The notes under the pieces were generated by a model. The model worked only from the letters and a program-made list of their open reading frames with translations. It did no database searches and was not told the origin of the DNA. Shown here piece by piece: positions 1 to 64,000 of a stretch of 64,000 nucleotides of DNA. Origin of the DNA: Bilabrum cf. latius (Eukaryota); the NCBI GenBank assembly GCA_965178125.1, contig OZ237764.1, positions 248,001 through 312,000 on the forward strand. Direction: 5' to 3'. Position numbers and translations under genes: made by a program. The stretch's first letter is position 1, and the number at the start of each line of letters is the position of its first letter.

Positions 1-430
1 CAAGAGGCCAGCCAAGAAGCCCTCCAGTGAGGCAGGGGCAGGCGCACAGGACGTGCCCAAGCCGCTCGAGAGACCAGCCAAGAAGCCCTCCAGTGAGGCA
101 GGGGCAGGCGCACAGGACGTGCCCAAGCCGCCCAAGAGGCCAGCCAAGAAGCCCTCCAGTGAGGCAGGGGCAGGCGCACAGGACGTGCCCAAGCCGCTCA
201 AGAGGCCAGCCAAGAAGCCCTCCAGTGAGGCAGGGGCAGGCGCACAGGACGTGCCCAAGCCGCTCGAGAGACCAGCCAAGAAGCCCTCCAGTGAGGCAGG
301 GGCAGGCGCACAGGACGTGCCCAAGCCGCCCAAGAGGCCAGCCAAGAAGCCCTCCAGTGAGGCAGGGGCAGGCGCACAGGACGTGCCCAAGCCGCTCAAG
401 AGGCCAGCCAAGAAGCTACCCATTCGTGCC
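1..430 (+). repeat. 66-bp coding tandem repeat (KPSSEAGAGAQDVPKP[LE/PK/LK]RPAK), at least 6 copies, with 198-bp higher-order periodicity
   Basis: GCCAAGAAGC recurs at 11, 77, 143, 209, 275, 341 and 407. Variants cycle LE, PK, LK twice. Confidence 0.95.
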
Positions 431-3400
431 TCTAGTGAGGCAGGGATGGTTGCATTGGACGGTGGAACTCCGTTAGAATACCGTCAGGGCTCCAATGGTA
501 CTTGCAGTCAGGCAGGAGCTGATCTGCAAGGCGGGGCAGGTGCATCGAGGGCCAAGGAGACAGCCCACCGGCGTATCGGCATCGGATCATTGCGATTGGA
601 GTCTAGCCTCGGGATTGGTTTGGGCGCGTCAATGCCAGCCCAGAGGCGCATGAAATCACCGTCGTGCGAGAAGGAGTTGTGCGTAGCGCTGTCAACGGCA
701 GCAGCTGTGCACAGGCTCTCTGGTGCTCAGACGAGCACGTGCTCTGCCGTTATGCCAGGTCCATCAATTGTGCCTGCACCTGACAGGCGCATCGTGGACT
801 TGCACCCATTCGAGGACAGCTCCATTCCTGTGGGTTATGCGATGGCCCAAGATCGAGATGATTCCGCGATGCAGGAGATTGAGGCCGAGGCGCAACGCAG
901 ACATGCGCTACGAATGGAAGAATTGCTGGCAGCGCAGGTTCGGGAAGAGGAGCGACTTCGGGAGCTGCAGGATCTCGTTGCTGCTGCTAGACGTCAGGCC
1001 AGGGAGGACGAGCAGCGAGCAGTAGATTGCAAAGCAGCCGCTGAACAGCGTGCGCTGCAGCTACAGGATCGTTTGGAGGAACACGACGCGGCCGAGAGCA
1101 AGGCTTTGGCCCGGCAACAAGCTTTGCAGTTGACGATTCAGTCAATTGAGAAAAACGAAGAAGTCGCAAGAACACGGCGAGCAGCACTCGACGCCGAAAT
1201 AGCAGCGATTGCGGCCAAGGAGCGTGAAGCGGCAAGCAGGCTTTCTAGCGTCGAGATGCGAGCACGCATGGCAGAGAAGCGCGCACAGGAGGCCCAGCAA
1301 CGCACGGAAGCAGCGCAATTACGGATGAACGATGTACTGCGGCAAAAATCGGCTGCTTATCGAGCTGTTTCTGAGCAGCAGGCGAGACTTAAGCATCTTC
1401 AGGCCGAAGTGCGCCTACTGCAGGCCCAAAACGCCCAGGTTGAGCCCGCACCGACGGCGGCACCGACAACCACCATTGTGCCTGTCGAAGCGTCGGGCAG
1501 TCGCGAACAGCACGATCTTGCATCATGCGCGCCTGCCTCCGCAGCTTCTTCACAGCCGGATGAGACTCAATCCACATTGGCGATTAGAGACTTGTTGGAG
1601 GCACAACAGCGCGCGATTGATCAAGCCAGCAGGCTGCAGCGGTTGCGCGACAAGTCCCGAGCGTGCCTCATGCAGTCCACCCAGCTGCACCGCCAGAGCA
1701 TGCACAGTAGTCGGCAGCAACAAGCCGCCGCCCAAGCAATCCAAAGGGGAGGCGAGCTCGCAAGACTAGAGGCAGCGGCTGCTGCGAGGGTGCAAGAGGC
1801 AGAGTACCGCGAGTCGTTGGCTCGCTCAGCAGCTGACGAGGTCCGCAGGGCGCGCCGTGAGCAGCAAGCCTTCACGGAGGAGCAGCTGAGGCTGGTGGCC
1901 TCTCGAAAGCGAGCCGTGCACGAGCAAGAGGTGAAGCTACGATCTCGAGAACTCAGCGTGGCAGAGCGCGAGCGCGAGGTGGCCACGGCTGGCGTGCAAG
2001 CGTAGGCTGCACTGAAGGGGGCGCTGGAGCAGGCCGAGGCAGGGACGCAGACTCTCCGAGCTGAGCTGAAGCGAGAGGCAGAGCAGTCCAAAGAAGAGAT
2101 GGAGGCATAGCTGCAGGCCAAGTTGGACACAGAGCGATCAGCAGTGCTGCAAGAGCACCAAGCCAACGTGCGAGCGATGGAAGAGATGGAATCGAGTCTT
2201 GAGGTCAAGCTCGCAAAACTCAAGTCTACAGAGCTCGAAGTTCAGCGAGTTCGATAGGGCTTACACCAGCGCGAGAAGGAGCTGCAATAGCATCTTGAAT
2301 CTATAGCTAGTCGAGAGGCGCGCCTTGAGCAAGCTCTCGCTCGTCGCCGCAAGCTTGTCCGAAAGGTGCAGGGCGAGGTGGCTGTCTCGTACAGAGTCCC
2401 CGTCGCAATGCCAGCAGTAGCACCTTCCATTCGCAAGGATGCCAAATCCAAGGCTGCTTCCTCGAACAACTAGGGCGCGAACGGCCCTGCGCCGGTGGGA
2501 AGCCACTCGCCGCACGGGGACGATGTACATCACGGTCGAGCCATGGGCAACTTGGACCCCGTTGCAGAGGGCAGGCGGCGGCTGGAGGTGCTTGCAAAAT
2601 CCAGGGAGCACCAGCCTACGCGATCAAAGTTCAGGGAGCCCTCAGGCGATCGTGCACATTCGGGCAAGTACGGCAACCTTGTCACGAGCAGGGTCGCAGA
2701 GGGAACGCCTGATAGCATGAGAAAGGCCCATCCGAAGCGACGCGAGCAAACATCCCCTGGCAGCGAGTCCAGTCCACAGCACCAATGCGAGCCGAGGCGT
2801 GGCGTTCCTGCCGCTAGCCCTGCTGAAGTCGTTGCGGCACTTCGCAGCAAGAGGGAGCAGCAGCAGCAGCAGCAGCAGTATCAAGACACGGTCACATCAA
2901 GCCCACAGTCGGCTGGGTCCGCGTTCTGGCTGGCGCACGACAGCAGTGCAGGCAGCCCTATGCAACGCGCAGTCCGGAGGTCTCAGCAGGTCAGGCTTCT
3001 TCCCTCGCAGGCGCAGTAGGGGCCGCTAGTTCTAGTTCGGGACAGGCCACAGCCCCCACTGCAGCCAGATGAAGGGCATGCTTGGCAGCAAACGATCGCC
3101 ATTGCGGCCAACGAGTTGCCCCCACCGCCTCCGCCTGCCAGTATGCACAGGCATGCACACAGCGACCAAGCGTCACCAATGCAACAGCGCCCTGTGATAT
3201 CCCACTCGGCTCCGGGTCAAACTCTGCACACCGAAACAGACGCTGCCAGCCATGCGTGGACGACAGATGGTGCAAGCACCACGGCCACATCAATCCTAGA
3301 AGAGCACGTGACCCGCCTTGAGCAGGTTATCGCCGCTGGGGCGGCTGTCACAGGAGATGTGCCCATTGCCCAGCAGCAATCCCCAGCTAGTACGTCTGAG

Positions 3401-4312
3401 GCACACACTACGGCTGGAGGATCAGGATCCCCTCGGTTCCGCACCCTAAAGCAGCGGTAGAAGGCCCTGGACAGACGCATCAAGGAGCAGGAGGAAATAG
3501 GGAGGCGGCTGAATGCCAGCATGCCCGCCACTCGGCAGATCAGAGAGGCACAGGTAAGGCGCATGATTCTTGCTCGGCGCGAGCGGGAAGATGCTTTTCC
3601 CTCGCCCACGCCCATGTAGAGAGTTGGTGCCCGCGACAGGGAGGGCAGGTCATGGTCGCCAAGGTCCAGCTCTTTTTCTCGGAGCCGGTCTCGGCATGCG
3701 AGCAGGAGTCGAAGCAGGAGCAGCGGAAGGCATGATTCTAGCTAGAACGGCATGCTGGGGCCCTCGCCCTCATGGTAGAGGGCAAGGGGCAGGAGCAGGG
3801 ACAAGCCACGCGCCAGATCGAGGGCGAGCAGCAGCGGGCGATTTGTTGTGGATGCTAGCTCGCCGATGTCAGCGCAGGCAGCAAAGACCAGGAGCGGCAG
3901 CCGAGGCAGGGCATTGCCCGGGCCGCGGCAGCAGATTCCTCGGCACGAAGATACAAGGAAAGCTTCCGGTCTGGCTGCAAGTTAGGCTGAGCTGATTCGG
4001 CACACCCACGGGCTGGAAGTAGCTACGGCCCGCGTGGCAGCACAGGCGGCAACTCCATCGTACAAGAACCCGTGGCAGGCCCATCCCGCTGAGTCGCCCA
4101 ACTCGCCTTCACACGGTCTCAATGGAACTGCATCTGTGCGTACGCTGAGCCCATTGACGGCCGTGTCAAGCCCCCCACCCAGAGACGAGGTCACTCTGGT
4201 GTTGCCTGGCAAGGGGCAGGGAGCAGCGTCGGTTGCACTTGAGGGCCCTGGCGGTGCGATCGCTTCGTACTTTAATAAGAAGAAGCAGAAGAAGTGGCAC
4301 GATGTGAGGTGA
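1..4312 (+). CDS. Large coiled-coil/low-complexity hypothetical protein (5' end outside the window), read with TAG=Gln
   Basis: ORFs 53..2005, 2495..3019, 3116..3460 and 4034..4312 share one frame and are separated only by TAG. The coiled coil continues across them (VQA*AALKGALEQ..., EMEA*LQAKL..., EKELQ*HLES). First TGA is at 4310-4312. Confidence 0.8.
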
Positions 4313-4627
4313 TGCGGCTTCTGGTGCAAAGCTTGATCAACCTGTAGTAGGTGTCGTGACAATGGCACGGTGGACAGCACTGCAAGCTTGTGCATGCGGC
4401 AGCTCTCCTCTCGTCGCGAGTGTGTGACCCGGAAGAGACCCATCCACCCTACCCACCATTTACACTATTTTCAGTGATCGTCTGGGATGCAGCCTATTCC
4501 AGCCTTGAGGTACAAACAAACAATTTTCTTCATAATGAAATTTGATCAATATCTGGAATCAACAATAACAGTCGCATCCGCGGTGCTAGGCCCACGGCGT
4601 GCAGAGTGAGCGTACCACAGAGTGTTT

Positions 4628-6584
4628 TCAAGCATCAACCTTGCTCGAGTTTGAAGTGGCATCCTCCTTTCCTGCTTCAGCTGCAGGAGCAGCGGCTGCA
4701 CCAGTAGTCTTGGTGACGCCGCCTTGGACGGAGAGTGTGGTGGACACTACTGCGCTTGGAGGCTTGTACTCCATGGTGATGAGCGGGAAAGCCCCCGGCA
4801 TCCACAGCTTGGAGTACATGCAGCACAGAACTTCCTCTTCTTCTCCGACCGCGTCGGCATCCTTCAGACCAGACTCCTTCGCGGCTGGAGCCGACTTCGG
4901 GTCGTCCTCCTCCGGCACGATGCTGATGCCTCCGATGCAGCCGTCGACGTCCAGTTCCTTGCGCTGCTTCTTCTTCTTGGTCTTAGCTTCACGGACCATT
5001 GCTGCGCCATCCGTCTCCAGGTACAGGTTCGCCAGGAAAGGCTCATCGAACGAGACGGTCTCCAGCTCTGGACACTCCAGGATACCCTCCGTCATCTCGG
5101 CCGCTCCGCCCTCCAGCTGCAGCAGATCGTAGATCTTGCTGAACGCCAGTAGGTCAGTCGTCATGGCGCAGTAGATCTGCTCGATCTTCTCCACCTCGGA
5201 TGCGCCAGGCCTGAAGCGGATGTCGATGGCGCCGTCTCCCGTGAAGGCCATAACCTTGGGTCCGCACCCGCAGCAGCCAGTGCCCTTCTACTTGCGGCCC
5301 CAGGTGGACTTGGGGTTGACCTCCATGCGCGGGTGGCACTTCTTTTTCCCGATCCGGTTCTGCGTGCGGATGGGCTGTTCACCCCCAGCCCTCTCTCCCA
5401 GGTCCCACGAGTCCCCGTTGTGCAGCCGAATGTAGTACTCGAACGGCTTTTCGCTCTTCTTTTTGGCGCAGCAGTCGAGCTTGCAGCAGCTGCACTTGAA
5501 GCACTCGCACTTGCAGTCACAGCAGCACTTGCAGCTGCAGCACTCGGCACACTCACAGTGCACGTCGCCACAGTTGCACTTGGAACAGCCGCCGCAGCCC
5601 GGCACACCGCACTTGCAGCAGAAGCCACAGTACTTGTTCAGATCACACCCACCGCATGACATGCACACCATGCAGCTGATGCACTTGATCCTGCAGTCGG
5701 GGCACTTGTTGAAGCATGGGCAGCACGGGTCGCACGAGATGCAGCAGAGCTTGCACCCAAGCTCGCAGCACGAGATGGGCCGCACGTCCTCACCGCCGGA
5801 GAACCAGGTCACCGAATCCAGGTCGTCGGCTCGGCGGAAGGTAGGCTGTACCGTGCCCCTCTTCCAGCTCATGTTGGGCTGCTTGCTGCACTGGGACGAG
5901 TTGGCGCCGAATTGCAGAATCTCCTCGCGGGGACCAGAGGATGTCTGCAGCGTGACGTCGTACAGGGGCATGCCTGGTGAGCACGGGATGCAACCGAACA
6001 GGGGGTCGTCCGGAATGTATGGCTTCTTGGAGAGCTTTAAATCCACCAAGTCTGGAATCTTGAGTACGGACATGTCGGCCACCGGCTCGCAGCAGGGAGG
6101 CATGGGGCAGCACGAGCACGCTGGGTCGGGGATCTTCCATTTCGCCACATACTGCTTGCCAGCGTTCGCTGCGATAGAGCACATCGTGACAATCGGGCGG
6201 TATTATAATTAGTTTGGCCCCGTTTCACAGCAGATTCGATTTGGAAAAGAATTGGCGCGAGGCTCGAGTATTTCACCCGTAAACGGGCTGCGTGAGTCGA
6301 GATACTTACACTCAAATTCGAAGGTAATGGTCAGCTGCGACATAAAACCCGAAAAGGAGTGACATGATGGTATTGACCATATCCACTAGTTTGGACGAGC
6401 ACGCGGGGTATGCGAAGAATTTAGCACATTGGAGCACACACGTCTTTCAAGTAGTACAAGCCGCTTGCCCGCCAAGCCTAACCTTTTTTGCGCAGCAGCA
6501 GCCGCATTTTGCGTCTTTTGGCCATTCGACCTTCTTCTTAATGACGATTCTGTCACCGAATAGACTCGGCCCGCTTGCAGCCAT
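4628..6584 (-). CDS. Very Cys-rich protein with a possible phospholipid-scramblase-like segment; 3 exons (6584-6483, 6334-6310, 6168-4628)
   Basis: GT-AG introns join in phase (…CCCAKK|LTITFEFE S|NAGKQYV…). One in-frame TAG at 5288-5290 links ORFs 5288..6184 and 4628..5251. IDIRFRPGASEVEKIEQIYCAMTTDLLAF resembles the scramblase C-terminal strand-helix. TGA stop. Confidence 0.65.
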
Positions 6585-7011
6585 GTTCAACAGAGAGGAA
6601 AATGTGAATGTAGGGCCGGTGTAGACTGCCAGAAGTTCCACCCAACGCCGACTGCGCTCCGACTCGGAGTTAGATTCGACGAGTCGAGCCAGTCCCCTGC
6701 GCAGCACATTTGTGTAACCTGTCTACCACAAGCAAGCACTCCTTCATCCACTGCACCGTGAGCTAAGGCTGGTAATATTGTTTGAATGCCCTGAAGCTTA
6801 AATTCAGCTGTTTAATGCCGTAGTCCAGTTAAATGTCTCGATCCATTTTTACACCCAACAGGATATGTGGCGCACCTGTTTACGAGTGGTTTAGCATCAG
6901 ACAGTGAACGGAATCACAGCAAGGCTAAGATTGTTTTAGATGCATTAGCTGACAGGAGCCGCAGTGTTTACTCTTGCCGTTTCGTTGACAGCCTGGTGGT
7001 TGGTTGCAAGA

Positions 7012-9396
7012 ATGGAGGCGTCGCCCCATTCCTCCGCATTGACCTCAACAATGCAGGTCTCACTGAGTGGCACGCAAACCATGGCTTCTGATGTAATGGA
7101 AAATATGTTCAGTGCAGCGATTCAGCTAGCGTCTATCCTTGGCGCAGCAGCGGCGACTCTCATCGCTACTGCAGGATTGGTCGATCCAGGGATCGTTAAA
7201 GGGGCGGCAGCGGGCCGAAAGTCCCACAAGAAGCACTTGAACGCCAGCACTGAGACGTCGCAGAGCTAGGCACATGTTGCTGGCCAGTAGCCGTTTGACC
7301 CTGGTGCGCTTGCCACGCTTCCTACCGAGGTTCGGAGGACGCTAGCGCAAAGCCTGCGAACGTGTGATCTGGAGGCTGGCTAGTTGCCGGCCGAACAAGC
7401 GCTGCTCGAGTCCACTGAGCCTGCATGCACCCAATCAGAAGTGGCCTCTATGACCACACTGGCTCATCAAAGCAGCGGTTGCAACCACGGTGGTTGCGAG
7501 ACGGACACCCGTGCCGCGGACACTGGAGAGGAGTCCGAACATTTGCCTGGGCGCGAGATGCAGGCACGGCGTGAAGCAGCGCGCAAGTTGGACTGGAGCA
7601 AGGTGCCTTACCACGTGCCCGAGTCGCTCCGTGGCCTCGTACTCTTCGACTCCTCTCGCCCTGACGCGCTCCTGATCGGAGAACACAAGTTCTGCCGCAC
7701 CTGCCGCATCTGGAGACCACCGAGAGCCGCACACGACACCGGGCTAGATGTGTGCGTGCTGCAGCACGACCACTACTGCACGCTCATCGGCAACTCGGTG
7801 GGCCTGTACAACCACCCGATCTTCGCCGCCGCTGCCGTGTGCACTACTGCTGCCACAGGTCTCACCATCGTGCTGCTGCTGCTGTACGCGGTGACAAACT
7901 TGTACACTGCATTTGGCTCTACTGGTAGTCTGGTTCCTTTGATGACTCCATCGTGGGCGACCATGGGATTTGGGCTGCTACTGCTGCTGTTTGGACGCCC
8001 ACTACTGATTGCAGGTCAGCCCATGGTCGCCGGTCTGTTCGCGATGGTAGCGGGCGTGGTTGGCTTGATCGTGGTGGGAGTGTCCATGAGTCTACGTGGC
8101 CTGGGCGTTCCCGTGGATCGGTTTATCACGGGATGCTTTGCGAGTAGAAGTGGAGCCACTGGACGATCGCAATGCGCGCAGGCGGGCTCAAACGATGGGA
8201 CTTGCAGACACGAACACGGTGCCAGCCACGGCAGCAACGAGGCTGGCGTGCTGCAGGACCTTGCCAAGCAATTCAATGTCATATCTGACCCTGAATACCC
8301 GAGGCGGCAGTTCAAGTTTTTATGGGCATATGCGACCAGGATTATCGCTCAGGTGCCAAACCGTTTGCTCCTGCAGGCATCTGCCTCGGCAGTATGCATG
8401 CTAGTGGCAGCTGTGACCCTCTTTCAAACGATGCCCATTGCCTCTACTGCTGGTGAAATCATGTCTGAGACTATGTTGGCTTTAAGAACGGGAGTGGTCG
8501 AAGCCTCTAGTGCAACTCGGTACAGCAGTGCCCGGCTCGTGTGGGTTCCAGCAGCGGCCAGGCCGATTGGCATCACCGAGACGGACCTGCTGATCGACGT
8601 GACTAATGCCAGCTCAGTTCGTGACACGCAGCGCAACATGTGGGCTGTTGTAGAGGAGAACAGCACGTTGATCTCAACGATTGAGCTGCATAAGGATCTA
8701 GTGAAGCTGCAGTGGCTTGATGGTGGCGAGCAACGGACAAAACACCAGACAGCGGTCCCACACGAATGGGCAATTGAGTCGGAATTGCGGATCCACGCAT
8801 CGAACAGCATCAAGAAGGGAGGACCAACACCTTTCGTCGCATTCCCGGTCCCCGTGGCAGGTCCCCAGGTCGTCATGCATGCTGGCGTGCAGTGGGCTAG
8901 CACACCGGGCAGACGCATCTTGCTCGTGTGTGGCGTTTTGGGAGCGCTTGCTATCCCTGTGCTGGCAGCAGTTGGTCTCAGCAATGTTCCAAATCCGTGT
9001 TCAAGCATCATCGCTGGGCTAGGTCTGGTCTCAGGGAACGCAAGGCAGGCCTAGCGAGCGAGGCGTGCCTCACGGTTCGGGGGCGTTGTACTGGGTGGTA
9101 GCCACGGATCCCCCTGCCTGCCATGCCCATCCACCACGTCGCAGACAAGGGACTTGGTTGAAGCTGCAGCTGCCATGGTGGGTCTCGTCCTAGGTTTGAG
9201 GATGATTCTGCCGAGGCTAACGTGCTTCGATATGGACGGGGTTCGTGGCCTGGACCAGTGCTCCCAGCTGGACGGAGGCTGGATGTGGGCCATGCTACTG
9301 CTACAGATGGGTGCGTTTGTTGCCAGCTTGCCTTTTGCACTGCAGCACCCGTGCATGGTTGCCCGTGGACAGGTCACACGAGACATGGGGGCTTGA
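7012..9396 (+). CDS. DHHC-family palmitoyltransferase (DHYC variant)
   Basis: DPGIV motif, then CRTCRIWRPPRAAH…CVLQHDHYCTLIGNSVGLYNH, TM segments and a C-terminal GQVTRD (TTxE-like). In-frame TAGs at 7267, 7288, 7381 and 9052; TGA at 9394-9396. Start codon uncertain. Confidence 0.8.
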
Positions 9397-9623
9397 GGAG
9401 TGGCCCGGTGGCACATGTGGCAGCTAGGCTTGGAGCGCCTTTCATCATTCTCACATCTACAATGATACCCGTGCGCTCGTACGTACCCGGATTCGCGAGC
9501 TGAAGGCTAGACTGATTCTTTGATTATTCAAATGATGATCGCATTGATTCACTCAGAGGCGAACTAGCCCACACAAGAGCCTACGCATTATCGCAAGTCA
9601 CGAGCGCGCCACAGATGGACGCC

Positions 9624-10633
9624 TCAGTTGTCCTCCTTGCTCTCGATCGCACCTGCACCTCCAGCACCTCCCCCCACCGCGGGCCCGGCAAGCAGGTCGG
9701 CGGCCGGGGCCGAGCCAGGCACCACCTTCCCTCCCATCCACACGACTTTCTTGGGACCCCCCTCTTCGTCCTCATCCGGCTCCTCCTCGTCGTCCCCTGC
9801 TGCCTCCTCAGCGTACTCGCCCTCCTGCATATTGCCGTTGGGAAAGTAAAACACCCCTCGCCCGAACGGCCGGTTGCCCCTGAAGCTCCCGTGCCAGGAG
9901 GTGCCGTCCTTCAGGATCCATTTGCCCGTCTCGATGGAGCCCTGCTTCCACGTGCCCACCAACTAGCTGTCGTCGGAGGCATACACCAGGGCGCCGCGCC
10001 CGTGCCTCTTGCCGTCCTTCCAGGCCCCGCTGTACATGTCGCCGTTCGAGTACTTGTACGTCCCATCTCCGTTCGGGGCATCGTTCTCCCACATGCCGTG
10101 GTATTCATCTCCATTTGGAAACGTCATTCGGCCGATTCCGTGCTTCTTGCCCTCCTTGTACTCGCCCTCGAATGCGACCACGCGGCCTTCTGGAAGGGCA
10201 GCGGCATCTCCCTCCTCATTAACGGGCACCCAAGCATTCTTTGGCCCTTCTTCTCCGATCTCCAAACTCCAAACATACTTTCCAGGTCCATGCTTCTACT
10301 TTGCCTCGTTAAACGTTCCCTCAAACGTGTCGCCGTTCGGGTACGTGATCTTGGCCCTGCGACGTACAAAATGAAGGCTAGTATAGACAGGTGGGGACGA
10401 GTAGATTTCCATGCAAGCGCAAACAAGCTGAGGTCTGCTCACTTTCCGGGTTCTTTCACGTATGCAGCAGCGTCGGGCTCGTCGCCTTCCTTCAATGGTG
10501 CGCCTGAAGTCCACACGTAAGGTGCTCCCTGCGAAAGCGGTTTCATAGGGGGGAGACCATAAGGTTGAAAGGAAACTGAAGATTTACATTATTCGGGGTG
10601 CATGAAACACACCTGCTCGTCTTCATCAGCCAT
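9624..10633 (-). CDS. MORN-repeat protein, radial spoke head 1 (RSPH1)-like; 3 exons
   Basis: Repeated YxGxWxxGxxHGxG MORN units and an acidic C-terminus. In-frame TAGs at 10296 (NEAK*KHGPG) and 9963 (DDS*LVGTW). Introns at about 10612-10530 and 10442-10357. TGA stop. Confidence 0.8.
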
Positions 10634-10920
10634 GGCCAAGCAGTATTAGTTGGTGTGTGGGATGTGACCGTTGCGAAGTGTGAAATAGGTGTGATGAGCA
10701 AAATATTGTTGCGCAGGCAGTGCTGCACTGCCCTGGTTTCTGCGCTGACTACCGCTGCTCCAAGTGAAATAGCTCCAGCCCATGGTCTTTGGAGACTCTG
10801 CTGGTAGATTCGAAGAATGGGAACACATGCCCGCGGGCATGTTGGCGATCCGCATGTCCACCCAAGTGGGTATACTGACACAGTTGTGCCCAATCTCCAA
10901 CAACAATTATGATCTATCGC

Positions 10921-13900
10921 TCAAGAAACTGCGTACCTCGGCCTCATCTTCTGCTTGCGCCTCTTACCCCCTGGCGCACCCCCGGGCCGCCCGACCTGGA
11001 ATCCACCTGGCACCCCCGTCCCGGGGACACTCGCACCCCCACCAGCCATCGAGGCCGATGACCCCATGGCGGGGGGAGGCTGGACCTGCCCAGCTGCGCT
11101 AGAGCCGCTCGCACTACCTGGGTAAGGAGCCGATGATGAGGCACCTGCCCTCTGGCCCTGCGCGGGCACAGGCCCACTCTGCGGCTGGGGATGGCCGGTC
11201 GAGGGCCGTGCATGATACTGCGGTTGGGTCTGGCTGTATTCCTGCCCGTAGGTTTGCTACCACTGCGCACCACTGCCACCGCTCGTACCTGCTGAGGTGC
11301 CCTGTGAACCAACGCCGACAATGGCTGGGGCAGGGGTTGAGACAGACGAAGAGGGCGGCGGTGGGGGCGCTGCCTTGGGCTCTTCGCTGTCATTCATGCC
11401 AGGAATCACCCAGCGGCCCTTGGCTTTGTCGTAGTACGGCTTGGCACCGGACCCCATGTGTGCCTTGGTGTAGTTCTTCTTGCCACCCCCAGCGGCAGAG
11501 GACCCGCTGCCGAACACCACGCTGCCGATCCACTGCAACATGCCGGTCCCTCCGCTGCTGCCCTCCGCAGATGCAACGCTGCCGGACTTCCCTTGCGCAT
11601 TCTGGCTGCTGCCACCGTCCTGTGATTTGGCCTTCTTGATCGAAGCCGGCACCGAGGAATCGCCTAGAAACGCCATCATCGCCTTCTTGCCCTACTTCTT
11701 CTTCGGTCTGCTGCCGCCGCCTGTGCCCGTCGCGGCCGTGCCCCCTATCGTGACCGACTAACCGCCCGTATTGGCCGGAACAGAGGTAGACGGTGCAGGC
11801 TATGACGAGCTCGATGGGGCTGCATGCAAGCTGCTGGTGCCACCAGTGCTCTACTACGGCCCCACGCTGCTGTTGCCCCTGCTCCTGCTTGCAGACCCTT
11901 GCGCACCCGTTGCACTTCCAACCTGCACCGCTGATGCGGGGCCCCCGCTGGATCCATCCCGCTACTGTGAGCTGCCGACCCCCCGCTGCTGGCCAGTCCC
12001 CGTCTCAGCACTCTGCCATGCTGCTGCACCGTTACTGCCACTGCCCTGCCCCACTGCCCCGCCTGAGCCCCCCAGCAGGTTGCCGATCGAGGAGAGGAGA
12101 GCCTCCGCTGCCCGCCCCACGATGCCCTTCCTAGCCCTCGCCTCCGCCTCTGCAGCGCCTTCCTCCTTGGATCCCGCGTAGTGGGAGCGGAGCAGACGAT
12201 GGGAGAATCCCTCCAGCATGCGCATGAAGGCCGCGTGCAGCAGCTGCCTGCCGGTCGACGCTTCGAGATTCTTGAGCTCCTCTGTTTCCTTGGCGATGGC
12301 CTGCAGGTAGGCCGCCGCCTTGGCGAGAAACCCGAGGTCGGCCAGCCTGATGGCGTACAGCAGCTTGAACGGCAGCAGGCCTCGCATGGGGGTCGTGGGC
12401 GAGCGCCGCCGCTGCGCCAGGGCCAGGACCTCGGTGCGCTGCCAGGCGAACGAGTCCGCACGAACCATCTGCGGACACCGCTTGTGGTCGCCTCCTGCCA
12501 GAACTAGCCTGGATTGGGGCGACGCCGGCTCAAGCCAGCCACCAGCCACGAGATATAGCGTGTGCGCACCGGCTACATCCCCAGCCTCCTCCCAGACGCG
12601 GTCACCAAGCCGAGCCACAACCACGCCGTCGCCCTTCCGACGGTGCCGCAGCAAGGTCGTGGCGCGGCGCCTCCACCACCGGATGGACGCTGGCCCACCA
12701 CCGGTCACCGCTAGATCGGCATCACCTGTGGCCATGCCCAGCACGGCATGCAGGCCGCTGCCAGGACCCACGTGTCTCTGCACGAACTGTCGCTGGACCT
12801 GCTGGTACAATTCCTTGCTGACGCCAGAGGCAAGTAGCAGAGCTAGCGTCCATTTTCCCTGCCTCGCGCACCGCATGGCGGCTTCCTGCAGAGAAGTCCC
12901 CGACGCGAGTGACTCCTCCAGCCAGCTCTCAGAGGAGGCTGAGCTGCTGCCACCATCGCTGGAGCCACCAAGGCGGGGCTCCTCACTCAGCATTCCAGAG
13001 AGATCCTCTGGAGTGCTTGGCCCCGGTCCACCCGTTGAAAGGCCCGGCAGATACGCATCGCACTCGGCCACATCCCTGGCTAGCCGCACCTCAGGGGTTG
13101 CGTCGTCTCGCTTGCTTGGCTCTTCGGTCCTCGCTCTAGATGGGTTTGCTTTGCCAGGTTTGCCGCGCTTCGAGCCCGTCTGTCTCTCCTTGACATCCGG
13201 CCCACTTGTGCTGCTCGCGTCGCTGCTATCGCTGGCAGTATCACTGTCATCACCAATTGAACTACTCTCCGACTGCGGCGCAGTGCAATTTTCGCGGCTC
13301 AACTTGTTGTCCGAGCCACGACCATCTCCTCGAACAACCGGGTCACCAGGTGCAAGCCACGCTCGCTCAAATCCATTCGTGTCCCCCAGCAGCGCGATAA
13401 CCATGGCCCTGATGCAAGTCTCGCCTCTCACCAGCTCATCCACACTCACGTCGCACCGCTTCGCCCTTGCTTCCATCTCAACAGGGTCCGCTGCTCCCCG
13501 TGAGCCGTCAGTATTCTGCAGGCCACCAGCCAGCACAGCAGCGGAGAACCGCTTGGGGCCCAGCGCCAGCACGCCGTCCAAGGCAGCATGCAGTGCGGCA
13601 CCACCGCAGGAGGAGGCTCCTAGCCCCAGCACCCCTTGTGCTCGGCCTCTGCACCCAGCCTCTCGGCGCGCCGCCGGTTCCTTGAGCGATCGCTTCAACC
13701 ACTTCCTGACCTCGTCATCCGTGCATGCCCCGTGCACCAGCGGCCCGGGAAATGACTGCATCGCGACTGCCTCCGCCTCGTCTGCTGCCAGCAGCATCTC
13801 TCGAGTGCTCATTAACAGAGTCTTGCCCGGGATAGCGGCACCGAGGGGCCCGGAGGGCATTGACTGCGTACGGGACACTGCCATGCGCCCGCCGAATCCG

Positions 13901-16900
13901 AAGGTAGCACAGCACGGCCGACGTAGCTTGCGGGCGAGGTCGTCCAACTCCTTTGGTGGGCCGCTGCTCCTCGCGCCCTGCTTGCTCGGTGTGGCGTGCA
14001 TGGCAATTGCCGCTTCGGCTGCTAGGTCTGGCGATGACATGTCGAACAGGTCCCCAGCGAGAGCTGCTGGCGGGGTGGCAGAGCCGCTCGGGGTCGCAGA
14101 TTGTGCTTGTGCTGCCTGAAGCGCGCCGGCATCACCAGGAGCAGACGAGCTCCCTTCCTATGGATGTAAAGGGGCCATGCTGGGAGGCGCGCCCGTACGC
14201 TGCACATGAACGCTCGAATGCGGCTCTGTAGCATCGTACCCATAGTCATTCGTCCCTGTAGCATCGTACCCATAGTCATTCGTCCCTGCCATTTCCTCGT
14301 GACCTTGGCCGCCTGCATCTGTGCCGTACTCGGTGCCGTATGCATCGGAATATTCAGCAGCATAATTTTCGGTGGCTATTGCGGGGCGCGGGTCAGTTTC
14401 TCCATGCTTGCTCTCGCCCTAAGCTGCAAGGGATTCAGCTGTAGTACTAGTCAATGTGCCGCTTGCGGTTCCCCCCAAGGACCCTCGTCTCGGCTTAAAC
14501 CCACCGGCAGGTGTTGCTTGGAAACTGGACGAAGGAACAAGAAGTTGGCCTGCATCGCGCGATGCATCATCGCCAGAAGCTGCAGTACTAGGCTGTGAAC
14601 CTATCTCAGTAGCATTTGACTCTTTGTCTTTGCTCTCTGATTTTGTTGAACCAGCTGCTTTCATTGGCTTGAACACTGCGGGTTTCGCTGCAAACGCGCC
14701 AGCTGGCCCGGTACCAGAGTCGGTTGTCTTGGCAGCGTCATTGGACTCCTAAGCAGCAAAGGTTGAAGCAGGTGCATCGCTCGGTGGGGCAGACTCTAAA
14801 GCATCAGCATCAGGCCGCGAAGATGATTCGCTCATAAGTGCCATCGCTGTGGGTCGAGCAGCCCCATCCGAACTGCTGCCTCCACTCGCAGGGGCAGGCG
14901 CGGCAGTGCTCCCGGCAAGTGCACCCGCAAACCTTGCCGGCATGGGCCTGCCTCCTTTACGCCTTCGCCTACCCTTCGGTACACCGCCGAATATCGGAGC
15001 TTGAGCACGAACTGGTGCTGGTGCCGGGGCTGATGTCGGCGCCGAGTCAGCGCAAGCAGAAGCCGAGGCACGGCCATCTGCCCCCGATAGCGGCGGTTCA
15101 GGTACAGCAGCGCCAATAGCGGCACTATCTTTGCTTGTTCCTGCACCTTGGGCAGCACTGACTGCGGCCTGTCCGTTCGGAGCGGGAGCCGTGTCAGGGA
15201 CTGCCTCTGTCTAGAATGCTACATCCTGCTCAGTCTCCGCTGTACAGTCTGACTATTGCGGCACTCGCTCTGCGGCCTGCTCCTAGTTATAATCGTCACC
15301 CAAAACCTACCTATGAGTGGCGGCAGAGTCGCCGACAGCCCCAGCTGCGCCTGCCTTACCTATTTGAGCAATTGGCTGACTGCTGGATGCCTGCAGTGCC
15401 TCCTGTGATCCAGAGTCCGATTCGCGTACTTTGCTAGCTTCTCCCTCTCCGGCGCCACCATCTGCACCGGTGCCATTCGCAGCTTCCTCGTCGTCCTCAG
15501 CCATATCTCGCTCGGCTGCAGGTTGAGCAGAGTCGGCTGGCGGTCCTGCCAGTGCAATGCTATCCGTAGTTCCCCCAGATTCACCAGGACCAGCGACCGG
15601 CGTATCGGCATCGCACGCACTATTACTTACAGACACGGGTTCTTGTTTAGCTGGCATCGATGGAGTGAACCGTGCCACCGCTGCAGCGGCGGCCGAGACC
15701 CGCTTCCTGCCCTAGCCTTTGCCCCGCCGTCGCGGGGGAGGCGGGACCGAGCCACTTGTGGGTGGCACAGCGGCAGTGGTCGCAGAGACGGGCGTCTCAG
15801 TTGAGACGGCTGGATCTACGGGTGGCTCGCTTGTGGCTTGCTGCTCTAGAGTAGGCGCTGGCTGGCTACTCACTTCCACGTTTGTTCCCGTACTTGAATT
15901 TGAACTCCCAGTTTGCCCGTCAGGCTGGAGTTGGGACATTCCAGTTGCAGTGCCTGCTGCTGGGGGCGACCCTGTTTGCTGGCCCGTGTCAGTCGTGGCT
16001 CCATCTGCTGTAGTAGCCGTAGCCATATCCGAGGCTGGACCTGGGACAGTGGTCTAGCTAATACCAGCTGCAGGCTCCTCTGATGTCGTCCCTGTGGCAC
16101 CATGCGCCACACGGGCCACAGCCCCTGCAGCAGCAGACTTCCCACGCCGGCCCCGTCGACTCGGTGGCGGCGGCATGGGCGATGAGGCCTTAGGACCAGA
16201 TACCGCAGACTTCGCTTGGTTGGCGGCAGCGGCTGCAGCCGCGGCAGCTGCGGACCGACCTCCTCCCCTCAACTTTCTGCGCTTGCTACTGCTGATGCTA
16301 TTGCCGCCAATTGCTGCACCTGCAGACGCCGGCGGCTGTTTTGGCGTGCTGCTAGCTGACTCGGTCACTGCAGCAGGGCTCTCAGGGCGCTCTGCCCGAG
16401 TCGATGCCTAAGATGGGCGAGTCTGCTGACTGTTATCAGTACTATATGCCTGTGCGGGTGTGCTGCCAGGGACAGGTGTGACTTCAGCGGTGCCAGCATT
16501 GCTGGGCTGCCCGGTGTGCTGCATCGTTGGGACGGTTGATGCGGCTGTGGATGGCACCACAAGGCCTTGCGACGAACCTTGCTACGGCAACTGCCCTCCC
16601 GGTTGATGCTATTGCCAACCTTGCTACTACTACCACTACTGCTGCTGCTGGAAGCTATGCTGCTGCGCAACCCCTGCTTCGTGCTGGTGCTGGTTCCCTC
16701 GAGAAGCTCCATGTCCTGCAAAATACTGCTGCTGCCGCTGCCAGGCAGGTTGCTCCGGGGCCTGTACTTCAAGTGGTGCAGGTGCGGGGGTTTGCACGAC
16801 AATGGACGGCTGGAGAGACGCGACCACTCGTTTTCTCCCTCGCCTTGCTCTGCCTGATAGAGCCGACAACGTTCCAGCGCCACTTCCACCAGTGGGCAGC

Positions 16901-19155
16901 TCCGCAAACATTGCCTAGCCGCTGTCACGGGCTGAAACGGCTTGTCTAGCAGCAAAATGAGAAGCGCTTCCCGCTGGCTAGGACTAAGGGGCACTCCTTG
17001 AGGGTGCAGCGGACTACTGAGGCCAGTGACTGTGTCTTTGATTCCCTGCCTGCTGCTTGCGAAGGAACGGGTTGGTGGTTTGAGGAGGCTTCGGAGCTGT
17101 GGTTGCCCCATATGACTGCGACTGCGACTGCGGCTGCGGTAGTGCCTGCTGCACCAACTGCGACGTGTGTCCTATCTGCGATCCATCTGCTGCCCACAGA
17201 TATCCATTCGAATCCACCCAAGCCTGGGCATCTCTGTCCCACCAATGCCCGTCGCTTGTCACCCAGTACCACCGGCCACTCGAAGCGTCTTGGTGCCACC
17301 GACCGCCGCCCTGGGTTAGGGCCGGCTGAGGCGTGCTCTGCCCTACTGTCGAATGCACTGCAGCGGGTTGAACGGAGTGGGGTGCTGCGATAGATACAGG
17401 CGCCTCCTAGGCATTTGACCCCATTCCCACGCTTGCTAATGCACCCTGCTCCCGGGCTGGAGCCGATGGTGGCTGGGGCTGGGGCTAGGGCTGAGCCTCG
17501 CGGCTGAGCGCCATGTCGGCAGTATCCTATGCAGGTAGATCTTGGCTTCCGGGTGCAGATGCAGGCGCATCTGTTGCTCCGCACCCTACACCTTGTCGAT
17601 CGGCCATCTCACCCATGCCATCCACCACGCTGTCATCTGCACCTGCAGGTGCCCCATCTTCGCTCGAATCATCGCCATCGTCCTCGTCCTGCTCGTCCTC
17701 GCCCCCTTCGTACCCATCGTCCTCATGGATCGCAACTGAGCCGATCCCCAGGCCGCCTATTCCCATCGACTCGACCCCCTGCACGCTGCCCCCTCGGAAC
17801 AGCCGCCTCGCCGCGCGTCTCCTCTCGACCTCAGTGCCGTACCCAGACTCGCTCTCTGATGCGCCATCCAGGTCACCGAATAGATCCGCAGCAGAGATTG
17901 TCCCAACCTTTTTGGCAGAAGCAGGGGCCTGCTGCTAGTCCCCGGATCCCACAGCCTCGCTAACTGCCTCCTCCACAGGGGCCTGCTGCTAGTCCCCGGG
18001 TCCCACATCCTCGCCGACTGCCTCCTCCACAGGGGCCTGCTGCTAGTCCCCGGGTCCCACAGCCTCGCTGACTGCCTCCTCCACAGGGGCCTGCTGCTAG
18101 TCCCCGGATCCCACAGCCTCGCCGACTGCCTCCTCCACAGGGGCCTGCTGCTAGTCCCCGGGTCCCACTGCCTCGCTGACTGCCTCCTCCACAGGGGCCT
18201 GCTGCTAGTCCCCGGATCCCACATCCTCGCCGACTGCCTCCTCCACAGGGGCCTGCTGCTAGTCCCCGGGTCCCACTGCCTCGCTGGCTGCCTCCTCCAC
18301 AGGGGCCTGCTGCTAGTCCCCGGGTCCCACAGCCTCGCTCACTGCCTCCTCCACAGGGGCCTGCTGCTAGTCCCCGGGTCCCACTGCCTCGCCGACTGCC
18401 TCCTCCACAGGGGCCTGCTGCTAGTCCCCGGGTCCCACTGCCTCGCCGACTGCCTCCTCCACAGGGGCCTGCTGCTAGTCCCCGGATCCCACTGCCTCGC
18501 TGACTGCCTCCTCCACAGGGGCCTGCTGCTAGTCCCCGGGTCCCACTGCCTCGCTGGCTGCCTCCTCCACAGGGGCCTGCTGCTAGTCCCCGGATCCCAC
18601 AGCCTCGCTGGCTGCCTCCTCCACAGGGGCCTGCTGCTAGTCCCCGGATCCCACAGCCTCGCTAACTGCCTCCTCCACAGGGGCCTGCTGCTAGTCCCCG
18701 GATCCCACAGCTTCGCTGGCAGGCCAAGCCTACCCTCCAACTTCTTCGTGATCTAGCCCCGTGTTGATGCTTGCCCTAGACCTACTTGGCATTGCCCGCC
18801 CTGCCTCTGTCCCGTGCCCCTCGTGCAGGCCCACGGTAGTGCCAGTCGCCATGGCTACAGTTGCTGGCGAGAATAATGATGACCCGGCTACCTCGGGAGT
18901 TGGTCGGGTGCATACATTCACTGGGGGCTCTCTTTGTCTTATAGGAGTGACTAAATGCTACTCAGTCAACTCTGCACGTTCTCCGCTTCTATTTGGCTAG
19001 ATCTCTCTCGATTGTGCTGCTGATATAAATTCTTCATCCTGAACTAGGTCATGTTTATCATCAGTCGACGAATACGGCCAGTTCCGCTCGCTTTCATCCG
19101 AATCCATGCGTTGGTCTTGACCTGCATCGGAATCCGTGGCTATATGGGCGATCAT
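10921..19155 (-). CDS. SEC16: COPII scaffold Sec16, single exon, 2744 aa with TAG=Gln
   Basis: Sec16 motifs TFGFGGR, FPGPL, AHTLYLVAG…RLVLAGGDH…QRTEV, PFKLLYAIRLADLG, YYDKAKGRWV and C-terminal RPRY. The 8235-nt frame from ATG 19155 to TGA 10921 has no TAA or TGA but about 48 TAG (hand count). Confidence 0.9.
17925..18720 (-). repeat. 54-bp coding tandem repeat, 15 copies, in the Sec16 N-terminus (AVG[S/P]GD-TAG-QQAPVEEA[V/A][S/G]E)
   Basis: CTAGTCCCCGG on the + strand recurs every 54 nt from 17935 to 18691. Confidence 0.95.
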
Positions 19156-19594
19156 ACTAGGCTCAAAACGTGGATATGTTAAATCACAATATTTTTAGTA
19201 CAATCACATTGCAATTTGATTGTGAACACGAACACAGAATTCGAATAGGAATCAGCAACTCTGCTGCAAAGGCAATAACACCCTAAATTTGATTCGTTGA
19301 TACTTCTGTGCTCACCTGGCGGGTACACCAATGAACAGAAAATAATAAAAAAACGTTCTGAACTACCCTGGACTAGTTTTAGGTCCTGTATGCCACAAAA
19401 AAATAGTATGATTTAAGCTTAGGTAGCGTACTGTTTGTTAATGTAACGAGAAAAGTACGATTTTATGCAATGGGGATGGAGCCAGCGCTGCTCGAAGGCG
19501 ACAGTACGCCCTGTGTACCACTTGGGCTACAGTTCTCTGTCTCTGCTTTGATTCTGAAATAAGTTGGTATTGGATTCTAGATTCGGAGGCTGGA
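19156..19594. promoter_or_regulatory. AT-rich divergent intergenic region, a likely bidirectional promoter
   Basis: GC content drops markedly between the head-to-head starts of Sec16 (19155, -) and the secreted protein (19595, +). Confidence 0.45.
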
Positions 19595-21534
19595 ATGCGA
19601 ATTGTACTCGCCCTGGTTGCGGCAGCTTTCTGCTTGACGATGGGGCGGTCTCAGCTAGCCTTGCAGGTAAGCATATTTTTGTCGGTAGTCATGGCCGCCG
19701 TTAATCTTAAAACTTACTATCTAAGCTTTGCTGAGCAAACCCATTTGATTCAATCGTATACTCGCAGAGGGGAATCCAGGAGGAGCTCTCGGCTTTCCGA
19801 TTCCACGATGCCAATCGAGGCTACGTTGCCGTGAGAAATGGGATGTTGGAAAATTAGGACGATAGTAAGGAAGAAGGCGATGGAGAAGCGAAGGAAGAAG
19901 GCGATGGAGCGGAGAAGGAGGAAGGCGATGCAGTAGCAGAGTCTGAGGGCGAGGGCGCCGTCGAAGGCGGCGAAGACGGTAACGGAAAGGAAGGGAGTGG
20001 CGGAAGCACAGAGGATGAAAATGTATCGAGTGATAAAGGTGGCGATGAGGAAGCTGCCACGGATGTCGACAAGGAGCATCTCATGCTCAAGGCCGCCGAA
20101 ACGATCAACAAGCTCTCCAAGCTCGCCAACGAGCGATTCGGGGGAGACCCCGACAAGGAGCTGCCCAAGGACAATAAGGTGCCTGGGTCCAACACAGAGC
20201 TGCCGGACGGCATCAAGGTTCCCCACGGCGATGCTGGGGTTGCCCAGGAGGCCGCGATTAGCGAGATCAAGAAGTCTGCCGGCAACGGGGCAGTGGAGGC
20301 GTCCCAGCGCGCCAACGAGCAGATCCAGGAGGAGGTGGCGGGCATGAAGAACAAGGTGTCTGGAGACGAGGCCAAGTAGGCGCAGGCCAAGGAGAGCAGC
20401 GAGGAGGAGACAGAGGGCGAGGGCGAGGGCGACAAGGAGGACGAGGAGGGTGGTAGCAGTGGCGAGGGCGAGGACGGGGGCAATGGGGAGGATGAGACGG
20501 AAGAGGAGGGGGCTGGAGGTGGAGATGGCGAGGACACGAAAGAAGCGAAGTCAGAGGGCGACGAGGCCGCTGCAGCTTTCCTGCAGTCCCTCGCGGCCCG
20601 ATCCAAGCGCGTGCAGGGGCAGGCCCAGGCCAAGGTGCTCTCGGCTCGATCCGAGCAGGACCCCCCGGCAGCTCCCGAGGCAGAGGTCGAGGCAGAAGGT
20701 GATCAAGGAGCCCCTGGGGACGCGCCAGCACCCGAGGGAGCGCCAGCACCGGAGGGCGAGGGCGAGGGCGAGGTTGAAGAGAACGGCGAGGGTGCGAGTG
20801 CCAATTCCAGTGCCCCCGTGGATGGAGAGGCCTCCAAGGCGGCAGACTAGGGAACCGCCGAGCATGACTCGATCGGGGACATCAAGGACGGCCGCCTTGT
20901 GATCCAGCCCGCCCCCGGCATGACGGCCGGGCCCATCTCCATCCGGCCACCGACGCAGAGCAACGTGGATCTCGCCGCGCACACGGCATTCGCTAGCACG
21001 CACGGGTACAATCAGGACCTCCCCTCTCTCCAGCGGGAGATCGACGTGAGCGAAGAGAAGCTGAGGGCCATGCGGGTGGACGAGGTGAAGAAGAGGAACT
21101 TCATGGAGCAGATGCAGAAGCGGGTGGACATGATCAAGGCGGACGTGGACCTGGAGCATGGCACTGTCAGCGCGCTGGAGGCACACATCAAGGCGGTCAA
21201 GGCGCGGATGGACAGGCTCAAGAAGGAGGCGGCGGGGACCGAGATCACTGCGCAGCAGCAGCAGTATGAGATGACCAAAGCCAAGCTCAACACAGAAGTA
21301 GCACAGATGGACTCGGTCTCCAAGGCGATGCAGGCCAAGGCACAAGTGCTATCCACAGAAGCGGCCGCCAACCAGAAGGTGGAGCTCGACGAGATGTAGA
21401 AGAGCCTGGGATCCGCGGGAGCGGCCGGGGCAGGAGCTGCGGGAGAGGGCGAGGGTGCCGGAGCCGCTGGGGCTCAGGTGCTCTTGGAGGAGGAAGCGAG
21501 GCAGACTGCTGTGCTTCGTGGCGCCATTGTTTGA
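19595..21534 (+). CDS. Secreted acidic (Glu/Gly-rich) coiled-coil protein; 2 exons (intron 19667-19767)
   Basis: Signal peptide MRIVLALVAAAFCLTMG and a GTAAGC…CGCAG intron. ORFs 20083, 20611 and 20899 are joined through TAG. TGA at 21532-21534. Confidence 0.75.
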
Positions 21535-22432
21535 TACCATGTCCACGCCATATTTGCGACTTTCTTTTGTCCATCAACATGTTCTGCTCCACCCTGACGG
21601 CCTCCGCGCGCCTCACGTCGGCCTTCTGTAGCGCCTCAGGCTACTGCTCCTCCTGTTACAGCTGCTGGATCACGTCCTCTGACCGTAGCAGCTCCACGCC
21701 TGGTGTCACCACCACGACGCCCCTGCCCACCAGCAGGGCAGCCCGCAGCCTCGCTAGCTCCCTCCTGTACCTCTCTATGATCGGATGCTGTCCCCGGTGG
21801 TGACTCCCAACCCGCGTGGTCCGCTCCGCGAACTGCAATCTGCAGACCGTGTGGGATCCGATATTTTGTGCAATCAACCCAAAAGTGGGGGTATGATATT
21901 TTGTGGACTCAACTCACTAGCGCACGCTATCACGAAGAAACATCTGGAACGAGGGCCCGGGACCTACCACTGGCTACCAGACTTCACGCTTCAGCTGCAA
22001 TTCAAAAAGGATGGCCTAAACCACCTAAGCTCCACCCTGAGGACCCATTTCCCCCTGGGGAGCGTCAGCATTCACGTTCCCTCCGGCGCCAGCTGCCGGC
22101 ACCCCGTCCTGCTGCCCGTTCTGAGCCAACCCTGCCTTTGACGTTGGCGATCGCCACGGCGAGGTTGTTGTTTTCGGCTGCCCCTACAGCCAGGCTGGCA
22201 AAGTTCTCTCGGACCGCCCTTACGAGCACCCATTTGGCCTTCGCTGCAGCCCTCCTCGATCCTATAGTACAGAGACAAAATCGAGGATCCTTGAGCGGTC
22301 CTGCTCAAAAGTGCAGGTATGTATATAACGTACAGATAACGTATTGAGATAATCCCACACAACAAAATATGTCGAATTCACCCAGAGTAACCAAAGCACC
22401 CTGCGTGAGTCACAACAGCACTACAAAAAATC

Positions 22433-25400
22433 ATGCAACTGAGGCCATGGCTTTGCACAGCTATGACGCTATCAGCTGCACATATGATCAGCTTTGCCCT
22501 AGCAACGACGGGATCCCTTCGGGGAGAAGCAGGCGTCGACACAGGAGCTGACTTCGATGACTACTACCACTAGCAGGTTGGGCTGGTGCTGAGCTTGAAC
22601 GCGAGGCCAGAGGACTAGAACTAGTTAACATGCAATGAGCTATCCGTCATGCCTGCACTTCTGAAGAACGTGAGTCTGCAGGCTGCTACAAGCGTTTTTG
22701 TGGAGTATTCACCCACGTGCTTGTTTCACTTCACGTGCTGGTTTTCCATGCTTTTGGAACGGACAGCCAAACGTAATATTTAACAGTAATCGGGTCGCTT
22801 GTGAACTATCGCTCCCACTGTTGCTCGTGTGCTTGATTTGTACGCAGAAAGTGCAATGTCGGCCGGCGGGTGAAGATCACCTGGTCCTGCGGATGTGCGG
22901 CACGGGGCAGGGGTGCGATGTGAGCGAGGCCACAACCGCCATTCAGGCGGTTGCTAGCCGACATGGAGCATCTATAACCATCGTACACGCGCATCATGAG
23001 CACCAGATGTCGCACACACACAGGGCCCTGCTCGAGGTGCGGTCCGAGAGCAGCAACAACAACGTTGACGGTTTCCATGCACGAGATTTCCTGAGCATCC
23101 AGCACACAGGTCTGCTTAGTATCGCCCGCCGTACTATGCCAGTAGAAACCGCCGAGGAGTCTGGGTTTCTCCACGGTGGCAGATACCTGCATGAGGAGTC
23201 TGCGTACCTGCCCGGTGTAGGCAGCTCAAAGATCCGCTATATGGCGATTCTTCGCAATGACACGATCGTTCTGGAAGAAAGGCCCGAGGTCGTCCGCATC
23301 GAATGCCCAGACGAATCTGATGATCTTACAGTTGTGTCTGCAGCGCCACTTCACCTTCAACCCGGCCAGCCGATTGCATTTGAGGCGGGGTGGGGATGTG
23401 CCGCAAGGAAAGGTAAAGGCGTGTACCAGGTGCGAATGGCCGGAGTATCTGTCTAGGAAGACGATGTCAAGTCTGAGCCTACGCCAACGGCGCAAACGGT
23501 TCTCGTAATCATGGCAGAAGACCCTGTGCCTGGCATCGATGCCAACACGGGCTTGCCTGTCTGGTCGACCAAGGTGCGCGCTGAAACGGTGCCAGCCAAC
23601 AGAGGGGCTGAGCTGCTGGATCTAAATTTTGAAATGGAGCCCGAGCCCGAGGTGTTGGAAGGCGAGACAACTGAGGAGCATGTTGCCCGGGTTCTAGCAT
23701 CGCCAATACACCAGCACGGTGGAAGGAGAGCCAGTGCGGTGGCTTGCGAAGACAAGACGGCCGGCCAGATGGAAACCACTGTCGTGGCGCTGAACTTCGA
23801 CTGCAGCGCAACCCTCTTCGAGTACGGATTCAACTGGAACTTCAAAACAGAGAAGGCCGTCTAGGACAAACTGAGTCTCGTGGGAGACTCAGTGTACTTC
23901 TCGGACACGTGAGCACAAGAAACTGTTGCCTGCATATGTAACTCCAGCTGCCTTGCAGGTTGATGCTCCGCCTATACCACTCGATGGAGTAAGCCAGTTG
24001 TCCTTTGATCGCTTGATCTCGTTGCAGGTACGCATACATCAAGGCCAAGTTGAAGTTTGCGTTCGCGGGGTATGCGTCGGCCTCGTCTGCTGGGGTGACC
24101 CGTATGATGGTGGAGCTCAGCGGAGATGCAAAAGTGAAGGCGGATCTCGTTCTGCAGCAAGACAAGCTCGAATCGACCAAGGGTATCAAGAAGTTTGGGG
24201 ATCCTGTGGCGCTCACCGAACGCACGCTCTCCGTAGCTGGTCTGCCGGTCACTATCGGTGGATCGGTACAGATGGGATCCAAGGCTGCCAACTCAGACGG
24301 TGCCGCTCCGCTAAAGCTGACTGTTGGTGCCACTGCTTCAGCTAGTGTCAAGCTTGGGTACAACTACGCAGAAACGCACAAGCTGAAGAGTGACCCGAAC
24401 TGCTTCTGCATTTCGGCTGTCTACACTGTCACTGGTGGGAGTACCGAGTACTGCTATGTGAATCAAGACTGCAGTGCAAGCGGCGTGACCTCTTGGCGCG
24501 GCTGGTCAACCAAGTACGCCCCGGCAGCTTCCGGCGATTTGACCGAGTGGTCGGAAAAAGCCATGATCTCGGAGGCCAGCTGGGGCTTTGAGTACCGCCC
24601 ACTCACCATTGCACAGGACAGCGCCAAGACTGGAATTGTCGCGGCAAGAAGCAAGGTGCACATCGGCCCCTACCTCGTTCTGATGCTGTACAAGAGCATC
24701 CCAATCAACGTGTTTCTTGGTGGTGAGCTCAGTCCTCACGTTGCCCCGACGTCGGGAACGCCTCCAGCTCTATCAACCGTGACTGTACCGTCCGGTTTGA
24801 AAAGGCGTCTGGGACTCACAACGGCTACATCGGAAGACGAAGGCGGGTTTACACCAGCCGGTGGTTCGCGACGGCTCGCCGGGGCGGCGTGTGCCGACTC
24901 AACCGTTGGCCTGGATGCTGGAGGGGTGCATCTCTCCCTCGGTGTTGGGGACGTCAAACTCAAGCTGAGTGAATTCATCAGTGCCCTAACAGACGTCACG
25001 CTGATGGAGGGCTTCGACTTGACGGACGTAAAGATGTCCGAATCGTCGAACCTCCTCAGCATCAAGGGAGCATGCGACGGCGCAACCAAACAGGTTGGCG
25101 CGACCGGAGGGGGTGACAGCGGAGGCAGTACCGGCGGAGGCAGTACCGGCGGAGACGGTGCCAGCGGAGGCAGCACCAGCGGAGGCAGCACCAGCGGAGG
25201 CAGTACCAAGAAGAAAAAGGGCAACGGAGGCGTCATTGCGGGTGCTGTAATTGGATCGCTGGTTGGAGTGGCCGCCCTGGGTGCTGCTGGCTTCTTCGTC
25301 TACACCACGTACTTTGGACCGCAAGCAGCAGCAGCAGCAGCAGCACCAGCCAGCAGTGGACCAGGAGCCGGCAACGTCGTGAACAACCCAATGAAGGATG

Positions 25401-25507
25401 CGCCGCAATCCAAAACCAAGGACGGAGATGCAGCGAAACCCAACTCGGATGCTGCCGCGAAACCCAACTTGGATGCTGCCGCGAAACCCTCTGCCTCCTC
25501 CGTGTGA
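22433..25507 (+). CDS. Type I membrane/surface protein of unknown function; at least 3 exons
   Basis: Signal-like N-terminus; introns at about 22577-22847 and 23909-24027. In-frame TAGs at 22571, 23454 and 23862. Gly/Ser linker followed by TM GVIAGAVIGSLVGVAALGAAGFFVY. TGA stop. Confidence 0.7.
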
Positions 25508-26003
25508 ATTATTGCGATCAGATCCTGCGAGCGTTTGCAGCATAGTTGTTGCACACGCGAGTGGGAGCCTTGGCGGGCCTCAGCCTGCCCTGCGTGTCAA
25601 TTGAAGTCAGATCCTGGATCAGTGATCCTCTACACAGTTTTGCCTGGCTCGGCATCCCCCTGGACCCAGCGTTGGAGGGAAGCTTGCGTTTGTTTGCCCT
25701 ATCCTGGATGCCTGGGCTAAATTGTGAGCACAAATTGTCGATATCCCGCCCGGATCCGGATCCTGGATCTTCTTCAATTTTTGTGAAAGTAGGCTACGGG
25801 TTACCCTGAATTAAGGTTAAGACAGCCAGCCTTACAAACATGCATCAAAAGACCACCGAATGGGTGAACTCCTTCTGTGGATGCGGTCCACCGCACAAGA
25901 CCCACCTGCCCCCCATCCCCTCCCCATGAGCCAGCCAAACCTCCCGATCGGGTGGCCAGGTTCTAGTTTGATCCAGGCGCACTACCAGACCTGTCTAGCT
26001 TCC

Positions 26004-26855
26004 TTAGGGATGCCCACCTTTGACCTGTTGCTAGTGCGCAGACATGGTGCTCCGAATCGTCGTCGCGCTCTAGTCTGACCCTCGATATGCCTCCATTGAC
26101 GACACAGAGCTGCCACCAGTGGCAGTTCCCAGCCCTGCCCCGGGCAAGTTCCCACCCAGAGACCGCACCACATCCTGCCTCCATTGCGGCTTCACCGCTT
26201 GATCTCCTGCAGCCGCAGAGCTGCCCTATGCGACTCCCGTTGTTCCTTCGACAGCACCGCTTGACCCTGCCTCGACCATCCCCATCGACGGTCCGAGGCT
26301 CAGAGCACCACCTACGCCCAGCGCTGCGCCGCGAGGCGTACCGCTGGTTTCGGTGCCAGGCACAGGCACAGGCACAGGCACCGTGTCGGAGGACACACTC
26401 GCCACACCGGGTGGCGCCATCCCGCCACCCGCTGGCATTTGTGGGGGAGAACCGTGTTGAGCGCCGGCTTGGCCTTGCGCATGCGCTGGTTTGACTGCGC
26501 CGGGGCTGCTACCCTTGCCCGAGGGCAGATGAACCGCCCCGCCACCCGTCGCACCGTGCGACGCACCCTCCTCGGCTTCCACTCTAGGGCTGTCCCCGCT
26601 CCTGAGGCTCATGAGGATGTCTGACACGGCGTGTCTCTCTTGACTCTCAAACCGGCCCTGCGAGCTGTCCGAGCCCGAACCCGAGCCCTGCGCGTTGTCG
26701 CTGTCGTTGCCGGTATCTGCACCTGATGAGCTCGAGTTCGTGTGGCTTGATTGCCTCCGACGGCGGCCATTTTTCCGACCTGACCGACGGGAGCGGCTCG
26801 CCGTCAGCTGCAAGCGAGGCGGCGGGGCACCGCTCGTGCCAGACCTCGATTGCTA

Positions 26856-26889
<34 letters not shown>

Positions 26890-27968
26890 CCAAAATCCCC
26901 TCCCAGACTGCTTCTCGCCCCATCTCCTGCGGATCGGCCCACCGCACCTCCGGGCCCCCCATCTCTCGCGCCACCAGGACCCATCCCCATCCCGAGCCCG
27001 AGCCCCAGCCCAGTTCCCGTGGAGGTCGGTGACGTGGCATCGGGCATGCCCGCGTCCGAGCCGGAGCGGCCGCCCGCGGTGCCGGCGCCGGTTGCGGTGC
27101 TGGCCCGTCCAGCCGATGCCGACCCACCTCCAGTACGCATCGCACTGTCGCCGGTAGAACCAGAGGAGGAGGCCACGGAGGGTCCACGCACGCGCTGCCG
27201 ACCAGTCCCAGCAGCACGGGATGATCCTTGCGCGAGGCTCGGTTGTCGACCGGATAGCCCAGCGACAAGCGAGGCATCTGCTACCATGGGGTAACCAAAC
27301 CTCGCGTCGTTCGGCTGGGAGGACTTTTGGGAGCCCTCGGAATGCGCCCCCGTGGCCTCGGGTTGGCTTCTCCACTCTGGGCGCATCCCTTGCTCCACTC
27401 TAAGCCTGTAGTTCTCGGCAAGCAAGCTTTGATTTTCACTAACAAGTCCATTCACTCTGCGCAGAAAAAAAACGGATTGGGAGAGCACGGGTGCTCGGGC
27501 ATGGGCCAGGACAGATCAACCTTGCACTTTCGTTCGAATCCCTTTCTGCTTCACTACTGCTGGTACGCGACAGGATCAAGCCTATCATCGCGTACCCTCA
27601 AATAATCATCAAACATAAAGTCGATCAAGTCGACGCAAGCGAGAGACTCTACCGGCTGCTGCACTTAAGCATGTATTTTTCTACTGTCACGTGGCAGATG
27701 TCAACACTTCAACTGCAAGCTCGCTGCTACAAAATATCAATGAAATGCGCTGGAATGCGTCTCACTGTACTTTAAGTTGATCTACTCTCGATTCTAGGTC
27801 CTGAACGTGCCTTCTTTTTCGTTCTCGTGAAGCTGCAGCGCTCTCCCGGTTCCGGAGCTTTCTTGCTGCCGCCTTGTCATGTCTGGCTGCCTCTCGCAAC
27901 TCCTCTTCATCTGGAGCTCTCCCTCGTTTCCTTGATGTAACCTTTTTACCCTTTCCAACTCCAGACAT
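26004..27968 (-). CDS. bZIP transcription factor; 2 exons (intron 27765-27457)
   Basis: Basic region RKLRNRESAAASRERKR and a zipper LESRVDQLKVQ|VNGLVSENQSLLAENYRLR spliced in phase. The low-complexity tail runs through TAGs at 26853, 26226 and others to TAA at 26004-26006; the next TGA is at 25845. Confidence 0.8.
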
Positions 27969-28219
27969 GATCGGTTTCGACACCCGTGTATTGATGTGTA
28001 AGCGATGGGACTCACGTGAGGAAAGCGAAGCACGCCAGGGCCTGCGGTTCGCTGCAAGCGGTGAAGGTTCCTTGATCAGCCTGATGGCCCAGTGATGGGG
28101 CAGCCATTGGGGCTTGCCACAATGAATAGAATGATGCTTACAAACAAATTTTGTGTCAGCCACATCACAAACTTGCAGCCCACTTGCACTGGGCCCACCC
28201 ACCCAACGAGCCGGGCCCT

Positions 28220-31200
28220 TCAGGTCCCCTTCCATCCGGTCTTGACCCCAAGCATCGCCTCCAGGGCGCGATTGTACGGACGGTAAAACGCCGCCAGCTC
28301 CGCCTCTACGTCCTTAGGGATGGGTTGGTACCCTCCTTGCAGGGCCCACCCGCTGGCGTCCTCAAAGCGAGGGTACAGGAGGGCGAAGTGCTCCCCCATG
28401 CTCTCCTCCGTCGTGGACGCAAAGTCGAAGGGAGACAGGCCCAGGAAGTCCGTCACGCGACGCATCGTGCCGTTCGCGTCTCTTTTAAGCTCCGAATCCA
28501 GCAGCACCAGCACCCGCTCCCTGGGCAGGTGGCCGAGTAACCTCCTCAGGTGGGGGGCATACATTCCCCTGAGCAAAAAGTCCCTCGCTATGTTGGAGCC
28601 TGTTCCCTGGGGCCAGCACCCGGGGGTTGACCCCACTGTGGGGCGCAGGGTGGGGTTGCGTCCGCTGCTCAGTGCGGCGGTCACTTTATCCACCACCTCG
28701 GGATCCACGAGAGGGGCTGCATCGGCGAAGGCAGCGCCGAACCACAGGCTGCCGGACTCTGCACCGGCTCTCTCCGCCACGTCAACCACGTCAGGGCGAC
28801 GGCCTGACCCAGTGTCGTTGGCTACCTCTCTCGCCGCCAGAGCCGCCGCAATGGGCTGCACCCTGGCCCACCCTTCGTCCTGGATGCACACCATGTCTCT
28901 GGTATCCAGCCCGATAGCCCCCGCTTGCGCCCCCGCCTTCCTCGCCTGCCTCACGTCCCCTTTGACCACCCCCAGGCCCATGGACGAGTCGTGCACGAAC
29001 CGCTCCAGTCGGTTGGCAAGCGCCAGTGCCTCTCTTGAGAGGCCAGCCTCCTGGGCATCACCAGGCCCAGCCGAGCCGTGGCCACCGCCCCAGCCCAGCC
29101 AGGTCCCGTCGCTGGCCCGCCCCCTGTTTTTGCCCTCTTCAACACCCCCCTTGCCATGACTCTCATCAAGCCCCTCTTCATTGTTCGACCCATCCCTCCT
29201 CGCCTAGCCCTAGCCCTAGCCCTAGCCCTCGCTGGCATGGGCATGGTGGTGATCACCATCGTCCTCCCCCCGCAGCATGTCGTCCTCCCAGGGAACAAGA
29301 GAACCCTCCCTATAGCCTCCCTGTTGGGGAAAACGATGCGCACCCCCCCGCACCGGCCCGTTAGCCCCCCTTTTCGCTGTTCCCCAGAAAATCTTACCCA
29401 GCCACTCCACCCACCCACCCCCGCCTGCCCCTTCTTCAGCACCAAGCCCGGCCCCATCCCCATCCCCCTCTTCAGCACCAAGCCCGGCCCCATCCCCATC
29501 CCCCTCTTCAGCACCAAGCCCGGCCCCATCCCCATCCCCCTCTTCAGCACCAAGCCCGGCCCCATCCCCATCCCCCTCTTCAGCACCAAGCCCGGCCCCA
29601 TCCCCATCCCCGAGTTGGCGCCAGCCATGTGCGACAGAGTGGCCGCCCCCCGCAACACTGGGTAGCGCCAGGCCACTGCCGGGGGCAGGCCACCCCGCTC
29701 TCTGTCGGGGTACAGCCGCCGCCCCCGATTGATCGCCCTGCTCATATCCGCCCTCTGAGCCCACTCGGTGCGCGTGCTTCACCCCATGCTCCAGAGCTGC
29801 ACGAGCCGAGGCTGCCGCGAAGCCGCTCAGAGCCCGGTTCCTGCCCCCCACGACCCCCCCCCGCAGCAGTCGCAGCAGGTGCCACTTCCTCCTCTGCCCC
29901 AGGCTGCGCCCCCGCCAGGTTCTCCTAAAGGACGCCTCCCATTCCACGGGCCCACCGGCTGGCACGACCTCCCTGCCCTCGTTGTCCCACACGTCCTCTT
30001 CGCCCCCGAGACCAGCATCCGCAGCGGCGGACCCGGAGAAAGGAGGCACGAGCGCGGGGTGCAGGAAACCGGAAGTGCTCCTGGCCGCCAGCTCGATGGC
30101 GGAGGCTGGAGACCGCGGCTGCACGAGGCTCCCCGTCAGGCGCTGCGCGGTGAGCCACAGGTGGTCCTCCAGCCGACGGCGGGCGATCGGCCCCCGGTCT
30201 AGCCAGGGCAGGGCGGGATCTGCCTTTCCCGGCATCCTGCGCATGTTGGGGAGCCGCCGGGTGCCGATGGGGGGCTGCTTGGGGTTGCCGAACCCATCGT
30301 GGCCCGGCTGTTCCCCATGGACGAGAGCCCTGGACACGGCCCCTGGGTCTCGCATGGCCGACATGGCCAGTCCTAAGGGCGCCTCCAGGGTGCTTTTGAT
30401 CCGGTCAACCTCTCCCGGGCCCACTCGGCCCCACGCTCCGGCTTGCTGCAGTTCTTTGACTTCAGCGTGTGCCGTCTCCAGGTCGATGGGATCCAGTCCC
30501 AGCGCAGGAGGCCCCACGCCTGTGCCAGTCGACACGGATGACAGCACACGGCCGGGGCCAGACAGGGCCACGCGCCTCTCTGACGAGTTCCGCCACCCGC
30601 TGGAGCACCCGCCACCAAATAGCGCTGTGGGTTGCGCTTGGGGCCGCTGTCTCTTCGTAGGCTTGGAGGGGCCGCCACTTCCTGGGTCTTGCTGTTGCTG
30701 ACCATGCTGCTGGATCAATGGGGCGGTCAACAGCTGGGCCTATCGGCGGGTTGCAACCGCCTACGCTTGTTCCCTGGTTTGAGCCACGTGGTGGTCCGGT
30801 TCATCGCATGGCTCCAGGCACCTGGAGGCCAGCGCAATTTCGGTTGCAACCGCGTCCCTGAGGCTCTGCTCCACCTCTGCTCTGGTGGTGGGGTCTGTGA
30901 AGCAGCGGAGGTAGCTGTCCATCGGTGCGTGCTCAACGGATATGTTGGGGCCATCCACTGAGGAGGGGGCTAGCATTCGCTGAGACGTTCGGCTTGCTCC
31001 GCTGGGGGTACCGCCCCTTGTCGAGTTGCTCGCGGCGCTCTCAGCCTGCAGCTGCCTGCTCCCCGCCCCGCTCTCCTACAGCTGCACGTTGATGGGGGGC
31101 AGGCCTGGAGCTCCCAGAGATACCTCCAGGGACTGCAGCGTGGCTTCTGCGTGCAGCCGCAGGCCCGTCCTCGCTGTGCCAAGCACTCCCATGACGGCTG

Positions 31201-32470
31201 CCCTACCTCGGCTCGCGCTCTGCCTGGGAGTCTGCAGCAAGCGGAGTGCAATGCACTGTGGCGCATGCCTGTTCTCCCGGACGAAGTCACGGAGGGCCTT
31301 CCACCCCTGTCGGTTTCCTCCGAGCACCTGCTCCGCTTCCTCGTTTCCCTCCCCTCTAACCAGCCTCCCCACACAACCCTCAATGTTCCCTGTCAGGTGC
31401 TGCCACTGCTACGACTCGCCGCCTAGCCGCCTCTGCCCGCCGTCTACCTACCGCTGGTGTTCCTGCCCTCCATCTAGAAGGGCCCCTGCCTGCCCGGCAC
31501 TGTGGGCTTCAGATTCCGACAGTCCGCGACCGGGCTCACTCGTCACACCGCCCGTATGACCGCGGCGGAGGGCCTGCCCTCCTGCTCTGTTCCTCAGCTA
31601 CTCCCGGTGCCACGCGCCCCCTCCGCCCCCTCCTGCAGCGCCGGGTACTGAGCCCGAGCCTGGCGGGCTGCCGGCTCCTGTCAGGCTGGCAGCAGCTACA
31701 GCAGCTGCAGTCCCATCTCCTCTCAGATCGAGTCCTTCTTCCTGCAAGCAGTACTAGACGGCAGCGTGCGTGGCGGCCAGGAGCTGCTGGTTCCGCCTGT
31801 ACGCCTTGCTCCGCACGCGTCGCAGTTTCATCTGCCACTCCGAATAGAACCTGTCAACAGGGTCACGGAGCACGAGAATGACGCGGGCATCCGGCCAGAG
31901 GGCTGCAACTCCGTGCCCGAACGAATCGTGGGACATGTATGCAGGCGTAGCCTCGCCTGTTATTTGCCACCGCACGCGCTGCTGGAAGCGGCCTCCGATC
32001 TTTTCAGTGCGATCCGTGCTGGATGGGGCGTCCAAGTCAGGATCCATGATAGCATGGGGAAGCTGTGACGCACTCCACGCTAAGGTTTTACCTCTGTCGA
32101 AGAAGTGCAGTTCCTTACTTCGTGTCGGTGCCACGGATGGATGCATTGTCAGGTAGCTGAACAGCGCAGAGCTCCCTGACTTCTGCGCTCCCGCTATCAC
32201 AAAGGATGGCAGACAAAATGAATATTTACTGACTGGTTGACCCTGGCAGCAGCACTGCATGTTCCGCGTTGCCGTTGAGGGGCTTTGCTTCCATTCACAA
32301 ACGAGCTGGGAAACGAAGCCTCTGTTTATGGTAGACTGGTGCAAATCCAAGTCCAAGCTTGGACCGCATGGCTTCCCAAGCTCTGCAGATGAAGAATCCG
32401 ACCGAAATGGGAGCGTGCTACTAGCACAGACAACCACATGCGCAGCAGCAAGGATTGCAGCGGAAAGCAT
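28220..32470 (-). CDS. Golgi-type (heparan sulfate sulfotransferase-like) sulfotransferase with a very large internal insertion; 1416 aa
   Basis: Signal/anchor sequence, 5'-PSB PSFVIAGAQKSGSSAL, KELHFFD and 3'-PB LRDPVDRFYSEW at the N-terminus. LLRGMYAPHL…ERVLVL…FYRPYNRAL at the C-terminus. One continuous frame through multiple TAGs; TGA stop. Confidence 0.8.
29430..29610 (-). repeat. 36-bp coding tandem repeat (GDGDGAGLGAEE) x5
   Basis: CTTCAGCACCAAGCCCGGCCCCATCCCCATCCC repeats directly. Confidence 0.9.
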
Positions 32471-32955
32471 TCTCCAAGTGTGTTGCCGCTCCAGGTGGTC
32501 AACACTAGCCTGAAACTTATCGCATCAACACCCTCCTGGGTGTTAGAGTCTGTAATATTTAACTGTAAACTAGAATTATCCTTGCTAGACGTACAGAGAG
32601 TGTACCCAAGGAGTTGAAATCCTACAGAACGTGTCTCTCAAACCGGAAGCATCATGCGGCGGCGGCGGCCACTGGCAACGTCGATGCTGGATCGCTGCAG
32701 AGTAGCCTGCGGCAGCTACGGGTGCGACCATGGAGAGTGCCAATCCGGTACCGCAAGCAAATAACTCGCGTCTTTACCGCAATGCATGCGGTCTTACACC
32801 GCTTCATTCTCAAGGATAGGTACGCTACTGCCAGCAGCAGCCAAAAGCGGTCCGCACCGCGCCGCGCTAGCAAAGGCAAAAGCAAGTCTCCAGCCGTGAT
32901 CAAATGCGCTGGGTGCTACAACGAGCAACTCCACAGCACCATCGATGAACCCTCA

Positions 32956-35895
32956 TCACACCAGCAGGCCCGTCCCGTCCTCCAGCAGCCACGGCCTCAG
33001 AGGGTCCCTCCCCTGGAACATGTGCTCCCTCTAGGCATCGGGATGCTCCCTCTCTTCCTCCGTGAGGTGGTCCGGCATGTCGTTGATATCCATTAGCATC
33101 CTACCGGTGACTGGGTCTCTGTTGGCGAGGAGACGGAGGGCCTGAAGCTCCTCAGAGACGGGACCTGCGTCCAGGCCCTGGGCCTTGGCCTCGTCTGTGC
33201 CGCTTGCGTCAGCATGCCTCGGCTTTGGACCCGCCTCTGAGTTGAGAACATCCCCGCGAAGTGCACGGCGCCGAGCCTCCACTTGTCGGTGGTCCATGTA
33301 GTGCGTGTACGCCCTGTAGTAATCGTCAAACTCAGAGGGGACCAGGTGGAACTGCACCCACTGCGCGAGGGTGCCGCTGCTGGCCATCTTGTTCAAGTAG
33401 AAGTCGTCGTGGTAGATCGACAGCTAGGTCCCCATGGTGGTGCTGATCGCGGCTGGAGGTAGCGAGCACAAGAATGGGAAGGTAGACACGCCCGATGGTA
33501 CGAACTGCGCGTTCCGGCCCGTGGGTTTCAGTCCGTCCCACGTGTACCCCTCCCACCAGTTGGTCATGAAGAACTCCTCAAGCACCACATTCATGCCAGT
33601 CTCATCGTAGCGACCGACTGTGCCGTCAGACACGTTGAGGTGACCCACGGCCCACTCGTTGCACACCGCTCCCGTGGCGGCAGCGTGGTCCCGGGTGGCC
33701 TGTGTCACCACCTCGTGCGCCCGCAGCACCTGCCGCGCCCCCGTGGCGGCGTCGATGAAGGTGAACGAGGCAGAGTCCTCGTAGTCGAAGATGCTGGGCG
33801 TGCGGACGGCTGTAACCCCGCCTCCTGTCACCACTCGCGTGTTCGTGTAGGTCCCCTCGCGCATCTGCAGGTCAGGTTCCCACTCGTCGTCATCGAGGAG
33901 GGGTACGTCGTCTCTGAAGGACGGTCGAGAAAGGCTGTAGGGGGTCTTTCCGGAGTAGGCCTGCGATACTAGTTCATGGAGTGGTTCATGGTTCAAGCGG
34001 AGGAGTGCATGGTCTCGGAGCAAAGCTTTCACATCGAGGCTGCATGCCTGCTCACCGTGAATCGAATGATGCAGTCGTTCGGGCTGGCCGCCGTCCCGTC
34101 CTTGCATTGCGAGCTGCGGTCCTCCGCTCTCATGACGAGAGTCCTCCTGTTTCCGATATCAACCGGGCTATCCTGGTCTATCGTGGTGGCGGGCAGGCTG
34201 CAGTCCCCTCTTCGTCGCAACATGCACCGAATGTCCTCGCTGTAGTTGCCCGCGCCCCGGAGCGCCAGAGCCAGAGAGGGCGCCTCGGTGCCGGCCACCA
34301 TCCTGACATCTAGCTGTGCAAGTTCATAGTCTGGGTTCTGCATCACGATAAATGTGAGGTCGCTGTCGCTGTCCACAGGCAGGGCTGGGACTCTCAGCGC
34401 CTCTCCATCTTCGGGTCTGTATGCCACGACCGGCTCTAGGTCGTAGAAACCTGCTCCGGACACCACCGCCGAGTACGCCTCGCGGTTTTGATCCAAATTC
34501 ACCGAGAATGGACTCTATGCAGATGCGATCTAGTTGGCAATGAAGGCGCCGGAGATGAAGTCGGTGACGGTCACGTTGGCAGTCGGGTTGTTGTTGGCCG
34601 AAGAATCCAGGGTTACGGTCGCAACGTCGATCTCGCCGAGCGGTGTCGCGGACACAGACGGAGTCTGCGGGGTGGGATGCAGGTTGGATATAGTGTGCTT
34701 AAGCGGTGGGCACGATGGGTGGCAGCACTTGTGCATGCCATATGTTGCTGGCCATGCGCTCTCTCACTGGGCTCTGCGATGAAGGGCATGGGGCATGGTG
34801 GGTGGGGTAGGGGATTGACACACTGACCGATGTAGGGAGCTGGGCGCGGATCGGAATTGCACCCGCGAGGCCCATCGATCCTGCTGCTTAGACCAGGCAG
34901 TCTGTCAACTCACGGGGCTCGGGGTGATCGAGGGTGTCGGGGAATTGGAAGGGGTTGTGTTGGGAGTCGGGCTGTTGCTTGGAGTCGCACTCGGGATAGG
35001 CGATGCGGAAGAGGCCGCACCACCCCCATTCAGAGTCCCCTGCGCCAGAGCATCAGCTCCCTCCCCCCCTTTGGGAGAGAAAGTAGACCCTGGCAGTGCA
35101 TCGCGGAGGGCGCCCGCCATCGAGCCATCCTCCAGTGCATCTGCCACACGGGCCCCGATGGTCGATGCGTCGGCCTGACTCGTCGCCAAAATATGCTGTA
35201 TGATTGTGCTTACGACGCTCTGGGTCTTCCGCCCCGGAATGAGAGCACCATCCCTGGGTTGGGGTTGCGACCGCAGCGCCCTCAGTCTCAGTCTGGCCGC
35301 CGAGCCAGAAGCGGCGTCCTCGATCGTGACAAGGATGCTGGCTGCTGCGACTCCGTAAGTACTTGCAGATGTACTGGCTATGGTGCCTGCATCGCTGCAG
35401 CTTACGGCAGTTCCTTCCACCTCAAAGGCCACCCGGACGTAGTGCGTGAATGAGCCGGAGGCAACTGCGCTGCTGGCATCTGATGGGCACGCTGCTTCGG
35501 CAAGGTCAGTGCCCCCCAGGTCGCCACCAGACGTAAACGAGTCATTGGTGTCGCTACCGTCGTCGCTTAGTCCAACACCAAGTCCAATGCCCACCGCGGC
35601 TGCGACAACGAGAAGTGCGATCGCAATGCTGCCGCCGACGCAGCAGCACGAGAACCCCGAGTCAACCTACTTGACTTCTCGATCGCCAGCCTCTTTAGTG
35701 GTTTGGTCAATCTTTTCTATCTTCATGGGGTTGTCTTGGTCGGCAAGGGTTGTTGGTTGGACAGGGCCTTGGCTTGATTGCACCTGCGTGAGCATGCACC
35801 GTAGCACTTCGAACGCTTGAGGCATCTGCCCGCAAACGGAGAGGAATGCAAAACCGTTGCACGACCGTCATACTTCTTACTCCAAATCCAGCCAT
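32956..35895 (-). CDS. Type II membrane protein with a Ser/Thr/Pro stalk and a large extracellular domain; multi-exon
   Basis: MAGFG exon, CCC followed by TM GGSIAIALLVVAAAVGIGLGVGL, and a PSxTP stalk. Introns at about 35880-35784, within 34911-34664 (possibly containing a 12-nt microexon) and 34055-33961. Several in-frame TAGs; TGA at 32956. Confidence 0.65.
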
Positions 35896-36093
35896 TTTAA
35901 AACGGTTAGTGTCTAGGGATCCAGTGCTACGGCAGACTGGAGGGATTTGCCGGGTTGGCGCCGCGCGTTTCCGTTTCTTGGTTGCGGAACGAACCGACGT
36001 GCTGGCGAAGGGTCGCACCTAGCAAATTCATTCACGCGTATGATGCCCAGCAATCACGTGTTAATGTAATAAATCAAAATGCATCCAATTCGC

Positions 36094-38316
36094 TCATCTC
36101 TCGGGCGGCGGAGGGGGTGTCCTTGCCTCGCCACTGCCACCCGCCCCGCCAGCTTGCGTGCCAGTGGAGTCCAAGCTGCTGGTTGCCCCTGGCGCGGGCA
36201 CGGATACAGCAACTCCTTCGTCCTGGGCAGGGGCCGCCGCTCTTGCAGATGCAGATTGACCTACATGAGATCCCGCTGCGCCATTGGCATCCGCACCATG
36301 GGCCTCCTGCCTACTGGCACCGCCAGAGGCAAGCCTTGCATGGGCGCGTTGCAACTGCTGCTCAAGGGCCGCCACCTTGCTATCTCTCTCGTGGAGCTGC
36401 TCGAGCAGCTAGTTCTGGTCTTGCTCCGCGGCTGCCTCGAGGGCCGCGATGGCCCTTTCCAGTTGTTCCCTGGGCATGTATCCCTCTGGGGGAGGAGCAG
36501 GCCCTTTAGCATGGGGCTCCGATCGAGATGACTCATTCTCCGACGATGCCTCACCAACGGGCCCGCCCTCGCTCGAGCTGACTGGCTCGTTGGCGTTCCC
36601 GACTCGCGCATTCTCTTGTTCCCTGGACCGAAGCAGTGCCTCAAGAGCCTGGTCTATCCTCTCCAGGCGGGCGCGCACCTGCTCCGAATCCATCAAGCCA
36701 CTACCCACGCCATCCCGACCGGCATGCGCGCCGTTCGATCCAGTCATCACACCGTTGATCCGCCCCTATTCTCGTTTCTCAGGACTTGAGCGCCGCAGGG
36801 GAGAGTAGGCGCTGGCGGCAGCGGCGTGCGACCGCACCCCCATCCGCTCCAGCGCTGCTCGCCTTGATCCCCGCAGCGGAGCACCTGCTCGAGATTCGTC
36901 CGTTGTGAGGCCAGCCAGCCGAGCCTAGCCCGATGCACTCAGGAGACCATCCTCTGGCTCCCTGTGCCCTGCACCCCCTTTGCCGCCGCCCGAAGCTTTG
37001 CCGTTGGCACGTCGGGGCGACGCTTTCTTTGGCTGTTTAAGAACGTTCCCGCCGCTGCCGTTCCGATTTGATTGTCCTGCATGGAGCCCTGTCGGTGTGT
37101 CCATCGCCTGTCTCTTTCTAGACTGGCGCCGAGCAGTTGCCCCAGTTGCCCGAGGGGACAGGCCGTGCCTCGTCACCGCCAGGGGTCCCAGAACTGCCAC
37201 CAGCTCACGCACTGCGCGGCGCGCTGCGATTCCGAGGCCCTCGGGGTTGTCATTTGGCGCACCCTGACCAGTCGAAATGCCCCCTGATTCACCGCGAGAA
37301 TGCCCTGCTAGCAAGTTGCCATCCCCATCCGGCACCATGCCTCGCTGGTCAGCAGGCGCGCCGTCTGTATGCGAAGCAACCGAAGCCGATTCTTCTATTG
37401 GCTCCTATTCATCACCATGAACATTGCCCAATGAATCACCAAGACGGCCACTACCGGCGAATAAAACAGAACCACCAAGCACTGACCCTGCCTATCCATC
37501 GCTGCCCAGCAATACCCCGTCCTCCCTGGAGATGCCCGTGTTATACTCCCAGAAACCTTGGGCCTCACGGGCAGTTCCAAACCGTCTGCCATATACTAGA
37601 AACTCCTTCAGCCCGAGAAAAGGGTTGCGCAGCACTTGTATATCGGGGTGAAGCCAAGATGGCCGAACAGTAGTGGAGCCATTGCGCGTTCGGACCCGAA
37701 TCGAATCGGCATGAACATGCGATACGGCCAAGCCTTGACCAACTGAAGGCGATTGGTCCTACTTCGGACCACCGGCGGCCGAACTCATTCCCATAGCCAT
37801 GTTGAACGCTGACCTCGATGATGCCAAGCCAGGAGCTACAAGACCAGAGTTTACCTCAGGTAGGCCTCTGCTAACAGCAGAGACAGCTAAATCATTTGTT
37901 GATGACCCGTTTGATTGCAATGGCGACTACGGAATCATTGCGCTGCGGCCGTGCAGTCGAGCTGTTGTGCGATCCGGAGAAGACACAGGCGTCGACCCGC
38001 GGAGGGCCGATTTACCAGAGCCTAACCGGCGATCTGACGCGGGGAAAATTTTTGCGCTCGTCCTATGCTTTGGTTCAGTTTGGTGCGTTGGCGAGAAAAG
38101 CTCGTCGGGTCGCTGGGCACGACGCTATCGCGAGGATGCTCTCGTCTGCTGCAGCCTTGCGCTTCTGGATTGAGTCTTCCTCCGCGGAGACATGGCTTCG
38201 TATACAGCCGAAATCCTATCGCGCGTTTCCATGGCAATAGACTGACTGTGTTTAACGCCAGCTTTCTGCAGGGGGCTACTGAAATTGTTGGATCGGGTCA
38301 GGTTGCGTCGATTCAT
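36094..38316 (-). CDS. Hypothetical 740-aa protein with a C-terminal coiled coil
   Basis: ORFs 38125..38319, 37492..37731, 36925..37338, 36409..36750 and 36094..36375 share one frame and are separated only by TAG (e.g. EQDQN*LLEQL). TGA stop. Confidence 0.7.
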
Positions 38317-38618
38317 CACGCAACATCACGCAGGATCGGATCACGGCACATTAAATTCCGGATCACAAGAACGAAACTTGCGACCGTGTGCAGCGCAGCG
38401 TGCTTCCAACATGAATACGAATATCCACGACACTGTGCTTCGGAATGGTAGGAAGGGAGGATGGTCAGTGATCACAGGCACAGGCAGGGTACTAGTAGCT
38501 TGAACGAACTTGCATGGATCGAGAGCGCTTCGTGTGCGCACGCTGTCAGACCGGGTTGCTTGAAGAAGTGCAACGAAATGGTGAATATGGAACAAGGTTT
38601 AATACACGATGCGATCGA

Positions 38619-39231
38619 TCACGAGTACATGGACTCCTCCTCGTCAGGCAGCGTCCCGAACCGCATCACGAAAGCAGACGCGAAGATGATCAAGTTCGAC
38701 GCGAAGACCGAGATGCCAGGGTACGCGTCCAACTCATCGTCGTTGAGAAATCGCTCGACCATGATGAAAACCGCGCCAGTGAGCACCCCGATCGCAACCA
38801 CGAGCGACACGATCAGGAAGGCTCGGGCCCTGCCTTGGGCACCTTGATCGTCCACGTTGTTCAACTCGTGCCAGGGCATGGCATTCAGCGCAATGAAAAC
38901 CATTGTCATCGCAACGATGAGGATCCATGAGTACCCGCTTACTCTTCGTGCTTCATCTCGGGTGGCTGCATTCGCATCGTAGACGCCCCAGGCCGCTCCA
39001 TCAATGTAGAGCCACAAGCCAGCCCCATACTGCGGCAAGAATGACGCACTTATTGCAACTTTTGTATGATCGATTGAAAACAGATCATGCGCTCGAAGTC
39101 GCAGCGAAGCGCAGCGGGTATGTACTGCTGGTCGAATAGTCACTCACCAAGAACCCAGCAAACAGGGAAGCGAGCTGCTATGTGAGCGCCTTGCTGGAAG
39201 AACTATCATCGTAACTAAATCCCCCGTACAT
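38619..39231 (-). CDS. TMEM50/Vps68 (UPF0220) family membrane protein; 2 exons
   Basis: LT*QLASLFAGFL|YGAGLWLYIDG, ARAFLIVSL and YPGISVFASNLIIF match the family pattern; 4 TM segments. Intron at about 39147-39030. TGA stop. Confidence 0.75.
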
Positions 39232-39413
39232 AGTCTTGCACGAGTCCTTTGCTAGGAAAAAGATCCTGTGGTGCCTTTTCCTGGATTTCGCCTTGCGGAA
39301 CCTCAAGCCCGCGGCGCCGCTGGTGAAACCGCACTAGACTCGAAAGAGATTTGCAGTCGAAAGAAGACATTTGTCCGCAGTAACTCGCTAGTAGTGCATG
39401 ACAAGTGCATGTA

Positions 39414-40829
39414 TCATTCGATATTTAGCCGCACATCGTGCCCCGCCGCCCTCAGTGCCACTGCAGCCCGCTCCAAGGCCTCCCCCTTGACCAGCAGGTA
39501 GTCCGTATCATAGGTGCTCGATACGAACACAGACACGCCCACGTCCTTGAGAGGACCCACCACGGACGCAAGCACGCCCACGAGCGCAAAGTCGAGCTGC
39601 CCAGCCACTCGCAGCATCGCCCACCCGCCTTCCACTCTGCTCCCCGCTGGTGCCGCACCCGACCCGCTGGCACTGGCACCTGCTGCCCCCGACGAAGCAC
39701 CGCTCTCGCCCCCCTCTGCCTCCTTACTCCCACGCACCAGCTCGGTCAAGACAGCCTCGGGGCACACCACGGATAGCTCCTCGGGAGTCCGGGTCACGGA
39801 AACGAACCCCGCCGAAGCTTCGCTAGATGTGCCTTGCCGCCGCCCCAGCAGCGCCGCCAGTTCGGCAGGACCTACACCGCCCCCGTCCTCGGCCTCCTCG
39901 ATTCTGACCACTGCAAATACTCCGGGCACTTGCTCCAGCCTCCAGCCCTTTGAGGCACTTGCTCCAGAGGCGTGCTCGTTCAACGAGGCTTGCTCACCCT
40001 GCCCTTCCGCCCCGCCTGTCCCAGTACCAGCGGCTACTTGTGATGCAGGCTGCGCAGCACCCGCCCCGCTGCTTGTTTCAGCGATCTGTGCACCGCTTGT
40101 GCCAGCAGGTGCAACAGGTGCGGGTTTCTCCCACACGCAGAAAAAGTTGTTTGCAGGCATGGGCTCTGCAGCGATCCTGCCCAGCCCTGCCGCACGCGCG
40201 CAGGCGTCGAGCGCTTCCAGGTCCCGGAGGCCCCACTCGTCACACCGCTCTCTGAGCGTCCCGTCGAAGGCTCGGTTGGACTCGGTGGTGAAGGTGCCGG
40301 CCAGCTTGAATGGGCCGTAGATGCACAGCCGTCCGCCCGGGCGGAGGGCCTCCCCGGCACCGGCGAACAGACCGGAGGTGGCGGCAAACGGTGAGATGTG
40401 GGTCACATTACACGCAAGTATCACGTCGAATCGTTCGGTGGATTCCTTGCTGGATGCCCCGTCACCATCAGCAGCAAGTGCAGACAGGGCAACGTCCGTC
40501 CAACGTGGATGTGAGGCATCCACGCGGATGGGAGGTGCAACAGAGGATATTCCATGTGTCCATGCCGGAATATCTCGGTCAATGGATGTTGATGACACGT
40601 CCGAAGGAATCCAAGCCTTAAGATCCTCGATTTGGGGAGCCATGAACGCTGCGTGCTGCCCCGTCCCGGATGCAACCTCGAGCAAGCGAAGCCCAGCGCA
40701 GCCTGATGGAATCCATCGCTGCAGCTAGCGGAACACATCCCCCTTGTTTCGATCCGCCGCCCCGGCAAATGCCCTGCTGACGCACTTGGAGTAAACCCGC
40801 AGGGCGAAAGTACGTGCAGCTGCAAGCAT
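39414..40829 (-). CDS. DUF938/METTL26-type SAM methyltransferase fused to CASTOR-type ACT domains
   Basis: Methyltransferase motifs AADRNK, LLEVASGTGQHA, NVTHISP, YGPF, SNRAFD, WGLRD and MPANN. ACT motifs SVTRTPEELSVVC and LDFALVGVLA…VSVFVSSTYDTDYLLVK. One in-frame TAG (VFR*LQRW). TGA stop. Confidence 0.85.
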
Positions 40830-41125
40830 GGATGCTGGCAGGCCCCCGGGCTAGCAAACTCACTTGCTTCCAGACGTTGACACTTTGCCGCAGTATGCCA
40901 TGTCAGACTTCATGTTCAAGCGCGCCGTGTTTGTTGCATGGGCGTCGATTGGTATCGTGTATGCATGCGATGCAGTTGCAGAGCGGTGGGAGCTGCGACG
41001 ACCAACCACTGGGTGGGCAGCAAACTACCTTGCTAACAGTGCGAGGCCACATTATACTAAAACAAAGGTATGCTATCATAAAGGGCGATCTTATTGCAGC
41101 TAGCCCCTTCAGGTGTCCAAGCACC

Positions 41126-42588
41126 TCACCCGAACAACGCCTTTGCCGGGGCTGAGCCATCCTGCTCGAACGCAGCCGTCTTTGCCGCCACAGGATCAGC
41201 GGGGTCAGGCACCGGAGGAGCCGCTGGCGCGCCCATGTACCGGCCCCCACTCACATTGACACTCCCAAATCCAGGCACCGTATCCCTAGGCGCCCCTGCC
41301 CCCTCCAAAACCGCGTCCCCACCGCCCCCCTGCATTGACCCCGCCGTGGGGTCTACCCCCATTCCAGACACCGCCTGCGGGGTCGTGTCATAGGGCGCAA
41401 GGACCGCATTCACGGTCTGCTCCGCGCTCAGATCGGCTCGGATCACGCGGTCGAAGATGTGCCTCGACCGAGTGAAGGTTCGGTACAGCCCGCTCGCGTC
41501 GTGGGCTCGCTCCTCGGGCCTCATCTGGCAGCACTCGTCGTACCGGCGCAGGTACTCGGCGCGGCTGGGCAGCAGAAGCACCGTCTCGTACCCGCCCGAG
41601 GACGGCACGTCGTGCTTGCGGAGGTCAGCGGCGCCGTACATCTCCACCCCGGATGCGGGCTGCCGCCAGAGCTCTCGAGCCGCGCGGAGGCGCTGCCCGT
41701 AGTTGCGACCAGTGGGCACCAGGTCCACGGTATTGATGCCTCGCGACTGCGCCGCTGCCTGCAGTACCGTGCGCTTGCCCACACCCGGGGGCCCGAACAG
41801 GACGATGCGGCCGGTTGACCGCTTGCTCCCTCCGCTGCTCAGCAGGCTGCTCGAATCGTCAATGAATTCGTTGCCGCCCCCGGCTCTCCTGCCATGCTCC
41901 GTCCCGCAGATGCCACACAAGCACACATTCAGGCACAGTCCAGCGCAGGTTCGGTCGTCGCCGCACACCGTGGGGAAGGCTTCGTCGTAATCGAGCCACT
42001 CGGGAAAGAACCAGGCGATTGTCGCCCACAGCAGCAGCACGATACCTGCGCCTGCAGTCAACCCCCAAATTGTACCCCAAGGAAATTTCCAATTGAGGCG
42101 AACGTCTTCCAAATGTCTCGGATTGTACATACACCGAACTTGCTGACCCTCGTAGTATTTTTTGGTTGTCTCCAGCTCCACGGAGACCGGGACATCAGCA
42201 CCGATGGGGTAGTAGGTTACATCGAAATCATAACATGTTGAACATGAAGTGTGCCCGTACTGGTCGGTGGTACAGTGGCATCTGCGACAGAGGGTAGATC
42301 AGCGCCCGCGGATTGCTTGCATGGTCAATGGAAGCATCGAGAAGAGAAGATGGGGCGAAGAATGAACCATTCATCACTGATTTTATTTTAAAGTTCTCAC
42401 TGTCTCCTGTACACGTCCCCAACCGTGCAAGTAGCTACCTCGTACTTGTCTCTGACTTCTTTAGCGTCTGGGTATACGCCACCCCAGGCTCCGCCAAGCA
42501 GTCCAGCAGTCGCACCAAGAAATAAAGTCGTAGTAACAACTGCACAGCAATTGGGTCGAATCGCACCGTCGCAGCATTCATCAACCAT
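41126..42588 (-). CDS. Two-TM membrane protein with a cytoplasmic P-loop (kinase-like) domain; 2 exons
   Basis: TM - Cys-containing loop (YNPRHLEDVRL) - TM, then IVLFGPPGVGKRT Walker A-like motif. Intron at about 42400-42282. TGA stop. Confidence 0.6.
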
Positions 42589-42728
42589 GATGCTTCACAA
42601 GTGCCGAAGAAGAAGTTCTCGCTGCACCGTGGTGCTCAGAGCGCGTTTCCTGGATTGTTCCTAGAATTCCGGGCGAGCACCAGCACACTCTCAACTGTTT
42701 GGCCACATCGTCTCGACTCAAAACAACA

Positions 42729-45350
42729 TCAGAGAACCAACTCAAGCACCCTGGGATAGTCGATAAGCTCCAGCTCCAATGCAAGCTGCATGGTTGGCCC
42801 TCCTCCAGTCTCAGCGGCATGCCCCAGCGCGCACCGCAGCTCTGCCACTCGCGAGCTGCTGTTCGAGACAGGGTCGAACAGAGCCGGAGCACCATCCTGA
42901 GGGCATCGAATGGATTGGCCCGCAGCAGCATAGACCGTCATAGACACATTAAATGGGAGCACCGGGGCGCTGCTGGGCTCGTGGCAGCGGTACTAGATCT
43001 ACCCTTTGCTAGGGCCTTGGCCCATCCCGTCTTCGCACGGCCCCTGTGACGAGTGCGCCCAAGAGCTGATACCTCGGACTACCACATCCTCCGGGTCGCC
43101 CCCCTGCGGCACGATCGGCCAGTGCCTCGCATCCCGGGTCACCACATAGGCCAGCACGGCCAGCCGACTGGGGCCCGAGTAGTACGGCAGGATGGCCACG
43201 GCGTCTCTGGCCAGTATGTCCGGATGTGCGTCGTCCGGAGGACCACCACTCTCTGATGAGTGCCCGTGCACCATGACGGTGTCGTGGTCGTCGGTCACGC
43301 GAGACACATTCACGACCAGAGGAGGAGTGGGAGAGGGAGGAGAAGACGCGAGTGAATCGGAGCCGACTGCTGTCGTGCCACCAGAGGAGCCAGCCGCGGC
43401 ATCCAGCAGGAGCTTCACGCTGCGAAGGGCAGGAGAAGTCATGGATGAGTCGTTGCTAGGGTAGGGCGCCTCAGGGTGCGCCACAGCCCACTGCACGAAC
43501 TCGTCCAGGACCATCCCGAACGAGGTGTCGCCCGATGTGGCATCGAACATGCACAGCTTCTCTACACCCTTGTGCAGGTAAAACGCGAAGTATCGAAGGG
43601 CCATCTTCTGCTTCCAGACTAGGGCCTTCTCCACCGTCACGTTGGGCCCAAACACCTGCGTGGGCAGCGAGTTGACCTCGGTGATCCACACGGGGCACTC
43701 AATCACAGTCCCATTGGAGGCGCGCCTTGCAATTGATCCGTGGATCGCGCCGTTGATGCTGTTGTTGTAGGGCCCCGCATCTCGGAGCAAGCTCTCAGTC
43801 TACAGGTAGTGCCCCGAGTACTCCGGCATCACGGCAGTGTACCTGTACCCGTTGGACGATAGCGAGTCATCGCGTCCGAGCGCGTTGACGGGGTGACCCT
43901 TCTGGCCGGGGCTGGGCTCCGGGTACGTCCTGCCCGTGTGATAGGGGTGCTTTGAGATGGCTCTGAAGCGGTCCGGTTCCTCCGTGGATGCGGGCCACGG
44001 CACGGTGTTTCCGATCCCATCCGTGATGCGGACGCCGGAGAAATCCCCGGCGTTGGACAAGGCGGCGTGGGCCGTTGCGTTTCGCATCGCCACCCAGACG
44101 TCGCTGTCCCTTGCCTCTGGGTACAGCGGCGGGTCGTAGTACTTGTTGATCTGCAGCGTGTCCGAGCCGAATGTGAGCTCGCTGCGATAAAAAGTAAATC
44201 TGTGGTATTGTATACGGGGCGTGGGCTCGCAGCAGCAATCGTGAAGACTACCGCAAGCAGGGGGCAGGAGGTGCGTCGGAGGGACCGCGCTACAACATAC
44301 AATGGGAATCGCCGTAAACACAACGATCACGCTACGGCCGACTTACTTCCACATCTCCAGATCGAACCCCACGGTGTCTGCCAGCGGCCCCATCACCCGC
44401 CTGGCGAAGGAGGCCACGCTGCCGGCGTACTTGGACCATCCGAGCAGGGTCTCTTTGCCTTCTGGAGTGCCCGGGGGAGCGAAAGGTCGATACAGCATGG
44501 TGTTCAGCTGCAGCTCGGCGCCTGCCTGGATGGCAGCCAGCAGGGGCCTGGACAAATCGGCGCACACCGATGGACCGGGCCCATCGGAGGCCGATGGAAC
44601 GAACCCATCGGAGGAGCCCGCGGAGTCGTTGTGCAGACCCGTGAAAAACGTGTGGCACATGTCGCCTCCGCTGTACGCCGGTTGCTGAAACCCTGAGTAG
44701 TTGGCTCGTAGCTCGAACGGCTCGTGCCAACCGCTGGTACTAACCCTAGTGCCGGTCAGTGTTGCGCCACTCGTCTGCCTCGTGACTGCGACAAGCAGGC
44801 GAGCGGGGCTTTCCCACTGGTGCGCTTCCGTCTTGAAGGAAAAGCAGATGGATCGGGCGCCTTTCGCGGCATTGGATGACACGGTGGCTCTGGTGCCGAT
44901 GTTCGGGATGGGAGCGCCAGAGTTGCCGTTCAAGAGGAGCACCGGGCGGATGCCAGCCCGAGATAAACCCTGCAGCTTTGCTTCCCACTCGTCGGGGTTA
45001 AGGACTTGCGACTCGTTGTAGTAGTTGAAATGGCCCCAATCCACCTCGAATCGGACGTTTCTAATGCCTTGGCGCGCCATGTGTTTGGCGAGTAGCCTGG
45101 CGCTCCCCGAGAAGTTCGTGGTGCCGTGAAGATTTCCACCAAATACAAGCCCAACTCCATTCAAAAGGTGTGAAACTGGCCGAGTATTGATGTACGCACG
45201 CCACGGAGGCAGGAAATGGGAGTAAGATCCGAATGGAACGGCATCGATCCACGACTAGTTGATGTAGCTGTACTGATCGACTAGCCTTGCACTTGCTAGC
45301 GTTGCAAGTACAGTGCAATACATAAACGATGACACGCAAAGTACACCCAT
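42729..45350 (-). CDS. Secreted putative glycoside hydrolase (clan GH-A-like); 2 exons (intron 44346-44182)
   Basis: Signal peptide; NVRFEVDWG; splicing creates EMWNELTFG (NE acid/base motif); ISKHPY; VWITEVN (nucleophile-like). Several in-frame TAGs; TGA at 42729. Confidence 0.6.
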
Positions 45351-45612
45351 TCAGCACCTTTGGCGAACCACTGGAAGGACAGAGAGAGAGAGAGAGAGAG
45401 AAAATAGAGTTTTCGCACGCAATTCAATACCAGAGACAATCCGAGGACTGCCACCAAAGTAACGCGCACCTTAACAGGGGACCCAGCTGTACCCGCGTTG
45501 GCGGAGCCAGTCAGGACCTGAAAAGGCCTCTGAAGAAATAGTTGGTCTGGTTAAGACCGATACATGCCTAGGACCCGTGTCCTAAGCGCATCGCGTTGAG
45601 ATCTCCTGGGAG

Positions 45613-46179
45613 TCAGACCCAGTCGAACGTCCGCAGTGAGGGAGCATGCGCGAGGAAGGCCTGGCGAGGCGTGAGGCGTTCAGCCTCTCGCCACCAGACC
45701 GCCACATAGTCCGCCTCTAGGACTTGTTGCCTGCTCCAGATCCGGGAGCGTGCTAGCCTTGCCGTTCCCTTCGCCCAGATGCGTTCTAGCACCTGAAGCT
45801 CCTTGCTGAGGGCGCAACGGCCCAGCGTTCCTGTCATCCACTCTCCGATGAACTAGTTCTCGGAGGGATTCAGTATGTGTCCGAGCGGGTGGGCTCGGAT
45901 TGCAAGGTCTCGGGCTGTTGGGCTGCCCGAGCTGAGTTGTTCAGCTACGCACAGTTGGCAGGACTACAACCCCTCGATGGCTCGTCCGAAGCTCTCATTG
46001 GCCCTCTGCTACAAGCGTCGGATTGCACGTCGGCACCGTTCTTGGAGTTGTTCGACAAGTGCTGAATCGACGCAACAAACCGGAAGAATACCTCGACCCG
46101 TTGCTCGCAAATTGTACAAGGCATTCACCCTAGCGCCCGGCGCTGATTCATTTTGTCGGTGCACTGGTTCCTATGGCAT
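45613..46179 (-). CDS. Possible small hypothetical protein, open only with TAG=Gln
   Basis: Frame …LVEQLQERCRRAIRRL**RANES…RTFDWV-TGA is open for about 189 codons when TAG is read through. No recognisable motif, and the candidate ATG overlaps the PDE6D start. Confidence 0.3.
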
Positions 46180-47061
46180 CAGCTTCACCGCCGGAGTCTC
46201 CGAGCGAGGCCGCTCGAACAAAGCTTATGAATGGTTTCAAGATGTTAGGGCGCTAGTCTGTTATGATAAGCTGCGGGGCAGCACCGCCTGCAAATTCAAC
46301 GCATGGTTTGGCTCTTCATTACAGTATTTCGCAGATTGGGCATGTCAATGAGAGACGCTGACACCAATGAGCTCATGTGGTCATGTGGCGAACTTGGCGA
46401 CGACTTCTTCGACAAAACAATGGAAGGTATGTGATTGCGGCACTCATGCAGTGCTAAGAAGAAAAGAATTCTTGGATTATGATCCATCCATCTATCAACC
46501 GGCACTTGATGCACGTACTTGGGACGCAGCGCACATTCCTCCGGAGATTCTTGGAAGAAAAGCCGTGGCACGAAAAGTTAGGTTTAGCAGTACCGAGGTA
46601 CTCACGAAGTTCCGAATGGTGCAGAAGATGATACTCCATGGCCAGTGCATTGAAGGTGAGGCGTTGATCTGACCCAAGAAGATGTACCCTCGTCCGCATC
46701 GAGCCGCGAGCCCACTGATCCTGATCCGCCCCCGCACGTCCATGCCCCCTGGCCGGCACTTGCGATCGCCCCCGCAGAGTGGCCCTTTGACTGCGGGTTC
46801 GTGATGCCCGGTAGCACCAACGAGATCGAGCACACGATCAGCGCGGCCTCGGATGGCAAGATGATCCCAGCCGAGGTGCTCAGCGGCAACCTGACGATCA
46901 TCACGCAGTTCTTTGACGGAGACTTCCTCGTGGGCCAGGCGCAGGTAAGGGCCTTCTACGACGGGAAGCTAGGCGAGGCGGATGCTGCGCTGGGCAGCGG
47001 GGCGGGGGTGGCCGGTGGCGGCGGTGAGGTGGGTGGGGCAGGCGCGGCCAAAGAATCGTGA
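46173..47061 (+). CDS. PDE6D: Prenyl-binding protein PDE6 delta; 4 exons (46173-46243, 46335-46426, 46530-46655, 46778-47061)
   Basis: Spliced product GFKILGMSMRDADTNELMW…KAVARKVRFSS…GQCIEEWPFDCGFVMPGSTN…MIPAEVLSGNLTIITQFFDGD…VRAFY is collinear with PDE6D. TGA stop. Confidence 0.9.
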
Positions 47062-47317
47062 AACGGTACTACTAGATCTAGTAGTCTATTACATAAACGA
47101 ACACTTCGAGTTTATTTTAGCAATGTTTTTGAAGTCGCTTCCACACCATATGGGACTTGCTGATGCAGTGCCTGTGGGTAAGCGTAGCACTTTATGCCTC
47201 CGATAGTTGACTGTTGGTACTCATCTCATTCTCCGTGTAAATACACATGTACCCCGCACACCTCCTTATCCGGCCGGCAATCTCACCTTCCAAGGACGCA
47301 ACCTCCCAGTTGTTCTC

Positions 47318-50300
47318 TCACCGGCGGCCCCAGGCCACCCGCCCGCTGGAAGACGCAGGTGCACCTCCCCTGCGCGCGGATCCCGCCCTGGGCGGTGCGG
47401 CCCCTGACAGGGCGGCCATCTGCGCCATGGCAGACCCCACGTCCTGGGGCCTGTTCCCCGAGCCCCCGGTGAGGCGAGAGCCCCCCCCCGCGCGCATCGA
47501 GGCGCCCTTGGGCGGAGGCGGCCCGCCCCTGCCCGTCCGGCCCCCGGTGGCGCCGCGCCCGCCGCGCCGACCCGCCTGTGCCCTGGGGTCGATGGGGGAG
47601 GTCAGCACAGAGGCGGACGCTCGCGGTGCGGAACCGGCCGCTGCACCGCCGCCGTTGCTTGCGGCCCTGGACGCTGCCGCCCGAGCCGCTGCAGGTGACC
47701 GAAGGCCCACGGCCCCGAACGGCGTCTCCTTCCTGGGTGCTGGCTGCTGCTGCTGTGCCTGCGACTCGTGCTGCTGCGGCTGCAGTGGCACGTGGCCGTT
47801 GGTGGCCGGCTTGTTCCCTCCCTGGGGGGCCTCCTCCAGCACGGGGGCTGGTGCAGGCGCTGGTGCTGGTGCCGGTGCGGGCGCTGGTGCCGGTGCCGTG
47901 AGAGCGGGGTCCTGTTCGACGAGCCTCGAGTGCATCTCCTGATACATGGCCAGCACCTTGGGGTGGTAGGGGGCCATGAGGTCGCACTCGGAGAGGAAGG
48001 CGGTCACGTCTTCCTCGGGGACCTCGAGCTGCTCCCACATCTCGCAGACCGTCTGTTTGAGCTGCTCGAACTCCTGAAGCTTCCAGTCGGGCACGGAGTC
48101 GGCATCGTCTCCACCCGCGTCCGCGGCGTCACCCCCATCTCCCGGGGCGGGCGCCGCCGCCACCTTGCGGGCGGCCTCCTGGCTCTGCCTAAGCTCCTCC
48201 TCCTTGGCCTCCAGCTCCTTCTCAAGCATCCTGACCCTCTCCAGCTCCGAGTGGTGCCTCTTCTCCGCGTCGTCCAGCAGGGGCCGGAACCCCTCCTCGA
48301 ACGTCTTCACCATCTCATCCTTGATCTGCTCCACCTTGCGGCGGTTCTTCTCCCTCTCTTCCTCCAGCATGCGCTCACCCGCCTCCTTTTCCGCGGCGAG
48401 CTTTGCTTCCCACTTGGCGGCCTCTTCCATGGCTACCCTCTGGCGAGCCGACTCCACCGATGCCTTGAACTGCTCCGCCTCGGCGGCCAGCTTCTGCCTC
48501 CTCTGTGCGAGGTTGGCCACCTGGGAGGACTTGGCCATGCGGTCGATCAGCAGCGCCACCCGCAGCTGCTCGAACTCGTCCCGGAACTTCTTCATAGCCT
48601 CCCTCGCCCCCTCGATGTTGGCGTCAAGCTCCTTGAGCTCGGCCCTGTACTGGTCCGCCTTCTTCTTCTCCTCCTCCACGGCGGACTGCAGGCCCTCCAC
48701 GGCCGCGCGGCGCTCCATCTCGAGGAGCACGATCTGCGTCTCGTGCCGCTCCTTGAGGTTCCGCATGAGCTCGTGCTTGCGGCGCCGCGCCTGCCTCAGG
48801 AGGTCCTCCCTGTCGGCGAGAGCCCGCTTCCATGCGACGTACAGCCGGGCCTTGGTGGGGTCCGAGGGCAGGATGGACTGCGGGGGGTTGGCCAGCCTCT
48901 GCCTGATCTGTGCGAGAGTCTCCTCGTGTTCCTCCAGCGTCTGCGTGAGCCTGCCCTCCTCCTCCTCGAGCTCCTTCTTCTTGGAAAGGAACGACTCGAA
49001 GATCTCGCGCTGGTCGCTCTGCGCCAGCCGCTCGTACAGCTGCCTCTCCTCCGTCTCGATCCGACCCATGGCCTCGTCCAGCGCGCCACGGTCGCCCGAG
49101 GGGTCCGAGCCTACTTGCGCGGCGCCTGCGGAACCTCCAGCCGCGGAGGCCCTCTCGGCACTGGCCGTGGCTCTCTTGAGCTCCTCCTCGCCGAGGGCCA
49201 GCCGCCCGGACACGTCCTGCAGCGCGTCGCGAGCGTGGTCGTGCTCCGCCTGTGCCCTGTGGACATCGTCCACGCCCACCTCGCCGCGCCCCTCCCCCGC
49301 CCGCTTGCCCCCCGACACCCCCGCCGAGTACGACATGGGCGGGGGCACTGGGGCGCTTAGTGCGGCGGAGCCGGGACCCGAGCTGCTCGGGGAGCCCTGC
49401 GCGGCGCCGCCTGCGGAACCGAACGCCGCCTCCGTCCTGCTTCTGAGCTGCCCCGCCTCCGAGGCTGGGCCTGCAGACGAGGAGGAGAAGGAATGCTGGG
49501 GACGGGCCTGCCTCTCCGGCGTCGTCTGGCCGCTGGCCGGGGCGAACTCGCCGGCCCCTGGCGCCCTGCTGCTGCCGCTGCCCTTCCCTGTCTGGGTACC
49601 GTCTTGCTGCTCCGGCGTGCCGTCTCTGATGATGCCGGCGATGGCGTCCCGCACCCTGGCGGCGTCCAGGCCACTAGGGTCATCTGCGGGAGCAAAACGG
49701 ACATAGAATGGGGAGGAGAATATTATTGAGAAAATGAATGTCTGGATCAATCAGACGTGTGCTAGATGCGCGTTGAATGGGCGACGGATGCGGGGGCACC
49801 GGTCGTGGCTTCCTCTCTTCCACCCTCACCGTCGGGGCTCAGCTTCGCTAGCTGGTCGAAGGCGTCCCGCAGCTCATTCAATCGGTCCACGGGACGGTGT
49901 AGCAGCTGTTGGAGCGTGGTACCGCGGATGCGCTCGTCGGATTCGGAAACCTTTCGAATGAACTCCGCGGTGCCTGGTCTCTGCATTGCTGCGTTCAGCG
50001 CTCGGATTGCCGCAGGCTCCTCTTGCATGAAAGGCACATAGTGCTGGCGAAGCACGCCCTGTCCCCTGTGATAATTAAAAATTAAAATAGTGATTGCGAG
50101 CACGCGTTGCAGACTAGCTTGGATCAGGCGGAAACAGGGGCGCGCACTATCGCCAGCTCGCCGGCCAGCGCGTCGTCCTTGCAGGCTCACCGTGTCATGC
50201 CCGACGTGACCATTCGCAGTGCCCTAGCAGTGGGCTGGTCGGAAGTAGCTTCAAAAAGCGCACGAATTTGCTGGTGCGTATCGCGGAGTGCCGTGGCGTT

Positions 50301-50579
50301 TCGGAAGATTGTTTTAGACTCGGGACCGGACAGGATTCCATCAGCGGTCATCGGCTCTACAAATACCGAGACGACCATGCGGAGGGTTTTCAAATATCGA
50401 AACTCGGAACTCTGCGATGGACATGGCGACAAAAATGTTTGCTCGTGGCGATACACACACGATCTCGCGCGATTGGCTGCGGGACCCAACCGGATCACAG
50501 CCATGCGTTTACGCATTGGCGGGGAGTCTGCAGCGTAGCTCACGAGCATATCATCCAGAACATCTTGTCTCGTCGGCAT
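47318..50579 (-). CDS. Dbl-homology (RhoGEF) domain protein with a long coiled coil; introns 50190-50066 and 49829-49684
   Basis: SEFRYLKTL…FVEPM…IFRN, LLHRPVDRL and spliced LAKLSPD|DDPS match DH domain motifs. Followed by an E/K/R/Q-rich coiled coil. Start and a possible additional 5' intron are uncertain. Confidence 0.65.
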
Positions 50580-50716
50580 AGTGATCCGTGAGTACTCCAC
50601 GGGACCCCAGGCGAGACACTGATCCTGCTCGATAAAATATGATATTATATCCACACGTTACAACAATCTCGCAAGAAGCTGATCGTAATCATCTCGCAAA
50701 GTTGCGGGCTATCAAG

Positions 50717-53700
50717 ATGCAGGCCGCAGGTGGAGCCGCGGAAAGTGGCGGTTTAATGTCAGCTCTATCGTAGGAGCTGAAAGCTATGGGGGGAGACCAC
50801 CGACATGACGATGGTGATGGTGAGCATATTGCCTCACTATTGGCTATCCCTCAATCGTGCGCCCGGGTGCCGTTATGTGCCTCCCTGCGCATTTAATGTA
50901 TCCATGTGTGCATGCTACCATTATTTTGGTCAGAATGCTGCTATTTCTTCCCCTTGATCTGTTCATCGTGCCACGTTTCGCAGAACCGTCCCCTTTGGAG
51001 CACCTCGAGAAGGCAACGGTGCTTTAGGATTGCCGTGTTTTCCATGATGACAAATATGTTGCATAGCATCCTAAACGATGCTGCATGCACATGACCAAGC
51101 TGTTGTTCCTGCTTGCACAGGGAGAGTCCCTGGGTAGCGAAGCAATCGACGTATTTTTCGGAGTAACGAAGCTCTTCATGTCGCCCAACGTAAGCATGCA
51201 GAACGGTTTGAAATTAAGATTTATCAGCTCATCATTCGAAATGGTAGCTGCCCTTATCTCCCCCATGCGCTACTGACCACCGCAGGGCAACTTGCGCCGT
51301 CTCGTGTACCTGTTCCTGAAAGAAGTCGCCGAGCAGACTGACCCGAGCGACCTGCTGATCGTGACTTCCTCCCTGGTGAAGGACATGAACGACACGGACA
51401 TCGGCCTGTTCCGCGCCAACGCCATCCGCGTGCTCTGCAGGATCGTTGATGCAAGCACCCTCAACAGCATAGACAGGTACCTGCGCCAGGCCATCGTGGA
51501 CAAGGGGAACGACTACGTGAACTCTTCGGTCATCTTGGCAGCCTACCAGATGATGGAGGACCCTGCCAAGGCCGAGGTGGTCAAGCGATGGGTGGGCGAG
51601 CTGCAGACTGCCCTCGAGTCCGGGGGCGACATGGTGCAGCTGCACGCCATCGCCGTGCTGCACGCAGTCAAGAGGCAGGACAAGCTGGGCGTCAGCCGTC
51701 TCATCGGCAGCATGATGCGCTCCGGGCTGCACTCGCCCCTGTCCCTCTGCATGCTCATCCGTTACACGACGGACCTCATGCGCAGAGACATGTCCGTGCT
51801 GGACTCAAGCCAGGCCTACACCTTTTTGGACCAGTGCACCAGGAACAAGTCGGACATGGTGCGATTCGAGGCGGCAAAGGCCATCTGCAACCTCCCAGGC
51901 ATTGCCGCGGACGACATCCGCCCGGCAGTCACCGTGTTCGGCGACATGCTGCAGTACGCCGTTCCTGTGCACAAGTTCGCGGCCGTGCGCCAGCTCGCCA
52001 AGGTGGCCAAGACGTACCCCTCCGAGGTGATTCCCTGCAACTCGGAGCTAGAAGTGCTGGTCCAGGATTCGGACAAGACCGTCTCCACCTTTGCCATCAC
52101 CACGTTGCTCAAGACGGGCAGCGAGACCCGGGTGGCATTCCTCCTCAAGCAGACGCAGACGCTCTTTTAGGGCGACCTGTCGGACGAGTTCAAGGGCATC
52201 GTCGTGGAGGCGCTCCATGATCTTGGCCTGAGGCTGCCCAAGAAAATCCCGGAGCTGCTGCGGTTCCTGCAGTTCACGCTGCGGGATGAGGGCGGCTTCG
52301 AGCTGAAGCGCAAAATGGTGGACGCGGTGGTGGACATGCTGGAGCGGTTCCCCGAGGTGCGGATGGAGGCGCTCATGTACCTTGCCGAGTTCATCGAAGA
52401 CTGCGAGCACGACGCTCTCTCCATCCGTGTGCTGCACCTCTTCGGAGACAGGGGCCCGCAGACACCCACGCCTGGACGCTTCATCCGGTACATCTACAAC
52501 CGGATCATCCTCGAGACGCAGCCGGTCAGGGCGGCCGCGGTCACGACCTTGGGCAAGTTCGGGACTCGGGTGCCAGCTCTCAGGGGCAGCATCATCACGC
52601 TGCTACGGCGGTGCCGGCACGACGATTCGGATGAGGTCAGGGACAGGGCGCTGACCTTCCTCAGCGTGCTGGAGCGGGTGGAGGGCGAGGCGGGCCAGGG
52701 CCAGGGCCAGGGCTAGGGCCAGGGGCAGCCTGCAGGGTCCGCGGCAGCAAGCGGGGCCAGTGCCTCGGCGGCGGCGGCGGCGGCGGCGGCGTCTGGGGCC
52801 GGGTCCGCGACCGATTCCGACTCTGGGATCGCGCGCGTGGCGGCGTCCTTGACAGCGGGCAAGCTGCCCATGCCGGTGGGCGCGCTCCGCCGGAGCCTGC
52901 AGATGTATCTGCTGCGACCCGCGTCGGGCCCCTTCAGTCTGGCCACCCTGCCTGCAGTGGAGGGCGCCGAGGTCGGGGAGCTGGGGTACTTTGACCTGGC
53001 GAAGAACGTGCACGACACTGCGGTGCAGGCCGCGGTCGCCAAGCGGGAGAAGGCCTCGAGCGGCCAGAGATCCAAGACAGGGGCCGGGTCTGGTGCAGGG
53101 GCAGCTGGCGCGGCCTCGGGGGCGGGGGCGGGGGGCGGGGCCGGTCCTGCCCAGGCAGAGGACGCGGCTGCTGCCCTCTTCAAGATCCCCGAGATGGCCA
53201 AGCTCGGTGCGCTCTTCCAGACGGTGCCGGCGCGGCGCCTCACGGATAAGGAGCTAGAGTACCAGGTGCAGGTGTCCAAGCACGTGTTTGCGGAGCACGT
53301 GGTGTTTGATTTCGCGCTGACGAACACTGTGGGCGACCTGAGGATGGACAACGTGACGGTGCGTATGACACCGGGGGACCCCTCCCTCTTCCTGCCGCAC
53401 GCGGTGCTGAGCGCGGGGTCCATCGGGGGCAACGAGACGAGGCACGCGTACGTGTCTTTCCAGCGGGTGCCTCACGCGAGCGGCGTGGTCCCTCGGTCCT
53501 CCTTCGAGTGCAGCCTCGATTTCCAGTCGGTGGACATTGACGAGGCTTCGGGGGAGGAGCTGAGCGACCCCGTGGATGAGGTGTATCCCCTTGACAGGCC
53601 CGTAGAGTTTAGCGCCAGGGACATGCTGCGACCGCAGGCCATCTCTGATTTCAGGCCGCAGTGGGAGGCCATTGGCAACGCCGGAGAGGAGCAGTTCAAG

Positions 53701-53979
53701 CTCGAGGTGCAGGCTCCCACCGTGGCGGCCGTGGCCAGCCGGCTGCTCAAGGCAAGCGGGCTGGCGGCCTGCGGGGGCACCGGCAGCATAAGCTCCACGC
53801 AGGCCAAGGCCTAGCCGTTGCTTTCGGGTACGTTTGCGAGTGGCGAGAGGGTGTTGGTGCGGACCATGCTGGTCAAGCCGCAGGGGACCTCGACGGTCAT
53901 GATGCGAGCCGCTGTGCGGTGCACCAACGCCGCCGTCAACCCGGCCGTGTCGCTGCTGATTCGATCATTGCAATCATGA
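50717..53979 (+). CDS. COPG: Coatomer subunit gamma; 3 exons (50717-50819, 50984-51189, 51286-53979)
   Basis: Motifs HLEKATVL*DCRVF, LRRLVYLFLKE, FRANAIRVL, LSDEFK, EFIEDCE, RYIYNRIILE, VRAAAV and DEVRDRA, plus an appendage domain. In-frame TAGs at 50771, 51025, 51064, 52168, 52714 and 53812. TGA at 53977-53979. Confidence 0.95.
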
Positions 53980-54317
53980 TATCTATGATGCTATATCGAT
54001 GCCTTTCAAGCCAGGTGCGCGTATCATGATGCAATTAATTCTCAAGTCTTGTGACGGTTGCACTGCGAGTGGTATGATTGCGTGCGCTACTAGGCCATAT
54101 ATGATAAGGTTGCACCTGCATGCGACAAATGATTAAATAGGTATGGTAGATGCTGCTTGGTCAGCGTCTGCAGTTTGGGTTTGTAACTTTCAAATAGGCT
54201 GGAACCGAGATGTCTTCCGCAGGGTTGAGGTGAGGCTCTATCCATCCTCAGGCTGCACGAACGCACCCTCCTTGCCAGTGGCACCAGACCATGGCCCGGG
54301 GCTGATCGTCCCCACAA

Positions 54318-55702
54318 TCACGAGCGCCTGCCCAGGTTCAGCAGCTTGGCGAATGCCTCAGCGAATGCATCGAAGAACTTCTCCTCGTCCTCCGCGAATT
54401 CCTTGGTGATGGACAGGAACTTGGGGTCCCGGATGAGCTCCATGTCGGTCTCTAGCATCATGAGGGTGCCGTCGGGGGAGTTGTACTGCTCGTTCCCGTT
54501 GGGCAGCTTCCTCTTGATCCAGTTCCCTTCGCCCTTCATGAGCTCGACGAAGTATAGGTTGGACATGGTCGTGGGCGCGTTGGTCCAGGGCCCCTCGAAG
54601 CCGCTCGCGTCCGTGTGGCACCGTCCCAGGGTGTGGGCCCCGCTGAGGGCCACAATGTCCCGGTCGTTGAAGCCCATGCGGTAGAAGACGTCGCGGAGGT
54701 GGTCCGACTTCTTGGTCGCGTCTGGGAGGCGTCCATTGGGGGGGACCCTGGAGGGCTTGGGGTCATCCGACCTGCCCGGGGTCCACTTGATGGTGGGACC
54801 GCCCATGAACTCGATGGCCGTCACGCCTGCAAGGGTCCACAGGTCCGCGTAGGAAATGCCTGGGTGCTTGGCCTTGATCGGCTCCAGCCAGCCGCGGGCC
54901 GCCCCCAGCCCGGCGTTCGCGCCATCGGTCTTCTCGGGCTCGTACCGCATGGTGGCGCCGTCGGAGCCACCGGTGTTGGTCTTCTTGTCATAGGTGCCCG
55001 AGGCATGCCACGCAAGGCGTACGAGAGTGGGTCCCTTGTTGTCATCGTCCTCGAGCAAAGTCTCGATGTCCTTGCGCACAGCCTTGATGTCCACGCTCGG
55101 CTTGGGGGCTGCTGCCGGCTTGGAGGACTCGCCGCGGCCCAGCAGGCCGTCAAACATGCCCTCGTTGTACGCGTACTCTGCGCCAGCTCCCACAGCGCAC
55201 CCAATTAGGAACTGCGAGTTGCATGAGCAAGGCAGCTTGGTGATAGGAATCATGCGGGACGGAAAGTTTCGCCGGTTTCTGAACGCCCAGGATAGGCAAC
55301 AAAAAATGCCTCGAATCGTGCAAATCAATGGCAAGTCGAGGGTTTTCAGTGTATTTGATTTACCATGGGCATACTCACGGTGGCGAAGCCGCCTCCGCCG
55401 CCGCCTCCACCGCCTTGCGAAGCCTCCGTTGCCAAGAACCGGGAAGCCGTTCGGCTCGCTGCTGGCACTGCGCAAGGGAAATCAGTCCATGCGTGCCAGA
55501 GAATTACGCATAAGGTGCAGATACAGCATCAACATCGAACTTATTGCACCTAGCGCATGGCTGTATGCCGTGGACTAATTGATGGAAGGAAAGATCGCAG
55601 CTGACGGGGCCACGTATCATCGCCTCGCAGCAGATTGTCTTCCAACTCACGGCGCAGAGTTCGAAGACTTGCCATTGACCTCATAACAGCACGGCGCATC
55701 AT
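54318..55702 (-). CDS. CCP1: Mitochondrial cytochrome c peroxidase (class I heme peroxidase); 3 exons
   Basis: GPTLVRLAWHASGTYD, ISYADLW, GRLPDA, VALSGAHTLGRCH and GFEGPWT. Spliced Arg-rich transit peptide MMRRAVMRSMASLRTLRLPAASRTASRF followed by a TM anchor. TGA stop. Confidence 0.9.
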
Positions 55703-55854
55703 GATTGCGATTCAGTCAGTAGTTGTGGCTGCGAGTGTCAACGAAACGGCGTCGGTCACACCCTGCACAATTACGGAACTTGACCCTCTGCGCGGCGCCT
55801 CTGGACCACGAGAAACACCCAAGTGTCACAAGCGAGCATTGCGCAAGATTCACC

Positions 55855-58800
55855 TCACAAACGCTTAGTTGCCGAGTTCTAAGCGTTCCCCGGGAAGTTG
55901 TAGAGCGTGTCGAGGTGCCCGCAGTCCCCCAGCAGCCCGGGCCCATAGTCCCCGTCAGAGCTCCCGTACTGCCGCATGCAGGAGCACTTGCCCGTGGACC
56001 GGTCGCACACACCCCGTCTCGAGCACTCATCGGCATACTTCGTTCCCTTGACCTCTTCTAGGACGGTGACGCCACCCCCTTGCAGCAGTCCATCGTGGCT
56101 CCGCATCAGCTGTGGATCCCCGTGGGACCCTAAGAGTGTGACGAGTATCTTCTTGCTGGTGCCGCAGACCCGCTAGTCTCGTCGATCGTTTGCAGTGTAC
56201 GTGTCGACGTCATCTGTGGCTGGGTCTGGCACCAGCTCCACCCGCACCCGCGGCAGCGACACGAGCTTCTGCAGCTCGCCCTCGAGGCTCGGCACGGTGG
56301 GAGCGGCGTTGTGCCTGTCCAGGATGAAGGCGTCGTGGGAAATGCTCGAGGTCAAGACCCCTTCGAATTCAAGCTGGAAGGACCCTCCCGTGGCCGTGCA
56401 GCTGATCGACTGCACCTCGTGCTGCCGCTCGTCCCACGCCCCGCGCCTGGGGTCCTCGATCGCAGGACACGTCCACTCGTTGCAGCCGTACCCCGAACGC
56501 TTGGAGGCCGTCTGTCCCCGGGGACCGCCGTACGCCCATCCCGAGCATTGGCATGCTCTCCACATGTCGGCGTCCCAGCCAGTGTACTGGGGTGCGGGCC
56601 GGATGAGGTTGCCCTCTGCGTCCAGGCCGACTGCAGCCAGCTGGCCCATGGTCTTGCAAGACGTGGGGTTGGCGTACCGACTGCTGTCCTCGTCCTGCTG
56701 CCTGCTTACCGCTGCCTGACAGGCCGAGCTAGAGTCGTCCTGGTTGCCGGGGCACGGGCCCAGGGAACAGTCGACCGCGTCTCGGTATCCCCTGCGGCAG
56801 AGGCACCGTCCCGACTGACCGTCGCACCTGCCCCACTCGCTGCATGCAGCCGGCTAGTGAGCCGTGTCTCGCCGCCACGCCTCGTCGAACCAAGCCGTGT
56901 TGGAAGGGCACGTGATCGCCTCGCAAGCGGCCCCGCTGAATCCCTGGCTGCATGTGCACACGTAGTTTGGAGCACCGCTACACGTCCCGTGGCCCGAGCA
57001 CTCGCCCGCTGAGGATGACGGGCACCCGCTTACCAGCCCGTTGCTGTACCCGCAGTTGTGCACTCCGAGCTTCTCATCCGCAGGCTACGATTCGATGTCA
57101 CCGCCGGCGTTGTTGCTGGCTCCGAACCACTCGGGGCCGTCGGCCGCGACTCCCTTGAAGCACCGGCACGAGCCAGATTCGCACGTGCCCCGGTTGCTGC
57201 ACTCGCTCAGAACCCTAGTTCCGGTTCGCACCTTGAACCCAAACTCACCTCTAGACTCTTCACCATCGGCAAGGATCTGGAACGTGGGGGTCGTACCGGA
57301 GGTGGACTGCAGCGTCTGAGCCGTGTCGTCCTGCGGGTCCACGGTCAGTGCCGGCACATCGATCGGGTTGTGTGTGAAAGTGATGGCGGTGGTGACACCG
57401 TCAGCGTCGCAGAGAGAGGTGCCCCCCGCCATGTTCACCGATACGGTGGGAACGAATTCAAGACCCTCAAGGGCCTCTCGGATATCGGATGCCGTGGCAT
57501 CGTGCTGTATGGCAGCCGTTTGCTCCCGCAGCAGGCTCAGTTTGACGGAGCCGGTGCAAGTGGCTGCGCAAGTACACTCCAGGATTTGCACCTCGTTCAC
57601 TTGGGCAAACCCGCTGCCATCCGCCAGCGTTGCAACTCGCACGGTGACGCCCCCATCTCGCGGCACTGATTGCAGGCAGCTGAGGGTATTTGGCAGCACG
57701 CTGAGTTGCGCCAGGTTCTGGTTCTGCTCGATGAACGTCACGGTCCAGTCGAACCCGCCCACCCAGTCATCACTCCCCGAGGGAGCATACACGGCCCGCG
57801 CAACGTCCACCTGGCCCACCTCACTGTTTGGGAAGAGCCGCTCCAGAGCCAGCTCGATATCCGCTGCGCTGGAATCCCAGGCCAGCGCCTGGGTGGTAAG
57901 GTTCCTGCCATTGAGCGTCATGGACAGTTTGAAGGTGCCGTTCAGAAACGTGCCTTGCTGGTGGTTGTCTGTGACTGTGCACGTGGCAGTGGCAGGGACC
58001 AGGGTGGGCGCGCACTCCAACGCCGCTCGGTTTCCGCGCGCTCGAGCCCCTCCGCTGAACGTGATGACCCAGTTCAACCCAGCCATGCCGGTGTAGTCGA
58101 TGGCAACATCGATGGTCGTACCGGAGAGGCCATCAAGGGCCTCCAGAGCGGTCTTGATCTGCGTGGGGGTAGAGCTGATTGACAGAGCGCCGGTGCTGTC
58201 GCTGCCCTGACTCGTCAGGCCCTCGCCGGTCTGCTGCTCCGGAGTGGGGTAACTTGGTGTGGCAGCCGAGCTAGAATCGTCGAAGCTCAGCACCACGGAT
58301 CCAGACACCTCCACGCCCGCAGTCACCTCGGACACGGCAATAGTCCAAGTAGATGGGACGTGCGGCAGCCGGCCCGACGCTGTCATGAGAGGGATGTTAC
58401 CGCCCACCTCGACCCCGCTGAATGTGACGAGGAACTCGTAGCCGGTGCCCCCCCCGCCGCTCGAGTAGAGGGAGGCGGACACCTGCACGTCGTCGATGTT
58501 TGGCATGTTCTCGAGCTGCCACTTCATGTTTATGCCAGCTTCGGCTGCCTTCTCTGCGGCTGTGCCCGATGTTGCGATGCCGTTTGGCCCGATGCCGATC
58601 TCGATCGCGTCCGAGGTGGCCGCCACGGTGGTCTTGCAGAGGGTGCAGCCGGTGCTCGTGTCTAGCCCAAGAAAGAGGACCCCCTCAGGATAGCCCGAGG
58701 TGGTGGTCACTCGAATGCGCTGCACCTCGTCCGTGTTGATGTTGCCGCCGAGAGCCACGACCTGCACCTCGTCCTGGTGCGTGCAATCGGTGCGGATGCG

Positions 58801-60910
58801 CTGCGTCTCGAATTGCTTGCTGTCGGCCACGATCGCGACGGACGCGCCCGCAGTGCTGCCTCCAGCGGGATCCCCATCCAGCAGCATGTTCGTTGTGGTG
58901 GTCATGGTCGGAAGGTTCTCCGGGATGCCCCTGAAGGTGATTCCCCACTCATAGCCCCCGGACCAGTCGTCTGCTGGGGTAGCCGGGTACCGCGTGCGGG
59001 TGACCTGCACGTTTCCTATCGCCGTATCTGTGGCTTGGATCGCCGCAGACACTTCTGAAGGCGAGGCATTCCAGTCCAGTGCGCTGGTCAGGAGCGAGTT
59101 GCCGTCATATGTGATCCCGAGCCTGAACGTACCTGACATGAAGGTCCCGTGCTGCACCGTGGACGTCGCGCAGTGCGTCGCAGCATCCGCAGCAAAGCCA
59201 CCGGCCGCGTTTGTCGCCGGTGCGATCGTCGTGCGAGCATCAGCCGCATCAATAGCAAGCAGGGGGCGGTTGCCTCGCTGCCGGGCACCGCTGGCAAACG
59301 TTACCCGGTATGCAATGCCTGGCCCGCCCGTGTGCACCACCTCGACGGCCAGTCCGCCCACCCCGATCCCAGGCAAGCCCTCCAGGGCAGTCTTGACCTC
59401 TGACGCGGTTGCCCCCACAGTGACAACGGCTGTGCCCGCGCCTCCGGTCGTGGTTACAGCGCTATCATCCTGGTCAGCAATGGGTGGCCACTGGTACTGG
59501 TCTCCGTCAGTGAAGCTCACGCTCGTGGAATCGTCATACGACAGCACCAGGTCGCCCTGCACCTCATCACCGTCCTGCGACACGACCGAATCCAAAACTA
59601 CATCCGGTGTACCGGCGCTGGAGGACGCAGTCGAGACGTCTACCTGCAGCTGGGGCACGTTGCCGCCGACCTCGAGACCGCCAAAGGTCACGGATAGCAC
59701 GATGCCCTCCCCGCCCGTGCTGGTGGGCGCGCCAGTCACAGTGACGGTGTCAATGTTGGCGCACTGCAGCAACTCGGTCTGTAGGGTGCTTGCTGTTGCG
59801 CTGGCACGGGCGGCTGCTGTGGCCGACGCAGAGTCGATGGTGACCGACGGCCGCGTGCATGCCTGCCGCGTGGATTCTGGGCACAGCGCGCATGCAGGCG
59901 CCGACGTGTCGAACGAAACCGACATCGTCCCGCTCAGGACTCCGCTTGCTCGGTCCAGTATAGTGATGGTCTGTACTTCGTCAGCATTCACTGCCGTCCC
60001 GCCGCCGATGCTGATCAGCTGGACTTCGTCCCTGTGAGTGACGGTTGACCGGAGTGTCTGCCTCTCCTGGTTGCCGTTGTACAGAGGATCTGAGCCCATG
60101 GGACACTGCTTTTCGGAGCAGTCGTACCCTTTCCAGCCCTCGTAGCACACGCAGCCGGTCAGCATGTCTGCTTCCCACTCGTCATACCTCAGCGACCGGA
60201 ATAGGGTCACCCCGTCCTGCCGCTGAGCTGCTTCCCTCATCGTGAGGCACTCACCGTGCCCGTTGCAGGCACCCTGCCTGCCTTGAATTCCGGGGCATTC
60301 CATGCGCTCGCATGCATCTCCTATGAATCCGGTGTCGCAGTTGCAGACCCCTGACGCATAGTCGCATTGCCCGCGTCCAGAGCAAGTTGCTTGTGAGGTC
60401 CTTGCAGCCCCGTTGGCATCCGTGAAGCTTGACCAAGGGCGACCTTTCGGGCATTCTTCTGCGATAAAAATCGTATAAACTAGTAGCCGACATGAACGCT
60501 AGTGGCCCTAGACTGTGGTTTTCGCGGGTAATGCGAAATCGCGGCGTCTCACGAAAGGAGCAATCAGCAGCTCCACCTGTGAATGGCACGTGGCAGGCGC
60601 ACACCTGCTCTAAATCTTCCGAGCACCTGCCATTGTATGGAGCATTGCACATATTTGGACAAGTGCTTGATGCAGCCCTCTGCTTTGCAGTAATACTCGT
60701 TGGTTCGAAGTTTAGCTCGTCCCTAAGGCCTTCGATCCCAAGCTGAATATTATACAGCTCAGTAAACGGAGCTAGTAGGCCAGAATCAACTTTTGATTGC
60801 GATTGCACGCATTCAAGCAGTCCGGCCATAGCTAGACATCTTGCTAGTAGTAGGAGCTTGCCAGGAGAGCGCTAGTCGGAACGCAGCCGTGCTCGCATCC
60901 TAGGTTTCAT
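55855..60910 (-). CDS. Secreted EGF/tenascin-like (mastigoneme-type) protein with repeated 'EVQ' beta-modules; 2 exons
   Basis: Repeated CSxRGxCDxxxGxCxC and W[DE]ADM…C motifs. Intron at about 60552-60459. TAGs at 60872, 57085, 56854, 56173 and 55879 are read through; TGA at 55855. Start codon approximate. Confidence 0.8.
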
Positions 60911-61174
60911 GTCACTCCATAACCCTGGCACGATTCTCATCATGTCATCTTGCAAATTTAATATAGTATGGTTGATAAGATCGTAGCAAGCCAACCGCCC
61001 TTTATAGGCCAGCGCGTTGGACCGAAGCCTCGGTGCAGTTCCGGCTTCTGCAGCCTGAGGGGCTGCTCGATGCGACAATATGGAAAACACAAGTTTTTCT
61101 GGACAGTCACCCGAATGCTTTGCGGCGGTCGGCTTTAGTACTGTGATCCCCACAACACCGCTTGTCCAGGCGCC

Positions 61175-62449
61175 TCATCCCTTCTTCTTCATCTTCTCGC
61201 TCCACTGCTTGAACCAGTTGCCCTTTTTCGGGTCAGCGCCGGCATCTGGCTCTGACGAGGATCCTGCGCCCATCCAGTGGTTCCCATCCGTTGATTTTCC
61301 ATCCAGCGAGGCAAGCACGATTCCAAAGGCCTGCAGCGGGCTCAGAGGGTGCCTCACATCCATCGTGAACTCGTCCCTATCCACCTTGCCGAACTGGAGC
61401 AAGGTGGCATCTCCCGCCTCATCGCTCGTCATCTGGAAGTTCTTCACGGATGACTGGGTTACCCTACCCTTGAAATCGAGCACGTGGGACTTGAGCCTCT
61501 CGTCCCACTGCGGCCTCTTGTTCCTCAGGTACATCACGGCCCCCTCCTCCCGCGCCGCCGCGGCCGCCAGCGAGTCCTCTTCCTCCCTTGGCCTGAACAC
61601 GGTCGCGGACCCTGCGGCGTTCACCCTCGGCAGCGCGGCCGCCATGCGCCCCGGACCCATCTTGTCGTAGTCGAACCCGACGCAGGCCAGTTCCCTGCGG
61701 AGCGACGCATCGGTGACCGCGTCCTATGGGGCCATGCCCTGATCGTAGAGCGTGTACACGGAGCCCGACCAGTTCGCCCTAAGCTTGCCGACCACCTTGT
61801 CAGAGGCGCGGTCCGGCTCCGCCTGCATGCACAGCAAATAATTGCTTGTGGTGGTGCCGGCGCGCTGCCTGGAAGACATGAGGAAGCGGCCCGTGTGCTC
61901 CTCGTACAGAGTGTACAAGGGGTATCCGTACAGCATGGGCCGCTTGCGGACGATCAGGCAGCGGAGCGTGCCCTGGCTCGGGTCCACGGGCCGAACCAAG
62001 AAAGGACGGAGCGTTGATACGTCGGTAGGAGGGGCCTGCAGAGCGCCCCGGGGCCCGCCGCTCGGAGTTCGCTTCATGACAGCCGAATCAGAGGCACCTC
62101 CCGTGGCTGATCCAGCACCCGCAGGCCCGCCCGAGCCCGCGCCGCTTGCAGCGGGCCCTGCGATCGTACCGGGAACCATAGCGGATTTGGCATTGAAGGC
62201 CCGGAACTCTCTTTCCATCTCGGCATCCTCAAGTTCTGCGTCCGCTGCCATCAGCGTTGCGCTGGGAGCCGCCCCAGCTGCGTGTCTCGCCAAAGAACTG
62301 CTGGCCCGTGGCTGATCCATCGCCGCACTTGACGCTGCAGCCGAGGTGCTCACTGCGTCTTGAGCTGGAGCGGCTTCGTCGTCTGATGAGTCATCGACTT
62401 CAGCCATCATGGACATTTTTAAATGGTCACTCCGTCCAGACGCTGCCAT
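61175..62449 (-). CDS. Tubby-like protein
   Basis: LRCLIVR, NYLL, VVGKLRANWSGSVYTLYD, RRELA, LRNKRPQW, LDFKGRVTQSSVKNFQ and LQFGKVDRDEFTMD…PLSPLQAFGIVLASLDGK. One TAG at 61724 inside the domain. TGA stop. Confidence 0.92.
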
Positions 62450-62810
62450 CACCTCGTTTGACTTGCGAACGCCCCTTCGGTTGTAAATAAGGTAATAATC
62501 AGTAGTATTGTACTAAAAACTGCAAGATTCTGCCTTGGGAGGGCCTGCCAGTGTCCATCAGCCATCCGGATTTCACGAACGGTTCCGTCTGCGAATGCGC
62601 GGCGATAATTTGTTACGTGGCATTCCGGACAAACAAGACACGGACCACCCCACCGAAGGAGGGCATCCTTGCGATAGCATAACGCCCGTCGGTCTCTGTC
62701 CAAATCCTTAGTAGTTGAACTGAGTGTTGTTTGTGTCTGTCTGTGAGAGGATCGCGTAGCGGTCGTCTTCTATTGCAGCGTGGTAAGCGGTTTTTCCCCC
62801 GCAAGGAGTT

Positions 62811-64000
62811 ATGGCGGGAACCGGACAGCAAGGAAGTGCCTGGGCTGGTGGTGGACTTGGTAGTGCGGGAGGTGGAATAGAATCTGTATTTGGATCAGAC
62901 ACGGCGGGCCTCAGCTCACTGCTCGGTGGTGGAAGCTTTGGCGCCGATGCCGGTGGGGATGCGCAAGGCTGGGATAGCGCACCTGGTGGCGCAGCGGGCG
63001 CTACAACAGCCGGCTCGTCGGTTGTAGGTGGTATTGGCGAGTCATCTCACCAATCTAGTGCCGCCACGGCAAATTCTGGCCCGTCTGGAGATCAGAAGTC
63101 GAACGGCGAAAGCACGCCGACAGCTGGCGAAGACGATTTTGAGCCCTTGGCAATGCCCATGGCATGCGAGCCTATAGGAGAGGATGAAATGCTTAGCATG
63201 CACATGCCAACAACGTTCCCGGACGAGATGCCGTGGTTCGATGGGGTGATGACGCGCGATTCGATTGCGCCGTACTTGCGAGCACGACCATCCGACGACG
63301 AGGTGAGAATATGTTTGCACCCTGGCGAGTTTTAGAACGCATGCTCCGTCTCTCTTATGCCATTAAGTTCTTCTGCCGATGACGAAGCAAGTATTGACGA
63401 TCGATTCTGAGCCCCGCAAGGCCGTGAACGATGCAACTACCTCCTACTCATTCCGAGGCCTGTCTCTTTCTTTACGGAGCGGCTTTGAACCGTCCAATGC
63501 AGAGTCATTGTACCTAACTCCCTGATTAATTGCATCCTGCTGCTCTGTGCACCGCAGATTGCCAAGCATTGGAAGACCAAGCCGAAGAAAACGTACGCCC
63601 CCCCGGGGGCCATGGGCAGCGGGGGCGGAGGGGGCTCCTCCTCTAGTAGGTGGGGCAACTCGGCGCTGGGACGGTCCACGTCTGGGGCCTCGGCGTCTTC
63701 GACGGCTGCATAGCACGGCAGTGCTGGCGGCGCTGGATCCGGGTCTACAGTGTCAGAGCAGCCCAAGTGGCAGCAGGCCACTCGAGCCAACAAGCCCAAG
63801 GGAGGCGGGGGCGGATCCTGGAGGGACCAGTCGGGCGCGTCCACCGGCGTATTTGCGCGACGGGACGAAAGCCGCCAGGACAAGGATGACGCCAAGAACG
63901 ACGACACGTTCGGGGGGGACGCGCTGGGCGGCGGGTCTGACGATGCCACCTTCGGGGGCGGGGGCACCCTGGGCGGGTTCGACCTGGGTGACCTCAGCAA
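62811..64000 (+). CDS. Gly/Ser-rich protein, possibly with a GIGYF-like N-terminus (3' end outside the window)
   Basis: Exon 62811-63303, a GTGAGA…CGCAG intron, then an exon from about 63559 that stays open through a TAG. IGEDEMLSMH weakly resembles the GIGYF YxREEML motif. Confidence 0.55.

What the first reader, a model, noticed from the sequence alone, without database searches (positions are those of the whole stretch)
1..64000. Non-standard nuclear genetic code: UAG encodes glutamine
Seen in sequence: most genes are broken only by TAG, never by frameshifts, and the frame and protein family continue afterwards (Sec16, gamma-COP, Tubby, DHHC, RSPH1-like, sulfotransferase, METTL26-like). 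TAG occurs where Gln is expected, at a conserved gamma-COP position and inside CAG/GGCCAG repeats. Established knowledge: nuclear UAR-to-Gln recoding is known from ciliates, diplomonads, oxymonads and some green algae. Inference: this looks like a stramenopile-type flagellate, a group for which I know of no well-established nuclear stop-codon reassignment, so it may be an independent and undescribed origin.
Basis: partly seen in the sequence, partly recalled or inferred. Interest (0 to 1): 0.95.

Follow-up and report, generated by a model that had tools for sequence, protein, structure and literature searches.

The report
Stop codon UAG encodes glutamine here
This is nuclear DNA of a flagellate related to Cafeteria (a bicosoecid stramenopile) whose genes use the stop codon UAG as a glutamine codon, a change I could not find reported for any stramenopile.

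Summary
Reading TAG as sense raises the longest open frames from 1137, 810 and 731 codons to 2757, 1618, 1436 and 1434; reading TAA or TGA as sense does not. In 12 confident coding sequences (11,976 codons) there are 91 in-frame TAG, 0 TAA and 0 TGA. Pfam and PDB homology continues across TAGs in Sec16, gamma-COP, Tubby, DUF938, an RSPH1-like protein and an EGF-rich protein. Contigs of runs X5 and X7 carry GT..AG-bounded splice joints. They are colinear with the window, with no differing letter, across 10 TAG codons. So TAG is neither spliced out nor edited.

Glutamine is the best reading. One TAG sits in a gamma-COP column that is Q in 83 of 89 homologues. Three of 4 TAGs in the EGF protein are Q in a 93%-identical relative. 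That relative's gene is split by a stop exactly at a query CAG. Summed column log-odds are Q +11.8, next M -9.7.

TAA is not sense. Every homology-anchored gene ends in TGA. A gamma-COP tree places the organism beside Cafeteria. Seven literature searches found no stramenopile precedent. The tRNA and eRF1 could not be examined.

The parts
50717..53979 (+). gamma-COP gene. Exons run to 50818, 50983-51189 and 51286-53979; it ends in TGA. Six in-frame TAGs at 50771-73, 51025-27, 51064-66, 52168-70, 52714-16 and 53812-14.
   Evidence: Pfam Adaptin_N 2.2e-78, COP-gamma_platf and Coatomer_g_Cpla. PDB 5a1u_E 3e-145, aligned across TAGs. Splice joints in X5/X7 contigs. Columns: aa49 Q in 83/89; aa62 Q in 32/92 (plurality); aa19 K 20, Q 15 of 57; aa398 M/L in 110 of 118 (rest I/V); aa946 variable, with Q in Cafeteria and P0003. 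The C-terminus lies 2-5 residues beyond those of 115 of 118 homologues.
55855..60711 (-). EGF/teneurin-like repeat protein; intron 60459-60552; ends in TGA. TAGs in the cDNA-covered CDS at 57085-87, 56854-56, 56173-75 and 55879-81. Query CAG at 57811-13 is where the relative has a stop.
   Evidence: Pfam EGF_2 and EGF_Teneurin. An X5 contig covers 55651-60458 with 0 other letters. The 93%-identical relative P0213|P0214 has Q, Q, Q and E at the four TAGs and is split at query Q967; P0215 also has Q at aa1513.
10921..19194 (-). Sec16 gene: a 2757-codon open frame with 48 TAG; ends in TGA.
   Evidence: Pfam Sec16 mid-region (aa 1763-1843) and TPR_Sec16 (aa 2095-2340, 3.5e-28) lie downstream of 41 TAGs. 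It holds 16 tandem units each with GAC TAG CAG CAG, and a poly-Q tract that mixes CAG, CAA and TAG. No transcript contigs were laid here.
61175..62557 (-). Tubby-family gene; TAG at 61724-26 inside the Tub domain; ends in TGA.
   Evidence: Pfam Tub 2.3e-61. PDB 1s31_A 5.8e-45; the TAG aligns with Q of tubby in 3 of 3 printed alignments. The column is variable in 150 representatives: K 43, E 28, D 17, Q 2 of 146. An X5 contig covers 61101-62545 with 0 other letters.
39414..40859 (-). DUF938 methyltransferase-like plus ACT domain gene; TAG at 40725-27 inside DUF938; ends in TGA. Query CAG at 39597-99 is where the relative's ORF ends.
   Evidence: Pfam DUF938 1e-51 and ACT_7 8.4e-18. The TAG aligns with Q in P0122 (50% identical) and with M, A and V in three others. 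P0121 (82% identical) ends immediately before query Q421.
9624..10583 (-). RSPH1-like MORN-repeat gene (radial spoke head); TAGs at 10296-98 and 9963-65.
   Evidence: PDB 8wzb_F (radial spoke head 1 homolog) 5.9e-32. The TAG at aa207 aligns with K in the 3 RSPH1 chains shown.
6802..9396 (+). DHHC palmitoyltransferase gene; 7 TAG in the open frame, none inside the DHHC domain; ends in TGA.
   Evidence: Pfam DHHC 8.2e-19 at aa 293-382. TAG positions.
28220..32524 (-). Sulfotransferase-domain gene: 1434-codon frame with 11 TAG, including (GGC TAG)x4; ends in TGA.
   Evidence: Pfam Sulfotransfer_1 3.6e-11 and Sulfotransfer_3 1.7e-10. Codons.
2..4312 (+). Coiled-coil protein gene, 5' end cut by the window; 11 TAG; ends in TGA.
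   Evidence: A 1436-codon frame is open only if TAG is sense. No Pfam family.
42729..45350 (-). Secreted-protein-like gene in two in-frame blocks joined by the window's only 'internal' TAA (44343-44345).
   Evidence: The TAA lies in AA|GTAAGT, a consensus splice donor, followed about 160 nt later by a pyrimidine tract and CAG. It is read as intronic by inference; no Pfam family.
46150..46980 (+). GMP-PDE-delta/UNC119-like gene with three introns, no TAG in the CDS; the in-frame TGA stop falls within the model's last exon stretch (46776-47200), at a coordinate not computed.
   Evidence: Pfam GMP_PDE_delta 1.3e-13 and 6.3e-06 in two frames. Joints 46243>46335, 46424>46528 and 46653>46776 in X5/X7. 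Spliced translation.
54318..55481 (-). Ascorbate-peroxidase-like gene, no TAG; ends in TGA.
   Evidence: Pfam peroxidase 8.7e-50.
47318..50190 (-). Coiled-coil gene: 810-codon exon without TAG, and two 5' introns.
   Evidence: ORF. CT..AC joints 49683>49830 and 50064>50190 in X5/X7.

Best explanation
The window is nuclear DNA of a heterotrophic stramenopile of the bicosoecid lineage, sister to the Cafeteria group in a gamma-COP tree. Its nuclear code reads UAG as glutamine. About 13% of glutamine codons in confident genes are TAG. UGA is the terminator of every gene whose C-terminus could be anchored. UAA never occurs in frame and is most likely still a stop, so this is the 'UAG only' variant (the TAG-to-Gln code that a listed abstract calls genetic code 15). 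Shown: TAG is in frame in conserved genes, is kept in transcript-derived contigs, and corresponds to Gln in homologues and close relatives. Also shown: at least one related organism in public data has stops where this one has CAG. Inferred, not shown: decoding by a tRNA-Gln with anticodon CUA, one anticodon change away from tRNA-Gln(CUG). Also inferred: an eRF1 that has lost UAG recognition but keeps UGA and UAA, and an origin after the split from the standard-code Cafeteria lineage.
For: (1) ORF lengths jump only when TAG is sense: 2757/1618/1436/1434 against 1137/810/731. At the out-of-frame TGA+TAA rate of 1.9% per codon (455 in 23,952 codons), a 2757-codon frame free of both has a chance of about e^-53. 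(2) In frame, TAG 91, TAA 0, TGA 0 in 11,976 codons. (3) Homology continues across TAGs: the Sec16 domains lie after 41 TAGs; gamma-COP, Tub and RSPH1 align to solved structures on both sides of TAGs. (4) Of the 15 joints listed for the four laid runs, 11 have GT..AG or CT..AC ends that match the gene strand. All 11 are in X5, 10 of them also in X7, and none in X1 or X8. X5 contigs cover 51286-52680, 52824-53943, 55651-60458 and 61101-62545 with 0 other letters, plus gamma-COP exon 2 through its joints. That spans 10 TAG codons. (5) Amino acid, distant homologues: gamma-COP aa49 column is Q in 83/89; aa62 has Q as plurality, 32/92. (6) Amino acid, close relatives: EGF TAGs are Q, Q, Q and E in the 93%-identical relative, and Q in a 68% relative. 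DUF938 TAG is Q in the nearest covering relative. (7) Reverse direction: the relative's gene is split into P0213|P0214 exactly at query CAG 57811-13, and P0121 ends just before query CAG 39597-99. (8) Summed log2-odds over 13 columns: Q +11.8, M -9.7, K -13.9. (9) The sequence (GGC CAG)3 GGC TAG GGC CAG, and poly-Q tracts mixing CAG, CAA and TAG. A neighbour-context likelihood ranks Q first by 5.3 nats. (10) TAA: from the CAA:CAG ratio of 135:476, about 26 in-frame TAA would be expected if TAA were Gln too; 0 were seen. The one candidate sits in a GTAAGT donor. (11) The gamma-COP TGA lies 2-5 residues past the C-termini of 115 of 118 homologues. The EGF TGA is at the same position as the relative's stop.
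Against: Several TAG columns are not Gln. Gamma-COP aa398 is M/L in 110 of 118 homologues (I/V in the rest) and S in the 79% relative. The Tub column has K 43, E 28 and only Q 2 of 146. RSPH1 aa207 is K. EGF aa1611 is E in the relative. These are variable or lineage-specific positions, but only about six columns actually point to Q. The run types of X5 and X7 are not on record (labelled 'RNA?', and for X5 'probably DNA'); that they are cDNA is my inference from the joints. No transcript contigs were laid on Sec16, DHHC or the sulfotransferase. No tRNA gene lies in the window and no genome is held, so the decoding machinery was not seen. No verified gene ends in TAA, so its role as a stop is inferred from its absence in frame. 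The identity of the relatives' stop codons is unknown because their DNA could not be fetched.
Confidence: 0.85

Rival explanations
1. Both UAA and UAG encode glutamine and UGA is the sole stop (the ciliate/Hexamita/dasyclad type, NCBI table 6). On this reading TAA is simply rare in a genome of about 60% GC.
For: All homology-anchored genes end in TGA: gamma-COP, Tub, DUF938-ACT, APX, EGF, Sec16, DHHC, sulfotransferase and GMP-PDE-delta-like. No verified gene is shown to stop at TAA. Seventeen of 19 long ORFs end in TGA.
Against: There are 0 in-frame TAA in 11,976 codons, against about 26 expected from the CAA:CAG ratio of 135:476 applied to 91 TAG. TGA-only ORFs extend the confident genes by almost nothing, for example Sec16 from 2757 to 2760 codons. 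The single internal TAA is part of a GTAAGT splice donor. By the out-of-frame ratio of TGA 393 to TAA 62, a run of TGA ends is not unusual.
Confidence: 0.05
2. UAG is ambiguous: it is read as Gln inside genes but still terminates translation near mRNA 3' ends. This would resemble the context-dependent stop/sense codes that searches list for Condylostoma and karyorelict ciliates and, for UAA, Blastocrithidia.
For: This cannot be excluded from one window, where only about a dozen gene ends are anchored. EGF has a TAG 7 codons before its TGA (55879-81), at a place where the relative has E rather than Q.
Against: None of the anchored genes needs TAG as its terminator. Gamma-COP and EGF end at TGA at the position expected from homologues. 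After the late EGF TAG, 5 of 7 residues match the relative.
Confidence: 0.06
3. UAG is sense but encodes another amino acid, such as Lys, Glu or Leu, as in the UAG reassignments to other amino acids reported for other lineages.
For: K is the commonest residue in the Tub column (43 of 146), in gamma-COP aa19 (20 of 57) and in RSPH1 aa207. E stands at EGF aa1611 in the relative. M/L stand at gamma-COP aa398.
Against: Summed log2-odds are Q +11.8, M -9.7, K -13.9, E -18.8, L -17.5. The one near-invariant column is Q in 83/89. Three of 4 TAGs are Q in a 93%-identical orthologue, and two stops in relatives fall on query CAG. TAG is embedded in CAG repeats.
Confidence: 0.03
4. There is no code change. 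The TAGs reflect pseudogenes, assembly errors, small introns, or U-to-C RNA editing that restores CAG.
For: Some raw-ORF TAGs do lie in introns (EGF ORF codons 68 and 71) or in probable 5' leaders.
Against: Only one of the three stops is affected, and no frameshift was needed to read any of the long frames. Contigs of four runs agree with the window at every covered TAG. Spliced X5/X7 contigs keep the TAGs with 0 other letters. A 93% relative conserves the flanking protein sequence.
Confidence: 0.01

Closest known systems
UAG-only reassignment to glutamine: Iotanema spirale (fornicate), Protocruzia tuzeti and two phyllopharyngean ciliate lineages, as listed in the Discussion of PMC11687900 (passages read). 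A listed abstract calls TAG-to-Gln 'genetic code 15' (PMC9523058, abstract start only).
   Same: UAG is sense and aligns with Gln. UAA is not used as sense. UGA terminates.
   Different: The host is a bicosoecid-related stramenopile, a supergroup lineage not named in those passages. The genome is GC-rich (0.57-0.66 per 4 kb). The tRNA and eRF1 basis was not seen here.
UAR-to-Gln codes: many ciliates, Ulvophyceae, Hexamita, Streblomastix strix and Amoeboaphelidium protococcarum (PMC11687900 Discussion; Streblomastix also in PMC10120064).
   Same: A stop of the UAR pair becomes Gln, one transition away from CAG. Q-rich and repeat tracts absorb the new codon.
   Different: Here TAA is absent in frame: 0 of 11,976 codons against about 26 expected. 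The two UAR codons are therefore uncoupled.
UAG reassigned to other amino acids while UAA stays a stop: Leu in an uncultured rhizarian and in a ciliate, Ser in Scotinosphaera (PMC11687900 Discussion).
   Same: UAG and UAA are uncoupled.
   Different: The amino acid differs. Leu and Ser score -17.5 and -21.7 against +11.8 for Gln.
Cafeteria roenbergensis and other bicosoecids. That they use the standard nuclear code is my recollection, consistent with the full-length 965-aa gamma-COP P0005 predicted from its genome.
   Same: Nearest named relatives by the gamma-COP tree. Flagellar genes are present: RSPH1-like, Tubby, UNC119/PDE-delta-like.
   Different: Gamma-COP is only 42% identical. In-frame TAGs occur here and in the 76-93% relatives found in public run assemblies.

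Membership tests
Nuclear code with UAG = Gln only (table-15 type) | UAG occurs in frame inside conserved protein-coding genes | tested here: met
   There are 91 TAG in 11,976 confident codons. TAGs lie inside the Adaptin_N, Coatomer_g_Cpla, Tub, DUF938 and MORN regions.
Nuclear code with UAG = Gln only (table-15 type) | UAG positions correspond to Gln in homologues | tested here: met
   Summed log2-odds are Q +11.8, and all 19 other amino acids are negative. Gamma-COP aa49 is Q in 83/89. Three of 4 TAGs are Q in the 93% relative. Against: 5 of 13 columns favour K, M/L or E, and a sixth (gamma-COP aa580) has only 3 aligned residues, none of them Q.
Nuclear code with UAG = Gln only (table-15 type) | UAG is present in mature mRNA (not edited, not spliced out) | tested here: met
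   Spliced contigs of X5/X7 cover 10 TAG codons with 0 other letters. Caveat: these are contigs, not raw reads, and the run type is inferred from 11 canonical joints.
Nuclear code with UAG = Gln only (table-15 type) | UAA is not a sense codon | tested here: met
   0 in-frame TAA against about 26 expected. The only internal TAA is in a GTAAGT donor.
Nuclear code with UAG = Gln only (table-15 type) | UAG is no longer used as a terminator | tested here: inconclusive
   All anchored genes end in TGA, but only about a dozen gene ends are in the window.
Nuclear code with UAG = Gln only (table-15 type) | A tRNA-Gln with anticodon CUA | not testable with these tools
   0 tRNA genes by ARAGORN and 0 Rfam matches in the window. 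No genome is held.
Nuclear code with UAG = Gln only (table-15 type) | eRF1 with altered stop-codon recognition | not testable with these tools
   eRF1 is not in the window and no assembly is available.
Nuclear code with UAG = Gln only (table-15 type) | Peptides with Gln at UAG | not testable with these tools
   No proteomic data are at hand.
UAR = Gln code (table-6 type) | UAA as well as UAG in frame in coding sequences | tested here: not met
   0 TAA in 11,976 codons. TGA-only ORFs do not extend the genes.
Stramenopiles, Bicosoecida | Phylogenetic placement with bicosoecids | tested here: met
   Single-gene FastTree of gamma-COP: 29 sequences, 889 columns. These are 28 of the 118 aligned homologues, namely the 16 with an organism or project name from a source plus 12 unnamed top hits. 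The query groups with Cafeteria roenbergensis, P0003 and P0004 with support 1.0, and with Bicosoecida sp. CB-2014 with support 1.0. One gene only; 18S and phylogenomics were not possible.

The most novel reading that the evidence does not exclude
This may be the first nuclear stop-codon reassignment in the stramenopiles. It would be an independent origin of UAG-to-Gln, with UAA kept as a stop, in a GC-rich bicosoecid lineage. It would have arisen after the split from the standard-code Cafeteria group. It is shared by at least two related organisms, because relatives at 76-93% protein identity have stops where this genome has CAG. If so, it gives a free-living, apparently cultured flagellate in which to ask how eRF1 tells UAG from UAA.
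Probability: 0.55. Interest if true: 0.8.

Novelty: new member of a known kind. Interest (0 to 1): 0.72.

Why it matters
Nuclear stop-codon reassignments are rare. The passages read in PMC11687900 describe the uncoupling of UAG from UAA as virtually unknown until a few recent cases. A stramenopile case would add an independent origin in a major eukaryotic group that had none in the literature I could search. It occurs in a GC-rich genome, where the AT-pressure arguments I recall being made for ciliates do not obviously apply. The practical consequences are immediate. Standard-code gene callers cut this organism's genes into fragments. The relative's EGF gene is stored as two proteins (P0213, P0214), its gamma-COP as a 516-aa piece (P0001), and its DUF938 gene as a 356-aa piece (P0121). 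Proteomes, phylogenomic matrices and metagenome bins from this lineage will therefore be systematically truncated unless they are translated with TAG as Gln.

Tried and rejected
- TGA or TAA as the reassigned codon: rejected by ORF lengths and by TGA-only ORFs.
- tRNA search in the window: ARAGORN found 0 genes and Rfam gave 0 matches at gathering scores. This says nothing about the genome.
- Whole genome: none is held, so no Codetta-type scan, tRNA-Gln(CUA) search or eRF1 analysis was possible.
- The look-up of sequencing runs: no RNA holder is listed. Run types are guesses. I inferred cDNA for X5 and X7 only from the joints seen.
- Strain polymorphism between TAG and CAG: none was seen. The 16 'other letter' rows lie at 45652-45976 and 54140-54703, not at TAG codons.
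- Four of the 15 listed joints have non-canonical ends and short sides of 21-40 letters. I did not treat them as introns.
- Tub column as evidence for Q: rejected. It is Q in mammalian tubby but only 2 of 146 in representatives.
- Gamma-COP aa398 and aa946 as 'conserved Q': rejected.
- Sec16 repeat units as a test of TAG/CAG alternation: TAG is fixed in all 16 units, so they are uninformative on identity.
- Six-frame Pfam scans of 32525-36096 (both strands), 4313-6804 (minus strand) and 62558-63999 (plus strand): no families. Of 25 long ORFs scanned, 16 had no family and one had only a sub-threshold match.
- Literature: seven searches and passages of PMC10120064, PMC11412368 and PMC13768787 gave no stramenopile nuclear code change. 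Supplements were not consulted because they are closed.

Full report
**What the window is.** The window is 64 kb with GC 0.57-0.66 per 4-kb bin. It holds no tRNA gene and no Rfam match, and no whole genome is held for it.

It is dense with eukaryotic genes:
- DHHC palmitoyltransferase, Sec16, a sulfotransferase-domain protein and a DUF938+ACT protein.
- Gamma-COP, an ascorbate-peroxidase-like protein, an EGF/teneurin-like protein and a Tubby-family protein.
- A GMP-PDE-delta/UNC119-like protein and an RSPH1-like MORN protein.

Of the 25 long ORFs scanned, 8 matched families above Pfam's cut-offs, 1 matched only below the cut-off, and 16 matched nothing.

**The observation.** I compared stop-to-stop open frames under different codes.
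- Standard code: the longest are 1137, 810 and 731 codons.
- TAG as sense: 2757, 1618, 1436, 1434, 900 and 864 codons.
- TAA as sense: no change to the top ten.
- TGA as sense: many middling frames, none above 960.

The 19 long TAG-sense frames hold 115 TAG; 17 end in TGA and 2 in TAA.

I then counted stops in 12 confident coding sequences trimmed to homology- or cDNA-supported parts, 11,976 codons in all.
- In frame: TAG 91, TAA 0, TGA 0.
- In the two other frames of the same DNA: TAG 162, TAA 62, TGA 393.

So TAG is as common in frame as out of frame (0.76% against 0.68% per frame), while the other two stops are fully excluded. At the out-of-frame TGA+TAA rate of 1.9% per codon, the 2757-codon Sec16 frame has a chance of about e^-53. 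The Sec16 Pfam domains (aa 1763-1843 and 2095-2340) lie downstream of 41 TAGs. Gamma-COP, Tubby and RSPH1 align to solved structures on both sides of TAGs.

**Transcripts.** Eighteen public runs were listed; none is on record as RNA. I laid X1, X5, X7 and X8 on 44001-64000.
- Of the 15 joints listed, 11 have GT..AG ends (plus-strand genes) or CT..AC ends (minus-strand genes).
- All 11 are in X5 contigs, 10 of them also in X7, and none in X1 or X8, whose contigs are colinear with the window.
- The skipped stretches are 91-255 nt long.
- Depth is flat in X1 and varies widely between genes in X5 and X7.

From this I infer that the X5 and X7 contigs are assembled cDNA. The run type itself is only the tool's guess.

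X5 contigs match the window with 0 other letters over 51286-52680, 52824-53943, 55651-60458 and 61101-62545. One contig also carries gamma-COP exon 2 (50983-51189) between its two joints. These stretches contain 10 TAG codons: four in gamma-COP, four in the EGF gene and two in the Tubby frame. No 'other letter' row falls on a TAG. So TAG is kept in the transcript, neither edited to CAG nor spliced out.

Genes do have introns, and a few raw-ORF TAGs are intronic (EGF ORF codons 68 and 71 lie in intron 60459-60552).

**Which amino acid: distant homologues.** In the spliced gamma-COP model, aligned with 118 homologues:
- TAG at 51025-27 lies in a column that is Q in 83 of 89 non-gap sequences.
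- TAG at 51064-66 has Q as the plurality, 32 of 92.
- TAG at 50771-73 has K 20 and Q 15 of 57.
- TAG at 53812-14 is variable, but Q in Cafeteria and in P0003.
- TAG at 52168-70 is M/L in 110 of 118 (I/V in the rest), and S in the 79% relative.

The Tub TAG is Q in mammalian tubby, but its column among 150 representatives is K 43, E 28, D 17, and Q only 2 of 146. RSPH1 aa207 is K in the RSPH1 chains.

**Which amino acid: close relatives.** These carry the most weight.
- The EGF protein has a 93%-identical orthologue stored as two proteins, P0213 and P0214. Query TAGs at aa 1209, 1286 and 1513 are Q in it, and aa 1611 is E. A 68% relative, P0215, also has Q at aa 1513.
- The P0213/P0214 break falls exactly on query Q967, which is a CAG codon.
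- P0121, 82% identical to the DUF938 protein, ends immediately before query Q421, also a CAG.
- The DUF938 TAG is Q in P0122, the nearest relative that covers it, and M, A and V in three others.

**Which amino acid: overall.** Summing log-odds over the 13 columns gives Q +11.8 bits; every other amino acid is negative (M -9.7, K -13.9).

Two further observations agree:
- TAG sits inside (GGC CAG)n in gamma-COP and inside a CAG/CAA poly-Q tract in Sec16, and forms (GGC TAG)x4 in the sulfotransferase gene.
- After collapsing repeats, a neighbour-context likelihood ranks Q first by 5.3 nats.

TAG makes up 91 of 702 glutamine codons, or 13%.

**TAA and termination.** If TAA were also Gln, the CAA:CAG ratio of 135:476 predicts about 26 in-frame TAA; none is seen. 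TGA-only frames barely extend the confident genes. The one internal TAA (44343-45) reads AA|GTAAGT, a consensus splice donor, with a pyrimidine tract and CAG about 160 nt downstream.

Every gene whose end can be anchored stops at TGA. Gamma-COP ends 2-5 residues beyond the C-termini of 115 of 118 homologues. The EGF protein ends at the same position as its relative. I therefore read the code as UAG-only. That UAA is still a stop is inferred, since no verified gene here ends in it. An ambiguous role for UAG near 3' ends cannot be excluded from a dozen gene ends.

**Who it is.** The best named gamma-COP hits are Cafeteria roenbergensis (42%), Bicosoecida sp. CB-2014, Aurantiochytrium and Aplanochytrium.

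I built a FastTree of 29 sequences and 889 columns. It used 28 of the 118 aligned homologues, namely the 16 that a source gives an organism or project name plus 12 unnamed top hits. It puts the query with Cafeteria roenbergensis, P0003 and P0004 (support 1.0), inside a clade with Bicosoecida sp. CB-2014 (support 1.0). Labyrinthulomycetes, oomycetes and ochrophytes fall outside.

This is one gene only. The flagellar genes (RSPH1-like, Tubby, UNC119/PDE-delta-like) fit a flagellate.

**How it most likely works.** This part is inferred. A tRNA-Gln(CUA), one anticodon change away from tRNA-Gln(CUG), would decode UAG. An eRF1 would no longer recognise UAG but would keep UGA and UAA. TAG codons would then arise from CAG by C-to-T transitions, most freely in disordered, Q-rich and repeat regions. 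None of the machinery could be examined.

**Comparison and novelty.** The code variant itself is known. The Discussion of PMC11687900 (passages read) lists:
- UAG-only to Gln in Iotanema spirale, Protocruzia tuzeti and phyllopharyngean ciliates.
- UAR to Gln in ciliates, Ulvophyceae, Hexamita, Streblomastix and Amoeboaphelidium.
- UAG to Leu or Ser in other lineages.

No stramenopile is named there. Seven full-text searches and passages of three further papers found no nuclear reassignment in a stramenopile.

The library lacks most subscription journals, and supplements were closed. The runs that hold this DNA date from 2025, so a description may exist or be in preparation.

I rate this a new member of a known kind: probably a new, independent origin in a new major lineage. 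It appears shared by at least two related organisms, because the relatives' genes are broken where this genome has CAG.

**Verdict.**
- TAG is a sense codon: about 0.97.
- It encodes Gln with UAA not reassigned: about 0.85.
- It is undescribed for stramenopiles: about 0.55.
- Interest: 0.72.

Noticed in passing
window 46243-46776, 49683-50190, 50818-51286, 55211-55651, 60458-60553, 63300-63556: There are spliceosomal introns of 91-255 nt with GT..AG ends, seen as joints in X5/X7 contigs only. The genome is gene-dense but not intron-free. Seventeen more joints were not shown by the tool.
   Followed up: partly
window 55211-55651 (minus strand): The X5 contig that carries the EGF gene continues past its TGA (55855) through two further CT..AC joints (55467>55651 and 55211>55379), into the region of the peroxidase gene's 5' end. 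These are either 3'-UTR introns or an assembly merge of two neighbouring transcripts.
   Followed up: no
window about 17890-18750 (minus strand; Sec16 aa 148-435): Sixteen near-identical 54-nt tandem units encode GD(TAG)QQAPVEEA(V/A)(S/G)E(A/D)VG(S/P). TAG is fixed in every unit.
   Followed up: partly
window 2-480 (plus strand): The 5'-truncated coiled-coil gene starts with about six tandem copies of a 23-residue unit (KRPAKKPSSEAGAGAQDVPKP-type).
   Followed up: no
window 47336-48002 and 45335-46001: Summed contig depth jumps in all four runs. In X1 it reaches 5153 and 504 against a flat 16-28 in most other bins. Many loose ends occur there, some made of GCT repeats. These are low-complexity or dispersed repeats shared with other loci or organisms. 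The variant letters at 45652-45976 belong to them.
   Followed up: no
window 28220-32524 (minus strand): The sulfotransferase match covers only profile positions 3-116 of 255, at the N-terminus of a 1434-codon frame. The rest of the frame is low-complexity, with a five-fold GDGDGAGLGAEE-type repeat. I did not test whether the second half of the domain lies at the C-terminus, or whether the gene has introns.
   Followed up: no
window 4628-6202 (minus strand): A cysteine-rich open frame holds long runs of C-x-x-C-type motifs. It has no Pfam family, and a 597-codon frame lies on the opposite strand. Which strand is coding is not settled.
   Followed up: no
proteins P0001, P0121, P0213, P0214 (public run assemblies): A related organism (76-93% protein identity) is present in public data. 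Its orthologues are stored as fragments: 516, 356, 830 and 651 aa. Two fragment ends fall exactly on Gln codons of this window, which suggests the same code in that organism.
   Followed up: partly
window 39414-40859 (minus strand): DUF938 (a methyltransferase-like domain) is fused to a C-terminal A9CJY8-like_N + ACT_7 module. In the other hits that module is attached to GNAT acetyltransferases or nitrilases, mostly in sequences with prokaryote-style names.
   Followed up: no

Follow-up and report, generated by a model that had tools for sequence, protein, structure and literature searches.

Whether a nuclear genome can read UAG as an amino acid and still use UAA as a stop is the question raised by one long reading frame in the 64-kb stretch of DNA analysed here (hereafter, the window). 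UAA and UAG are nearly always reassigned jointly, and each independent uncoupling of the two tests why both codons usually change together. The frame lies on the minus strand and is open from stop to stop over 2757 codons (10921–19194). Counted from its first ATG (19155), the coding sequence (10921–19155) comprises 2744 sense codons, including 48 in-frame TAG, 40 CAA and 126 CAG, contains no TAA and ends in its sole TGA (10921–10923). Coordinates and counts match the original prediction, which had described a 2745-codon Sec16 frame with about 48 TAG, many CAA and no TAA. The encoded protein is Sec16, the COPII scaffold, with both the central conserved domain and the Sec23-binding TPR-like region present; the Pfam matches are to the Sec16 mid-region (PF12932, E 8e-6, residues 1763–1843) and to TPR_Sec16 (PF12931, E 3.5e-28, residues 2095–2340).

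TAA is not absent from the Sec16 DNA, as the remaining two reading frames on that strand contain 5 and 11 TAA triplets. A poly-Q tract at ~16600–16680 (minus strand; residues ~849–872 of the stop-to-stop frame, coordinates converted from residue numbers) mixes all three codons, reading CAG CAG CAG CAG TAG ... TAG TAG TAG CAA. A 54-nt tandem repeat (17922–18718, 14.8 copies), whose unit reads GGG GAC TAG CAG CAG, has multiplied a single codon into 15 of the 48 TAGs. This repeat had been missed in the original prediction; the count of 48 stands, but the number of independent TAGs falls to ~34.

The use of TAG extends well beyond Sec16. Our data comprise the window and ~6 kb of one relative. The 23 gene models of the window, totalling 16,847 codons, contain 125 in-frame TAGs in 113 distinct 33-nt contexts, alongside 180 CAA and 556 CAG, such that TAG accounts for 14.5% (125/861) of the Gln-type codons. 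At least one TAG is found in 18 of the 23 models, and the TAG-bearing genes include Sec16, coatomer gamma, DHHC, Tubby and DUF938. UAG is thus an ordinary, frequent and fully used sense codon, and it occurs in frame within bona fide conserved protein-coding genes.

The coatomer gamma gene (plus strand) allowed us to compare TAG positions with those of homologues. It consists of an upstream exon (50977–51189), an inferred in-frame intron (51190–51282, GTAAGC...CGCAG) that contains a TGA (51274–51276), and a main exon (51283–53979) whose terminal TGA falls at the conserved C-terminus. Two TAGs lie in the upstream exon (51025–51027 and 51064–51066) and three in the main exon (52168–52170, 52714–52716, the latter within a GQ repeat, and 53812–53814). 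A metagenome orthologue, L001, aligns with the gene over 596 residues at 84% identity. Across the eight positions with TAG in either sequence, five pair TAG with CAG (among them 51025–51027 and 52168–52170, both CAG in L001), one pairs TAG with TAG (51064–51066) and two fall in poorly aligned low-complexity sequence. In an alignment of 119 homologues, the column of TAG 51025–51027 ('VLqDCR') holds Q in 82 of the 88 ungapped sequences, and Q is the commonest residue (32/92) in the column 'VAqHPK'. The remaining three of the five coatomer gamma columns are uninformative, with distant homologues showing M/L, a gap and M/T. Of 80 metagenome coatomer-gamma loci, only L001 (4/5) and a second locus, L002 (3/3), have TAGs aligned with Q; 54 of the 80 have no in-alignment stop at all.

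Sequence context agrees with these columns. The residue most enriched beside TAG is Q (2.17×, compared with 2.0× for Q beside Q), and the neighbour profile of TAG is nearest to that of Q. TAG is also found within poly-Q and GQ repeats; a GQ repeat in a sulfotransferase-domain gene (29204–29224, minus strand) carries four TAG codons. Together, the orthologue comparison, the conserved columns and the neighbouring residues show that UAG corresponds to glutamine.

We next consider how genes end. The 23 raw models terminate in TGA (22) or TAA (1). Two of them, models G and H, probably form a single gene, connected by an inferred intron (23909–24027, plus strand, GTGAGC...TTGCAG) that joins the ORFs 22674–23908 and 24028–25507; the apparent terminal TGA of ORF 22674–23908 belongs to the 5′ splice site. 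Merging the two gives 21 TGA and one TAA among 22 genes. The pattern in the original prediction, 20 of 21 ends in TGA and a single probable TAA in a bZIP gene, therefore holds, with its count revised to 21 of 22. A GTGAG-like context, a possible 5′ splice site, also occurs at the TGA ends of models O, R and U; the TGA end of model R is conserved in L001. These counts support UGA as the main terminator, and its predominance over UAA is as expected at the ~60% G+C of the window.

The sole TAA-terminated model is the bZIP gene (minus strand, exons 27766–27968 and 26004–27456), with its stop at 26004–26006. As TAA ends just 1 of 22 genes, it could be argued that UAG encodes Gln but that UAA has no assignment or terminates poorly, leaving UGA as effectively the only stop and the bZIP end exceptional or mis-modelled. 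We consider this unlikely. Out of frame, the ratio of TAA to TGA is 103:648, so that composition predicts 13.7% TAA; one TAA in 23 ends is not unusually few (P(≤1) = 0.156). Codon usage changes at the bZIP TAA from coding-like before it (0.19) to non-coding-like after it (−0.03). The codon has no splice-site context and lies inside continuous contigs of runs X7 and X9, showing that it is not spliced out; X5, X7 and X9 were taken as RNA runs on the basis of GT..AG joints that are missing from DNA run X4. In earlier UAG-only cases, moreover, UAA remained a stop, according to PMC5304391. One gene, bZIP, thereby suggests that UAA may act as an active terminator. Near the 3′ end of this gene, the RNA contigs stop at 25891 (X7) and 25957 (X9), before the next in-frame TGA (25845–25847); contig ends cannot define the end of a transcript, and these were not counted as evidence.

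Some TAGs are located close to the ends of genes, for example 8 codons before the end in an EGF-repeat gene and 9 codons before the TAA in bZIP. Such positions would suit an ambiguous UAG of the kind seen in Condylostoma or karyorelict ciliates, read as Gln internally and as a stop towards the 3′ end, and sequence by itself does not tell which of two nearby codons stops translation. In the ambiguous codes of Condylostoma, karyorelicts and Blastocrithidia, the reassigned codon also ends genes. None of the 22 models here requires a TAG terminator: in all of them, a TGA or TAA lies where coding-like sequence ends. The TGA of coatomer gamma, for instance, coincides with the end position of its homologues. 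An ambiguous UAG is accordingly very improbable.

A slightly poorer prospect still is the ciliate-type code (NCBI table 6), in which UAA and UAG both encode Gln and TAA is merely rare in a GC-rich genome. The ~60% G+C, the excess of TAG over TAA in every frame and the small size of the window all favour this reading. The counts speak against it. The A-ending codons CAA, GAA and AAA are frequent in the same 23 models (CAA 180 versus CAG 556, GAA 251 versus GAG 803, AAA 107 versus AAG 450), and with UAR codons in the proportions of CAA and CAG, the models should contain ~40 TAA; none is seen (P = 6e-16, or 4e-15 on unique contexts), although the zero is partly circular because the curated models were cut at TAA. 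Two statements of the original prediction, that confidently modelled genes have no internal TAA and that TAA should appear in proportion to CAA/CAG if UAA were Gln, are in line with these figures. A true UAR-type pattern also looks different: one metagenome coatomer-gamma locus, L079, carries 10 TAG and 3 TAA in a single gene.

Checks free of this circularity were provided by a table of ORFs delimited by TGA only, a scan of the flanks of all stop triplets on both strands and the sequence around every TAA at the edge of a model. In the scan, which required 50-codon flanks on either side to be coding-like and without TGA, both sides were coding-like at 49 of 953 TAG, 1 of 417 TAA and 3 of 1614 TGA, such that TAA resembles TGA. 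The scan recovers 47 of the 125 curated TAGs, a rate that would have revealed ~15 of 40 sense TAAs. The pattern was unchanged at three further settings. The only TAA match (21658, minus strand) lies between genes in a ~60-codon patch rich in Glu, Gln and Lys; with a TGA ~85 codons upstream and no long open frame, it was judged to be noise rather than a sense codon. Additional TAA matches at looser settings (11759, 14750, 61839 and 43579, all plus strand) were rejected as antisense to Sec16, Tubby and gene P. For every TAA that bounds a model, the outer side is non-coding-like in codon usage. Within a long coding frame, the only in-frame TAA (44343–44345) is part of the GTAAGT that begins a 165-nt GT..AG intron (44182–44346, minus strand), which is removed in the RNA contigs of X5 and X7 and retained in X4. 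In-frame UAA is thus absent from the coding sequences of the 64 kb, and in these checks UAA behaves as a stop and not as an infrequent sense codon.

The RNA runs also show how UAG appears in transcripts. Between 25800 and 45500, 19 of 36 in-frame TAGs fall within the RNA contig pieces listed, with no differing letters, and the only difference between RNA and DNA among these pieces is 39782 C>A. The other 17 TAGs lie outside the listed pieces, to which a further 134 would have to be added, and weigh on neither side. Wherever a listed piece spans a UAG, the codon is unedited. That the in-frame TAGs are not translated at all, reflecting pseudogenes, assembly errors or UAG-to-CAG RNA editing, is scarcely credible given their presence in 18 of 23 models, conserved Sec16 and coatomer gamma included, frames without TGA or TAA of up to 2757 codons, identical letters in one DNA run and three RNA-like runs, and a second species with TAG at other Gln positions in coatomer gamma.

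We conclude that this organism and at least one related species very probably have a nuclear code that assigns UAG to Gln and keeps both UAA and UGA as stops, the pattern of NCBI table 15. The organism appears to be GC-rich and intron-poor, and it groups with bicosoecid stramenopiles in a quick tree of one protein with long branches and skewed composition. In full-text searches of openly accessible papers other than the most recent, we found no nuclear code variant reported for bicosoecids or stramenopiles. We lean slightly towards regarding the present case as the first nuclear code change in stramenopiles, shared by a bicosoecid-related clade of at least two species with UAG as Gln and UAA and UGA as stops, and arising, or at any rate persisting, in a GC-rich, UGA-dominated genome.

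One mechanism could account for UAG being read and UAA being spared. A single mutation separates tRNA-Gln(CUG) from a tRNA-Gln(CUA), and the latter would decode UAG. Such a tRNA would be unable to decode UAA, as C34 does not pair with A, and the genome would contain no tRNA with a UUA anticodon. The release factor eRF1 would have lost recognition of UAG and kept recognition of UAA and UGA, although PMC5304391 describes one UAG-only lineage whose eRF1 had no obvious change. No tRNA genes were found in the 64-kb window with ARAGORN or with Rfam at gathering thresholds, and Rfam at these thresholds found no RNA families there; the window does not encode eRF1. AT pressure is the usual explanation for UAG becoming rare before its capture; if the present case is read as above, with UGA as the main terminator of a GC-rich genome, it would not explain the change here. 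The case would be relevant to models of code change by codon capture and by ambiguous intermediates, and its eRF1 could prove to be a variant able to tell UAG from UAA.

The original prediction had held UAG-only reassignment to be known in very few eukaryotes; this is no longer so, as several lineages are on record. The discussion in PMC11687900 names Iotanema, Protocruzia tuzeti and two phyllopharyngean lineages with UAG as Gln, the rhizarian exLh and one phyllopharyngean with UAG as Leu, and Scotinosphaera with UAG as Ser. A close parallel is the fornicate Iotanema spirale, in which (Panek et al. 2017, PMC5304391) only UAG is reassigned, likewise to Gln, no UAA occurs in frame, and a tRNA-Gln(CUA) derived from tRNA-Gln(CUG) has likewise been proposed as the mechanism. 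Iotanema is a metamonad, whereas the present organism groups with stramenopiles; UAA is the dominant stop there and UGA here (21/22); and the earlier case is described there from a transcriptome, whereas ours draws on genomic DNA and RNA contigs. Protocruzia tuzeti and the two phyllopharyngean lineages share the table 15 pattern by independent origin, according to McGowan et al. 2024 (PMC11687900), but these are ciliates, a group rich in code changes. In the rhizarian exLh and in Scotinosphaera, UAG is also uncoupled from UAA, which is kept as a stop, but UAG encodes Leu and Ser, respectively, rather than Gln. The table 6 code of ciliates, hexamitins, ulvophytes and oxymonads resembles ours in reading a stop codon as Gln and in stopping at UGA; it differs in using both UAA and UAG as sense codons, compared with 0 TAA and 125 TAG here.

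To our knowledge, this would be the first such case with UGA-dominated termination in a GC-rich genome. Four studies have DNA or RNA runs that contain the sequence, and the organism may therefore be in culture; if the reading proposed here is correct, it could provide a tractable system for how eRF1 distinguishes UAG from UAA. For annotation, table 15 is the appropriate setting; under table 6, TAA stops would be read through in error. Under the standard code, gene prediction would break up the majority of genes in the organism and in its relatives: a 79%-identical database protein (P0002) is a 516-residue fragment of a ~950-residue protein.

The long open frames of the window depend on TAG being a sense codon: with this reading, 52 frames reach 300 codons or more, against 21 under the standard code. 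The 64 kb have a G+C content of ~60% and, by Pfam, carry eukaryotic housekeeping genes on both strands. Pfam matches identified Sec16 (10921–19194, minus strand), coatomer gamma, a DHHC palmitoyltransferase, a Tubby protein, a DUF938+ACT protein, an EGF-repeat protein and a sulfotransferase-domain protein (28220–32524, minus strand). The sulfotransferase domain is seemingly split, with the Pfam match to its N-terminal half at residues 106–249 and sulfotransferase-like sequence returning near the C-terminus after ~1,000 low-complexity residues, including GDGDGAGLGAEE repeats. The 5′-open first gene of the window has no match in Pfam; at its start (2–500, plus strand), a 21-residue unit, KRPAKKPSSEAGAGAQDVPKP, is repeated in tandem about six times, and a long coiled-coil-like region comes next. 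The named sequences most similar to the coatomer gamma are all from stramenopiles (Cafeteria roenbergensis, 42%; Bicosoecida sp., Aurantiochytrium and Aplanochytrium). In a quick single-gene tree with long branches and skewed composition, the window sequence adjoins the Cafeteria group (SH-aLRT 100). On this basis, and with that caveat, the source organism is taken to be a bicosoecid-related stramenopile.

The training set for a codon-usage score comprised eight frames that were long or had homology support (9,392 codons); these hold 80 TAG, no TAA and no TGA in frame, and the other five frames hold 323, 103 and 648, respectively. Over 25800–45500, contigs from runs X5, X7 and X9 show seven minus-strand GT..AG joints. 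These are missing in the DNA run X4, and the three runs therefore behave as RNA. The joints yield unbroken spliced frames for six genes, among them a clear bZIP protein. At one joint (34665–34913, minus strand), the X5 and X9 contigs contain six extra letters, corresponding to a 6-nt micro-exon at 34768–34773 that is bordered by AG and GT within the 249-nt gap; the spliced frame is open only when it is included. In all, 23 gene models were built in the window. Models G and H most likely belong to a single gene with an intron at 23909–24027 between them; the first bases of this intron, GTGAGC, are the source of the apparent terminal TGA.

The 23 models (16,847 codons) contain 125 TAG in 113 distinct contexts, 180 CAA and 556 CAG, and no TAA. 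At the CAA share of 24.5%, ~40 TAA would be expected (P(none) = 6 × 10⁻¹⁶), in agreement with the original observation that confident models lack internal TAA. The Sec16 frame runs from stop to stop over 10921–19194, with its first ATG at 19155, as originally placed. It had been described as having about 48 TAG, many CAA and no TAA; we counted 48 TAG, 40 CAA, 126 CAG, no TAA and a single, terminal TGA. The number of TAGs stands, but not their independence, as one codon of a 54-nt tandem repeat (17922–18718, 14.8 copies) supplies 15 of the 48. The TAA triplet is present in this DNA, since the remaining two frames of the same strand hold 5 and 11. The TAG share varies between genes, from 0 of 41 Gln-type codons in a GC3-rich gene (47318–49750) to 48 of 214 in Sec16, which TAG avoidance in highly expressed genes may explain.

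Since TAA had served to delimit the models, its absence was also tested by model-independent checks. Within TGA-delimited frames, TAAs of real genes are confined to the 5′ edge, the bZIP end and 44343–44345; the last is part of the GTAAGT that opens a 165-nt intron skipped by X5 and X7 RNA contigs. At every TAA bounding a model, codon usage on the outer side is non-coding-like. All 2,984 stop triplets were scanned, a triplet passing if the 50 codons on each side were coding-like in usage and free of TGA; 49 of 953 TAG, 1 of 417 TAA and 3 of 1,614 TGA passed, and three other settings left the picture unchanged. Curated in-frame TAGs account for 47 of the 49 (sensitivity 47/125). The lone TAA match comes from a short, charged intergenic patch, and one of the three TGA matches belongs to an in-frame intron within coatomer gamma. 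Taken together, these checks indicate that TAA acts like TGA, and TAG like a sense codon.

With G and H counted as one gene, the stop is TGA in 21 of 22 genes and TAA in the bZIP gene, close to the 20 of 21 originally counted, with the same probable exception. From the out-of-frame TAA:TGA ratio, 13.7% TAA stops are expected, and one among 23 is no significant deficit (P = 0.156). Across the bZIP TAA, which lies inside continuous RNA contigs and has no splice-site context, the codon-usage score drops from 0.19 to −0.03. UAA is thus likely a terminator, on the evidence of this one gene. The TGA ends of models O, R and U resemble a 5′ splice site; that of R is kept in the metagenome locus L001. 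The original observation is confirmed, and the proposed reassignment of UAG without UAA, with UGA as dominant stop, is supported.

Several observations identify the UAG residue as glutamine. Coatomer gamma, used as the query in a scan of metagenomes, yielded 80 loci, of which L001 and L002 are from a close relative; both keep the neighbouring gene in the arrangement of the window. Over 596 aligned residues (84% identical), the window and L001 have TAG in one or both species at eight positions: five are TAG/CAG swaps (TAG in the window at two, in L001 at three), at one, both species have TAG, and the remaining two fall in low-complexity sequence. Among 119 more distant homologues, 82 of the 88 without a gap have Q in the column of TAG 51025–51027, and Q is the commonest residue (32/92) in that of TAG 51064–51066; the columns of the three further TAGs vary or contain gaps. 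The poly-Q tract of Sec16 has TAG codons interspersed among CAG and CAA, as do GQ repeats in two further genes. With repeat copies removed, Q is the most enriched neighbour of TAG (2.17-fold), and the neighbour profile is nearest to that of Q. In the region with RNA contigs, 19 of 36 in-frame TAGs fall within listed contig pieces, with zero differing letters; at these sites there is no RNA editing of UAG.

The simplest mechanism would be that proposed for Iotanema in PMC5304391, with a tRNA-Gln(CUA) derived from tRNA-Gln(CUG) and an eRF1 blind to UAG. Here, such a tRNA would pair with UAG and not UAA, and eRF1 would have stopped recognising UAG. A frame with 48 TAGs requires UAG decoding to be nearly complete, which favours a dedicated tRNA over leaky read-through. 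UAG-only reassignment is an already established kind of code change: the discussion of PMC11687900 names Iotanema, Protocruzia tuzeti and two phyllopharyngean lineages (Gln), rhizarian exLh and a phyllopharyngean (Leu) and Scotinosphaera (Ser). The codon table is the same here, but the lineage is another, the genome is GC-rich and the dominant stop is UGA, not UAA. We found no report of a stramenopile nuclear code variant in the full-text literature, within incomplete coverage; the runs with the window sequence date from 2025, so a published or forthcoming description may exist. The case is of interest for research on genetic-code evolution, and the source genome should be annotated with table 15, not with table 1 or 6.

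Among the 80 loci, only L001 and L002 have TAG opposite Q within the alignment; none was seen in the more distant loci (≤46% identity), so the altered code is restricted to a small clade. Locus L079 (GC 0.38), with 10 TAG and 3 TAA aligned to residues, shows what a code with both UAA and UAG reassigned looks like in coatomer gamma, and probably represents an organism with such a code, for example a ciliate, unrelated to the window. The database protein P0002 (516 aa, 79% identical to the window coatomer gamma) is a fragment of a ~950-residue protein from another close relative, predicted under the standard code; that it is cut short at both ends would be consistent with in-frame TAGs there as well. 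The conserved neighbour is the coiled-coil gene at 47318–49750, which has the same divergent arrangement and a terminal TGA in both species. The L001 coatomer gamma has an additional intron (L001 ~4340–4560, window ~51560) after ‘...AAYQMM’, absent from the window; an intron was thus gained or lost between these close relatives.
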